Of a stretch of DNA of 64,000 bases, positions 1 through 64,000 are shown in pieces. Source of the stretch: Octopus vulgaris. Taxonomy: Eukaryota. The notes under the pieces are model-generated. The model saw nothing but the letters and a program-made list of their open reading frames with translations. It had not been told where the DNA came from and searched no databases. The translations under genes and the position numbers were made by a program. The DNA lies in the NCBI GenBank assembly GCA_951406725.2, contig OX597833.1:42160001-42224000 (forward strand), written 5' to 3'. Position 1 is the first letter of the stretch, and the number at the start of each line of letters is the position of its first letter.

Positions 1-767
1 AAATTTATTCAATAAAATCACAATTGGCTTCAACCACGCCCTCCAGACAACTTTGGAATCTCCTGCAACTCTGCTGGATGGTCTCTTTGTTTAAGTTAGT
101 GAATGCTGCCATAATTCTTGCCTTCAGTTCACCTTTGGTGTGACAGGGGATTTTGTTCTCTCTTGCTCAACTGCATGCCACATATAATAATCAGGGGGTT
201 GCAGTCTGTAAAGTCAGGTGGCCAGATGTTAGGGGTGATGTGGTTGCAGAAATTGTTTGACAGCCATGACTGGGTTCTCCTGCTTGTGTGGAAAACTGCA
301 GAGTCCTGTTGCAAGGTATAGGGTCTTCCAGCAGCCACACTCTTGACCCAGTGCAGCACCACCTCCTCCAGGCACTTCATGTAAGCCTCCGTGTTGTATA
401 TGAGGTTGTGTGGGAAGATGAATGGAAGCGTGACATCGCCATCACTAGTGATCACTCCAACACCATAATGGTGACTGGATGTTTGATTTTTATCACTCTC
501 AGTACATGTCCTCAGATTGCACTGCCCTCAGATTGATACCCAAACACTCTGAAATGTTGGTATTGGATCTTCTGGCATGAATGCCAAGCATTACAGCATG
601 TTGTTTCCAAATTTCTGGGCGAGTGAATTGTATCATGGTACTGTTTTTCTCACAGATGGTGACCAACTGACCCTACTATACTGTGTAGTCAACAAAATCA
701 AAAACAGACAATGCACATGTGCAAAATTAAAAACATAAAATGGCAACAATTTACCCATTGCACCCGG
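1..767 (-). mobile_element. Decayed Tc1/mariner (DD37D, maT-like) transposon, runs off the window start
   Basis: ORF 129-455(-) has QQDSAVFHT...WPPDFTDCNPL; a 37-residue spacing would put D3 next, where a frameshift occurs. Terminus CCGGGTGCAATGGGTAAATTG abuts TA at 768-769. Internally deleted. Confidence 0.85.
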
Positions 768-812
768 TATATACACAAATCTAAATACATACATATATAT
801 GTATGTATATAT

Positions 813-1178
813 ATACAAAATAAGAAAATGGAGGAATAGATATCTTTCAATCATCAACTACTAGATAATACCAATTCATATAATTTTTTAACTAATTATT
901 GTGGAACATCCAGATCAAACAGAATAATACAGAATAAAACATTATCTAGTAGTTGATGATTGAAAGATATCTATTCCTCCATTTTCTTATTTTGTATTAT
1001 GAATTTGAGGTAAAACATTTTACCTTCGCCCATATAATACAATAAATGAATTAATTGCATTGCAATTCTTAGCATTTATGTATTAGCCTTTATGGGTACT
1101 TTACTGGCAGTATATTGGATAAATGATATCCCATAGTGGGTTACACTCATAACCCCTATCTCACTTTGTAATTTTATG
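813..1178. mobile_element. Penelope-like terminal repeat remnant with perfect 57-bp inverted duplication
   Basis: 813-869 is the exact reverse complement of 941-997. The arm contains TTGATGA-TT-GAAA-GATATC-TA. Flanked by TA-rich microsatellites. Confidence 0.5.
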
Positions 1179-1196
1179 TATATATATATATATATC

Positions 1197-1609
1197 TTCT
1201 ATTTTTTAATTATTATAAATCTTCCACTGAGGAGGGAGCCAGTTTGCAACAAAGATACAAGGCTCCATCTTTGGGATGTAGTTAACACAGACAAATTCAC
1301 ATTTGGAACTTGGGAACAGTCTTGCATATTTTTACTGTTCCACTCACAGATTGCACTTGTAATGTATGAATCAGTCAGTCAATATCTCTTTCTGAAAATC
1401 CCAGTTTATCCAGATTCTCCTTTAAGCATTTACTGACAAAACCTAGTGCTCCAATTAGAATTGGTATGAATATGAATTCATAGTCTGGATATAGAAGCTG
1501 GAGGTTTTGAAGCAGTTGTCCGTAGATATCCTCTTTTACTGTGATTTTCAAAGAGACATTTATATCTCCAGGGTAGCTGACTTCTATCATGGTACAGATC
1601 TTTGCCCCT
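1197..1609 (-). mobile_element. 3' end of an RLE-type (R4/Dong-like) non-LTR retrotransposon
   Basis: IEVSYPGDIN...KEDIYGQL...IPILIGALGFVSKCL...LG matches the restriction-like endonuclease C-terminus. It continues past a stop as LIHTLQVQSVSGTVKICK. Lies between (TA)n and (TATG)n. Confidence 0.75.
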
Positions 1610-1728
1610 ACATGTATGTATGTATGTATGTATGTATGTATGTATGTATGTATGTATGTATGTATGTATGTATGTATGTATGTATGTATGTATGTATATA
1701 TGTATGTATGTATGTACGTATGTATGTA
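1610..1728. repeat. (TATG)n microsatellite
   Basis: Near-perfect tandem TATG units. Confidence 0.98.
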
Positions 1729-2201
1729 TAAAGTTAGTGTTTAAGCCTTCCTAGAATTAAGACTGAATGAATGTGGTGATAAAGCTGTCACTTTTATATT
1801 AATAACTATGAAAGACTGGTGGGAATATTATCTGTATGGACTTAAAGGATTGGTCACTATTTAGTTATATAATTTAGGAGTTAGTTATAGGTTTACTTAT
1901 TGAATTTATTTACTGATACTGTTGTACATGGAGTAAATGTGTTTCTTCGTGGCAGTCTAATTAATTAAGTTAGTGTTTAATCCTTCATAGAATTAAAATT
2001 GAATGAATGTGGTAATATCTAAGGTATGTTTGTTCCCAAACAACACTTATTTTAGTGCTATTGACACCGCTGGATTGAATGGTACTGCCCAGGTGTCGAA
2101 ACTATAGTGATATCCATGGGGCAGCTGATGATGGAAGTATGTTGGATTGTTGGTAAGGCTGTTATTGTATGTATGGAATAGTATTATAACACATCCATTT
2201 G

Positions 2202-2249
<48 letters not shown>

Positions 2250-2309
2250 AATTTATGTATATGTATGTGTATGTATATATATGTATGTGTATGTATATAT
2301 AAACAAAAA

Positions 2310-2555
2310 ATAAACTCCATCAAATGTCAGAGGGGTAAGCTAGAGGTAGTTGATAGCTTCTGTTATCTAGGTGACCAAATCAGTAGTGGAGGTGGATGCG
2401 CCTAGAGAATAGCTGCAAGAATAAGAATAGGTTGGACAAAGTTCAGAGAGCTCCTACCTCTGTTAGAGTCTGGCGCAGCCCCTCAGCTTACCAGCCCTGG
2501 TCAAACCATCCAACCCATGCCAGCATGGACAACAGATGTTAAATGATGATGATGA

Positions 2556-2558
<3 letters not shown>
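2310..2558 (+). mobile_element. RTE-clade LINE fragment joined to its (GAT)n tail
   Basis: KLEVVDSFCYLGDQISSGGGC*RIAARIRIGWTKFRELLPLL followed by the CCAACCCATGCCAGCATGG..(GAT)n tail. Confidence 0.8.
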
Positions 2559-2600
<42 letters not shown>

Positions 2601-2601
<1 letters not shown>

Positions 2602-2718
2602 CAAAATAAGCAATAAGGATATCCAAAGGTAGTGTAGTACAATCGTTTCAGGCTACTTCATTTAATTAAACAATGTAAGTATTACATCAGTTTTAAAATG
2701 TAGAGCACTCTTCAGCCA
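2601..2718 (-). ncRNA. Hammerhead-like motif with long stem II in a Penelope-like terminal repeat
   Basis: Minus strand reads TGG-CTGAAGA-GTGCT...(long stem)...GAAA-CGATTG-TA. Homologous to 18260-18378. Adjacent to (TA)n. Confidence 0.55.
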
Positions 2719-4137
2719 GATATGGAATTTTAAAAATTAAATTGACAATGTTCATTTTTATACTTATTCCATTTGTCAACATTACAAAGAGGGTAGGTAT
2801 ATAGACAGAGAGGTGAATTTCATCAGGGGAGTGTGCTGAGAACTTCCTACCTTTGGGTAAAATAAAATACAGGATGATCAATAAATAATGATTTTATTCA
2901 ACATATTCCTCTCTCAGATTCACATACTTATAGCAGCAGTCCTTCAGTTTTTCTAAGTCCTGTAAAAGAGTTCGGAAGACTGGGCCTCCAATCAGGCCTT
3001 TCATGATTGAGGAAAGACTCAAAATACACAGAAACTGATGGTGGCCTATGTCAGCAAAAGATAATGTATAAAAGTTTGTAGAAGAAAAATGAATTATAGT
3101 GAGATGATTTATTGTGATGAGTAAGAAAATCCAACATGTTAAACGTTTGTCCTTTGAAAAGAAAGTAAATATAGAGGCTTTAATACCACAGTTGCAAAAT
3201 TCATGAATGAGCTTTACACAACAGAAATCTCTGTTGGTTTTTTATTGCTGGTAGCAAATATAATTGTTGGTCTAGATACATACAATGCCGCAATAATTTG
3301 GGATAGTGGTTTCAGGGCTAGTCAGTTCGATGGGATTGCTATGTCATGTGCTCTTAATCTCTTGACTGGAAAAAGGAGGAGAGTAGGGTGAATTTTTCTC
3401 TCCTGTGATTCTTGTTACATACAGTTTTTTTTCTCTTCATCCATTCTGTATTTCTCAAACACACATCTACCTCTGCATCATTTATAAAATTAATTAAATT
3501 TCAAAAATTATTCTAGTGTAAGAACTACAGCTATTTTGAAATTTAGTTTTCTCTTTAGTGTAATTCGTGATGTTTAAAATTCAAATTCAAAATGTATGTT
3601 TTCAATTTTTTCTCAACATCCTCCTCCCTAATTACTCTCTTCAAAGGTTCAATAGGATTGTCATTGAATTCCTATAATATTAGGACACTTCAACTCAATA
3701 TCATTTACTATGCTGCTAAGTGTGTGTGCATTCTGAATACTGGAACAGGATGAACTGGACTTTAATATAATAAAGTAAAACCACAAACCAAAAACTGGGT
3801 TCAGCATAACTGACAATACTCTTCCCTATTCATTTGCGGTTTTCTGCCTTGCATTCTAAGAAGCAATTATATTACAGTAAACTTGAAATCTGCTTTATAT
3901 TTTGTCTTTTAACTGTTTACTTATTTCAGTCATTGGACAGTAGCCATGCTGGAGCACCACCTTGAAGGACTTCGTAAAAAAAAAATTGACTCCAGTAGTA
4001 TTTTTTAAATTTGGCATTTATTCTATCAATCTCTTTTGACAAACCACAAATGAAGGGGGATATAAATAAACTAACATCTGTTATCAAGTGGTAGAGAGAG
4101 GACAAACTCAAAAACACACACACTACATAAATACATG

Positions 4138-4185
<48 letters not shown>

Positions 4186-4361
4186 GTTAATCCAAACAAG
4201 AAAACACAGAAAAAAAACACAGCAACGCGAGGACGTGGAACAATTAAAGTATTATTTGACGCTCAGGAAAGAAGGGAAGGAGGGTTTAACGTTTCGAGTG
4301 GAGCTCTTCGTCGGAAACAAGGAGAAGGAAAGATCCCGAGAAGGGAAGACAGGGAAGAGAT

Positions 4362-4364
<3 letters not shown>
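4186..4364 (-). mobile_element. Solo Penelope-like terminal repeat with hammerhead-like motif (4284-4318)
   Basis: Minus strand reads GTTT-CCGACGAA-GAGCTCCACTC-GAAA-CG-TT-AAAC. Same family as 31930-32115 and 45061-45266. (TA)n on both sides. Confidence 0.7.
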
Positions 4365-4436
<72 letters not shown>

Positions 4437-4600
4437 CAATCTGTAAGGAGGTTGATGTTAGGAAGGGCATCCAGCTGTAAAAACCCTGCCAAAACAGACA
4501 GCGAAGTCTGGTTTGGTTTCTGCCTAGCCAGTCCCTGTCAAGCTGTCCAGCCCATGCCAGCATGGAAAACAGACATTAAATGATGATGATGATGATGAGG

Positions 4601-4638
<38 letters not shown>

Positions 4639-4799
4639 TATATATAAAACAGACACAGTAGCCTTGGGTAGATTTTCTACCTGGCCGGCTCCTGTTAACC
4701 ATCCTACCGATGCATGCATGGAAGGTGGACATTAAACAATGATGATGCTGATGATGCTGAAGATGACGATGATATATATATGTATATATATTGTATAAA

Positions 4800-5580
4800 T
4801 CATCATCAACATCATCTTTTAACATCTGTTTTCCATGCTGGTATGGGTTTGACGGTTTGACTGGGGACTGGCAAACCAGGAGGCCGACCCAGGGTCCAAT
4901 CTGATCTGGCAATGTTTCTACAGCTGGATGCCCTTCCTAACGCCAACCACTCTGAGAGTGTAGTAGGTGCTTTTTATGTGCCACTGGCATGGGAGCCAGT
5001 CAGGTAGCACTGGCATTGGCCATGTTCGGATGGTGCTTTTTATGTGCTACCAGAACAGGAGCCAGTCTGGGCGGGGGGGGGGGGCTGGTATCGATCATGT
5101 TCGGAAGGTGTTATTTTGTGCCACCGGCATGGGGAGCCACTCAGGTGGTACTGGCAATGACTCATGCATGAATGGTGCTTATTGCGTGCCACCAGCACGA
5201 GAGCCAGTCAGGAGGCACTGGCATCAGCCACAACTACAATTTCTATTTTTGATTGTGATTTGATTTTTGATTTTACTTGACTCAATAGGTTTCCTCAAGC
5301 ATGGCGTGTCACCTGACGATTCAAAGGTACTTTTTAAATGGGCTAGTTATGTGACACTGGTGTAGGTTATGGCTGTGATCTCACTTTAATTGCTTGGTCT
5401 TCTCAATCACAGCATATTTCCAGAGGTCTTGGTCTCTTGTCATTGCCTCTCTGAGGCCCAACGTTTGAAGATCAATGCTTCACTACCTTATCCCATGTCT
5501 TCCTGGATCTCCCTCTTCCATAGGTTCCTTCCACTGTTTGGGAGTGACACTTTTTCACACAACTCTCCTCATCCATACGC
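4800..5580 (-). mobile_element. RTE-clade LINE 3' end: ORF C-terminus, long 3' UTR with ~60-bp internal repeats, (GAT)n tail
   Basis: Minus 5580-5395 translates RMDEESCVKKC...GRGRSRKTWDKVVK..DLQTLGL..RDQDLWK. This links the abundant GGAAGGGCATCCAGCTGTAGAAAC / (GAT)n repeats of this window to an RTE 3' UTR. Confidence 0.75.
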
Positions 5581-6199
5581 AGCAGTTGACTATGGTGCTG
5601 CTACACCAGTCATTGGGTATGACTCCTTTGTGCCACACAGTTTTTGCCTGCCAAAATCAATCACAAGGCATTGGTTAACTATGGGCTATAGTAGAAGACA
5701 CTTGACCAAAATGCTGTACAGTGGGACTGAACCCAAAACTATATGGTTGCAAAATGAACTTCTTAATCACACACCCATGCTTATGCCTACACATAGCCAT
5801 ACCTATGTTTGCAAAATAGATGCTTAAATGACAGCATACCATATCTCAAATGTGAAATAAATTTACAACTGAAGATGAACTACTTAAAAAAAAACAGAAG
5901 CATTTAACTGCAACATTAAAACAGTATAAGCAATATGCCCTAGTCTTATTAGGCAATGTTGTTTCAAAGCATGAATTAATATGTGGACTATTGTTGTTTA
6001 ACTCCCAGGTCAACTCTGATTAGAGCAGACCTTTCATCAAATATGTACCAACAAGTATACTATTTAATGTATCCTTTTCTTTATTAAGAGGGCAGGGATA
6101 ATTTGAGGGAGATCTGCTATTTATAGCAGATTGAGTGACTACATAGAAGTTTTGTTGTCAGATTGTAGCTTCATTTATTGATGTTGTATGTAGCTAATA

Positions 6200-6427
6200 T
6201 TAAACCTTTAGTATTCAGATTACTCAGTTAAATGAAATGCTTATTCATTCACATTGCTTTGAAGTAATCATGTATTATCTCATAGCTTTCAAATTTTGAT
6301 GATGTGGTTGTTTACTTTTAGAATGACATTGTAAGGTAGGTGCAAGAGGCTTGACCTGGCTGGTTTCAATGTAAGACAGAGAGAATGTTAGAGCTGGATA
6401 TGGCCAATTTGAATGTTAAAGGGTTAA
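6200..6427. mobile_element. TTAA-type (piggyBac-like) MITE
   Basis: Ends TTAAACCTTTAGTATTCA ... TGAATGTTAAAGGGTTAA are inverted repeats. Related to 60199-60427. Confidence 0.65.
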
Positions 6428-7559
6428 GAGACATATTATATAATAATAATGAAATTATTGTATACAGTGCTCAGGTGCACCACAAATGCTCAGGTGCACT
6501 ACAAATGCTCAGGTGCACCATATTGTGATGTATTACTTGTACTGGTGTTGGCATTCACATGAATTGTGTTGACTCCATTCACTGAATCCACAGCATCATG
6601 AACAGAAGCCAACCAGATGTCTGATGGAGAGATTTTCAACTACTTATGATGCCACAAGAAGACATTATATAGGCAAAGATCAGATAACAACTGGAAATCC
6701 AACTTGATTGTAAACATTTTTAGCTGTCCACCTCACTGCTTATGCCATCCCAAAAAAGGCTTTGATATGGCTGCATGCAAATTAGTTCACTGTGTGGGTA
6801 ACCAAATCAATGGGACCTATTTTGTGTAGGAGTGGCTGAAAGGAATCAGCATAGTAATAATAAAAGACTTCAGTTCAATACAAAATCCAGAGCCGCTGCA
6901 TGTTTGATCCTTTCATAATTCCAATTTCAATCAAGCAAATGCAGTTTAAGTACCTTAAAGAGTTTTGAAACTAATCAAGAATTTTGAGAGAATTAGTAAC
7001 TTTATTTATTGATTTTATTAGTATAATTTATCAGATACAATGTTTGGAACTCAACAAAAGGCTATTACATGAAACCAAGATGAAATCTTTTTCTTTTGAA
7101 ATCACAATATTTTGGTAGAGATTTAAATTTAAATATATCTACTTTAACATTAGTTGTTTTTGTTTAGCTCCAGGCCAGCCTTGTTAGGCAGACTGATGAT
7201 TAAAGGCCGTTCAGCTGTAAACCATCCTATATTCATACGTGTAGGGAACTCAGGACTACAATACCCAGTGTACCCATTTCTAAGATGATGGGGTGTAATC
7301 TGAAAGAAATTTGGCTGCTATTTTTAACAAGCCAAGTGACCACACAGAAGCTCCCTTATTGGCTTACAACTCACTCATTGGCTTGTAGTTTGTGTTACTG
7401 CTGTTGCTGGTGTCATTGACTATCATGATTGATATCAACCTGTGCTAGACCTCCCTTGGTTCTACAATACCAGATAATCTGAAACAGCTGCTTCAGATTG
7501 GTTGGTAATGCAGAACCAAGAGCAGTCTTGCACAGGTTGATATGAATCATGTTAAACTA

Positions 7560-8306
7560 CGAGGGGGATGCTGCAAAGTATCTGGTTTTAAGGATATCAT
7601 GAGAGGCCTGGTTGGAGGCCCAAGCTTCTGAGTTCTTTTACAGGGCTTTGAAAAACTGAAGGACTGCTGCAATAAGTGTGTGAATCTGAGAGGGGAATAT
7701 CATCATCATCATCATCATCATTTAACGTCTGCTTTCCATGCTGGCATGGTTTGGACGATTTGACTGAGGTCTGGCGAACCAGACTCCAATCTGATCTGGC
7801 AGAGTTTCTACAGCTGGATGCCCTTCCTAACGCCAACCACTCCGAGAGTGTAGTTTTATGTGCCACCGGCATGAGGGCCAGTTTGGTGGTACTGGCAACG
7901 GCCACGCCCAAATGGTGCTTTTTACGTGCCACCTGCACAGGAGCCAGTCCAGCAGCACTGGCGACGACCTCGCTCGAATATTTCACATGCCACAAGCACA
8001 AGTGCTAGTAAGGTGACGCAGTAACGATCACGCTCAAAAGGTGTGCTTAACGTGCCATCGGCACAAAGGCTAGCTTGTTGCTCTGGCAACGATTTCACTC
8101 GTATGGTACTCTTAGCGCTCCACTAGCAACGGATGCCAGTCACCGAATTTGATTTCGACTTCGATTTCACTTGCCTCAACTGGTCTTCGCAAGCAGAGTT
8201 TAGTGTCCAATGAAGAAAAGGCACGCATAAGTGGGCTAACAAAATCATAATTAACTGTATTCTTTTTTTTTTGACACAAAGCCAGGAACTTTTCAGCGTC
8301 TCCTCG
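7560..8306. mobile_element. Mariner-type MITE interrupted by an RTE 3' UTR insertion (~7700-8235, minus)
   Basis: TA-CGAGGGGGATGCTGCAAAG ... CTTTTCAGCGTCTCCTCG-TA gives TIRs with TA duplication. Related copies at 2825-3000 and 28214-28409. Confidence 0.8.
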
Positions 8307-9065
8307 TAGGATTACTCCAATATTTCCTGATCTCAATACACAAATCATGTTATTAGCCAATCACCACTTAACATATAGAATATACTCAAAAGAATACACT
8401 ACTTTAAACCAGTTGATAGAATTTTTTAAAAAATACAATAAATATATAATTAAAAGTGTTCATAAATACATTAGAATAACCTCAACAATATGAAGAGAAA
8501 GAAACTAAATAAAGTGATTCGTCATACATAACTACTCAATGAAGCATGTCTAACTTAATTATATAGCTTTTATATTTCCAAGTAATTTGTTTTACACAAT
8601 AGTCATAAAAACTGCATGACTTTGAGTGAATTATTAAGGGAACTGCTATGTGGTCATTCAATATATTAGAAATAGATACTAAATTTTCTTTCAATCACAC
8701 ACTGTGGTCTTTAGGTAAGCAATAATTAAGACTACATTGTATGATTCAGTAAAAGATATGTAACAAAGGCTGAATAGTCCTCGTGGGAATGTTTTGATTA
8801 TATTTCTTCTAATGAAGTGCTAATATGGTACTAAACAAGAATAATGTGACCTAAAAGCAACAATGGCAGTATTTCCTCTTTTTACTTTGCAAACAGGTAA
8901 GGAAAGGTCTTTGTCAATCAAATTGAATGGATATTAAATCTGAGTGTATGTACGTATGGCATGTGTGTGTGTGTGGTAGGGTGTTATTTAGATACACACA
9001 CATACATGCACATACACAGACAAAGACACAGGTATATTAATATCAGAAAAATTGAATGCCTTTAC

Positions 9066-9460
9066 TAACCTGTGAAGAACCTACCTGCTACTGTAACAGA
9101 AGAAAACATCACTATTAGACATGAAGGCCTGGTCCAAAGCAAAGGATTCAAATACCTAGACATCATCTCAGATAATGTATAATTGGACCAGGAAATTACA
9201 GAATGAGCAGAGCTCACAGAATGGACAGCAACAGACTTCCAAGACAACTCCTTTACTCCCAACTATGGAAGAGGAGAAGAAACCATGGAAGGCCTAGACT
9301 GAGATTCAAAGATGCTGCAAAAAGGAATATGAAGTGGAAAGGAATTGATCACAATAAATGTCAAACTCAAGAGAAAAACCGAGCAATATGGAGAAAGCTT
9401 AAAGCTTATCAAGTCATCCCAAAACCACGAACAGTTATAGTTTCAGGTACAGACTGCTAA
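9066..9460 (+). mobile_element. RTE-clade LINE 3' fragment (internally deleted)
   Basis: FKYLD and HRMDSNRLPRQLLYSQL..RRRNHGRPRLRFKD motifs are typical of the RTE C-terminal region. Confidence 0.8.
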
Positions 9461-9464
9461 TGAT

Positions 9465-9990
9465 ATCATCATCATCATCATCATTTAACATTCATTTTCC
9501 ATGCTGGCATGGGTTAGAGGGTTTGACTAGGGACTGGCAAGCCAGGAGGCTGCACCAAACTCCAATCTGATCTGGCAATGTTTCTACAGCTGGATGCCCT
9601 CCCTAACGCCATCCATTCCGAGAATGTAGTGGGTGCTTTTTACGTGCCACTGGCACAGGAGCCAGTTGGGTAGCACCTGCATCAGCCACATTCGGATGGT
9701 GCTTTTTACATGCTACCGGAACAGGAGCCAGTCGGGGCGGTAGTGCTGGCATCAACCACTTTCGGATGTTGCTTTTTATGTGCCACCAGTACCGGAAGGC
9801 AGTCAGGTGGCACTGGCATCGACTCATGCATGAATGATGCTTATTGCATGTCACCAGCATGGAAGCCAGTCAGGCAGCACTGGCACTGGCCACAACTACA
9901 ATATCCATTTTGATTTCGATTTGATTGAGATTCTGATTTTACTTGGCTGAATAGGTTTCCTCAAGCATGGCATGAGGCCCAATGTTTGAA
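9465..9990 (-). mobile_element. RTE 3' UTR fragment
   Basis: (CAT)n followed by the same UTR sequence as 4800-5300. Confidence 0.75.
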
Positions 9991-10269
9991 AAAAAAAATG
10001 TACTGGAATGTACTGGCAGCATTTCTCAGACCAAAAGGCATAGATAGGAATTAAAATGAACCAAACGGAGTGGTTACAGCAGTTTTAGCTATATCTTCTG
10101 AGTTCATTGGGTTTTGGTGGTATGCACATACCAGATCTACTTTGGAAAATATAGTGCAATCATGAAGTACATAAAAAAAGCCCCTTAAGTTGGGTAGGGG
10201 ATAGTGATTGGGCATGGTAATAGTATTAAGTTTCCTGAATTACCAACAGGTCTGAAATCCACTTTATTC

Positions 10270-12697
10270 TTCTGAGCTAAATATAGCGGAGATGCCCAAG
10301 GGCTAGCAGAAGGATGTATAAGACCAAGCTGGAGCATGTGCTTGAATTCAGCACGGGCTTTCTTGAGTCTGCTGGATGAGAGAAAATAGTGGGGTCAGTT
10401 GTTGTAATAAAATGTTGAGTTGAGTGGACTGTCTGGGAAGGTTTAAAGGAGAAATCCGTTAACTCAAGCAACGAGGAAAGCAGCATATGGAACTGGTTAT
10501 TGGCAGCAGCTACAAAAAAATGATAGGCTAAGGATAGTAGTGGTAGATCCACTTGTAGGCATAAATAAAGATTGGTAGTATCCACAAGTCTCTGTTTCCT
10601 GACACCTACCAGAAGTGAATAGTGGTTTAAGAAATCCACCCTAAGGATAGGATGCAGCAGGTCAGCAATGACAAAAGTCCATTTAAAATCTCAACGCAAT
10701 GCAACGTCTTTCAGTTAAAGAAACCTGACCATAGGTTTTGATGGGAGAGTGGTTCACTGCATATAAGGAAATACTGGATAACTGTGGCTTGTTAGAGCTG
10801 AACCATAATGGCAAAATACTGCAACTTGATCCTGTATCGACCATGAACGACCTGTTTGAGTCTAGGTCCCTAATGAAGAAAGCACGATTAGCTGAAAAGT
10901 TGTGAGAGAGGTCTGATGCATCCAGGCTCTCTAGGTTCAGTTTTCCGATACTTTAAAAGCACAAGGTTTGTTACAATGATGTACCTTGTCGTGAAAACGT
11001 GCATGGTACCAACACACTGAAGAATTGTTGGTTGAAAAAGTGTTACGTCGTTTAGAAAAAGAAGAGTGGCTTCGCAAATTGAGCTATTTGGCGTGTTAAA
11101 CTGTTGATAGCCTTCAACATGGCGTCTTTATTTTTATTATTAGGCTGCTGTTGAGAAGATGGTGAAGCAATAACTGAATCAACCGCAGTGGGTCTGTGAA
11201 TTCCATTATTTTATCTTCGGACGGAACTATTTGATCTATGGTGTTGGTGTCAACCATATTTGCTAATATTGTTTGTACATTAGTTGGTAAGTGGGAAAAA
11301 ATAATTTCTTTATGAAGAAACTGTCCGCTGGTGTGTTGTCACTAAGTTCTCTAAACCGCCTAAGAAATTCTGAAAATCACCCAGGTTCTCATCTTGTAAC
11401 AAAGCAGGGAAACGGCTTTCTGCTGATATGGAATTTCTGCGTAGTATTTTGGTTCTCAAAGCATCGTAGGTCACTCTTTGTGGAAGATTTGTGATGATAT
11501 CTTTAACGGTGTCTGCTAATATGGTGGGAATGCCACTAATAAGCACGTGTAGCTTTTGTGGAGTGGCTTGTATACCATGTGCTGTGAAATAAGAATCAAG
11601 CTGTGCAAACCATAGCTTAGTGTTGCCGGAATAAGCTGGTATGGAAGTGTTACTCATGATTATAACAAAGAACAGGTGTGACAAGTGACTTTCTTGTTGG
11701 TCGTGGAAGACACAAAATTATTTCAAAATTAGAATATCAGAGGTGCTGATAGAGTAATATAGAAATTACCATGAAAAGTGTAGTATGGCATTGATGTACC
11801 ATTTGCTGTGGTTTGCGTATCTAGACGAGTTGAGTTTGCTATATTATCATAGTGAAGCGGCTATCGTGTTCTTAATGTTGGGTTCACTATTTTATAGTGA
11901 TGTCAGGGTTATCCATTTTTGGTGGTAACATTGGCTTAATGACACATTATAATTTAGTCGGTATGAGAGAAACCGTGATCACTGTGACCGACCAGGTTAT
12001 CAGATGTCGCTACACATCGCTGGTCACAATGCGCTTCTCATTGTTTTAGCCTTCAAATGATGCCACCCCTCTGGCTAAGCGAACAGGCCAACAGAAGAAA
12101 GAATGAGAGAAAGTTGTGGCGAAAGAGTGCAGCAGGGATTGCCACCAACCCCTGCCGGAGCTTCATGGAGCTTTAGGTGTTTTCGCTCAATAAACACTCA
12201 CAACGCCTGGTCTGGGAATCGAAACTGCGATCCTACAACCGCGAGTCCGCTGCCCTAACCACTGGGCCATTGTGCCTCCATGAGAGAAACAACAACAAGA
12301 AAACAGAAATTCATGAGACGCTTGTGATAAGTCATAACTTTTATTACTAGAGGTAATACATTAACATAAAAGGTTAATTGAAGGAAAGCTTATAACATTA
12401 CATGAATGTGTTCTGTTTGCAGGCACATGTCTCCAAGTAAGTAAGATGAACGTGAACGCAAGCAGATGTAAAGTGTGACAGCTTGACTCAAAGCCAGCCT
12501 AAGGCTAGACAGTCATGGAGTGGCATGAATTTAGAATTTCTTTCCTTTATATAAGGGATGGACTGGAAGTCCTCGACTTCCACGTAAACTGGAAGCTTCC
12601 AGAAAGGTCTCAAACATTCTAGAAGCTCGAGGGAGATTACTCTCGTTAAATCCCTTTTCCGTTTTGCTTCCTGTCGTAGCCACCAGGGGTCACTACA
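10270..12697 (-). mobile_element. Ty3/Gypsy LTR retrotransposon remnant (5' LTR, PBS, gag, protease, start of pol)
   Basis: Gag KLWFAQLDSYF..., CWYHARF..C..PC Cys/His motif (~11015-10960), protease FMVDTGSSCSI (~10845-10815), DFLNHYSLLV..QRLVDTT and SPWASPL. LTR TGTAGTG(12697)...CACTATA(11893) is followed by PBS-like TAGTGAACCC. Many stops and frameshifts. Confidence 0.85.
11974..12279 (-). mobile_element. tRNA-derived SINE (family C) inserted in the Gypsy LTR
   Basis: A box TGGCCCAGTGG and B box GTTTCGATTCC. TSD ATGAGAGAAAC at 11963-11973 and 12280-12290. Second copy at 38063-38367. Confidence 0.9.
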
Positions 12698-13019
12698 GAG
12701 TCATCCAATGTATACCCAGGATGTTTCTCAAACATTGCTGATGAAAGTGCCCACGTGATTTTAGGTGATGGCACTACACTATCCATGTTCCACATGAAAA
12801 TAATTGGCATGTTAATATGCAGACATTGTAGACCGTCAATTAGGTGTTATTTTTCAAGATTCTCTGGCACCAGAAATGATCCTTTAGAGTGATAAAAGCA
12901 TCAGTGGCTGCTTTTATTTGTGTGGTAAGCTCATCATCTAAAGAGCAGCATCGGTTGATAGAGCTACACAGGTTTGAAACTTATCAACATACATAAATAC
13001 ATACATACAACATATGTAT

Positions 13020-14692
13020 TGCAGGAATGGCTGTGTGGTAAGTAGCTTGTTTAACAACCACATGGTTCTGGGTTCAGTCCCACTGTGTGGCACCTTGGGC
13101 AAGTGTATTACTCAGATTACTGACAGTGGCTCATGGGTGGATGTTGTCTACCTTGACTTTGCTAAGGCTTTCAACTCTGTGCCACACAAAAGGCTTATGG
13201 TGAAACTCTCTGCAATGGGTGTGGGGGATGACCTTTTTAACTGGTTGAAATCCTTCATCCTCAGCCGAAAGGAGGTAGTCACAGTTCTAGGACAGCACTT
13301 TACACCATATGAGATGTCATCGGGTGTACCACAGGGATCTGTCCTTGGCCCCCTCTTGTTTGTGGCATACATTAACGACATAGATGCCAATTTAAAGAAT
13401 GCCACAGTATTGAAATATGCAGACGACATCAAGCTGTACCTTGAAATCAAGAGGACAGATCCTGATGTCTACAACTCTTTCCTGCAATCAGACCTAGACA
13501 CAATGCAGCAATGGATCACAGACTGGCAACTGAAACTGGCTGTGGACAAGTGTACCACCATGCATTTTGGGAGAAAAAACCCTGCGTTCACATACTCCCT
13601 CCACAACACTGATATCAAGAAATCCTCTTGCGAGCGTGACCTAGGCATCACTGTCAGCAGTGATTTGCGTTGGTCAAAGCATATCTCTAAGATTGTCAGG
13701 AAGGCCGAGGGTGTCTTGGCATCACTCAGCAGGTCTTTTGTTAGCCGCTCTCCAGCCATCTATTTAAAACTGTATACAGCTATGGTACGACCACACTTGG
13801 AATTCGCATCATCAGTTTGGAACCCCTATCTTGCACAGAACATTGACCTCCTGGAATCTGTCCAGAGACGTGCAACCAAACGCATACCCTCCATCAGACA
13901 CCTACCATATTCTGAGCGCCTTGTTTCCCTGGGCATGGATTCACTGAAGCTCCGGCGTTTGGCGACGGACTTGGTAAACACCCACAAAGTTATCAACCAC
14001 CTCACCAACAACAACACTGAACACCTTTTTGATCTCCATGTGTCTAACACACGTGGACATGCCTACAAAGTCAGAAAACAATACAGCTCCCATGACTTTC
14101 GGAAACATTTTTTCACGCTCAGAGTTGCTGAAGCATGGAATAAACTGCCTGCGTCAGTTGTTGACTGCCATGACACTGCATCTTTTAAGGCCCTCATGCT
14201 TTCCGAAATCCGCCGAAACTTCACCTGATTATATATACACTTTAGATGAGTTGTAGTGCACCTGAGCACTGTACACAATTATTATTATTATTATTATTAT
14301 TATAGCTTCGGGCTGATCAGAAGGCGCACACTCTCCTACCCTGATGTAATCTCCAGGGATACCTGTCACCCAGCAACAGGACTTCCGTAATGCTATGATG
14401 GACCGTGAAGTCTGGCATAACATAGTAAATTCCATTGTCTTGACCACGGTCGAACAATGATGATGATGATGATATGTATATTTGTATGTATGTGTGTGTG
14501 TTTGTTCCCACCCAACATCACTTGACAATCAATGTTGGTGTGCTTACGTCCCTGTAACTTAGCGGTTTGGGAAAAGAGACCGATTAAATAAGTACTAGGG
14601 CTTACGAAGAATAAGTTCTGGGTTTGATTTGCTTGACTAAAGGCGGTGCTCTAGCATGACCGCAGTCAAATGTCTGAAACAAGTAAGAGAGT
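13020..14692 (+). mobile_element. tRNA-derived SINE (family A) split by CR1 and (GAT)n-tailed LINE insertions
   Basis: Head at 13020-13107 (TGGCTGTGTGG / GGTTCAGTCCC) resumes as TATAGCTTCGGGCTGA at ~14301. The 3' half lies at 14475-14692. Confidence 0.75.
13108..14302 (+). mobile_element. 5'-truncated CR1-type LINE with uninterrupted RT C-terminal ORF (stop at 14228)
   Basis: VYLDFAKAFNSVPH, SGVPQGSVLGPLLF, YADD, ERDLG, VRPHLEF..VWNPY, LESVQRRATK, FFTLRV..WNKLP. Short 3' UTR and (ATT)n tail. Confidence 0.93.
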
Positions 14693-14841
14693 ATGTGTAT
14701 ATATATATATATTTCAGCAGAAATTTTTAATGTAGTCATTGGTAATGGCCAGTCAGGGAGTTACCAAATACATGCACATATATGTATATATATATAGACA
14801 GATATCTTTTCTGTGTTTCAGCCCATAAACACATATATGTA

Positions 14842-16102
14842 CAGGGTGTGGAAGCAAAATTTACAATATTTTGAGGTAGGGATTGAAAGACAGTGTATGA
14901 CCAATTTGTTTATTGAAAGTCATGAGAATTTATTTGCCACATGAAAATTTACATAATAGAAAATGTTTTTATTCTATGTATCTTCCTTCTTTCTCAATAA
15001 CTGCCTTCACACGCTTCCTGAAACTTGCACACGTGTTCCTCAAATATCTGGGAGACAACTTCTCTCATTCTTCTTTAACAGTATCTTTAAGAGAGTCAAC
15101 GTTGCTGTGTGATGTTCTAAAATGCCCCAAATAGCATAATCCAGAGGGTTTAGATCTGGGCTAGAAGGCAGTCATAAACATGATTCCAAGAAATTGCTAA
15201 AGTTGGATTTGCAGAAATCTTGTATTTTTCTAGCTGTGTGGGCTGGAACCTCATCCTGTGTCCATTCATAATTACCATCTGGGTAGTTTGCTTTAAGCCA
15301 TGGCAATACCTGGTATCTCAGAGTCTTGTAGTAAGTATTAACATTGATCTTTTCATCAGCTTTGTAGAATTTTATAAGCATTTTCTTTCCATCGGAAGCC
15401 ACAACACCAAAAGCCATAACTTGAGCAGGATGTTTTGTTTTGAATGTCCCCTTAACCTCAGCTGTCGATTTTGCAGTAAATCTGTCATTTCTGTGGTTCA
15501 GAACAGCATCGACAGTGAAGATTGTTTCATCTGAAAAGATCGTTACAATGGAGGACTTTTTCTTGAACCATGTAATAATTTTCTTGCACCTTTCCAATCT
15601 CTTTTCCTTCATAACTGATGTCAACAAGTGTTTTGGTGTTTTAACCTCAAATCATATTTTATTGCATTTCTAATCATCTTGTTCTCCACCTCAAGTTCAA
15701 TTACCATTTTTATCATGGATTTGGTTGGAACCTTTAGAATTTGGGATTTGAGAGTTTTAATAAAAGCTTTTGTACGTTTTTTGTTGATTCCTCCGCTTCC
15801 AGACTTCCTCGTAATAGTTTTGCTCATAGTCATTCTATTCTTTACATTATAAACAGTTTTTATGGACACTCCAACTATTCTTGAAATCTCGTTTGGTGTG
15901 ACAGGTGCATTCAGCAAATCACACACTCTTTGACGTTTGCTTTCCTGATTACTCATATGGGCAAAAGTTTCTGAAAAGGTAAGGATAATAGTGTTAGGTA
16001 TGATTATGACATTAATATATGCTAGGTTTCAAAACAATTGACTTAGTGCCTGCTGAGAAAAAACAACTTAACGTTCATTGTAAATTTTGCTTCCCCACCC
16101 AG
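14842..16102 (-). mobile_element. Full-length but inactivated maT (DD37D) Tc1/mariner transposon
   Basis: 26-bp TIRs CAGGGTGTGGAAGCAAAATTTACAAT / CTGGGTGGGGAAGCAAAATTTACAAT with TA on both sides. HTH ORF 15621-15956 and catalytic ORF with IFSDE, WTQDEVPAH and (W>stop)LPSSPDLNPLDY; D2-D3 spacing is 37. Confidence 0.95.
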
Positions 16103-16169
16103 TATATATATATATAGATAGATATCTTTTATGTGTTTCAGCCCATAAACTGTAGCAATGCTGGAACCT

Positions 16170-16730
16170 CTTTCTTTAGTTGGCATTTGGTGAATGAGAG
16201 TTCTAAGTTAGTACCCTTAGTTATATTTCTTTACTACATAGACAGCTGTTTTGGAAATTGCAAATAGTAAAAAGTCCTGTTGCTTTCAGAAGATATCTAC
16301 ATCCACATCATATAAGTCTCCTAAGTTTTTGACTGTGAGCCTTTGAACCCTAAACTATTACAGTATTACAGTACCTGGTCCTCAATCTGGATGGTAACGA
16401 TGGAAACTTTAGTTCTATACAGTTGCGCCATGTTTGGGGATTAGTACAATTTTCAATGCCAAAGTTTGGTGCAAGACATTCAAGGATCTTCCAGACATAT
16501 ACTATTGCATATCATTCCTCTTTTTGCTCAAAAGAGTAGAGCCTTAACTTTTTCAGTCATTCTCAGTTGCTGATCTGCAGCATTGGAGCAATCATTTTCA
16601 TGTTGCAGTATTGAATTGCTTCAAGTTCTGACATTAATTTTACACTATAATTGGGAACCATGATCTAGATGGTCGAGGACAAATGTCCCCCAGAAGTCTA
16701 TCATGGTTTGCTGCCATCTTATTCTGAAAG
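16170..16730 (-). mobile_element. Old CR1/L2-group LINE 3' fragment
   Basis: Degenerate ELEAIQ...LKKLRLYSFEQ..YAIVYVWKILECLAPNFGI...NSLGFKGS on the minus strand. Confidence 0.65.
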
Positions 16731-16891
16731 TTGTAAGAATTAATTTGGCCAGCCACACACGCAAATGTCACTCTCTCTTTACACACACACACACACATAT
16801 ATGTGTGTGTGTGTTACCTATATGTTACACACACACACATATATATATGTGTGTGTGTGTTACCTATATGTTACACACATATATATATATA

Positions 16892-17250
16892 GGCGCATGA
16901 GTGGCTGTGTGGTAAGTAGCTTGCTTATCAACCACATGGTTCTGGGTTCAGTCCCACAGCGTGGCACCTTGGGCAAGTGTTTCTACTATAGCTTCATGCT
17001 GACCAAAGCCTTGTGAGTGGATTTGGTAGAGGGAAACTGAAAGAAGCCCATAGTATACATATATATATATGTTTGTGTGTCTGTGTTTGTCCCCCACCAA
17101 CATCGCTTGACAACCGATGCTGGTGTATTTGGCCAAAGACACAGCTAGAATAAGTACTATCTTACAAAGAATACGTCCTGGGGTTGATTTGCTTGACTAA
17201 AGGCAGTGCTCCAGCATGGCCACAGTCAAATGACTGAAACAAACAAAGCA
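16892..17250 (+). mobile_element. tRNA-derived SINE family A
   Basis: A/B boxes, CCTTGGGCAAGTG core, internal TA/TG tract, CAGTCAAATGACTGAAACAA end. Confidence 0.85.
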
Positions 17251-17934
17251 ATAAAATAATATATATATATTCTGTTGGAAGAAAGAGTACTCAATACCAT
17301 AAAAGAGATTAATAACATTTTTATTTTGGCTTAGTTACTTTCTTGCTCCTCTGGGTAGTTAGAGTAGCATGGGATCTCTAACTTCCAAGTTTTATTTATT
17401 TGAGTTCATGTCAGTTATCCATGGTGTTGATATGATTTATTAATATATTTGATTTGAAAGAGGTATTTACAGTGTGTATTGATAATTTAATTTTTATGAG
17501 GTTTTTTTCGTAAGTAAAAAAATAGTTTAAACGTTTACATAGGATCTTCAGACCGGTTTATACATGCACACACATATACATATACGGGAGTAGCTCACTG
17601 AGAAGATGACAAGTGACTGAAACAGCTTCAGAAGGTACATAAAGCTAAGTAAAATTATGGCCACCCATACATATGGGCATGTTCCTTATGGCCATGCCTC
17701 ACACTTCCTCTCTCAGCTGAGAGGTCGTTGCCTTGCAGGCTTGCAGGTGCTGGTGCCATGTAAAAAGCACATTTTTGGGGCATGAAAAAAGCACCTTTGC
17801 TAACTAGCCCCAGTGAAACTGTCCAACCCATGCTAACATGGGAAATGGACACTGAATGATGATAATTATATAGATACATAATTATCATCATCATTTAATG
17901 TTCATCCAACCCACTGGCATGGGTTCGATGGTTT

Positions 17935-18075
17935 TATTTTCTCTTATTCCTTTCTGTTGAAGAGCATAGGCTCGAAACATAAAAGACTTTTTCACTTTCC
18001 CAAGCATCAAACTAATACACCAGCTTGTTGTTCATACACCTGTTTCCGTCTTTTTTTTTCTATAAATTTCAACTA
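17935..18075 (+). mobile_element. Penelope-like terminal repeat with variant hammerhead-like motif (17950-17985)
   Basis: CTTT-CTGTTGAA-GAGC-ATAG-GCTC-GAAA-CA-TA-AAAG. Same family as 48900-49080. Confidence 0.6.
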
Positions 18076-18259
18076 TATAAATACACACACATAAATATAT
18101 GTAGGTGTTAGGAAAGGCATCCAGCTGTAGAAACCATGCCAAATCAGACTGGAGTCTGGTGCAGCTCTCCAGCTCTGATCAAGCCATCCAACCCATACCA
18201 CCATAGAGAACGGACATTAAATGATAATGATATATACATATAAATATATACTATTTATA

Positions 18260-18378
18260 TGATGAGTGCTCAGCATTTTAAAACTGTTGTAATACTTACA
18301 ACATTTAATAAAATGATGTAGTACGAAACGATCGTACCAAATTACCGGAGTCATTCTTGTTGCTTATTTTGCATATAA
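18260..18378 (+). ncRNA. Hammerhead-like motif with long stem II in a Penelope-like terminal repeat
   Basis: TGATGA-GTGCT..CATTTTA..TGTTGTAA/TTACAACA..TAAAATG..AGTAC-GAAA-CGATCG-TA-CCA. C3 is lost at the 5' junction. Confidence 0.6.
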
Positions 18379-18379
<1 letters not shown>

Positions 18380-18409
<30 letters not shown>

Positions 18410-18669
18410 TATATATATCTATGTATGTATATATGCATTTATATATGTATGCATAAACCAAGGGAGAGATAACTGAAGGAATTACTTGCCATTAGATAGC
18501 ATACATTCTATTTCTAGAACTATAAATCTTTGAATGGCAATGACCCTTAAGCTATACCGTCAGCCCTTGTGGACACGTCACAGCTCAATGATGTCTGTAT
18601 AGGCAATTATTTAAAAAATGTTCCTTGAAAGAAAAATACATACACACACATATTGGATATATAAACTTG

Positions 18670-18711
<42 letters not shown>

Positions 18712-20062
18712 CATGTATATATATATAGATGTATACGTATTTATGTATATATAAAAATATTTGTATGTATATATATATATATGCATGTATATGTCTATAT
18801 ATATGCATATATACGTAAATATACACACAGACATGTATCTCTCTCTCTATATATATATAGTATAATACATACATATAGAAATATGTGTATATATTATGCA
18901 TACACACACACACGTGTGAGTGCATAATATATATATATATATCTATACACATTATTCTATATATAGATATATGTACATATATACATATACACATTTATTT
19001 GTATATGTATGTGTATTGAACTATATAAATATGTGTATGTGTGTACTGAACTATATATATATGTGTAAGTGTGTGTGTATACATATGTATATGTTGTGGG
19101 TTATATAAGGCTTTGACATTAAGCTCACTGTGAAAGCCTCACTGAGTCACCAACAGTTCAAACCTAGCTCCCTTTTACTCTCTCTGGATGACCTCACCCA
19201 TTTTCGTTCTCGCTTTTTTTTTGTTGTTGTTGTCCTTTTCAATGCTTCTGAGCCAATCCTACTGGTGTATATATATATCAAGTTAGAAACGTAATAAAGG
19301 ATATTCGCATATCGAAAGAAAAGTCAGACGGCCAGGGAAATAGGTAAATAGCCAGACAAATAAACAAATAGATCATGTCGGAAAGTGTTGAATACATTCA
19401 CACTTATGTGTATTATATATATTACACACATACACATATATATATACATACACATATATGTATATATATACATATATGTATATGTGTATATATATATACA
19501 CATTCACACATATATATATATGTATATATATATACACACAGATAAGTATATATGTATTTGAACATAATCAGACTTATATGCGCTGTGTGTATAGTTTTCA
19601 TATACATACACATAAATATACATGTATGTATGTGAGTATATATATATATATACACACAAATACATAGAAGCATACTTGTATACATATATGTGTTCAACTA
19701 GCCACATGTATCTATACATATCCATCTCTAAATACATACATTTCTGTCTCTTGCATATATATATATGTATATACACACACATACATGCAGAGGGGCAAAT
19801 AGATAAGGACCCGGGCTGCTGTGTAGTGGTGAAAACTGAAGTGGATGGGTCGTCGGTTTCTGAAAAAAAAAAGAATCGATAATATTTGACCCAATACAAG
19901 ACTGATGGCTTGGACAGTAATGATGGTAGGAACTGTAAAAGGGGAAGCAGAACGAGAACGAAACCATTTACTCCTCGATAAATCCAACTACACAATTCCA
20001 TACTTATAGGAATGATAAACTCCTAAGTTTCCTAACCGGCGTGTGTCTGTGTGCGTGAGCAC

Positions 20063-20095
<33 letters not shown>

Positions 20096-20112
20096 CATAC
20101 ACACATATATAA

Positions 20113-20170
<58 letters not shown>
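18380..20170. repeat. Compound (TA)/(CA)/(TG) low-complexity tracts with short unique islands
   Basis: Directly visible; explains the I/Y/H/T-rich ORFs. Confidence 0.9.
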
Positions 20171-20173
<3 letters not shown>

Positions 20174-20379
20174 CTTGAAGGCTAATGTAGGTAGGTGCGT
20201 GTATGGCTTGTTCGCTATAAACTGTGATTATGCTTTTTTTTTTGATCCAATGACAAACTGGCGTACATTTACCGCCCGTTCATACCAGAAGGGGTCAGTC
20301 AACAAGACAGTGGAGCTGCTAGTTATTATTATTATTTTTTTTATATATATTATTATTCGTGTCCGTTTGGGCGACATTT

Positions 20380-21183
20380 AGATTGCACTGTCCATTTCAA
20401 TTTCCAGTCGACATATTCAGAAGAGTTTGTGTAGTGCCAGCCAAGCTTAAAAGACATTTAGGAAAAAACCAGCAGCGGCTCAGCTGATTGTGAATATTAC
20501 TTCTCTCTTTTATCACAGCAAAACTATCCGATCTGAATCACGTCTTAATTCCTCCCTCTCTGTCTCTTTCACTTTCTCTTCTCTCAATTTTTCGTTCAAT
20601 GTTTCTATCTCTCTCGGTTCTCTCCTCACCGCTTCGTCTCTCTTTCTCTCTATTATTGACTGGTTATTATTTAACGGTGTGTGTCTGTGTCATGAATGCC
20701 TTACCCACAATACATGTGGCCGTCGGCGCCGCAAAAACAAGAACAATAACAAAAGCGGTTGCAGAGAATATCAACAATCTTGGACATCGACCACGACACA
20801 TTACTACCACCACTACTACTACTACCCAACAACACCATACAGAATCTAACTTTCACCGACATTAAATGCCGACCACTACTACCCATTACTAACATAAGCA
20901 ACAACAATAACAACAGCAGCAGCAGCAGCAACAATAAGGAGTTCTATAAGCAGTAGCGGCAGCATTAGCATCAGCAGCAGCAGCATTAACATCAGCAGCA
21001 GCAGTCAGTCAGTCAGCTAACTACCACCACGACGATCACGACGACGACGAGTGCGACGGCAACCGCGGTAGAAGCGTCGGCGATTGCCGGATTCTACCGA
21101 AGTGGAACTGCACCAGTAATCGGTGCATCTGATTAGTCTCCGTAGTTGTCCGGACACTAAATAGCTGTATATTATTATTCAAA
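20380..21183 (+). promoter_or_regulatory. Candidate promoter / 5' UTR of a host gene
   Basis: Locally high CpG, no recognisable TE, CT-rich tracts and a CAG/CAA/CTA/GAC triplet mosaic leading to TCAAAATGG. Confidence 0.45.
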
Positions 21184-21259
21184 ATGGCCTCATCAACATC
21201 AGCAGCAGTAGCGGTGACGGCGACTGGCAGCAGGTCGGCCACTCCGAATGAAAAACAAG
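21184..21259 (+). CDS. Candidate first coding exon (or uORF) MASSTSAAVAVTATGSRSATPNEKQ, phase-1 donor
   Basis: Good start context AAAATGG after an in-frame upstream stop. Donor CAAG/GTAATG at 21260, followed by AT-rich intron-like sequence. No protein family recognised. Confidence 0.45.
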
Positions 21260-21586
21260 GTAATGATGCTTGGATGGCGGGGGGAAAAGATTTTTACATA
21301 TTCATATTTAGAGGTTTTAGCATAATATATGCCTTTATATTTACTTACCGCACACCAATCGGCTTTTAATGGGGGCGATTGGTTGTTGCTTCCCATCTTC
21401 ATTCACAACTATTTTTTTATCTTCAATTTATTTCGTTTTTCTTTGTTTTGTATGCTTATATATGTGTGTGTATGTATATTTTTACTAATCCCATAAATAT
21501 GATATTGTTTTCTTATAATTATTAATTTTTTTTACCCTTCTATATCTCACGCTTCGAAAACCATTTTAACTTTTCTCCCCCTATAT

Positions 21587-21635
<49 letters not shown>

Positions 21636-22379
21636 GTCTAGTACAGGTGTATATATATATTATGTTAAAATTTTCAAAAAGTAAACATTTTGCCTGCGAC
21701 TTTTCTTTTCTTTCTGTCTCCCTGTCCTGTTATTTACCTGAAGATATTTGTCTTTTATTTACCAAAACCGAACAAGTTTGTTGCAAGAAGAAAACAACAT
21801 ACAAGCAAAAAAAAAAAAGAAAGATAAGAAAGCAAAAGGAAACAAACAAAATATCATCTTTTCCCCGAAACTTGTCTAATATTTTTCTATTAAGTTTTCA
21901 GTACTTCACATTGAAGGTGTCTGTAGTCGGCAAGAGTGAGGAGGGGGGGATGTTAGGCAAGCACTTTGCCTAATTAACGTCCACTCTTCCTCACTTTGTC
22001 GTCCTAATTCCTGGCTGTAATACTACCTCTACATTGTTTAACTGACCGCAGTACCTACCTTCCTATCATTAGTTTATTCCCGTTTTCTTCTTTTCCTTTT
22101 GCTCTTTTTATTTTTTTCTTCTTCTTACCTTATTGTGTTTAACTAGTAAAAAAAAAAAAAAAACGGTCAAACTCTCCCCCACTTACGACTTGATGACATT
22201 CTTATATTTCATGTGTTTGCGTATATAATATAAAAAATGTATATAATGTTCGCCAACAGCAATTCCAGCTTCTGTGCATTGTTTACATATGAATATTATT
22301 ATGTTTACATAACAGTATTAGTTTTGTAATCTTTACATGTGATCAATATTACATTTGTAATATTTACATGTGAATGTAA

Positions 22380-22415
<36 letters not shown>

Positions 22416-22598
22416 CCATATGAATATGTATATGTGTACGTAATGAATATGTATTTTTACATACATATTCATTCGTAAACATTACATGTATGTTTACATA
22501 TGTATATATATTATAAATTGACGGTTAATTGTAATATATGTATATATATATATATTATAAATTGATGGTTCAATTTGCAATTTATATGTATGTATATA

Positions 22599-22633
<35 letters not shown>

Positions 22634-24194
22634 CATTGACGGTTAATTTTAATATAAACGATGTGTCTCATTAGAATAATGAGCTTGAGACTGAAAGTTA
22701 GTACTTATGTTCCAACCGCACAGACCAGCTGTATATATATATATGATGTACATACATGCTGAAAAACCTTTTTAAATATAACCCAAGAAATTGAATCAGT
22801 CCATTTCCCCTTATATGTTATATCATATTGGTCTGAAAACTACAACTCGGACCTAATTTTGTATAATCTTAATTTCTCAAATAATGACTTATGCTATGCC
22901 TAGATGTTGGCTCACAATGATATAGATTTAATACAATTGTCCATAGATGCTCACGTCCATTGTTTGTATTATACCCCCCTCTCCGCCCACAAATAATTTA
23001 TCTTCTTATCCGAGCACATGTATTTGGTACTGCATCCTATGGTTTCGCTGCATGTCGCATTGTGGATCTTCACTAACGCACTGACTACTTACGAACGTGC
23101 ATTGTTTAATATAAAGACGGTGTTCATAGTGTAAACAATCCACTGCACTGCACATGCTTTCTATTGCTCCACAACTGATTGGTCATAGATTTTCATTATT
23201 TATATTTAGAGGAAAAACATTAAAAAAAAAATTCTTTGACAAACAATAAAGAGAATGCGAGCGAGAAAGAGAGGGAGACGGACAAAGAGAGAAAAAATGT
23301 TTAGTTGTATTATATTGTATTATATTTAAACTATTTCTTGGTCATTGTTTAGTTTGTAGTCTGTAAATTGCTACCAACTTCTTGTTTTTAAGTTCAACCA
23401 GCCCAGCCAGACACTTAAGAGGCAGCTGCTAGGGTTTATTTATCTATATAACAAACCTGTTTGTTTAATAAAAGACTTGGCTGTGGGAATCATCGGAAAT
23501 ACTTCGCCGCATAACAATTGCTACGAGAGAGAGAAAGAAAAGCAAACAAAAGGAAACGTAACAGCAAAATTAATATTAGGAGACCGAACAAGATAATGAA
23601 GCGAATCTTAAACTAGTGTCGTTACTTGCACAAGTATACTTGTCCAGGCAAGTTATTATTTAGGACAAACCAGTGGTGGGTGACATTCCTATTTTGGTCG
23701 TGGCCAACAAATAAGTAGTTACAAGAATCATGAAGCCTGTTATAAATGATTTGATAATGTTCATAGGATGTACAACCTTTACCCCAAAAGGCAGTGCATA
23801 CACTGACCCGTTTTGGCGGGTAAGATTCTATTTGGTTTTAATAAGATTAGTTGGCCTGAGAGGAACTTCAGGATTTATGACTACAAACTTGAGAATGTGT
23901 ATAGGTTATTTAAATTTTATCTTACATAAATCATAGTTTATATAAAGTGTGTTTATACTGTTACTGTATGAGATCCTTTTCTCCAGCTCAATCAGGCAAA
24001 CTAGCTCCAGTTGGAGATAACAAAAGAATGGTCACACTCCTACATCATGGTTAAGTGATTAGTGGTAGGATGGGTATCCAGCTGTAAAGATAATTGATCC
24101 AACACATAATGGTGTCCGAAAATGTAGAAAAATTGACTTAATAAAACATTATGTATAAAGTACATATGAATATATCTGTAAACGTGTGTGTATA

Positions 24195-24235
<41 letters not shown>

Positions 24236-24344
24236 TTTATAATTAGGGTTCAGCAAAGATTTGCTTCACCACATACCGAAGTTTAGAAATAGCAGTAAAA
24301 AAATCTTAGCTATTCTTTACACACACACACACACATATATTCTT

Positions 24345-24700
24345 TCATACTTTTACTTGTTTCAGTCATTTTGACTGTGGAGCACAGCCTTTTAGTTGAA
24401 GAAATCGAACCCAGGATTTATTCTTTGTAAGCCTGTTACTTTTTCTATCGATTCTCTTTTGCCGAACTGCTAAGTTACAGGGACGTAAACACACCAAGAT
24501 CGGTTGTCAAGCAATGGTAGAAGGATAAACACAGACAAAAACACACAAATATATACATACATATATACGACAGGCTTTTTTCTGTTTCTGTCTACCAAAT
24601 CCACTCAGGAGGCTTTAGTTGATGCTATAGTTGAAAACACTTGTCCAAGGTGCCACACAGTGGAACTGAACTGCAACCAAATGGTTGGGAAGCAAGCTTC
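24345..24700 (-). mobile_element. SINE family A, head displaced to 26381-26404 by an insertion
   Basis: Stops at GGGAAGCAAGCTTC and resumes with TTACCACACAGCCAC at 26381. Confidence 0.75.
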
Positions 24701-26040
24701 CATATTTCTTTTAAATTACCATAGTGGCATTACATAGAGAGGAACACTACAACACATGTGGGGACAAAATATGATGCTATGAATGACACATGAATATGAA
24801 AAATGTTAAAATCAAAATATCAAAATAATGATACATGAATGATAACTTGAGAAATGAGTATATGAAAAGTGTGTTACTCACCCCACACTGAGTAACACCA
24901 CTCGCCACCTCTGAGTCCTCTTTAGTCTTTGATCTAGTCTTTCCTTTTTCCCCATCACTGAGTGACAACACTCTCCTCCATGTATCCGTAACCTTTTTCA
25001 CTGGGGGAGGGGTCTTGTAAATTTTGTGATGTCTGTTCTTTCTTCTCTTTTCCTGTGGGTTTGGTGTTTGTATGGGGAAGGTGGGTCTGAGTGGTCTTGG
25101 ATGGGATGGAGTTGGTCTGGGGTCCCACATCACACTGACTGTCCTTCCTCTTCTTTCTCTTTTTCCTTTTATTCTCTGTCACTGTCCATTCATCTTCCTT
25201 GTTCCTTCCATTTATCTGTACTTCTTCGTTTTTCTCCTCCATCTCCAGCACCACTTCTGTCATTTTCTTCTGTAGAGGGCAGTGAGCTCTAATGTGGCCT
25301 TTTTGGGCACATTTAAAGCATTGCGGAGCTCTGCCCTCTACCCATACTCTCAATACTATTTCTCCCAACATCACCATCTCCGCCAAATTTTCCAGGTGCT
25401 TCGCCTCCGCTTGTATGATGATTTCCAATGTTTTTTCTCTATATCCTCCTTCCTCACTACCAGCCAGCATGGCTGCCACAACCCAAGCCACTTCTATATC
25501 GGGTGGGATTCCTTCTGCCCTCACCTTAGAAGTCTTTCTTCCAAGGTATATGGGTAGAAGTACTACTTCCTCCATTCTCACCATTGTACTCGCCAGCCTC
25601 TTTGCTTCCTCCGCTGTCCTAAACTGGACAACCACTGTCCCATATCCATTTCTTTTGCTATATATGTCACTTCCTTCAAAAGCCCCTTCAATGCTTTTTC
25701 TACTTTTTCTATCTCTATCCGCTCCACCTTGCTACCCTCTACTGAGTACACCTTGTAGGTAATGATCTTCTTTTCCATATTTATCAAAACCCTTTTTAGG
25801 GGTATTAACTTTACATCACTGCCCACCATCTGTATCATCTTACACAGCTCCTTCAGCCCGGCTAGGTCAACTTCCCTCTTCGTCAGCTCTGCAGTCTCAG
25901 CAAAATTTTTTACACTTTGCTCTTTCCAAATGCTCATCCATTCTATTTACTGCCTTAACGAGCTCCTCCTCCGCTGAGGACAGCTCATACTCACTAAGGT
26001 CTGAATACATTCCTTTCCACCGGTACAACACTCACCAAGC
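24701..26040 (-). mobile_element. ORF1/gag-like non-LTR element (Tx1/L1-type ORF1) with CCHC zinc knuckle, no ORF2 seen
   Basis: Overlapping ORFs 25578-25937 and 24955-25635 (one frameshift). VWVEGRAPQCFKCAQKGHIRAHCP is a CX2CX4HX4C knuckle, followed by a basic WTVTENKRKKRKK segment. Confidence 0.75.
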
Positions 26041-26054
26041 AGCTCAAAAGATTC

Positions 26055-26361
26055 TGTCTGACCTGTGCTGGCGACACGTAAAAAGCACTGTCCGAATGTG
26101 GCAGATGCCAGCGCCGCCTGACTGGCATCCATGTCGTAAAAGCACCAACCGATCGTGGCTGTTTGCCAGACTCCTCTGGCCCCAGTAAAAAATCACCCAC
26201 TACACTCACGGAGTGGTTGGCATTAGGAAGGGTATCCAGCTGTAGAAACACTGCCAAACCAGACTGGAGTCTGGTGCAGCCACCATGGCTTACCAGCCCC
26301 CGGTCAAACTGTCCAACCCATGCTAGCATGGAAAACAGACGTTAAATGATGATGATGATGA
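26055..26361 (+). mobile_element. RTE 3' UTR fragment
   Basis: GGAAGGGTATCCAGCTGTAGAAAC ... (GAT)n. Confidence 0.75.
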
Positions 26362-26648
26362 TACGGGGAAACCAAGCTTCTTACCACACAGCCACGCCAG
26401 TGCCTATATATATATATATATATACATATATATACGTGTACACACATGTATACAGGTGTATGAGTGTATATATATGTGTGTATATGAGCAAAATGTCTGT
26501 AAATGCAAGTAGGTTCCTCTCCTCATTTCCTCAACTAATCTTCCTTTCACTCCCTCATTATCCTTCTCTAATCTCTCCTTCAGCAGCAATAACATATGTG
26601 TAATACTTATGTTATATATGCGTGACATAGATGTCTGATATACATATA

Positions 26649-27095
26649 GGCACAGGAGTGGCCATGTGTAAGTAGCTTGCTTACCAGCCACATGGTTCCG
26701 GGTTCAGTCCCACTGCGTGACACTTCAGGCAAGTGACTTCTACTACAGCCTCGGGCCAACCAAAGCCTTGGATTTGGCAGACGGAAAATGAAAGAAGCCT
26801 TTTGTAAGTAGCTTGTTTACCAACCACATGGTTCCAGGTTCAGTCCCACTGCGTGGCAACTTGGGCAAGTGTCTTCTACTATAGCCTCGGGCTGACTAAA
26901 GCCTTGTGAATGGATTTGGTAGAGGGAAACTGAAAGAAGCCCGTCGTATATATGTGTGTGTCTTGGTTTGGCAAAAGAGCCCTAGAGAAGTAATTGGCTT
27001 CAAAAAATAGGTTCTAGTGTCAATCTCTTCAACTGAAACCTTTCTAGGCACTGTCTCAGCATGGTCACAGTCAAATGACTGAAACAAGTAAAAAG
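26649..27095 (+). mobile_element. SINE family A with duplicated head
   Basis: Two successive GTAAGTAGCTTG..GGTTCAGTCCCACTGCG heads (26668, 26804), then a deleted 3' part. Confidence 0.75.
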
Positions 27096-28185
27096 TAAAA
27101 GATAATACAAATGTATGATATGTATTATACATGTATGCATATACTTTATGAATTTGCTTTGGCATGATGATACTAATAACCAGTTAGAACTCACTACAGT
27201 TGCACTGTAGAAGTAAAGGAAGTCCTTTAAATGGCTTTTAGGAAGCTATGATAACTGCATGCTAATGAAAGTGATTATGTATCTCTTGTTTTTTTGCTAT
27301 GCATTAACACACACATGCACACACATTCAAGAGAACCATCCGAACGTGGCTGTTGCCAGCGCTGCCCCGACTGGCCTCCGTGCCGGTGGCATGTAAAAAG
27401 CACCATCCGATTGTGGCCGTTTGCCAGCCTCGACTGGCACCTGTGCAGGTGGCACGTAAAAAGCACCCACTACACTCACGGAGTGCTTGGCGTTAGGAAG
27501 GGCATCCAGCTGTAGAAACACTGCCAGATCAGACTGGGCCTGGCGCAGCCTTCTGGTTTCCCAGACCCCAGTTGAACCGTCCAACCCATGCTAGCATGGA
27601 AAGTGGACGCTAAATGATGATGATGATGTCTCGGCATGGCCACAGTCAAATGACTGAAACAAATAAAAAATAAAAGATAATACAAATGTATGATATGTAT
27701 TATACATGTATGCATATACTTTATGAATTTGCTTAGGCATGATGATACTAATAACCAGTTAGAACTCACTACAGTTGCACTGTAGAAGTAAAGGAAGTCC
27801 TTTAAATGGCTTTGAGGAAGCTATGATAACTGCATGCTAATGAAAGTGATTATGTATCTCTTGTTTTTTTGCTATGCATTAACACACACATTCAAGAGAA
27901 CCATCCGAACGTGGCTGTTGCCAGCGCTGCCCCGACTGGCCTCCGTGCCAGTGGCACGTAAAAAGCACCATCCGATTGTGGCCGTTTGCCAGCCTCGACT
28001 GGCACCTGTGCAGGTGGCACGTAAAAAGCACCCACTACACTCACGGAGTGCTTGGTGTTAGGAAGGGCATCCAGCTGTAGAAACACTGGCCAGATCAGAC
28101 TGGGCCTGGCGCAGCCTTCTGGTTTCCCAGACCCCAGTTGAACCGTCCAACCCATGCTAGCATGGAAAACGGATGATGATGATGA
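27052..28185. repeat. Direct tandem duplication, period ~575 bp
   Basis: 27052-27626 and 27627-28185 share a SINE tail, a unique spacer and an RTE UTR. Confidence 0.92.
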
Positions 28186-28213
28186 CATGTATATTTGTAT
28201 ATTTATGTATATA

Positions 28214-28409
28214 TGAGGTGGTGCTGAAAAGTTCTTGGCTTTGGGTAAAAGAAAATACAAGAGGATCAGTTATGATTTTATTCAACATACCCTCTCTCAG
28301 ATTTACACACTTATTGTAGAGGTCCTTGTAAAGGAACTCAGAAGATTGGGCCTTCAACCTGGCTATTCCTGATACCCTTAAAGCCAGGAACTTTTCAGGA
28401 CCCAGTTAT
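28214..28409. mobile_element. Mariner-type MITE
   Basis: GAGGTGGTGCTGAAAAGTTCTTGGCTTT ... AAAGCCAGGAACTTTTCAGGACCC inverted ends. Confidence 0.7.
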
Positions 28410-28842
28410 ATGTGTGTGAGTGTGTATGCATCCATATATAAAGAGATGCTGTATAAAACAACAAAGGAATATTTGTACACAGTCATTAAGAGCCTCATTA
28501 ATTATAGACTGTTAATGTCGAACATATTATAATATTGCAGTAAATCCGGGCAGAAAAAGCATTCCTCAATATACATAATCATTTAAAACGATCCTTAAAG
28601 AGCAATGTATATTTAAAATTAAAATTAAAAGCAGAAAAGCATAAATTTCACAGACAGATCACAAATTCATTACTTTCAGCAGCTGCTTCATTAGGAATAA
28701 ACAACCATTAATTCTATAATTACATAATTAAGATACATAATTAATTAATATTAAATAATTTAAAGCAATGTTTATCCCAAATTATCTCTAATATTATATA
28801 AGGCTGTGCTAGCTATAAACTATATAAGTGAGCTTAAGAGAA

Positions 28843-31800
28843 ACATATATAGGTCAGACGGGACGCCGGTTGTCCGACCGTTTCACTGAACACTTGAGGG
28901 ACGTTCGCCTACACTCTTTTTCTCCCGTCGCACGCCACTTCCGCTCGGCCGGCCATTCCCGAGATGACATCTCAGTGTTTGGTCTCGCCCCCCACAATGG
29001 TCGCCCACTTTCCAGGCTCCACTTGGAGCAACGCTACATCTTCACCCTACAAACTACCACCCCACACGGACTTAACACAGCCCCCTCCTCTTGAGACCGT
29101 TTTTTTTTTTTTTTTTTTTTTTTTTCCGGACACACCACCCACACACACCCACCCACCTACCTCCCACCCACCTACCTACCTCCCACACGCCTGTTCACAC
29201 ACACACATACGTAGACCCATCTACGTACATACATTCACACATTTAATCACACACACTTACAGACACACATGCACATACACACACACATACATACACACAC
29301 GCATACATACTTACACACACACACACACACAGACATACATACACACATACACACACACATACATACGCACATACATACACACACACTCACACACACACAC
29401 CGCACGTACATACCTCACACACACACACATGCACACATACATGTAGGCACATACATACATACATACCCACACATGCACACCCGTACACTGAATGCACACA
29501 CACATACACCTTTTTGCATCCAGGCAGCCCCCCCCCTCTTTTCTGCTTTCCGGTTTTGGCTGATGGATCCTCGGTTCCCGCGTAGCGGGGCGTTCGAGGG
29601 CCTTTGCGCTCGCGCGCCTTGGCGCGCGCTGGGGGCTCGGTCGGCCCCTTTGGGCTTGCGTTGCACTGCTTGTGCGTTGTGTGCGTGAGCGCGCTTCGTG
29701 TGTGTGGGCTTGCTTCGGATGTGCGCTTGCGTATGTTTGCATACATACCCACACACTCGCATGCATCCCTACCCACATACATACACGCACACCTACTCAC
29801 ACACACACATACACACACACACATACCCGCACACACACACACATACATACATACACACACATACCCACTTCAGACATACACACACACAGACATACACCCA
29901 TACACCCACACTCACACGCATACACACACACACATACACACGCACACGTACACATACACACACACACACACCCACATACATACATTACACTTGTATACGC
30001 ACACACTTACATTCATACACACACACACCTACACAGCCATACCCTCACTCAGACACACACATCTACCTACACACACACAAACACACACTGACACACACCC
30101 ATACATAGATACATCTACACACTCACGCCTACACACATACATACACACATACATAAACACACACACATACACATACACACACATACGCACACACGCATAT
30201 ACTTATACACATGCACACACACACACATACATACACCCATATACATACACACACACATACCTACATACTCCTATACGCACATACATACACACAGACATAC
30301 ACACATACACACTCACACAAACATACACACACACATACTTACACACACACTCACCTGCACGCGCACACACATGCATGACAAACACTCATACACTCACACT
30401 CACATACGCACACACCAACATAAACACGCACACGCACACACACACCTACACTCCCACACACATACACACGCACCTACATACACACACGCACGCATACACA
30501 CGCATACACACATACATTACACACGTACACACACACCTACATACACATGCACACACACACACACACAAACATGCACGGACACACCCAGACATACATACAT
30601 ACACCTATATACACACGCCTACACACCTACATACACACACATATACACACGCCCACACAGCTACATACACACACATACATACACACATACACGGACACAC
30701 CCATACATACTTACATACATACACCTATACACACACGCCTACACACCTACACACACACATGCACACACACACACATGTACGCACATACACACACATATAC
30801 GCACACACATATATACCCACACACATGCACACACACACACATACGCACATACATGCACGCATGCACACGCGCACACCTACACGCATACACACACACACAC
30901 GCACGTACACATACATACATACACACACGCATACATACACCCATACACATACATGCATCCTACACACACATACATACACACTCACACATACATACACACA
31001 CACGCACTCACTCACACACCTGTATGTTCGCGCACACACATGCACATACACACACTTCCCCACACCCACACGTACATACATACACACTCATACACACATA
31101 CACACACACACACACACACGCACATACATCTATGCACACACATATATACACACATACTCACATACATTCATCGGACACACTGCCACCCAGACATACACAC
31201 AGACACACTCACACATCCACACGCACACATACGTACGCGCACACTCGCAGGCTCGCGCACACACGCGTTTGCGCCGGTTCGCGCACGCATGCGCCCGCAT
31301 GCACCTCGCCCTTGGACCCGACGAGACCTCCCGCCCGTTCCTGGGATGTCGCTTGTCGTTGGGTTTTCCCACGCCCGTCTCCGCGGGACCACTCTTCCAT
31401 CTTCCCCTCCGCTGGAGTCCTTTTCCTAACCCCCCCCCCCCTTTTTTTCGTTACACACACGCGCACACATATACACACATTGCTTAAACATATACATCAC
31501 TCTTACACACTTTCAATCTACTCGCCACTAATACTACCACGACACTGGACACACACACACACTACTACTCAACACACGCTGGCACGCTACATACGCCCCC
31601 ACCCCTTCCCCTCGCTCCCTTCCTCCTTCCTCCCTTTTCTCACTACTGACCTTTGTCTGCTATGCTGCTGCTATCCTGACCACCGTCTCGCCCTACCTCA
31701 CACGCCTACACACAGACGCACACACTAACACATACATATATTTTTTGTTTTTTTACCTCGCCTCACACACACACATACACACACGCACACGCACACACTC

Positions 31801-32115
31801 ACACATACACACACATCTGTTGCGTTACCAACCTTGTCTCCACTCTTTTGCCTTTAAAAACCCACTTTGCTCTTGTTATCGTAAACATCCGCCTTTCACC
31901 ATGTGCTACTCCTAACACCAGCCGTTTTTTTCTCTATCTCCGTTGCCCGCTCCGGGATCTTTCTTTCCTCTCTCTTCCTTCTTTATGTTTCCGACGAAGA
32001 GCTCCGCTCGAAACGTCATACCTCCCTGCTTCCATTTCCTGAGCGCCTATTAATAATAATACTGTAATTGTTCCCTTGTTGTTGTTTTTTTGTTTCCCGT
32101 TTGGATTAAAATTAT
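28843..32115 (+). mobile_element. 5'-truncated Penelope-like element: GIY-YIG C-terminus, ~2.7 kb C/A-rich tract, terminal repeat with hammerhead-like motif
   Basis: YIGQTGRRLSDRFTEHL..SPVARHF..GH..RLHLEQRYIFTLQT..PHGLN* (stop at 29094). Motif GTTT-CCGACGAA-GAGC-TCC-GCTC-GAAA-CG-TC at 31987-32017. Ends in (TA)n. That it is one continuous element is inferred. Confidence 0.75.
29126..31815 (+). repeat. Degenerate (CA)/(CATA)/(CACG) low-complexity tract, strongly strand-biased, with two GC-rich islands
   Basis: Directly visible. G is rare on + except at 29520-29735 and 31235-31440. Confidence 0.95.
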
Positions 32116-33877
32116 ATATATGTATGTATGTATACATTTGTGTGTCTAATATACATACACACACCTATGCAAAACATATGCACATGTACAAATACAGATG
32201 TATATGTGTAGACATACTTAAATGAACACAGCAGACATACAAGTATACCCATGCAAAGAAGGCATACATGTCACCATCATCATCATCATCATTTAAAATC
32301 TGTTGTCCATGCAAGCATGGGTTGGACAATTTGACCAGGTCTGGCAAGCTGGGAGGCTGTACCAGATTCCAACTGGATTTGGCATGGGCTCTACGGTTGG
32401 ATGTCCTTCCTAATGCCAACCACCCTGAGAGTGTAATGGGTGCTTTTATGTGCCACCAGCAAAGGTGCCATTTGCATGACACTAGTATCTGCCATGACTG
32501 ATTTTACTTAGCTTGATGGCTCTTCTTAAGCACGACATAATACACATATATGTATGTGTATTTATATATATGTATATATATGTAGATGTGTGTGTATATA
32601 TATATATGTAATATATGTATTTATATATAATATATATATATGCATATGTATTTATATATATATGTATGTATCATGAAGACAAAAGGGAAAAAAATAGCTG
32701 AAAGATTAGAAATTCTCATTGAAATACTTTTACTGAATATAATGGATCTAGAATGATTGTTTTTTTTATTTATATAGTATAGAGTCTCACTAGGTTTACA
32801 ATATGGATAATAAAGACTAAAATTTAAGGGTCACATCAAAAAAATTTGTAATTTTAGTATCTTCCTCCAAGGTAATGGATAAATTATGACTTTTAAAAAA
32901 TATATGTAAGGATTTCCTGAGTTTTACTAATTGAGATAGACGATAGGATACTGAAGATAGAATCCTCATGATATTGACTATTCTCAAGGTTTGGAAAATT
33001 TCTATGATTCAAATAATATAAGTAATTGAACTCAATCAGTTATCTGAGCTTTGCTAAATGATCCTTTAGTTATGTCAATATTATTGCACCTAGAAGGCAG
33101 CAAGCTGTCAGAATCGTTAGCATACTGGGAAGAATGCTTAGGATATTTTGTCTATCTTTATGCTCTGAGTTCAAATTCTACTGAAGTCAACTTCGTCTTT
33201 CATCTTTTTGGGATTGATAAAATAAATACCAGTTGAAAACTGGTAATTGACATATCCTCTCCGTTGAACTTGATGGCCTTGTGCCAAAACTTGAAATCAA
33301 TATCATTACATCATCATTGTTTAACGTCCGCTTTCCATGCTGGCATGAGTTGGACGATTTGACTGAGGCCTGGTGAACCAGATGGCTGCACCAGGCTCCA
33401 ATTTGATCTGGCAGAGTTTCTACAGCTGGATGCCCTTCCTAATGCCAACCACTCCGAGAGTGTAGTGGGTGCTTTTACATGCCACCGGCACGAGGGCCAG
33501 TAAGGCAGTACTGGTAACGGCCATGCTCAAATGGTGTTTTTTACATGCCACCTGCACAAGAGCCAGTCCAGTGGCACTGGCAACGACCTCTCTTGAGTAT
33601 TTTTTCATGTGCCACCGGCACGTATATGTATAGAAATGATATATATATATATATATAGAAATGATATATATATGTGTGTGTGTGTGTATAGAAATGATAT
33701 ATATATATGTATATAAATGATATATATGTATATAAATTATATATATATATAGAAATTATATATATATATATATGTATATAAATGATATATCTGTATCTAT
33801 ATAAATGATATATGTATATAAATGATATATATGTATATGTATATATAAAATATATGTATATGAATATAAATTATATA

Positions 33878-34248
33878 TCTCTCTCTATATAAACGGCAGT
33901 TTGTCTGTGTGTATTTCTGTGTGTCTGTTAGGTTGTACCCTCACCCTGACCACGGCTTTCAACCGATTCTGATGAAACTTGACACACACATAGCCCAATG
34001 TCATAATTCAAAACTAACGCAGCGAAAATTTTGAAAAGTTACCCCAGTTCTGAAAAAAATCGATAAATTCGACATGGGGTCGAGAATTAGAAACACAAAC
34101 CACAGACTATCTAGGGGACGCAACTCGACCTTTTTAACTAAAAAAAAAATTTACCATAATTTTTTTTCCATTTTTTGGCTATAACTCTCTAAAAATGCTT
34201 TATAGTTATTTCCCTTACAAACCCGAGCAACGCCGGGCGATACTGCTA

Positions 34249-34249
<1 letters not shown>
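33878..34249 (+). mobile_element. Non-autonomous Helitron
   Basis: 5' TC, 3' CTAG, subterminal hairpin CCCGAGCAACGCCGGG, inserted between A and T in (TA)n. Confidence 0.85.
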
Positions 34250-34288
<39 letters not shown>

Positions 34289-35051
34289 CATATATGTAAG
34301 TATATATTTAAATCAGTATATAAATGAATATATATATGTATGTCAATACGCTCATTGAACCCTGTCCCTGCTCCTAATTTATCCCCATAATGCTTTTTTT
34401 CACCTCTCATCTTCCTAACACCTGTCCCTCCATCACTCTTCTAACAATGGCACTATTCAGCAGCTGCAATCATATTGGAGAAGAATCAGCACATATTTCT
34501 TGCTTTGTGTTGCTAGTTACCTCCCCCTCTTGCTGGAACTACTTCCTTTAAGATCCATTCGTAGTTCTCTATATCATCCTTTCCCATTTTATTTTCCATT
34601 GCTCACTCCTTTCTTTACTTCTAAATATGTCTCCCTCTCCTGTGAGCTATATCTTAAGACTGTCATACCTCATCTTTATCACCTCCTATCACTTGCAACA
34701 CCTCTCATATCTTGCATCAAAGTCCCCACCATCACCTTTGTCTCACTATAGCCACTATTATGTACCTCTGACTTCGATCTCTGTCTTTATAGATCTCTCT
34801 TTCTCTTTCTTTACTCTCACACCACACATCATCTCCCTACTTTTGATTTATCTAGGCTTTCTCTATTTTTTAAAATCTATCTGTGGTTTATGATACTATT
34901 GTTCACCACCATTTATAACAACTCTTTTGTAAGCTATTTCTTTTACCTGCCGGCTTTGTTCATTCTCTACATCAACCTCTCCCTTCATCTCTAGCCATCT
35001 GTCACTCTCTTCTCACACTTCTATGAACTTATCTACCCACACCTCCCCATA

Positions 35052-35239
35052 GAGGAGACAGACAAAGGGATTAAGTCGATTACATTGACCCCAGTGTGTA
35101 ACTGGTACTTTATTTATCGACCCCGAAAGGATGAAAGGCAAAGTCGACCTCGGCAGAATTTGAACTCAGAACGTAACGACAGACGAAATACCGCTAAGCA
35201 TTTCGCCCGGCGCACTAACGTTTCTGCCAGCTCACCGCC
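35052..35239 (-). mobile_element. tRNA-type SINE family B
   Basis: GGCGGTGAGCTGGCAGAAACGTTAG..GAGTTCAAATTC..GTCGACTTTGCCTTTCATCCTTTCGGGGTCGATAAA; the central block resembles that of Meta-type SINEs. Confidence 0.85.
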
Positions 35240-36013
35240 TTTATATATATATATATATATACACACGTATATATATATGTGTGTGTGTGTGTGTATGTGT
35301 AAATATGTATATGTATGATATGTGTGTGTGTGTATACATATGTATTTTAAAGCCCTATCTATCGATGGTGAACAAAAGAGCCTTAGAAAGTAGAAGACCG
35401 AAGTGTGAAAGTTGAAATTGCTTTTCTTCCCCAATATTTAAATAAAGGAATGAATATATTTATATGGAGACATATGATAAATGAGACATAATTTATGTCT
35501 ATCCATGGTAACAGGTTTTGCGATACTATTTCATAATATGTCATAGTTTGTTTGGAAACAAAATGAAAATGGAAACATCCCCACTTCTATGAAAACTATA
35601 ATACGTCTGATTCTGTGGTTTGGATGTTTGTTTTACACCCACATTCTAGATATTGGTTCATTCGTTTTGCATAGTGCCAGCTCCTTGACTTGACCAGTCC
35701 TTTGGGTTAAGGCTTTGTTGCTGAAAACTGCGAATGCCTCTTTACATATTTGTGTGTGTATATTAATAAATATATATAAATGGGTGTGTCATAACCATCA
35801 TCATCCTCATCATCATATGTCCATTTTCCATGCTGATATGGGTTGGATGGTTTAACGGGTTGGTTAGGCAGAAGACTGCACCAAGCCAATGGTGATTTTA
35901 TTGAATAAATTTATTCTTTAGTATTTCAAGATATTTTTATGTAATTTTGGTAACTATATATATGTGTATATGTATATCTATGTATATATATGTTTATTGG
36001 AGTCTACTGCAGC

Positions 36014-36201
36014 CATTTGGTTTGTTACAAGGCGCAGGAGTGGCTGTGTGGTAAGTAGCTTGTTTACCAACCACATGGTTCCGGGTTTAGTCCCACTGCG
36101 TGGCACCTTGGGCAAGTGTCTTCTACTATAGCCTTGGGCCGACCAAAGCTTTGTGAGTGGATTTGGTAGACGGAAACTGAAAGAAGCCTGTCGTATATAT
36201 G

Positions 36202-36232
<31 letters not shown>

Positions 36233-36497
36233 TTGTTCCCCTAGCATTGCTTGACAACTGATGCTGGTGTGTTTATGTCCCCGTCACTTAGCGGTTCGGC
36301 AAAAGAGACCGATAGAATAAGTACTGGGCTTACAATGAATAAGTCCTAGGGTTGAGTTTCTCGATTAAAGGCGGTGCTCCAGCATAGCCGCAGTCAAATG
36401 ACTGAAACAAGTAAAAGAGTATATCTATTAAAATGAGATGTCAGTGTTATTTTCATTTTTACGTAATTCAGACAGACGACAGTTTATTCACCGCACC

Positions 36498-36568
<71 letters not shown>

Positions 36569-37557
36569 CATTTATATATGTTTATGAATTTCTGTGTACA
36601 TATTCATATATTTATTTATTTATTTATTAATATATAGCTATACATTTATATATATGTTTATAACTTTTTGTGTATATTGGTGCATGTTTGTATATGTGAT
36701 TGTATGTATGTATGTTTGTACTGTCTTGGAGAACTGCAGTGGCTGTGGGCACAGTTCCTTTCAGCAGGTAAAAATCACGCCAAGAAAAGATTACACACAC
36801 ACACACTGTATATAATACAATCATTTTCATTTATACCTGTAGGCACAGGTGTGGCTGTGTGGGAAGAAGTTTGTTTCCTGACCACATGGTCCTTGGTTCA
36901 GTCCCACTGTGTAACACCTTCGGCAAGTGTCTTCATCTATATCTTTGGGCTGACCAAAGTCTTGTGAGTAGATTCGGTAAAAGGAAACTGAAAGAAGCCT
37001 TTCATATGTATATGTGTGTGTATATATATATATCACGTGATCACGTGACCGACCAGACCATCAGATGTTGTTACACATCGCTGGTCACAATGCGTTCGCA
37101 TTTGGTTTGTTACAAAGCGCAGGAGTGGCTGTGTGGTAAGTAGCTTGTTTACCAACCACATGGTTCCGGGTTCAGTCCCACTGCGTGGCACCGTGGGCCG
37201 ACCAAAGCCTTGTCAGTGGATTTGGTAGACGGAAACTGAAAGAAGCCCGTCGTATATATGTATATATATGAGTGTGTGTGTGTCTGTGTTTATCCCCCTA
37301 GCATTGCTTGACAACTGATGCTGGTGTGTTTATGTCCCCGTCACTTAGCGGTTCGGCAAAAGAGACCGATAGAATAAGTACTGGGCTTACAATGAATAAG
37401 TCCTAGGGTTGAGTTTCTCGATTAAAGGCGGTGCTCCAGCATAGCCGCAGTCAAATGACTGAAACACGTAAAAGAGTATATCTATTAAAATGAGATGTCA
37501 GTGTTATTTTCATTTTTACGTAATTCAGACAGACGACAGTTTATTCACCGCACCCTG

Positions 37558-37597
<40 letters not shown>

Positions 37598-38131
37598 CAT
37601 TTATATATGTTTATGAATTTCTGTGTACATATTCATATATTTATTTATTTATTTATTAATATATAGCTATACATTTATATATATGTTTATAACTTTTTGT
37701 GTATATTGGTGCATGTTTGTATATGTGATTGTATGTATGTATGTTTGTACTGTCTTGGAGAACTGCAGTGGCTGTGGGCACAGTTCCTTTCAGCAGGTAA
37801 AAATCACGTCAAGAAAAGATTACACACACACACACTGTATATAATACAATCATTTTCATTTATACCTGTAGGCACAGGTGTGGCTGTGTGGGAAGAAGTT
37901 TGTTTCCTGACCACATGGTCCTTGGTTCAGTCCCACTGTGTAACACCTTCGGCAAGTGTCTTCATCTATATCTTTGGGCTGACCAAAGTCTTGTGAGTAG
38001 ATTCGGTAAAAGGAAACTGAAAGAAGCCTTTCATATGTATATGTGTGTGTATATATATATATCACGTGATCACGTGACCGACCAGACCATCAGATGTTGT
38101 TACACATCGCTGGTCACAATGCGTTCGCATT
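36014..38131. repeat. Direct tandem duplication (~1085 bp and ~1030 bp units) containing SINE A copies (36031-36420, 37117-37477)
   Basis: Near-identical ORF pairs 36594/37623 and 36668/37697. Junction on CATT at 37099-37102. Confidence 0.93.
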
Positions 38132-38367
38132 GTTTTAGCCTTTGAATGACGCCACCCCGCTGGCTAAGTGAGCAGGCCAACAGAAGAAAGAGTCGGAGAA
38201 AGAGTGGTGAAAGTGTACAGCAGGGATCACACCCCCCCTGCCGGAGCCTCGTGGAGCTTTTAGGTGTTTTTGCTCAATAAACACTCACAACGCCTGGCCT
38301 GGGAATCGAAACCGTGATCCTACGACTGCAAGTCCGCTGCCCTAACCACTGGGCCATTGTGCCTCCA
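38063..38367 (-). mobile_element. tRNA-derived SINE family C
   Basis: Homologous to 11974-12279. Confidence 0.88.
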
Positions 38368-38739
38368 CACACACACACACATACATACATACGTACGTAC
38401 GTACGTACGTACGTATGTATGTATGTATGTATGTATGTATGTATATATGTATGACGGCCTTCGTTCAGTTTCTGTCTACAAAGCAGTGGTGCTTTTCATT
38501 TCCAATATTCTGTGAGAACATGTCTGACCAAGGGGAAATATTACTATTCTTGGAAACAGGTCGTGGCTGGCAATAGGGAGGGTGTGCAGCTTTAGAAAAA
38601 TCTGCCTCAGTAAACTCCACCCAACCCATGGAAGTATGGAATGTGGATGTTACAATGATGATGATGGTGAGGATAATCTGCTTTTCCATACTGGCATTAG
38701 TTGGCCATGTTGACATAGTTTTAGTTGGTTCTTATTTGG

Positions 38740-39394
38740 GGTTACTGTCCTCTAAGATCTATCAGAAGCCCATGTCTTGTATTCCTTTCTGTTTTACAGT
38801 ATATGAGTGTATTTTATCAAGGCAGTAGCCCCCCAAAAATTACCATGTCCCCAATAGCAGTAAATATTCTTCACTCTTTACAAAGTATACTGGGCAATTT
38901 ATTGTGGCACTAGTATTAAAGATGTTGCATTCACCCTCGCAAGACTTGAGTCTTTTCACCCTTACATTGTCTCCATTTATTCTTCTATCAATAGCATTGG
39001 ATTTTATACACAAACATCATACAGTCTCAGAAAGAGAAACCTTTTGCTGCCTGGATAGATAATTGCTCTTTAACTGTTTCCCAAACTGTTCTTGCTATGC
39101 TGATTTGATGAACAACTCTAGGTGAGCTTTTCAAGCATTGGAAGGAATTTTGTTCAAGTGTATTCTTACTCTTTACTCTTTTACTCTTTTACTTGTTTCA
39201 GTCATTTGACTGCGGCCATGCTGGAGCACCGCCTTTAATCGAGCAACTCGACCCCGGGACTTATTCTTTTGTAAGCCCAGTACTTATTCTATCTGTCTCT
39301 TTTGCCGAACCGTTAAGTAATGGGGACATAAACACACCAGCATTGGTTGTCAAGCAATGCTAGGGGGACAAACACAGACACACAAACACACACA

Positions 39395-39457
<63 letters not shown>

Positions 39458-41720
39458 GACAGGCTTCTTTCAGTTTCCGTCTACCAAATCCACTCACAAG
39501 GCTTTGGTTGGCCCGAGGTTATAGTAGAAGACACTTGTCCAAGGTGCCACGCAGTGGGACTGAACCCGGAACCATGTGGTTGGTAAACAAGCTACTTACC
39601 ACACAGCCACTCCTGCGCCTATTACTGTTAACTACTTTTATACACCTGTCACAAATGAAGTCAACCTTCTCTGTCAGCTTGCCTATGATCTCATTACTTT
39701 GCTAGTTTACATGGGCATGCTATAAAAAATTTCTACTTCTCCTTTTTGGTGTATGGATCATCGTCACTTTTCCAATGAAAATAGTGTCCTGCTTTTCCTG
39801 CTGACTAAAACAAATTTTTGCAATGTTTACTTTGAGGCTTCTTAATTCTAGCTGATAATAATTGAGCCCTGATATATATATTAACTTGCATGCTAAATTC
39901 CTCACTGGATGACACTTCTGTACATGGCTTGTATAGTTCTCATAAGCCATTTATCTTTCCTAAGTTTTGTTAGTACAATCAAACTACAACATGTGGAATC
40001 ATGTCAAAAGCCTTTTCCTGATCAACAAAAGTTAGGTAGACTGATTTACTTGTAGCTAAGTACTTCTTTCTATCTTTGCTTCACAAGGGAAATGTCATTA
40101 GTTGCACCTCATTTTGGCCGCACCTTGTCTCAAAATCAGTTACATTAAAACCCTTTTAGTGACTTATTTTAATCTGGCCTATCATTTTATTGTCTGTTGT
40201 TGCCTTTGTTAGAGCATCTCAGTTGCCATTGTGGCAGTTGGTAATGATACTGTTATACCAATCATTGGCTATAACACCTTCTCATACTATCTGATTGACT
40301 ATGCAAGTGACTGGTGCATGACCTACTTTGCCAAATATTCTAAGCATTTCAGAAACTGTCCTTGATGGTCTGCTGCCTTCTCAGTTTTCATATTCTTAAT
40401 TGTGCTTTTAAGTGTATGGCTGTCAACTTCAACAGATGAGCCTTTTGTTAGATGTATTTGGAGTATTCCCTCTCTCTCACATGCATTCTCTTCACTGATT
40501 AATGTCTTGTAATAGCATTTTCAAGCCTCTTTCTTTTCTTTGTCATTTTAGTGAATTGCTTTAATTCATATGTACTTTTACCTAACACCCCCATGCCTCT
40601 GATTGTTACCTTGTAGAACATGTGCAAACCTCATTCTGCTTCGGTCCTTGCTAAGTATATTTGATATCTAGCTTCCCTTCCAGCTACTTGATATTGTTCT
40701 TTGCTGAGCCTTCTCTTCCAGTCTTTCCAGGCCTATCACTTAGCTCTTATGGCACTATCCTATCTACAATATTGTTCCACTATTATGTCTCTTTCTCTCT
40801 GGCTGCAACCTTTCATCACAAATCTGGTCTATAACACTTGGTAGGTTGTCTCTTCAAAAAACTCCCTATTAAGTCTTTGTCTCTTCCTCCTTCTCATCAT
40901 ATATGTCAATTAATGCTTCTCCGAACCTACAACTGCTCAAGGGCTCTTTCAACTTCCATATCTTCCTTCTCCAGGGTGTCTTGTCTCTTTCGGGTACGTC
41001 TGGTTCTTACTCTGAAGTCACTAGTCTGTGTTTCTGAATACTAGGTTGTTACCCGGGAAGAATTTAGTATTCTTCATTATCAGTCTATCCTGTATTCTGG
41101 AGTATGTGGCATCTAGCTGTTTTGTATGTTTGCTTGATTGATAGGGGATCAGATAGCGGGTCAGCTTCCTCAAGTCTGTGTTGCATGTGATCAGTTAACT
41201 TATGGAGCCTTGATGCCTCTTCATTCCTCACACTTTATCCATAACCTTTGTACATGATGGAGAAATCATAATGGCGTTGTCATACCCATTAAAATTACCA
41301 GTCAGTAAGTTTACTGTCATTTGTTATTGAGGAGGTCTGCATGAGACCCTTTTTAAAAGTGGTCCTTCAGTTCACCTATCTGCCCTGATTGTGGTACATC
41401 ATCATCATCATCATTTAATGTCCACCTTCCATGCTGGCACAGGCTGGACAGTTTAACAGGATCTGGCAAGCCCAAGGACTGCACCAAGCTCTACTGTCTG
41501 CTTTGGCATCAGTAGATAAATGTTCTGGTTGTTGTCCATGACTGCTTTAAGCTTAATTATTATATTGCACACTCTGACTACCCCATGTAGTCATATGTTC
41601 ATTTCACAGCAGACAATATAACCACTCTGCATCTCTGTTTACCACTCAGAAATACCATTCTTTATGTTAGACACAAAACTTTAGGGCTGCCATCATCAAC
41701 TTCGGCATCATAAATGTAAG
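38740..41720 (-). mobile_element. Old RTE-clade LINE (APE endonuclease + RT), heavily decayed, interrupted by younger repeats
   Basis: Minus KYLATSKSVYLTFVDQEKAFD (~40065-40003), and GNFNG, PQSG and VVRVCNIIIKLK endonuclease-like pieces (41280-41585). Confidence 0.7.
39166..39619 (-). mobile_element. Full-length SINE family A
   Basis: Complete head to (AAAGAGT)n-like tail. Confidence 0.9.
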
Positions 41721-42192
41721 TCGAGAAAGATCAAAGTGATACTGCTGTAGTGGCACATATGCTGTGATTCTTAGTTCTTTTCTTTTGTGGAATGTGGCTG
41801 AGATTAATTCTATTTTACTTCTTGTACACAGCACAGTATCTCTTCAATTTCTCCTGACCTAACTTTTATGATGCCAAAGCAGAAGTTGGCAACCATAAAG
41901 TTTTGTATCTCACATGGTGAGGGCCTTTGCTTGCAGTGAGAGGGTAGATTGGTATCTCATTTCTGCATATAAGAAGAAAACTTCTGTGATTCCTTGGTGA
42001 TGATTCAGAAATTCTCATACATAGCCAGATGTTTCCACTATTAATTGATTTGTTATTTATTTCCTCACTCACAAACAAATTACTACTGATAATTATTGAC
42101 ATGGTGTGTGTTAGTCTTTGTTGCTAATTACATGTTAAGTAGCAGAGGGTCTAATCTTTGTTAGATATAGGTAGGCATTATCACTAACAGTA

Positions 42193-42226
<34 letters not shown>

Positions 42227-43229
42227 CATACATACATACATGTATAGATAAATGTCTGTATGTTTGTGTGTATATTTATCTACATACACAAGTATGCATG
42301 TGAGTGTGTGTCTGTTAAATGATGATGATGATGATGATATATATATATATATATATATATATATCTTATCATCATAATTTTTACATCTGCTTGCTGGCAT
42401 AAGTCAGATGGATTTGTGGGGCACAACAACACAACTAGTTGTGACCATAGGACTTTTACAGACCTCTATAATTTCTGAAAAACTACATGAATAGACTTCC
42501 ATTTTTTTTTGTAAATGCTTTTATAAGTCAGTCAAGGGTGAAGAGGCTGTGTTCATGACCTTTAACAGATCCTTCCAGGTTTTTGTTTTATGATGTAGTC
42601 AACTAGAGGAAGCTGAGCTGGTGACCTTTTCTAGCCCTTTCTGAGTTTTTTTTTTAATGTTTTTTGTCAAGGGGATGGTGTAGTACCCATAACTTTAGCA
42701 ACACTCACTGTAACAACTGGAATTGATATTGTTGATGTTCAGCTTGAATTTCCATGTAAAGTTGAAATCTATTAGGGAAAAATATGAGCAGGAAAGAGAA
42801 TGGTGGGTTTGATATTGGTGTCTAGTCTGAATATTTGCAACAAAGTCAGCTTTGCTAATGTTACCCAAGGATGACAATTATGTTGATGGTATTAAACTGA
42901 GTTATGAGGCTATGAAAATATAGAGGTTCTGGTTATGATTGTTATTTCTAAATTATTTCTTCCATATTTTCCCTATTTCTTAGTATGCATGTATGTGTGT
43001 ATATGTGTTAATCTACAATAATGGAATTGCAGACATTATAGATTTGTTACATTGGTACAAGGTCAGATATTGTTTCTTCAGTTGGAAGAGGGATTGAATT
43101 TTGTGACTTTCATGCCTTTCCCAAGTGCGTTAGTTGCATAATAGAAATTAATTACTTATCTTTTCTGCGTATAATAATTGTCACATCAATTAAGCCCTTT
43201 TGGTAACATGTAATATGAATGAATGGGTC

Positions 43230-44560
43230 CTTGTAGTAAATGAAGGAAGGATTATTATTATTGGCGGAATTGTTAGAGCATCTGGCAAAATGATTTGTGG
43301 CATTTGTTCCATCCTCTGTATGTTCTGATCCCCGTCTTTTATTCTTCAGTGGTTGATAAAATGAAGTACCAATCAAATATAAGGGTTGTATAACTGACAA
43401 ATAGGCAGTGAGCTAACAGAATCATTAGTACACTGGGTGAAATCCTTAGCGGTATTTCGTCTGCCGTTACGTTCTGAGTTCAAATTCTGCCAAGGTCGAC
43501 TTTGCCTTTCATCCTTTCGGGGTCGATTAGATAAGTACCAGTTATGCACTGGGGTCGATATAATCGACTTAATCCGTTTGTCTGTCCTTGTTTGTCCTCT
43601 CTGTGTTTAGCCCCTTGTGGGTAGTAAAGAAATAGGTATTTCGTCCATCCTTATATATTCTCAGTTCAAATTCCACAAGGTCGACTTTGCCTCTCATCTT
43701 TTTGGGGCTGATAAAATAAGTACCAGTTGAACACTGGGGTCAATGTAATTGACTTAACTACTCCTGGGTAAGAGTATAAAAACTGCATCCTGCTGCCACA
43801 CCATATCGAGCCAGTGTGACAGAGTAGGCTCATCAAACCAGTATGATCACAAGATTAAATTCATGGCCTCCCAATCAGACCATAGTTGGTAGAGAGAACA
43901 TGTTGAAGACCTCATCCTGCAGTGGACTGAACACGGGTATTCCATTTCAATCCAGCTGATAAATATGTCTCAACCCCTACAAAAATAAAAAAGGAAGTTC
44001 TGACTTTGGGCCTGTTGTAAGACATTATTATTTGTCAGGATCATTAGAGCACTGGAAAAATGCCTTGTAATATTAGTTCTGACTCTTTATATTCTGAGTT
44101 CAAATCTCTTCTGTTATTCATATTTTCAGAGCTCATAAAAAAAGTATCGGTCAAGTATTGGAATTAATTTAATCAACTAATCCTTGAAATCTTAGGCCTT
44201 GTGTCAATGTTTAAATCAATTACTGTGTGCTGTGGATTGTTAGAAGAGGTGATGTGTGTCAGGCAAAATCCCCTGTGTTATTTAAAAATAAGTACCAGTT
44301 GAGCATTGGGGTCAATATAATTGTCTTTACTCCCTCCGCCAAAATTTTAGGCCATGTGCCTATAATAGAAAGGATTATTATAGAAGGTGCTAGATGAAAA
44401 AATTGGTAGAACACCATTCAAAAATGGCTTGCAGTTTCTAGTAACATTCTGAGTTCAAATCCTGCTGAGGTTGAATTTGCTGTTCATTCCTCTGAGGTTG
44501 ATAATATAATCACCTATACCTCAGTTACAAAGTACCAGTTAAATATTGAGGTTAGCTACA
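43230..44560. mobile_element. Cluster of SINE family B copies (best 43404-43635, +)
   Basis: Repeated TTCTGAGTTCAAAT..TTCATCC..AAGTACCAG blocks. Further decayed copies at 33095-33300, 47745-48150 and 55225-55355. Confidence 0.75.
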
Positions 44561-44602
44561 CTTCAACTCCTTAAATACTAGTTAAGGGTCAGTCAACTAT
44601 AT

Positions 44603-45001
44603 CAGGCCTGGCCGACTCGAATTACATTGCGGGCCACTTTAATCACAGAAAGTTTTTTTGAGGGGTGCTTGTATATTTTAAAATGTATACATAAATGTGC
44701 GTACATATAAAGGCTAGCAAAAAACTACATACGCATGCTACAAGAATAGAGCACTGCTGACAGAGCTGAAAGCATTTTGCTTTCTCATGCTATTATTACA
44801 ATAATGAATGAATGATCGTTGATTCAATATGAAAATACAGTAGTATCTTTCTTTCTTACTTTTCATTACAATCTTTAATTTTTGATAAAATTTTTTAAAT
44901 GTTTGTTCAGATAAGTCCATTTCAAGAAAGTATCCAGCAGGGCACAAGATAAAAGTCTGCGGGCTGCATGTGGTTCGTTGACCTCAAGTTGGCTAGCCCT
45001 G
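44603..45001. mobile_element. hAT-type MITE
   Basis: Perfect 8-bp TSD AACTATAT (44595-44602, 45002-45009). Ends CAGGCCTGGCCGAC / GTTGGCTAGCCCTG. Confidence 0.9.
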
Positions 45002-45060
45002 AACTATATCTTCCATTGCAAAGCGTAAGACTTCGTGTCTACATATATATATATATAAAA

Positions 45061-45266
45061 TGTGACCTCGTGTGTACCATTGGAGATTTTTTTTTCCTCT
45101 GTCTTCCCTTCTCTGGATCTTTCCTTCTCCTATGTTTCCGACAAAGAGCTCCGCTCGAAACGTTAAACCCTCCTTCTTTCCTTCTTTCCTGAGCGTCCAA
45201 TAATACTATATTTGTTCCACGTCTTCGCATTGTTGTGTTTTTTTGTGCTTTCTTGTTTGGATTAAA
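45061..45266 (+). mobile_element. Solo Penelope-like terminal repeat with mutated hammerhead-like motif (45134-45168)
   Basis: GTTT-CCGACAAA-GAGC-TCC-GCTC-GAAA-CG-TT-AAAC (G8>A). Flanked by (TA)n. Confidence 0.7.
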
Positions 45267-45267
45267 T

Positions 45268-45324
<57 letters not shown>

Positions 45325-45326
<2 letters not shown>

Positions 45327-45566
45327 GGAGTAAACACATAAATGTGAAACAAGGTGGAAAAAAGAGTACTCAAATACCAGTGGTAGAGTAATATGCTTTA
45401 TTTAAAGCAGCAGAAAATTCAACAAAACCTGTTACTCTGAGTTTCCCGTTGCCGTTCATCGGACAGTTTTTGCTAGAATTTCTTTCTAGCAAAAACTGTC
45501 CGATGAACAGCAACGAGAAACTCAGAGTAACAGATTTTGTTGAATTTTCTGCTGCTTTAAATAAAG
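45325..45566. mobile_element. Inverted Penelope-like terminal repeats (83-bp arms) each carrying a hammerhead-like motif
   Basis: 45396-45478 pairs with 45484-45566 (3 mismatches). Motif CTGT-CCGATGA-ACGGCAACGG-GAAA-CTCAGAG-TA-ACAG. (TA)n on both sides. Confidence 0.75.
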
Positions 45567-45598
<32 letters not shown>

Positions 45599-46660
45599 CA
45601 TACACACACATATAAATACATACACACACACACACATGCATATACATACTATGTGTGTGTGTGTGTGAATATATTTATGCATTAGAAGTTATCCTGTCAA
45701 TGAAATTTATTGTTGTGTTCCATGTACTTTTATGCAAGTTATTCTAAATATTTAACTTATTAATTACATATGTAAAGTACAGGTGTTCCTCTTATTTTCT
45801 CTTTCTACTCCACCCTTTTCTTTCTCTTCCTTTGGCAAGTGCTCTATTTAGATTCTGAAATAGTGAAGAAACCATAGTCGTAGTAATGTATTTGATAGGA
45901 AACCCAATGTAAGCTAACTTAAACTTTTGTAAGAAATTTTAATCATAAATTTATTGGGATTCGTTAACTGAAACAACTTGTGTGTTAGTATTTATTTTGT
46001 TTCATAAGAAGACTATATCATGAAACAATTTAAGAAAAATATTTTACAATTTTAAGGCTTAACTGGGAAAGTATGTAATTTTTTTTCTTTTAATCTTAAA
46101 ACTTGAAATTATAGGGAAATTTATGATTAAAGCCCTAAATGAAAAAAAAAACATAGGAATTAACACGATTTTTCAATTTTAAAACTTAAATAAAAAAAGA
46201 AAAAAAATTACAAAAACTGGAAAATTTATGATTTTCCAATTTTAAAATGCAGATTATTTTAGTTCAATCCGTTGAAAATGTTTTGTTCTACATTTCTAGC
46301 ATGTTTTTATCTTTTTATTGAATTTCTTTGCTGTTCTTTACTTTTGCTTATAGGATTTCTTATAACATATATTTAATACCTATCATATTTGATTATGTTC
46401 CTTGGCACCTGATCTGTCAGAATATAATTACAATGAGCATTCTGAAAATATTTTCTGTTTCAGGCTCTAATATTCCATAAGAAATTTGGAATATCTAATA
46501 TCTATGTTTTTATTATCAAATCTGTATCAGTTTTTAAAAGGTTATATCAACTCCCTTTAGAGGGATCTTAGAGATTTCAAGTGTTTTTGATTATGAAATA
46601 TTTGGAATTTAAAAATTTTTCATGAAATTCATTTTATCCGGAGGAAGAAAATTTGTATGT

Positions 46661-46872
46661 TTAACCCTTTTGTTACTGTATTTATTTTGAGATGCTCTCT
46701 GTTTCTTTCGGTTACTTTAAATTATAACAAAGAATTGAGTAAAATAACTTAGTTATCATTCAGCTAGTGTTAGGAACATAACTTGGGACTAAGGCTTGGT
46801 GGAAGATTTTAATTCAAAACTTGTACTCAGTGCCAGAGCTGGATTCAACTGGGTTGGTAATGAAAGGGTGAA
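46661..46872. mobile_element. TTAA-type (piggyBac-like) MITE
   Basis: TTAACCCTTTTGTTAC ... GTAATGAAAGGGTGAA. Homologous to 59975-60202. Confidence 0.75.
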
Positions 46873-48396
46873 GAAATGTTCATTTTATAACATATGCTTA
46901 GTTAGCTTTAAGCTTATGTTAGAAAATTATCATCATCATCATTATTATTATTAGGTAGAAGTCATAGAGTATGGGCTAAATGTTCCTTTGTGTTCTGATT
47001 TCAAATCCCAGTAGGGATGACCTTACACTTTACCCTCTGGAAAGAGGGATCAATAAAATAAATATTCCTCAAATACTGAGGTCACTTTAATTAACTGTAT
47101 CTTCACTCAAGATTTATTATCTTGTATGGATATTAGAAATCAGGAGGTGCAGCCCCATTCCCCTCCCTCAGTAAATTTGCTGTGTGAGTAATGGTGAGTG
47201 AGAGTGGAGGATATTGCTGGAGTGAGTGGGTCTACTCTCATCATGCATCTGGCTGGAGAACACAGCTGGGAAAATAGCACTTGCTACTAGTATTCCTTTC
47301 TATATTGTTCTTTTATATGCTTGTTATCTTGATTTTGTTAAACTGCTTCTGTTTTGTAATGTCCCTCTCTTCGATTATCCTTGTGGCAGAATTTTTTTTT
47401 ATAGGTTATTTACTTATCTGAAGCAAATCTTGAGAAGGAAGATCTAGTCTATGTTTTGTTTTCGTATCTTTTGAGCTTAATTGAAAGATAACCGAGAAAA
47501 TGTAACATTTTTATATAATTGAAATTCCAATTTATGATGTAAATTCTTGTTGACTCCAGCTGTCTTCACTTTCACAGGGCAATAAAAATTTTGTAGTAAT
47601 CCTGAAATGAGTTTCCTAATATGAAAATCTGTCACTGAATATATTTTTAAGGACTCATGAGGTTTACCACTATGGGCATACAAATAATGTTTAGAGAATC
47701 GGTTTGATGTGATCTTAATCAATAGTTATCATTGTTACATGTCAGTGGATTGACAGAAGCACTAGAATATCAGATTAAAATGCCCCTTGTATTTGTTCTG
47801 AGTTCAAAATCCCACTGAGGCAAACTTTGCTTTTTGTCTTTCTGTGGGTCTATAAAATAAAGTATCAGTCATGTATTGGGGTGAATTTAATTGGCTAACA
47901 CCTCCACCCAAATTGCTGGCCTTATGCATAAATTAAAAATTACCGGTGGTGGATTGGTAGAATCAGTAGAGCATCAGACAAAATCCCTTGTGGCATTTCA
48001 GTTCTTTACATTCTGAATTCAAATATCACTGAGGTCAACTTTACCTTTCATCCTTTCAGAGTTTATAAAATAAAATACCAGTCAAGTACTGGAGTCAGTG
48101 TAAGTGACTAACCCTTTCCTCCCAAAATTACTGTCCCTGCACCTTAATTAGAAATAATTATCTTATCAGTGCTGTCACAGTCACAAAAATGGTCTGCAAT
48201 GTAGCTAGATAGGTGTATCGTATTAATTTTGGTTTAGGACATAAATAATGTTGTATATAGCTAAAAAAATTTTGAGAGGTTGTTGAGGAAGACTTAGTTG
48301 CTTTATTGAACAAGTGATGCAACTACATAAACATTCCTCTTTTGTAACACAATTGAGCTATTATTTTTTTTATTGTTTAGTAAGGAGTAAGAAGCG

Positions 48397-48530
48397 ATGT
48401 CCATGCCATTTGCAAGTTTTTCTCTCAGGCTGATGGGATTGATATGGCCGATGTCTAGTTTGAACTTCTATAAGTTAGTGTCTGCAGCGGAGGAAGGAAA
48501 CTTAAATTCTGGAGCTATCAAGATTCTAAG
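48397..48530 (+). CDS. Candidate host coding exon MSMPFASFSLRLMGLIWPMSSLNFYKLVSAAEEGNLNSGAIKIL, ankyrin-like motif
   Basis: T-rich acceptors TTGTTTAG (48380) and TTTCTCTCAG (48428), higher GC, donor AAG/GTAGAC at 48531. LVSAAEEGNL resembles an ankyrin-repeat helix. Confidence 0.35.
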
Positions 48531-48649
48531 GTAGACACACACAACTGTTCAGTTGTGTGCATGTCTATGATTTAAGATAAATTGTTACAAATGGGGATTA
48601 TGATTATGTATGACAGCAAGCATGGTGGATGCAAGCATATATATATATA

Positions 48650-48691
<42 letters not shown>

Positions 48692-48759
48692 GTGTGCTGT
48701 TCTGTTTTAGGTAGGGTCAACAAAAGAAGTAGTCCATCCAGTGAGAGATAAATATTTAA

Positions 48760-48881
48760 TATACACAGGATTTAAATGCAAGCAACTATTAGTTTCATGC
48801 CTTGAAACAGAATACTCTAACAAGCTTGTTTTTTTTTGAGGCATGAAACTAAGAGTAGCTTGCATTTAAATCTTGTGTATA
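48760..48881. repeat. Inverted repeat (~43-bp arms), probable Penelope-like terminal repeat fold-back
   Basis: 48760-48802 pairs with 48839-48881 (3 mismatches). Contains CAAGC-TTG(T)nGA-GGCAT-GAAA-CTAAGAG-TA-GCTTG. Confidence 0.6.
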
Positions 48882-48899
48882 CTAAATTATACATATGAT

Positions 48900-49080
48900 A
48901 GATCGGTAGCCACTACACACATTTTTTTTCTCTCCTTGTTTCTTTCTGTGTTCCTTTCTGTGGAAGAGCGTAGGCTCGAAATGTAAAAGACGTTTTCAAT
49001 CCCTGAGCGTTATACTAATACATCTGTTTGTTTTCTACACCACCTGTCTTCGTCTTTTGTTTTTTCGTGAATTCTCCTTA
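48900..49080 (+). mobile_element. Penelope-like terminal repeat with variant hammerhead-like motif (48954-48989)
   Basis: CTTT-CTGTGGAA-GAGC-GTAG-GCTC-GAAA-TG-TA-AAAG. Ends in (TA)n. Confidence 0.62.
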
Positions 49081-51709
49081 TATATATATAAATATATGTA
49101 AAGGACCTCCTTTGGTCAGGGTTGAGCATGTATCTGTACATGAATGCACAGACTTGGACAAATTTTTTTTTGTTGAAGATTAACAGGTGCAAATGCATGC
49201 ACACTGTCTTTCTTCATCATACCATGGATGACGTTTAGGGAAAAGGCTGTCACCTTAGAGCTTATACACCTTGACATGTGTGTTGTCATAGACTTGGTTG
49301 TCAGAATGCAAAGGGTCAGAATAAACACTGCAAGGCATCTCATCTGCTGTAACAGTTCTGCCAATCCAGTAGCCTGGATTGGTACTTGTATTCCAAAGTA
49401 TATTTTATTCCACACTTATTTAGAAATTTGTTCAATCTCAATTTGACTACAAAATAAAATGTAATATAAATTATAGTGATTAAGCTTGTAAAAAAAAAAA
49501 ATAAAAGATTTGTTAATTGTTAATAAGCTCAAAGAAAGCCTTTTATCTGAATTCTTTTGTATTCATAAAACCATCGTTAGCGTCTGTTGATATATTCACA
49601 TATATAAATATGATGGAATGATGTAAGTGAAGGAAATTATATTATATTGTGTTTTTTTTTTGTCTGAGTAGAGTGGGGTGGGTGGGGCTCTTTTTTTTGT
49701 AAATAGAACATGTCTAGAAAATGGTGGGTTTAAGTAAAAAAAAACATTTTTTTTGTTTAATTTTTTGTGAGGGTGTTCATTTTCAGCTGGTGTGGGTGCT
49801 AAAGAGTTAAGAGTGAGCTTAATGGCAATGTTTGAAGAGCTGTTTTGTGTTGAATATGAAATAAAAAATACCCAGGATACTATAGAACACATTGGGAAGA
49901 TTCTTGGGACAGGAAGCATTGTATATCTAGAGGTTGGTACAGATAAAGAAGGGGGTGTGATTGATGTTATTTGTTGTAAATGCTTGGAGTTGGGAGAACT
50001 AAGTAGTGTGATTTGTGTAAAATGTTTAGTTTGGGTGAGAAGACATGCAGTGAACAGATTTCCACAGTAGTAGCTACAATAATAGCATAATACAGTGAAG
50101 GAGTGCATAGATCTCACACTGTTCAATTGTGTGATAGGGTTTGCAGCTGCTGCAGTTTTTGTCTGGCTGCAGTTAGCAGCAGTGAGGAAAGGAGGGGCAA
50201 TATTCTAAATACAAAAGCATTGCTTCACAAAGCAGCTACCTTTTGACATGTAAACAATATACTGAAGTAGCTTGTGTATGTATGTGTGTGTGTGTGTGTG
50301 TGTGCGTGCATGTACGCATATATATAATGTATATATTCTTGGACTTCAGTTTAAGTGAGATTAAGTTATTGTTATATTTGGGACCCTAACTTTAAAGTGG
50401 TTATTGTAATATTTTGTTTATTATTGAAATTGTCTGATAGAATTATTGTAAACTTAACCAATTGCAATGGTAATCTTCCCCAGGTTACTTGCTGCAAATG
50501 CTTTTATATAGCTTAGCAAGCATCTGTTTCTCATATATTTGCAGGACATTCATTAAACAGTCATATAAAGATTATAAAGACATTATATACTCATTGCTCG
50601 TACATCAGTGCCTGTTTCCTTCTATGCATAAATTCACTTTATTTCTTTTGTATTGTGCTATGTACCTCTTGCAGTGCATTAGGTTTATATGTATAGATTT
50701 ATCAAGTTGTTACATGCGGATATGCTGTTGATGAACTGATCCAACTGACCTAGAACCAAAGTGTTCCAGCCATGACCATACCTTCTCCTTTTCTGGCAGT
50801 GTATCTAGTCATATGATTGTTTTCCCAGGTCTGCCCTAATTCAATAGACCTAAGACCAAAGGCATTCCAATCATAACCACCTCGTTCTTTTGTTTTCAAG
50901 CCTTGTATAAGTGGTGCTACATCTCCTGTTTTTTCCTTTTTTTAATGACAGCGTTTGTTTGAGAGCAATTCAGCTTTTAATATTTAGGAGATCAAGTAAC
51001 TGCATGAAGGAAGGAATAGTAAACATATATGTATCCACACGTGCCAATCTAACACACTAATATCATTCTTAAAGATAAATATGGTGCAGTAGATAAGATA
51101 ATTATTGTTGTTATTTAACTTCAAGCCAACTCTGATTAAACAAATCTATGCGCAGGAGCATTCCAAATGTAACCATCCTATCTTTTTAGGGCTATTTCTG
51201 TCCTTTCCCTTTTCAATACAGTAGAGAATCTTTGAAATGACCAAACTTAACCTGGTCCTAATTAATTTATTGCGACTGATGTAGTTGTAATAAAAAAACT
51301 TTTATGAAATCTTATCATCTCGACCAAACAAATACCTGAGTCCATGAATGGAACTTGTAATGTAAAATGATATTGTCAAGAAATACAATTAAATTGTCTG
51401 TCTAGTCCTTCTTCATTGACACTTCTATCATTAACTCCTCTTTCCTGAGTCATTTAATAACTCCATACCAGGTCATCCAAAATAAGTAAATTCCATCCAT
51501 TCTGCAACTGCATTTGTTCACAAGTGTTATGACTATAGGTCATCCATTATATAATGAGTATTATATAATCGATGTGAGTGCATCATTGCTCTCTTCCCTC
51601 TTCATGCATGTTATATGTTATTGAAACAATTGTAAACCATGAAATAAATGTAATACTAACATTTCCATTCTTCCCTTATATATATATATATATATAGGGA
51701 GAGTTTAAG

Positions 51710-52000
51710 CCTGGTACTTATTCTATTTGTCTTTTTTGCCGAACCACTAAGTGACGGGGACGTAAACACACCAGCATTGGTTGTCAAGCGATTTTGGGGG
51801 GGACAAACATGGGCACATAAACATATACACACATATATACAACGGGCTTCTTTCAGTTTCCGTCAACCAAATCCACTCACAAAGCTTTGGTGGCCCGAGG
51901 CTATAGTAAAGACACTTGCCCAAGGTGCCTTGCAGAGGGACTGAACCTGGAACCATGTGGTTGGTAAGCAAGCTACTTACTACACAGCCACTCCTGCACC
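51710..52000 (-). mobile_element. SINE family A (3'-truncated)
   Basis: Homology to 39166-39619. Confidence 0.85.
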
Positions 52001-53653
52001 TATGTTAGCTCTGACCAAGCAGAACTACTAAGACATATTAACTTTGAGCATCATGTCTTTTGACTATGTGCAGGGAACTCAGGGCTGCATTATCCAACAT
52101 ATCCTTTTCCAAAGTAGTCGATTATGATATTAGAGAGATTTCGCTACTATTTTTCACTGATTGAGGGACCTCATTAACTGATTAATTAGAGTAAAGAGTG
52201 GAGTGGTCTTCATGAATTTTGCAGGCCTCTTCCTAGGCTGATGAGATCAATGCTTTAACATTTGTAAGTAAATATTTAAAAACATGGAAATATCTGTAAA
52301 CAAAACACGGGTAGAGAAGGAGTCATTGCAGAGGTTTGCAGTTCTGTTTAGGAAAGACTTGAAAAGTGGGTACCCAATTAGGGTAGCATGAAGTGGAGGG
52401 ACAGCTTGTGTGGAAGAGAATATATACTTTTCTAGTTCTCAGGAGAAGATCCTGTTCTAGTAGCAATAGAAATAACAAAGAGAAAAACAGAAAGAGCAGT
52501 GTCTGTTAGATAGTTGGTGTAGTGTCTTGATGAATGAATCATTGATTCATTGAATGGCCTTAAGGATATGGTCTAGTGTGTGTGTGTATGTGTGTGTAGC
52601 AGTACCACTGTCCCGTTAGTGACCTGTATCATACTTTATTGAAACTTATTTACAGGTTGTTTTTAGTCTTTATATCTTCAAGGTCATTAAAGAAGGTACC
52701 AGTAAAATACTGAGGTTCAGTTAGTTAAGTCTAAAAGCAAACAAATGTGTCTTGTGACCTAATGAATAATATAATTTCCATTAATTCTGTTTGTTGGTAG
52801 TTTTACATTTTATATAGTATAGTGACATTAATGAGTGGAATTAATATTTTAGCAGCATAAAATCAATATATCATCTAGGAAAACAATATTTTAGCAGAAT
52901 GTAGTCTTAAATCATATATAGTAGTGGTAATAGTAGTATTAGTTGGTATTCTCTGAGAATTGCTGCTTTTATAGATACAGTGAATAATGTAGTCCCCCCC
53001 TGCTCCCCAAGGAAAAAAAAAGATGGTTACATCTGAAATGTTCTTCTTCAAAGGTCTGCTGGATCACAGATAATCTGGGACTAAACAACGAATAAACTGT
53101 AAAACATGGCCAGTTAGCAATAGTAGCAAAACCTCTCTCAAATCAATCAAACTGTATCATTTTGGAAAGAGAAAAGACATATTGGATGATGTAGTCCTAG
53201 ATACACTAGGATGTGTATGACTGGAATGTTTTTGATTCATAAGATTACTGAATCAAGGCTGACATTTGGCTAAACAACAACAGCAATTAAGAAGGACACC
53301 TTTGATAATGTAATCCAATATAAAACTATTGTCTGAATAATAGACTGCTTGATTAAGGTTGACTTAATGCTAAGCAATAACAACAATAACACTTGTTCTC
53401 ACAAAACAACAAACAACAAGGATAACTGAATGTTTTGGTATTATATTGAATTGTCTTTGATCACAAGTCTGCTTGATCGAAGATGACATGTGGCTAAAAA
53501 ACAACTGGGAAAAACTCATTGAATAATATATAAATTATATAACTTCATTAGCTTAATTTAATGCTTTCATATGGCAGATGAAATTTGTTAAGGCAGGCTT
53601 TCTGTGGCCAGATGCCTTTCCTGTTGCCAACCATCACCTGTTTCCATGCAATG

Positions 53654-54051
53654 GGATCTTTTCGGTTTGAATGGCAGTTTTTAACATAATTTCTAGGTAA
53701 CAAAAAATTTTAAACTTTGTATACTGATAGAATGTGTTTATAAAACATCTTTTTCTCTTGGCTTTATTGAGAAAATTCTATAGTTTGTAAGATATTTGTT
53801 GTTTTTTTTTCTTCAGTTTCTGCAATTCAACCAATCACTGACGTCTATTGAAGTAAAAAAACATTCTGTGCCGTATGAATATGTCCCTCATTTAAGAAAC
53901 AGATTGGGTTTATTTACATTTGTGAAGAAAAAAGATACCCTAACCCTAAAACAGATTGAAATGCAATAGATCGATACTAGGGTCATAATTATGGGTGACA
54001 ATTTCATCTGACACCACTAGAAAAAAACTGCCGTTCAAACCGAAAAGATCC
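53654..54051. mobile_element. MITE with ~29-bp TIRs, superfamily uncertain
   Basis: GGATCTTTTCGGTTTGAATGGCAGTTTTT / AAAAACTGCCGTTCAAACCGAAAAGATCC. Interrupts an older repeat similar to 38470-38660. Confidence 0.85.
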
Positions 54052-54664
54052 ATTTGCCCAGGGTCAGACATGTTTTTCATGGAAGACAGAAAGTGAACAA
54101 CATCCTTTGCTGGATAGTGTTGCTTGTTTACAATCATCACATGATGTCAACACACTCAAACACACACACATATGACAGGCTTCTTTCAGTTTTTGCTTAC
54201 TCAATTCACTTGTAAGGGTTTGATTGACCCAGGGCTATAGTAGAAAACACTTGCCCAAGGTGCTGTGCAGTACAACTGAACCTGGGATTACATTGCTGGA
54301 AGCTAGCTCAAATATTTTTTCATATAAAAGATTCTTTTTTTAATCATTTTTATACAAAAGCACAAAAATCAACTGCACCATAATATGCATGTAGCTTTAC
54401 TAGGGACTACATTAAAAAAGTCACACCTGACAAAAATCAACTATGTTACAAATGTTTGTTGACATATGTAAGGTTTTTAAAAAATTTTTCTATAGTAAGT
54501 ACTAAATCAGTCTTCTGCTTAAGAAATAAATCAATAAAGTACCAGACATAGTATTTGTGAGTGTCACAATCTATTGGCTTATAGGGTGCCACATAGGGGT
54601 TATACCTTCATGTTGGCCTGGCAGAGTCCACCTTTCTTCAAGTTATTATTCATGTTATTATATA

Positions 54665-55062
54665 GGTGTAGGAGTGGTTGTGTGCTAAGTAGCTTGCTTA
54701 CAAACCGCATGGTTCCAGGTTCAGTCCCACTGCATAGCACCTTGGGTAAGTGTCTTCTACTATAGCCTCAGGCCGACCAAAGCCTTGTGAGTGGATTTGG
54801 TAGACGGAAACTGAAAGAAGCCCGTCGTATATATGTATATATATATATATATGTGTGTGTGTGTTTGTCTGTGTTTGTTCCCCCAACATCACTTGACAAC
54901 CGATGCTGGTGTGTTTACATCCTTGTAACTTAGTGGTTCGGCAAAAGTGACCGATAGAATAAGTACTAGTCTTACAAAGAATAAGTCCTGGGGTTGATTT
55001 GCTCGACTAAAGGCGGTGCTCCAGCATGGCCACAGTCACACGACTGAAACAAGTAAAAGAGT
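54665..55062 (+). mobile_element. Full-length SINE family A
   Basis: A/B boxes through to the GAAACAAGTAAAAGAGT tail. Confidence 0.9.
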
Positions 55063-56208
55063 ATGCGAGGATCCTTGGAGCTATATCATCTTGTCTCCAT
55101 TGACAGTTTGGCAGGCTGAGACAACATTAAGTTTTTTTTTAATGCTGACATGGTGTTGGTCATGTAATATTGGTTTCAAATTTTGGTACAAAGCCAGCAA
55201 TTTCAAGGAAGAGTAAGTCAGGTACTTATTTAATCAACCCTGAAGGATGAAAGGCAAAGTCGACCATAGCAGAATTTGAACTCTGAATGTGAAAATGGAT
55301 GAAATGTTACTAAGTACTTTGCCCAGTGTGCTAAAGATTCTTGCAGCTCATCACCTTATGTTAGTCAGGTAATATGAAACTGATGAAACACTACTTCCAG
55401 TACTTTTAGTAGTGAGTTGTGCATTTATATGTTGTTACCACTTAAAGCTAGCTGGATTGGTCCATCTAAGAAGTGGCCTGGGCATTGACACTGTTGCTAT
55501 CAGGTCACTGCTAAAAGTCAAATAGACACTATTGATCTGAATTATTCTAAGTTTATTAATTTAACTGCTTAGTTATTAAGTGGCTCTTAGACTGAAGTAA
55601 AGTACCTTGCTGAAGGGTTCAAAGCCATAGAAAAACAGTAGAATAAGTTCCTCATTGTATAATTTCAGGTCATTATAGTACACCCCCACCCCCCTGATAT
55701 TTGAAATCTGGAAAGAATATAAAATATGTCTGTGATAAATTTAAATTAGTAAAATTACAGTTTTTAATGCTCCCACTGTGAAACTTTAAACAGCTATAAA
55801 TGTACCTTAAATGTACTCTCTTCACTCATAGAAAAGCTATTATTGAAGGTGGTGTGATTAGATGACTTATAAATATTTATGCACAATACAGTGTGTAGTA
55901 GAAAACTGAAATAAATTTAAAGTAGCTAAACTACTGTTTAGCTACAACAGCATGATTCAGTATTTAATCATGCTGATAGCAAACACCTGGTATACAAACC
56001 AGTCTGTCTGTTAACAGCTAAGTTTTAGTTTATGTTTGATGTAAATAGTACTTGCTATAAGTTCTCTTTGTGGGTAGAAAGGTGAGAAGGTATTTGTGTT
56101 GCAATGAGTGATCAAAAAACTGGAACATGTCAGGAACATCTTTAAGTTTTCTGTGTGGATATTACTATCTTGAGTCTTAGGACTCATTGTGTCAGCTTCC
56201 TGGTTTCC

Positions 56209-56614
56209 CTGTGCCGGTGGCACATAAAGAGCACCATCCGATCGTGGCCGTTGCCAGCCTGGCCTGGCCCCCGTGCCGGTGGCACGTAAAAAGCACCATC
56301 CGATCGTGGCCGTTGCCAGCCTCGCCTGGCCCTCATGCCGGTGGCACGTAAAAAGCACCATCCGATCATGGCTGTTGCCAGCCTCGCCTGGCCCCCATGC
56401 CGGTGGAACGTAAAAAGCACCATCCGACCGTGGCCGTTTGCCAGCCCCATCTGGCACGTAAAAAGCATCCACTACACTCACGGAGTGGTTGGTGTTAAGA
56501 AGGGTATCCAGCCGTAGAAACATTGCCAGATCAGACTGGGCCTGGTGCAGCCTTCTGGCTTCCCAGACCCCAGTGAACCGTCCAACCCATGCTAGCATGG
56601 AAAGTGGACGCTAA
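56209..56614 (+). mobile_element. RTE 3' UTR fragment with four ~60-bp tandem units
   Basis: Repeated GTGCCGGTGGCACGTAAAAAGCACCATCCGATCGTGGCCGTTGCCAGCCT. Confidence 0.8.
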
Positions 56615-57093
56615 AACAGACATGGAATATAAGTGACCAAGAACACAACATTCTCCCTGAACTGGATGCCAGTCTATTACAAAGTTTATATCTAGTTTAT
56701 ATACAACTGACTGTATTGGAGCAATGTGAAATGAAGTGTTTTGCTCAAGAGCACATTGCAGCACCTGGTCCGAGAATCAAAACCAGACTGCAAGATCATG
56801 AGTGCAATATCCTAACCACTAGGCCACACACCTTCATGCAGCTTTCTGTGTGAGAAGAGAATAACAAGATATATTTACATCTGTTTAAAGTTTAACTGTG
56901 AAGGCTTTACAAACTCCTCTTTGGCTACTTAAGTTATCTGAGGTTTCTGATACAAGTTGCATTGCGCACAATATATAATTATTAATATAAAACTATGTTT
57001 GATCTGAGATAGAGTTATCATTAAGATATACAAATATCTTCCATGAGATTCAGATATATTTTTAACAAAGTTTTGGACCTATTTTGTTTCTTT

Positions 57094-57937
57094 TTAACCC
57101 TTTCATTATCATATTTCTTTTGGAACACCGTGTTTTTGTTTCAATTAATTTTGAGCATTGTTATATGGGAAAATGTTCTCATTGAAGAAGAAAGGAAAGG
57201 CCTATAGGAGTTGTGTGAGAGCTGCAATGCTGTATGGGAGTGAGACATGGTGCTTGAGGGAGATAGAGATGGCAATTTTGAGAAGGACTGAGAGAGCAAT
57301 GGTGAGAGAAATGTGTAGCATGAGGCTGTTTGATAAGTGGAGGACTGAGGACTTGATGGGGATGCTGGGCTTGGAGGAATCAGTGGAATGGCTGGCATGG
57401 GTGAATGGAGTGTGGTAGTATGGGCATGTGTTGAGGAGGGATGAGGAGCATGTTCTGAAGAGGGTGCTAAAATTTGAGGTAAATGGACAGTGAAAGCGAG
57501 ATAGACCAAGGAAAATGTTGAAGGAACACGTAGAGGAGGAGATTGGGAGGGTTGGCTTGAGAAAGGAGGATGCTAAAACTGGGTGAGATGGTGTGAGGGC
57601 AGTTGCTATGGCATTGAGGCAGCCTGCCCCCCCCAAGCGTTAATGGGGACAAAACCCTGCCCCCCCCCAAGCGTTAATGGGGACAAAACCCAGATTCAAA
57701 ACGATGGGTGATGATGATGATGATGAAGGACTTAATGAAACAGTTTTGACATTATTAAACTTTAAAAATGATGAAGAATTTAGTAAAATAATTTTTATCA
57801 TTATTAAGCTTGTATTTGGAACATAAATTAATGTGGAATTTTGATTAAAGATTTTAATTTATATCACTTTGAAACAGTAAATTTATGTCATAGAACCAAG
57901 GGTGGTTTTGGTTGGATTGGTATCAAAAGGGTTTAAA
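57094..57937. mobile_element. TTAA-type MITE interrupted by an RTE fragment
   Basis: TTAACCCTTTCATTATC ... GGTATCAAAAGGGTTTAA; internal sequence resembles 59975-60202. Confidence 0.65.
57158..57726 (+). mobile_element. RTE-clade LINE 3' fragment
   Basis: KGKAYRSCVRAAMLYGSETW..RRTERAMVR, YGHVLRRDEEHVLKRVL, a ~33-bp tandem duplication and a (GAT)n tail. Confidence 0.88.
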
Positions 57938-58014
57938 TGGTTCCACCTCTTTTGGTATAAAAACATCTGTCTCCAAAGAGTTAAGTAACAGTGAAAATTT
58001 GTCTTCATGTAAGT

Positions 58015-58400
58015 GAGTGGCTGTGTGGTAAGTAGCTTGCTTACCAACCACATGGTTCCAGGTTCAGTCCCACTGCATAGCACCCTGGGCAAGTGTCTTC
58101 GACTATAGCCTCAGGCCGACCAAAACCTTGTGAGTGGATTTGGTAGACAGAAACTGAAAGAAGCCTGTCGTATATATATATATGTGTGTGTGTGTTTGCG
58201 TGTCTGTGTTTGTCCCCCGAACATTGCTTGACAACCGATGCTGCTGTGCTTACGTCCCCGTAACTTAGTAGTTTGGCAATAGCGACCGATAGAATAAGTA
58301 CTAGGCTTACAAAGAATAAGTCCTGGGGTCGATTTGCTCGACTAAAGGCGGTGCTCCAGCATGGCCGCAGTCAAATGACTGAAACAAGTAAAAGAGAAAG
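58015..58400 (+). mobile_element. SINE family A
   Basis: Homology to 54665-55062. Confidence 0.88.
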
Positions 58401-58479
58401 AGAAAAAACTCTTTAATGAGAAAGCAAGCCTGGTTGTGTCCAAATTTCTCCAGAAGTTTTGAATTTTGTTTGGGTAGGT

Positions 58480-58810
58480 CTCATCATCATCATCATCATC
58501 ATTTAGCGTCCGTTCTCCATGCTAGCATGGGTTGGACGGTTCAACTGGGGTCTGTGAAGCTGGAAGGCTTCATCAGGCCCAGTCAGATCTGGCAGTGTTT
58601 CTACGGCTGGATGCCCTTCCTAACGCCAACCACTCCGTGAGTGTAGTGGGTGCTTTTTACATGCCACCCGCACAGGTGCCAGACAGAGCTGGCAAACGGC
58701 CACCAACGGATGGTGCTTTTGCGTGTCACCGGCACGGGGGCCAGGCGAGGCTGGCAACGGACACGAACGGATGGTGCTTTTACGTGCCACCAACACGGGG
58801 GCCAGACAGA
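58480..58810 (-). mobile_element. RTE 3' UTR fragment
   Basis: (CAT)n plus UTR with tandem units. Confidence 0.75.
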
Positions 58811-59974
58811 GCTGATTTCCATCAATGAGCTGCAACAAAACAAACAGGACCATTGAGAATTTTTTTTTTTTCAGTCATGCAGCATTGGTAACAGTTAATG
58901 TGGGGTACCCTCTATGTAGTGGCTCAACCTGCTTGAAATAGCAGCTTTGTATCCCTCAGTTCACATGATATTATTTTAAACGTAAACACATTGAATAATA
59001 TAGTTCAGGTTACACTATGCCTAGAAAAAAAGATGTGATGGTCTTAGCTGGAATGCCTTTGATTATAGATCAGCTGGATCAAGGCTGACTTGTGGTGGTG
59101 GTGACAAGCTAGACAACAGTACAATCTATCACTCTGTCTGTAAGTCTATGACCTCCTAACCCAGATTCAATTTAGGAACAAAACACCCACCAGAATATAC
59201 TTTCTAAAAAAATATTTACTTCACTTGAGAAAAATGTTGACTGCACATTTTCAAGTTGAACCTGTTCTATCATAGTAAATAACTTTGAATGTTAATGTTC
59301 AACATTCCAGTTATTTTCTAAGGAAAAGACTTTTGCTTTGTCATTTTATGTAAGCTCTAAGTTATCTCCCTTGAATAAGAAGCTCAGCTCCTGTAGATTA
59401 ACATAATGAAGAAAAATTTCATTTGAATTGATGTGAGTTGATCAATATAAGAGCAATGGAAACATAACTATTTATTCTTTTAATCAATCGTAATATAAAA
59501 CCATGACTGATATTGTGAGTAAACAATTTAAATATAGCTAAGTATGAAAATGTTGAAGAATGTAACTTAGGTTCATTCATATATTTTATTAATCCTTTTG
59601 CTACCAGTCAGTTAAAAAAATAATGAAGATTTTTGTTAAGTTGTGTTAAGCTGGTGTTTAGAACATAAATTTGTGTGAAATTTTGATGGAAGGTTTTATT
59701 TTAAAAGATACAAATGACAGAGGCAGCATTAATACCAAGAGGTAATATTTATCCCTACTTAAACATGGATGTCCTATTAGAACAGACTATACTGCGGTAG
59801 TTACCCCGAGAGAAACTCTCAAATTGACCTTTTGTCTCCCTGCTAGCGATATAAATAAGAGTGCATTTTGCATCAAAAGGCCAATATGAGAGTTTCTCGC
59901 ATTGGTAACAGTTTGTTCTATCTAACAGAACATCCACGTTTAAGTGGAGATAAATATTATCTCTCATTTTAATT

Positions 59975-60427
59975 TAACCCTTTTGTTACCGTATTTCTGT
60001 TGAGATGTTCTGTGTTTCTTTCAATTATTTTAAATATAACAAAGAATTTAGTAAAATAACTTCGTTATCATTAAGCTGGTGTTAGGAACATAAATTGTGA
60101 CTAAGGTTTGTTGAAAGATTTTAATTCAGAACTTTTGAAAACAAGACATTTGTACTACAGAGCCACAGGCGGTTTTAGCCGGGTTGGTAACGAAAGGGTC
60201 AACCCTTTAGCATTTAAACCGGCCATATCCGTCCAAAAGTATTCTGCCTGTTTTATGTTCAAACTGGCTAGATCTGGTCTCTTACACCAGCCCTACAATA
60301 TTGTTTTAAAAATTAACAGCTACCTCATCAAAATCTCATAGCTACAAGGTAATGCATGATTAGTTCAAAACAAAGTGGATAAAGAAGCATTAATTTTGGC
60401 AGAATAATGTGAACACTAAAGGGTTAA
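59975..60427. mobile_element. Two adjacent TTAA-type MITEs sharing one site, nested in an older MITE ending at ~60500
   Basis: TTAA-CCCTTTTGTTACC..GGTAACGAAAGGG-TCAA-CCCTTTAGCATT..CACTAAAGGG-TTAA. Confidence 0.8.
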
Positions 60428-61765
60428 ACCATTTTAAAAGTGGAAGTTTGTATCATAGAACCACGAGTGGTCTCTGATGGGCAGGTATCAAATGGGTTAA
60501 ACACCAAACTCAGTCTACTTGCCTGGAAATAAATACCAGTGTGTTGTTGCAATCTGGCAACATTATAAGGTGGATGATTTGTTTGTTAGCTTGCCATATA
60601 AAGTTCAGTTCCTACTTATTGCTGCTGTTGTTTATTAGTTCCATGCTGACGATTCTAGGAGGCCCATAATCAAAGTGTTTCAGGCAAGTCCTCTTTATCT
60701 TTTTAAAGATATGTGGAAAGATGTTATCTTATGTGGTCTCTCCTTATTTAAAAGGGTAGGGTGTGGTTTGGCCGCTATTTTTAGCAGGTTGAGCGATTGT
60801 GTAGAGGTACCCTCTTTAGTATAGTCTCTTCTAAGTTGATTTGCCCCTAGATGTATAATATCATCATCATCATCATTGTTTAACATCCATGCTGTGGGTG
60901 GATGGTTTGACAAGATTTGACTAGCCTGAGGGCTGTGTTGGTCTCCATTGTCTGCTTTGACAAGCTTTCCATGGCTGGATGCCAACCACTTTACAGAGTG
61001 TACTGGGTGCTCTTTTTCATGGCACCTGCACAAGTGGGGTCACCAAGTAACACACTAGACAAAACTTCTTCACTGAGTGGGAAATGGCATTGTGCTATGT
61101 ACAGAAAAGCTAAAAATAGGAAAGAGGAACAGGTGTCTTGCTGTAGAAGAGATACATGGGTACCCCAGCAAAAAAGGGGGAAAAGGTGGTGGAGATGAGA
61201 TATCAGAGCATATCCTCAAGGTACAATAAGGTGCATCGAGAGAGAATAGGATAGGAAGTTGGGCAGAGTATATGAGTATAAATTCTTCACTTGTCACAAA
61301 ATAATCTGATGGGATATGAGTTTCAGTACCATGTTAGTATAACGATTTTTAACACTGATTAAGCAAATTTGTTGATACAGTTTAGCCCTAGGTCAACTCT
61401 TATTAAACAAACCATTGGCACTTAGTTGATCAAACGGCTAGGTATAACCCACACATTTATTGCTACTGATATTCCATACTGAAATTTGTAGACGTCCATA
61501 ATTACAATTAAACATGTTGCACTCTCTCCACTGTCCAGTCTATTTCTTTATTTTGTATGCAGGTGTCATGCTGTGGAGTTGGTGTTCCCCTTCACTTATG
61601 AGTGGAGGTGTGTATCTCAACAGTCTTTTTTTTTTTTTTTGGCTCCTGTCACTATTAGTGCTGCTGCTACCTCTGTAATTGTGTTTGTTTGCACTGAGTT
61701 GGAGAGACTGTTCTTAGGATGGTGCAGTAGTAGTGTTTTGAAGTGTTTAGATGTGATTATACATC

Positions 61766-61990
61766 GAGCTGGCAGACTCGTTAGCGCGCCGGGCGAAATG
61801 CTTAGCAGTATTTCGTCTGTCATTACGTTCCAAGTTCAAATTCCACCGAGGTCGACTTTGCCTTTCATCCTTTCGGGGTCGATAAATTAAGTACCAGTTA
61901 CGCACTGGAATCGATGTAATCGTCTTAATCCCTTTGTCTGTCCTTGTTTGTCCCCTCTGTGTTTAGCCCTTTGTGGGTAGTAAAGAAATA
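61766..61990 (+). mobile_element. SINE family B
   Basis: Homology to 35052-35239 and 43404-43635. Confidence 0.85.
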
Positions 61991-62339
61991 TAAATATATA
62001 CATGTAGTGGTGGGGACTGTGAAAGTAATAGAAAGCCATTTAAAACAGCATCACATACTTCCATCATATAAAAAAATAAGTCTAGAAGATTTTATCCTTG
62101 ATATCACAAGCCCACACATTCTTCTCTCCAATTTACAATATAGATTCAGAATTGCAGGAACTGGTGCAGCAATGCACCAGCTTCAGCATTTGATCATCAT
62201 CAGAAGGTGTAAAAGCCAAACTCACTATCTTGAATTTGGTGTTCATGCCTATCCTTACCTATGCTCATGAATCTTGGGTTATAACTGAAAGAATACAATT
62301 GTGAATACAAGTAGTCATTGGTTCTATGAAGTAATGTTA

Positions 62340-62700
62340 CTTGGTAGAGTGCTTAGCTCAGAGACGAGAGAGCTGCTCCAGTTAGAATTGTTACTTCTCT
62401 GAATTGGGAGATCACAGCCCTGGTATTATGGACATGTGGTAAGAATACCTTAGAGGGCAAATAAAACAAAACCGACTGGACAAGTTTTATAGGCAAAACA
62501 AACCAGTAGAAGACCCAGGGGTAGACCATGAGCAAGATGGTTGGATAACATCCATGAGCTTAGTTGGTCTCTCTTTGGGATCCAGCCAGGTTAATTGGTT
62601 GCTTCTGACAGAACCTGATGGAAAGCACGCTTGACTCTGCCCCCATGACCCTCCCAGGACTAAGTGAATGAAGATTAGATAAGATGAGATTCAGATGACA
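62340..62700 (+). mobile_element. Old RTE-clade LINE 3' fragment
   Basis: Degenerate YYGHVVRIP...RRPRGRP*ARWLDNIHELSWSLFGI. Confidence 0.7.
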
Positions 62701-64000
62701 CCACTCTCAAACCTTACACAAAGACTAAGAGTAGGCAATGGCTTGAACAACAAGAAAAACCCTCTATGCATCATTCCAACTATCAGGAGTTGCACATGAT
62801 TCAGTTATAGGATAAGGATTTGTTCTATCAGCTGAAGGCTTGATGGTTCACGCCCTATTAATGATACTGCAGTGTCTTTGGCTATGACAACTGACTCAAC
62901 TAACCTAGTCAATATAGCTCATTAGTACCATAGAGAGGTACAGTTCATTGCTGCCTGTAGTAGACTTAACTGCATATTCAGTAATTAAAGTAGATGATGT
63001 GTATGCCATAGTGTGAGATGACATATTTAGAATAGGGCTCTTCATTAAAGCATAAATTAGAAGTTGAAGTATAGGGTTGAATATTCACTTCATAGTTCTT
63101 CATTGGGAAAAGTATTAATCAACATTTCACCTTACACAAGAACAACATATACTGGTTCAGTTTTTAGCTGTACTCTGATTCTTACTGATACATCACCCTA
63201 ATTAGATTACCAATACTGATGAATATTTCTCTGTTTGATCAAGTATATATAATAAATCTAGGGTTTCATTTGTACATAGAGAAAGCTGAGCTCATAGCTT
63301 TCCATGGGCAAAATATGCAATATCGTGGATTAACATTTTTGGAGTTAAAGTAAACTCTTGGAATCTATGACTTTTTACAATAGATTAAAATGGTGACACC
63401 CAAATTGTTCCTTTACTTTTCAGTCGGGATTTATCATAAAATGCAAATAATTTTAAATACTCTTAGTTACTAATTTTCAAATACTAAATAATAAAATGAA
63501 TGTCAAAAAAAAAAAAAAAATTGCAGCTGTAATTTGCATTTACATTTAATTATTGAATTTGATTGAATAAGCAGCTGCACCTCATTTAATGAGCGTTGCA
63601 AATAACTGGAATTAGTTGGTTGTTGGACTGTTTGCTTAAAGGTCTACAGGTCATTGTCCCTAGCACTGTAGCTTGTTCCACTTTAGCTGTAAATAGGTAC
63701 CTTAAGTATATGATGCTCAATTACATACTTGGAATACTAAAAATAGCAGCTAAATTCTTTCATATCACACCATACCATCTTAAAAAAGAAAAGACAATTG
63801 GATAGGAGATGCGAACATTGCTGAGGTGTGCAGTGTAGATTCTATTTGCATGTAAAAAAAACTCATGAATCAATTTCCAGTTATTTCATCATTACTCTTC
63901 CAATATGTTTGAATCTTGCATCATGCATTTAAATGAGAGAAGCTCTATGTGACTACTTGACCTACTGGAAATAGCTAGAGAAGCACCCGCACCTTAAAAG

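Follow-up and report, generated by a model that had tools for sequence, protein, structure and literature searches.

The window, a 64,000-nt stretch of the Octopus vulgaris genome (GCA_951406725.2, contig OX597833.1, positions 42,160,001 to 42,224,000), is scattered with 3' fragments of several repeat families, each of which is a dispersed repeat in this genome (Table 1). The preliminary description had placed about ten hammerhead ribozyme loci here, at twelve listed positions. Read from the sequence and from family alignments, nine of the twelve are real copies of minimal type I hammerheads belonging to four repeat families (A, three copies; B, two; C, two; E, two arms), and the positions 953(+)/837(-) and 48821 drop out. 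The kind is already known: these are minimal hammerheads, predicted self-cutters, at Penelope-type 3' ends in TA repeats. The formula given for the motif omitted an extra A after A9, present in A, B and young E copies. All real copies keep the type I order, with no instance of the out-of-order core strands (non-circularly permuted hammerheads, type SGC/CSG) treated in the available portion of PMC10085705.

Table 1. Repeat fragments and hammerhead copies in the window (window coordinates; a dot in the strand column marks fold-back structures)
Feature	Position	Strand	Remarks
Family D fold-back remnant	813..1180	.	arms 813-869 and 941-997, tail to ~1180; no hammerhead
Family C hammerhead	2633..2720	-	previously listed at 2635; canonical CUGAAGA core; helix III ACGAUUGU; fragment 2601 to ~2830
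Family A hammerhead	4284..4318	-	in 180-nt 3' fragment 4185-4362; one stem II pair lost
Family B hammerhead	17950..17985	+	A6U core, extra A; fragment ~17935-18075
Family C hammerhead, second subfamily	18260..18341	+	cut at 5' side; fragment ends at 18372
5'-truncated Penelope-like element, family A	28846..32110	+	endonuclease half, 3' UTR, hammerhead, (TA)n end
Family A hammerhead	31987..32021	+	core CCGACGA (U4C) with extra A, 4-bp stem II, helix III ACGU, C17
Family A hammerhead	45134..45168	+	in 210-nt fragment 45057-45266; G8A (given at 45138)
Family E fold-back insertion	45326..45568	.	between (TA)n tracts
Family E arms	45326-45480; 45484-45567	-; +	first arm tailed, second tail-less and inverted
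Family E hammerhead	45429..45466	-	same as family majority; core CCGAUGA; helix III ACUCAGAGU
Family E hammerhead, inverted arm	45496..45533	+	inner stem II pair broken
Family F fold-back remnant	48754..48887	.	both arms start inside stem II; 3' half of hammerhead only
Family B hammerhead	48954..48989	+	CUGUGGA (A6U), extra A, 4-bp stem II, helix III AUGU; fragment 48897-49080

A structure descriptor matched the window five times, against a mean of 0.18 (maximum 2) in 50 locally shuffled windows; earlier versions of the descriptor gave 2 versus 0, and 5 versus a mean of 0.7 (maximum 4) in 30 shuffles. Four of the nine copies are missed by it because they are damaged or mismatched, and these were assigned by family alignment. 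Stray descriptor matches at 32951(+) and 3616(-) are probably chance, and a rescan of the window in which any of the four 3:8 pairs, as well as cores of 8 nt, were permitted yielded no further credible hammerhead. Among the 150 of 280 Rfam matches listed there was no hammerhead family, only miRNA look-alikes driven by (TA)n. Comparison of 14 family C sequences supplied the covariation check: 88.5% of cells are paired, with 31-48% in slid controls, and 10 of 30 pairs are changed on both sides (among them four of the five stem I pairs and three of the five in stem II). The covariation score was reached by none of 500 shuffles, a control that ignores relatedness in a set where three of the 14 rows are near-identical. 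Across four family C subfamily majorities, 10/11 core positions are invariant, compared with 21/38 flank and 5/26 stem positions. A general appeal to chance matches in AT-rich repeat DNA has a negligible probability: it is the correct account of 953/837, and probably of the two stray matches, but the excess over shuffles, the family-wide conservation and the covariation speak against it, and for A, B, C and E it is already refuted.

Both rejected loci are fold-back remnants in which the family hammerhead is absent or halved, and the canonical core is found at neither. At 953(+)/837(-) the motif is a look-alike whose palindrome, AGATATCT, occurs in 0/74 arms from 58 other family D loci. The true family D hammerhead has a canonical CUGANGA core, a stem II of ~110 nt and ACAGCUGU (22 arms); its predicted cut is 190 nt short of the 3' end and 58 nt upstream of the point at which the window copy begins. 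At 48821 both arms of the family F remnant keep only GAAA, the palindrome, UA and stem I', the upstream family core being absent. The list of non-canonical cores in the preliminary description shrinks accordingly: U4C and A6U stand at family level, whereas C3U and the 2-nt stem II both came from the false locus 953/837 and are dropped as artefacts.

The largest fragment in the window is the 5'-truncated family A element at 28846-32110, a GIY-YIG element that the first reading had missed. Positions 28846-29094 encode the C-terminal half of a GIY-YIG endonuclease, followed by a ~2.9 kb CA-rich 3' UTR. Pfam returned no match for this half domain alone; its translation is 77% identical over 82 codons to the endonuclease at a second locus (L364), where an A copy follows 2.4 kb downstream and the two elements are colinear in three blocks. 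A copy on another contig (L117) is 98.8% identical over 1452 nt. The hammerhead at 31987-32021 has a U-U mismatch in stem I that is typical of its subfamily, and the G8A change at 45134-45168, which breaks the C3-G8 pair, is most likely CpG decay. A 'dead but spreading' G8A subfamily of A was considered, as 16 of the 30 top matches carry the change, linked to a second site (p=0.0013). It was rejected because both sites are CpG and the query carried both changes, such that ranking itself creates the linkage; G8A is rare among flank copies not picked by that query. In family B, the copy at 17950-17985 has a damaged, mismatched helix III (ACAU).

In the family C copy at 2633-2720, stem II has grown to a 63-nt irregular hairpin and one pair is lost in each of stems I and II; the copy at 18260-18341 has lost C3 together with the 5' strand of stem I. 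The family E hammerhead at 45429-45466 has a 2-bp stem II and a GNRA loop flanked by A.G. The insertion at 45326-45568 has arms that differ at two subfamily-diagnostic sites and represent different subfamily haplotypes. Most window copies are damaged; they would be decayed passengers that exert no action on a host transcript.

Across the genome the canonical core (C3 U4 G5 A6 N7 G8 A9...G12 A13 A14 A15.1...U16.1 H17) is found in the majorities of families C and D and in one E subfamily. Families A and most of E carry C4, B carries U6 and F has an 8-nt core still visible in 12/30 copies, so these are variants of the minimal hammerhead of Penelope-like elements (PLEs). Family B is U6 in 57/60 copies, with positions 3, 4, 5, 8 and 9 fixed in 57-59/60 and N7 taking all four bases. 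The 10.1-11.1 pair is a wobble or mismatch (G.U, U.U or A.G) in C, D and E, and the outer stem I pair is swapped from G-C to C-G between A and B. Helix III is palindromic and too short throughout: ACGU in A and B, 8-nt palindromes with covariation in C, and 9-nt odd palindromes in E and F, which could also close three pairs alone. Except for E, none of the short fragments took the active fold as a lone strand or an unconstrained homodimer, and the conserved downstream CCYGAGCG of A and B offers no alternative stem I by inspection. U4C and A6U cores are expected to slow cleavage, and some families may consequently keep the hammerhead shape without cutting.

The attribution to the ends of several diverged PLE families is borne out by links to GIY-YIG ORFs in four of the six families, which yielded 2280 (A), 1047 (B), 1896 (C), 1019 (D), 171 (E) and 50 (F) candidates at first look, figures that are not copy numbers. 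In family A the endonuclease is joined to the hammerhead in the window element and in L364. In family B an RT-thumb or endonuclease lies upstream on the same strand in 4/30 long copies. Family F shows an upstream endonuclease ORF link in 4/30, two of which share ~620 colinear nt, and family C in 1/30 (L083), where ~270 nt separate the ORF from the stretch common to a second copy. No full ORF was recovered for A, B, C or F, and none was linked to E or, in six 10-kb stretches, to D, so the PLE origin of D and E rests on layout. Apparent links of C2 to an endonuclease at L364:4-339, where the ORF belongs to a B-type element, and of E or C2 to neighbouring PLE ORFs (L092, L105, L185, L189), where orientation or a (TA)n break indicates separate insertions, were rejected. 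The genome also holds intact open frames of 781 residues (RT + GIY-YIG) and 717 residues from young PLE families, both ending in a like hammerhead 50-170 nt before (TA)n; the 717-residue family shares its helix III with E and is U4C in the core. We take A and B to be Neptune-like and C and F Nematis-like, by motif resemblance rather than by tree. The layout itself, 5' truncation with an inverted partner and a one-sided tail, is seen for D, E and F both here and in most of their relatives, and for C in several relatives. The (TA)n niche noted earlier is confirmed: in a count covering families A-E, (TA)4 lies at the 3' end in 23/30 loci of A, 23/30 of B, 16/30 of C, 25/30 of D and 28/30 of E, against 5% of random window positions.

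Given the observed family structure, the GIY-YIG links of A, B, C and F, the fold-back and tail layout of D, E and F, the (TA)n ends and the covariation in C, the loci are very probably 5'-truncated, often inverted PLE 3' ends set in (TA)n, with the conserved, predicted minimal hammerhead of their parents. By the mechanism described in PMC11167929, AT-rich DNA would be nicked and both strands primed, the tail arising from two start sites of reverse transcription. The hammerhead likely cuts the element's own RNA, slowly and as a dimer through the palindromic helix III, and the element's protein probably helps. In line with this, PMC4209133 reports, in the part available, PLE minimal hammerhead cleavage that is weak and dimer-dependent, and weak even as tandem dimers.

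Alternatively, E, A and B could be short non-autonomous units, retrozyme- or SINE-like, with a start of their own in place of random truncations. E arms share one start ~18 nt upstream of C3 (95/124 match the majority from positions 0-3), which also appears in older subfamilies, and none of the 30 top A loci extends more than ~35 nt upstream of the query start. The E queries contained the E start and so favoured such arms, however, and a preferred stop may simply mark a transcription start inside the pseudo-LTR. A and B also exist as multi-kb copies reaching the ORF, and the tandem arrays that retrozymes require were not seen for A, B or E. Such units are a serious possibility, yet we consider them unlikely.

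Another rival reading concerns what the motifs are kept for. They might give the PLE protein a handle on the RNA, or link two template RNAs as a dimer, with cutting secondary; a dispensable catalysis would then account for the tolerance of altered cores such as U6. The spread of B with U6 (57/60) and of F with its 8-nt core (12/30) fits this, and catalytic mutants of an anole PLE hammerhead left insertion in vitro unaffected, according to the accessible part of PMC11167929. In 2/45 two-arm E loci, one of them that of the window, two diagnostic non-CpG sites are discordant between the arms and match other subfamily haplotypes (background 1.3% per site). Gene conversion explains these discordant arms equally well, and E arms are identical at four sites in 35/45 loci, where random pairing would give ~22 with at least two differences, so that one source per insertion is the rule. 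The fixed 3, 4, 5, 8 and 9 with free N7 in B is, moreover, a catalytic-core pattern, and the start of 3/24 family D copies falls no more than 2 nt from the predicted cut, which hints weakly, and post hoc, at real cleavage. We hold the handle reading to be a real possibility, but an unlikely one. More speculative still is the combined proposal that A6U became fixed naturally in a family B hammerhead that still cuts with the help of its Penelope protein, and that the palindromic helix III is also a dimer link bringing a pair of template RNAs to a single (TA)n nick; this would explain why head-to-head insertions form and why some, such as 45326-45568, join the arms of two subfamilies.

It had also been suggested that copies within introns could complement one another as ribozyme halves and cut the host pre-mRNA, which found no backing here and is very improbable. 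In its favour, the ACGU palindrome occurs in both A and B, and the plus strand carries five of the A/B/C copies. Neither the 86 ORFs of the window nor the 89 of the flanking 20 kb contained a convincing host exon (short exons would escape). The helix III palindrome is common to A and B only, and pairing between these two would put one mismatch among the four stem I pairs, leaving 3-bp stems I; the two copies nearest each other on one strand are separated by 3.8 kb, and one of them carries G8A. The E arms lie on opposite strands, and their transcript would fold into an 88-nt hairpin. Most copies are damaged, and in PMC4209133 cleavage by minimal hammerheads is weak even when two are joined in tandem. 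Contigs of four presumed RNA runs cover 40000-59900 thinly and patchily, with no exon-like joints among the matches listed, and are uninformative on cleavage or intron status.

The locus itself is ordinary repeat debris with no sign of a host-gene effect; residual interest lies in the fixed U6 with free N7 of family B and in the mixed-haplotype arms of 45326-45568. PLE hammerheads may have a role in processing, act as a protein-assisted switch or be passengers. With many independent families, natural cores (C4, U6, 8-nt, U3-A8) and young intact ORFs, that role becomes directly testable with RNA and cognate protein. In the literature searched on octopus or cephalopod hammerheads and on core variants, neither these families nor a natural A6U hammerhead turned up, although Lunse 2017 and the supplements of PMC4209133 and of the bioRxiv preprint cited below might list such; a 2026 O. 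vulgaris repeat paper contains 0 occurrences of hammerhead or ribozyme. Molluscan sequences (Lottia, Crassostrea) are present in the PMC4209133 alignment, and its searched supplementary file has no octopus row.

The closest counterpart, as far as the available text goes, is the PLE minimal hammerhead of Cervera and de la Pena (2014, PMC4209133), likewise type I, with an extra nucleotide between 9 and 10.1, a 4-5 bp helix I, a palindromic 15.2-16.2, a covariant U3-A8, and many families per genome, mostly as single truncated copies and opposite-strand pairs. Its consensus is CUGANGAH with G10.1-C11.1. The octopus families depart from this in the core, which is U4C in A and E, A6U in B and 8 nt long in F, and at 10.1-11.1, where C, D and E have G.U, U.U or A.G; extensions of stem II measuring 63-110 nt also occur. 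The accessible sections of Craig et al. (2021, PMC8557442) describe Neptune/Nematis EN+ PLEs with the same 5' truncation, adjacent inverted copy, one-sided tail, (TA)n targets, hammerhead near the 3' end and CX2-5CxxC linker before a C-terminal GIY-YIG; tails are longer here (E ~70 nt, D 185 nt), and 3' UTRs reach 3 kb. Short, non-coding, type I non-LTR retrozymes, proposed PLE riders (PMC7229834; bioRxiv 10.64898/2026.07.22.740005, both in part), resemble E in size. They are tandem repeats with canonical hammerheads, whereas the window copies are single or inverted, and head-to-tail 150-450 bp hammerhead units were neither present in the window nor noticed in the family loci. The small dimer-cleaving variants of Lunse, Weinberg and Breaker (2017, as relayed in part by PMC6765202) share the reduced stem III and the PLE association. 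Finally, the Anolis Poseidon PLE PAc (Frangieh et al. 2024, PMC11167929, in its available portion) is the source of the mechanism for tails and both-strand AT-rich priming and exhibits protein-assisted hammerhead cleavage. It belongs to another clade and its hammerhead overlaps the ORF start, whereas the octopus families are known from sequence alone.

Blastn assigned all twelve window positions listed as hammerheads in the preliminary description to six repeat families (A–F), each scattered genome-wide, for each of which 30 loci were taken in order of similarity to the window copy. Nine copies, from families A, B, C and E, stood as minimal hammerheads, i.e. type I ribozymes with a palindromic helix III; those at 953/837 and 48821 did not. 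A structure descriptor matched the window five times versus 0.18 in 50 shuffles. Among the nine, only 45429(-) agrees with its own family majority throughout; 31987 is identical to its subfamily, 48954 carries a single wobble in helix III, and the remaining six are damaged. The palindrome of 953/837 (family D) belongs to the window copy alone: 0 of 74 arms (the inverted halves of fold-back insertions) from 58 other loci carry it, and two non-palindromic forms are commonest there (37 and 17 arms). Family D does possess a canonical hammerhead, present in 22 arms with its cut 190 nt from the 3' end, and the window copy starts downstream of it. Both arms at 48821 (family F) begin within stem II and lack the 8-nt core CUGA-R-N-GA, which 12 of 30 copies of the family show.

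In an alignment of 14 family C sequences from four subfamilies, letters change and pairs stay: 10 of 30 pairs are altered on both sides, the covariation score was matched by none of 500 shuffles (which ignore relatedness), and slid controls were only 31–48% paired. The subfamily majorities do not vary at 10 of 11 core positions, compared with 21 of 38 flank and 5 of 26 stem positions; their extended stem II folds as an irregular hairpin rather than a loop. Family B has U6 in 57 of 60 copies and keeps positions 3, 4, 5, 8 and 9 in 57–59 of 60, with N7 being A in 26, G in 22, C in 9 and U in 3; family A has C4 in 33 of 40, and family E has C4 in one subfamily and U4 in another. The covariation and core conservation of C, together with the conserved core positions of B and A, thus speak against the view that core and stems are no better conserved than their flanks. 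The A6C and U4C variants are natural and activity-lowering, and an insertion after A6 is also listed, in the available text of PMC3088659. The CCYGAGCG motif common to A and B can pair with the stem II 3' strand and G12, a possible off-switch fold.

Features of the window
Feature	Position	Strand	Remark
Family A hammerheads	4284, 31987, 45134	-, +, +	
Family B hammerheads	17950, 48954	+, +	
Family C hammerheads	2633-2720, 18260	-, +	
Family E hammerheads	45429, 45496	-, +	
GIY-YIG domain, C-terminal half	28846-29094		then 2.9-kb CA-rich UTR, 31987 hammerhead, (TA)n
Two GC-rich islands, CA-rich 3' UTR of family A element	29520-29720, 31240-31440		similar ones in locus L364
CCYGAGCG	45188-45197, 49001-49011		~25 nt past cut site
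Half-site	51600-51680		GAAA, 8-nt palindrome, A; abuts (TA)n
LINE-type RT fragment	12978-14228	+	
gag-like frame	24955-25946	-	zinc knuckle
Tc1/IS630-like transposase	15172-16028	-	in pieces
LTR-retrotransposon remnant	10054-11717	-	DUF7041, weak RT
RT-thumb region of 717-residue PLE protein	32696-32827	-	weak match (E 0.002)

The window is rich in repeats, with LINE, LTR and transposase remnants recognized by Pfam, and its 86 ORFs and the 89 of the flanking 20 kb include no convincing host exon. The earlier proposal that intronic copies complement one another is therefore unsupported, as most copies are also damaged. Moreover, only A and B have a palindrome in common, their stems I mismatch, and the two arms of E would pair together.

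The assembly searched (2.80 Gb, 227 contigs) holds numerous ORFs for GIY-YIG, the endonuclease domain of Penelope-like elements (PLEs). Following family A upstream led to this endonuclease both in L364 and within the window; upstream links were found in 4 of 30 long copies of B, 4 of 30 copies of F and 1 of 30 of C, family D extended over 1.7 kb with no ORF found, and E had no linked ORF. Families D, E and F show an inverted copy plus a tail on one side, the PLE layout described in the accessible part of PMC8557442, and (TA)4 follows the 3' end in 16–28 of 30 loci per family versus a 5% background. The half-site near 51600 is probably the decayed end of another PLE family.

Young PLE families whose open frames span 781 residues (reverse transcriptase, RT, plus GIY-YIG) and 717 residues also end in a minimal hammerhead shortly upstream of (TA)n, with a U3-A8 core in the former and a U4C core and helix III ACUCAGAGU in the latter; they are not the parents of A–F. 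An intact 781-residue ORF (L212:2164-4506) is preceded by an overlapping frame in another phase, and its 3' UTR hammerhead lies ~120 nt upstream of (TA)n. The 717-residue family (L231-L260) is very young (150 of 150 scored matches 100% identical over 148 residues), has an extra U ahead of GAAA (L252), and offers a good RNA and protein pair for assays. At least a dozen additional minimal hammerhead families, several with the U3-A8 core, occur in the 1.4 Mb of fetched DNA (L001-L372).

Family E arms begin at a single point ~18 nt upstream of C3 in 95 of 124 cases, a count that leaves out seven duplicate loci and used queries containing that start. At four diagnostic non-CpG sites, the two arms match in 35 of 45 two-arm loci; 8 loci have one difference and 2 have two, compared with ~22 loci expected to show two or more under random pairing. 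One of the two doubly discordant loci is that of the window, with both second-subfamily marks on the inverted arm and neither on the tailed arm. Two templates used in one event would explain such mixed arms, as would later gene conversion. L334-L340 are seven occurrences of a near-identical 3-kb unit with D and E insertions, located on small contigs and close to the start of a contig.

According to PMC11167929, a PLE protein nicks both strands of AT-rich DNA, reverse transcription primed at two internal sites yields the tail, and its hammerhead cuts only with the protein present and is dispensable for insertion in vitro; PMC4209133 reports no activity of minimal hammerheads on their own and weak activity as dimers. 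If, by analogy, this published mechanism is carried over to A–F, parent elements would be transcribed, and copying of the transcripts into (TA)n would halt early, leaving short ends, single or head-to-head, that would retain the hammerhead because it lies 50–190 nt from the 3' end. Inserted copies would later decay; decay is 3–5 times faster at CpG sites. Three of 24 D copies begin ≤2 nt from the predicted cut, a small post hoc hint of cleavage.

No report of these families, or of an A6U core occurring in nature, turned up in the literature searched (Lunse 2017 lying outside that comparison). As far as their accessible text extends, Cervera and de la Pena 2014 already present the layout, extra nucleotide and palindromic helix III seen here, along with family diversity and opposite-strand pairs, and Craig 2021 describes targeting and tails like those of the window families. 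The window hammerheads are thus new members of a kind already known.
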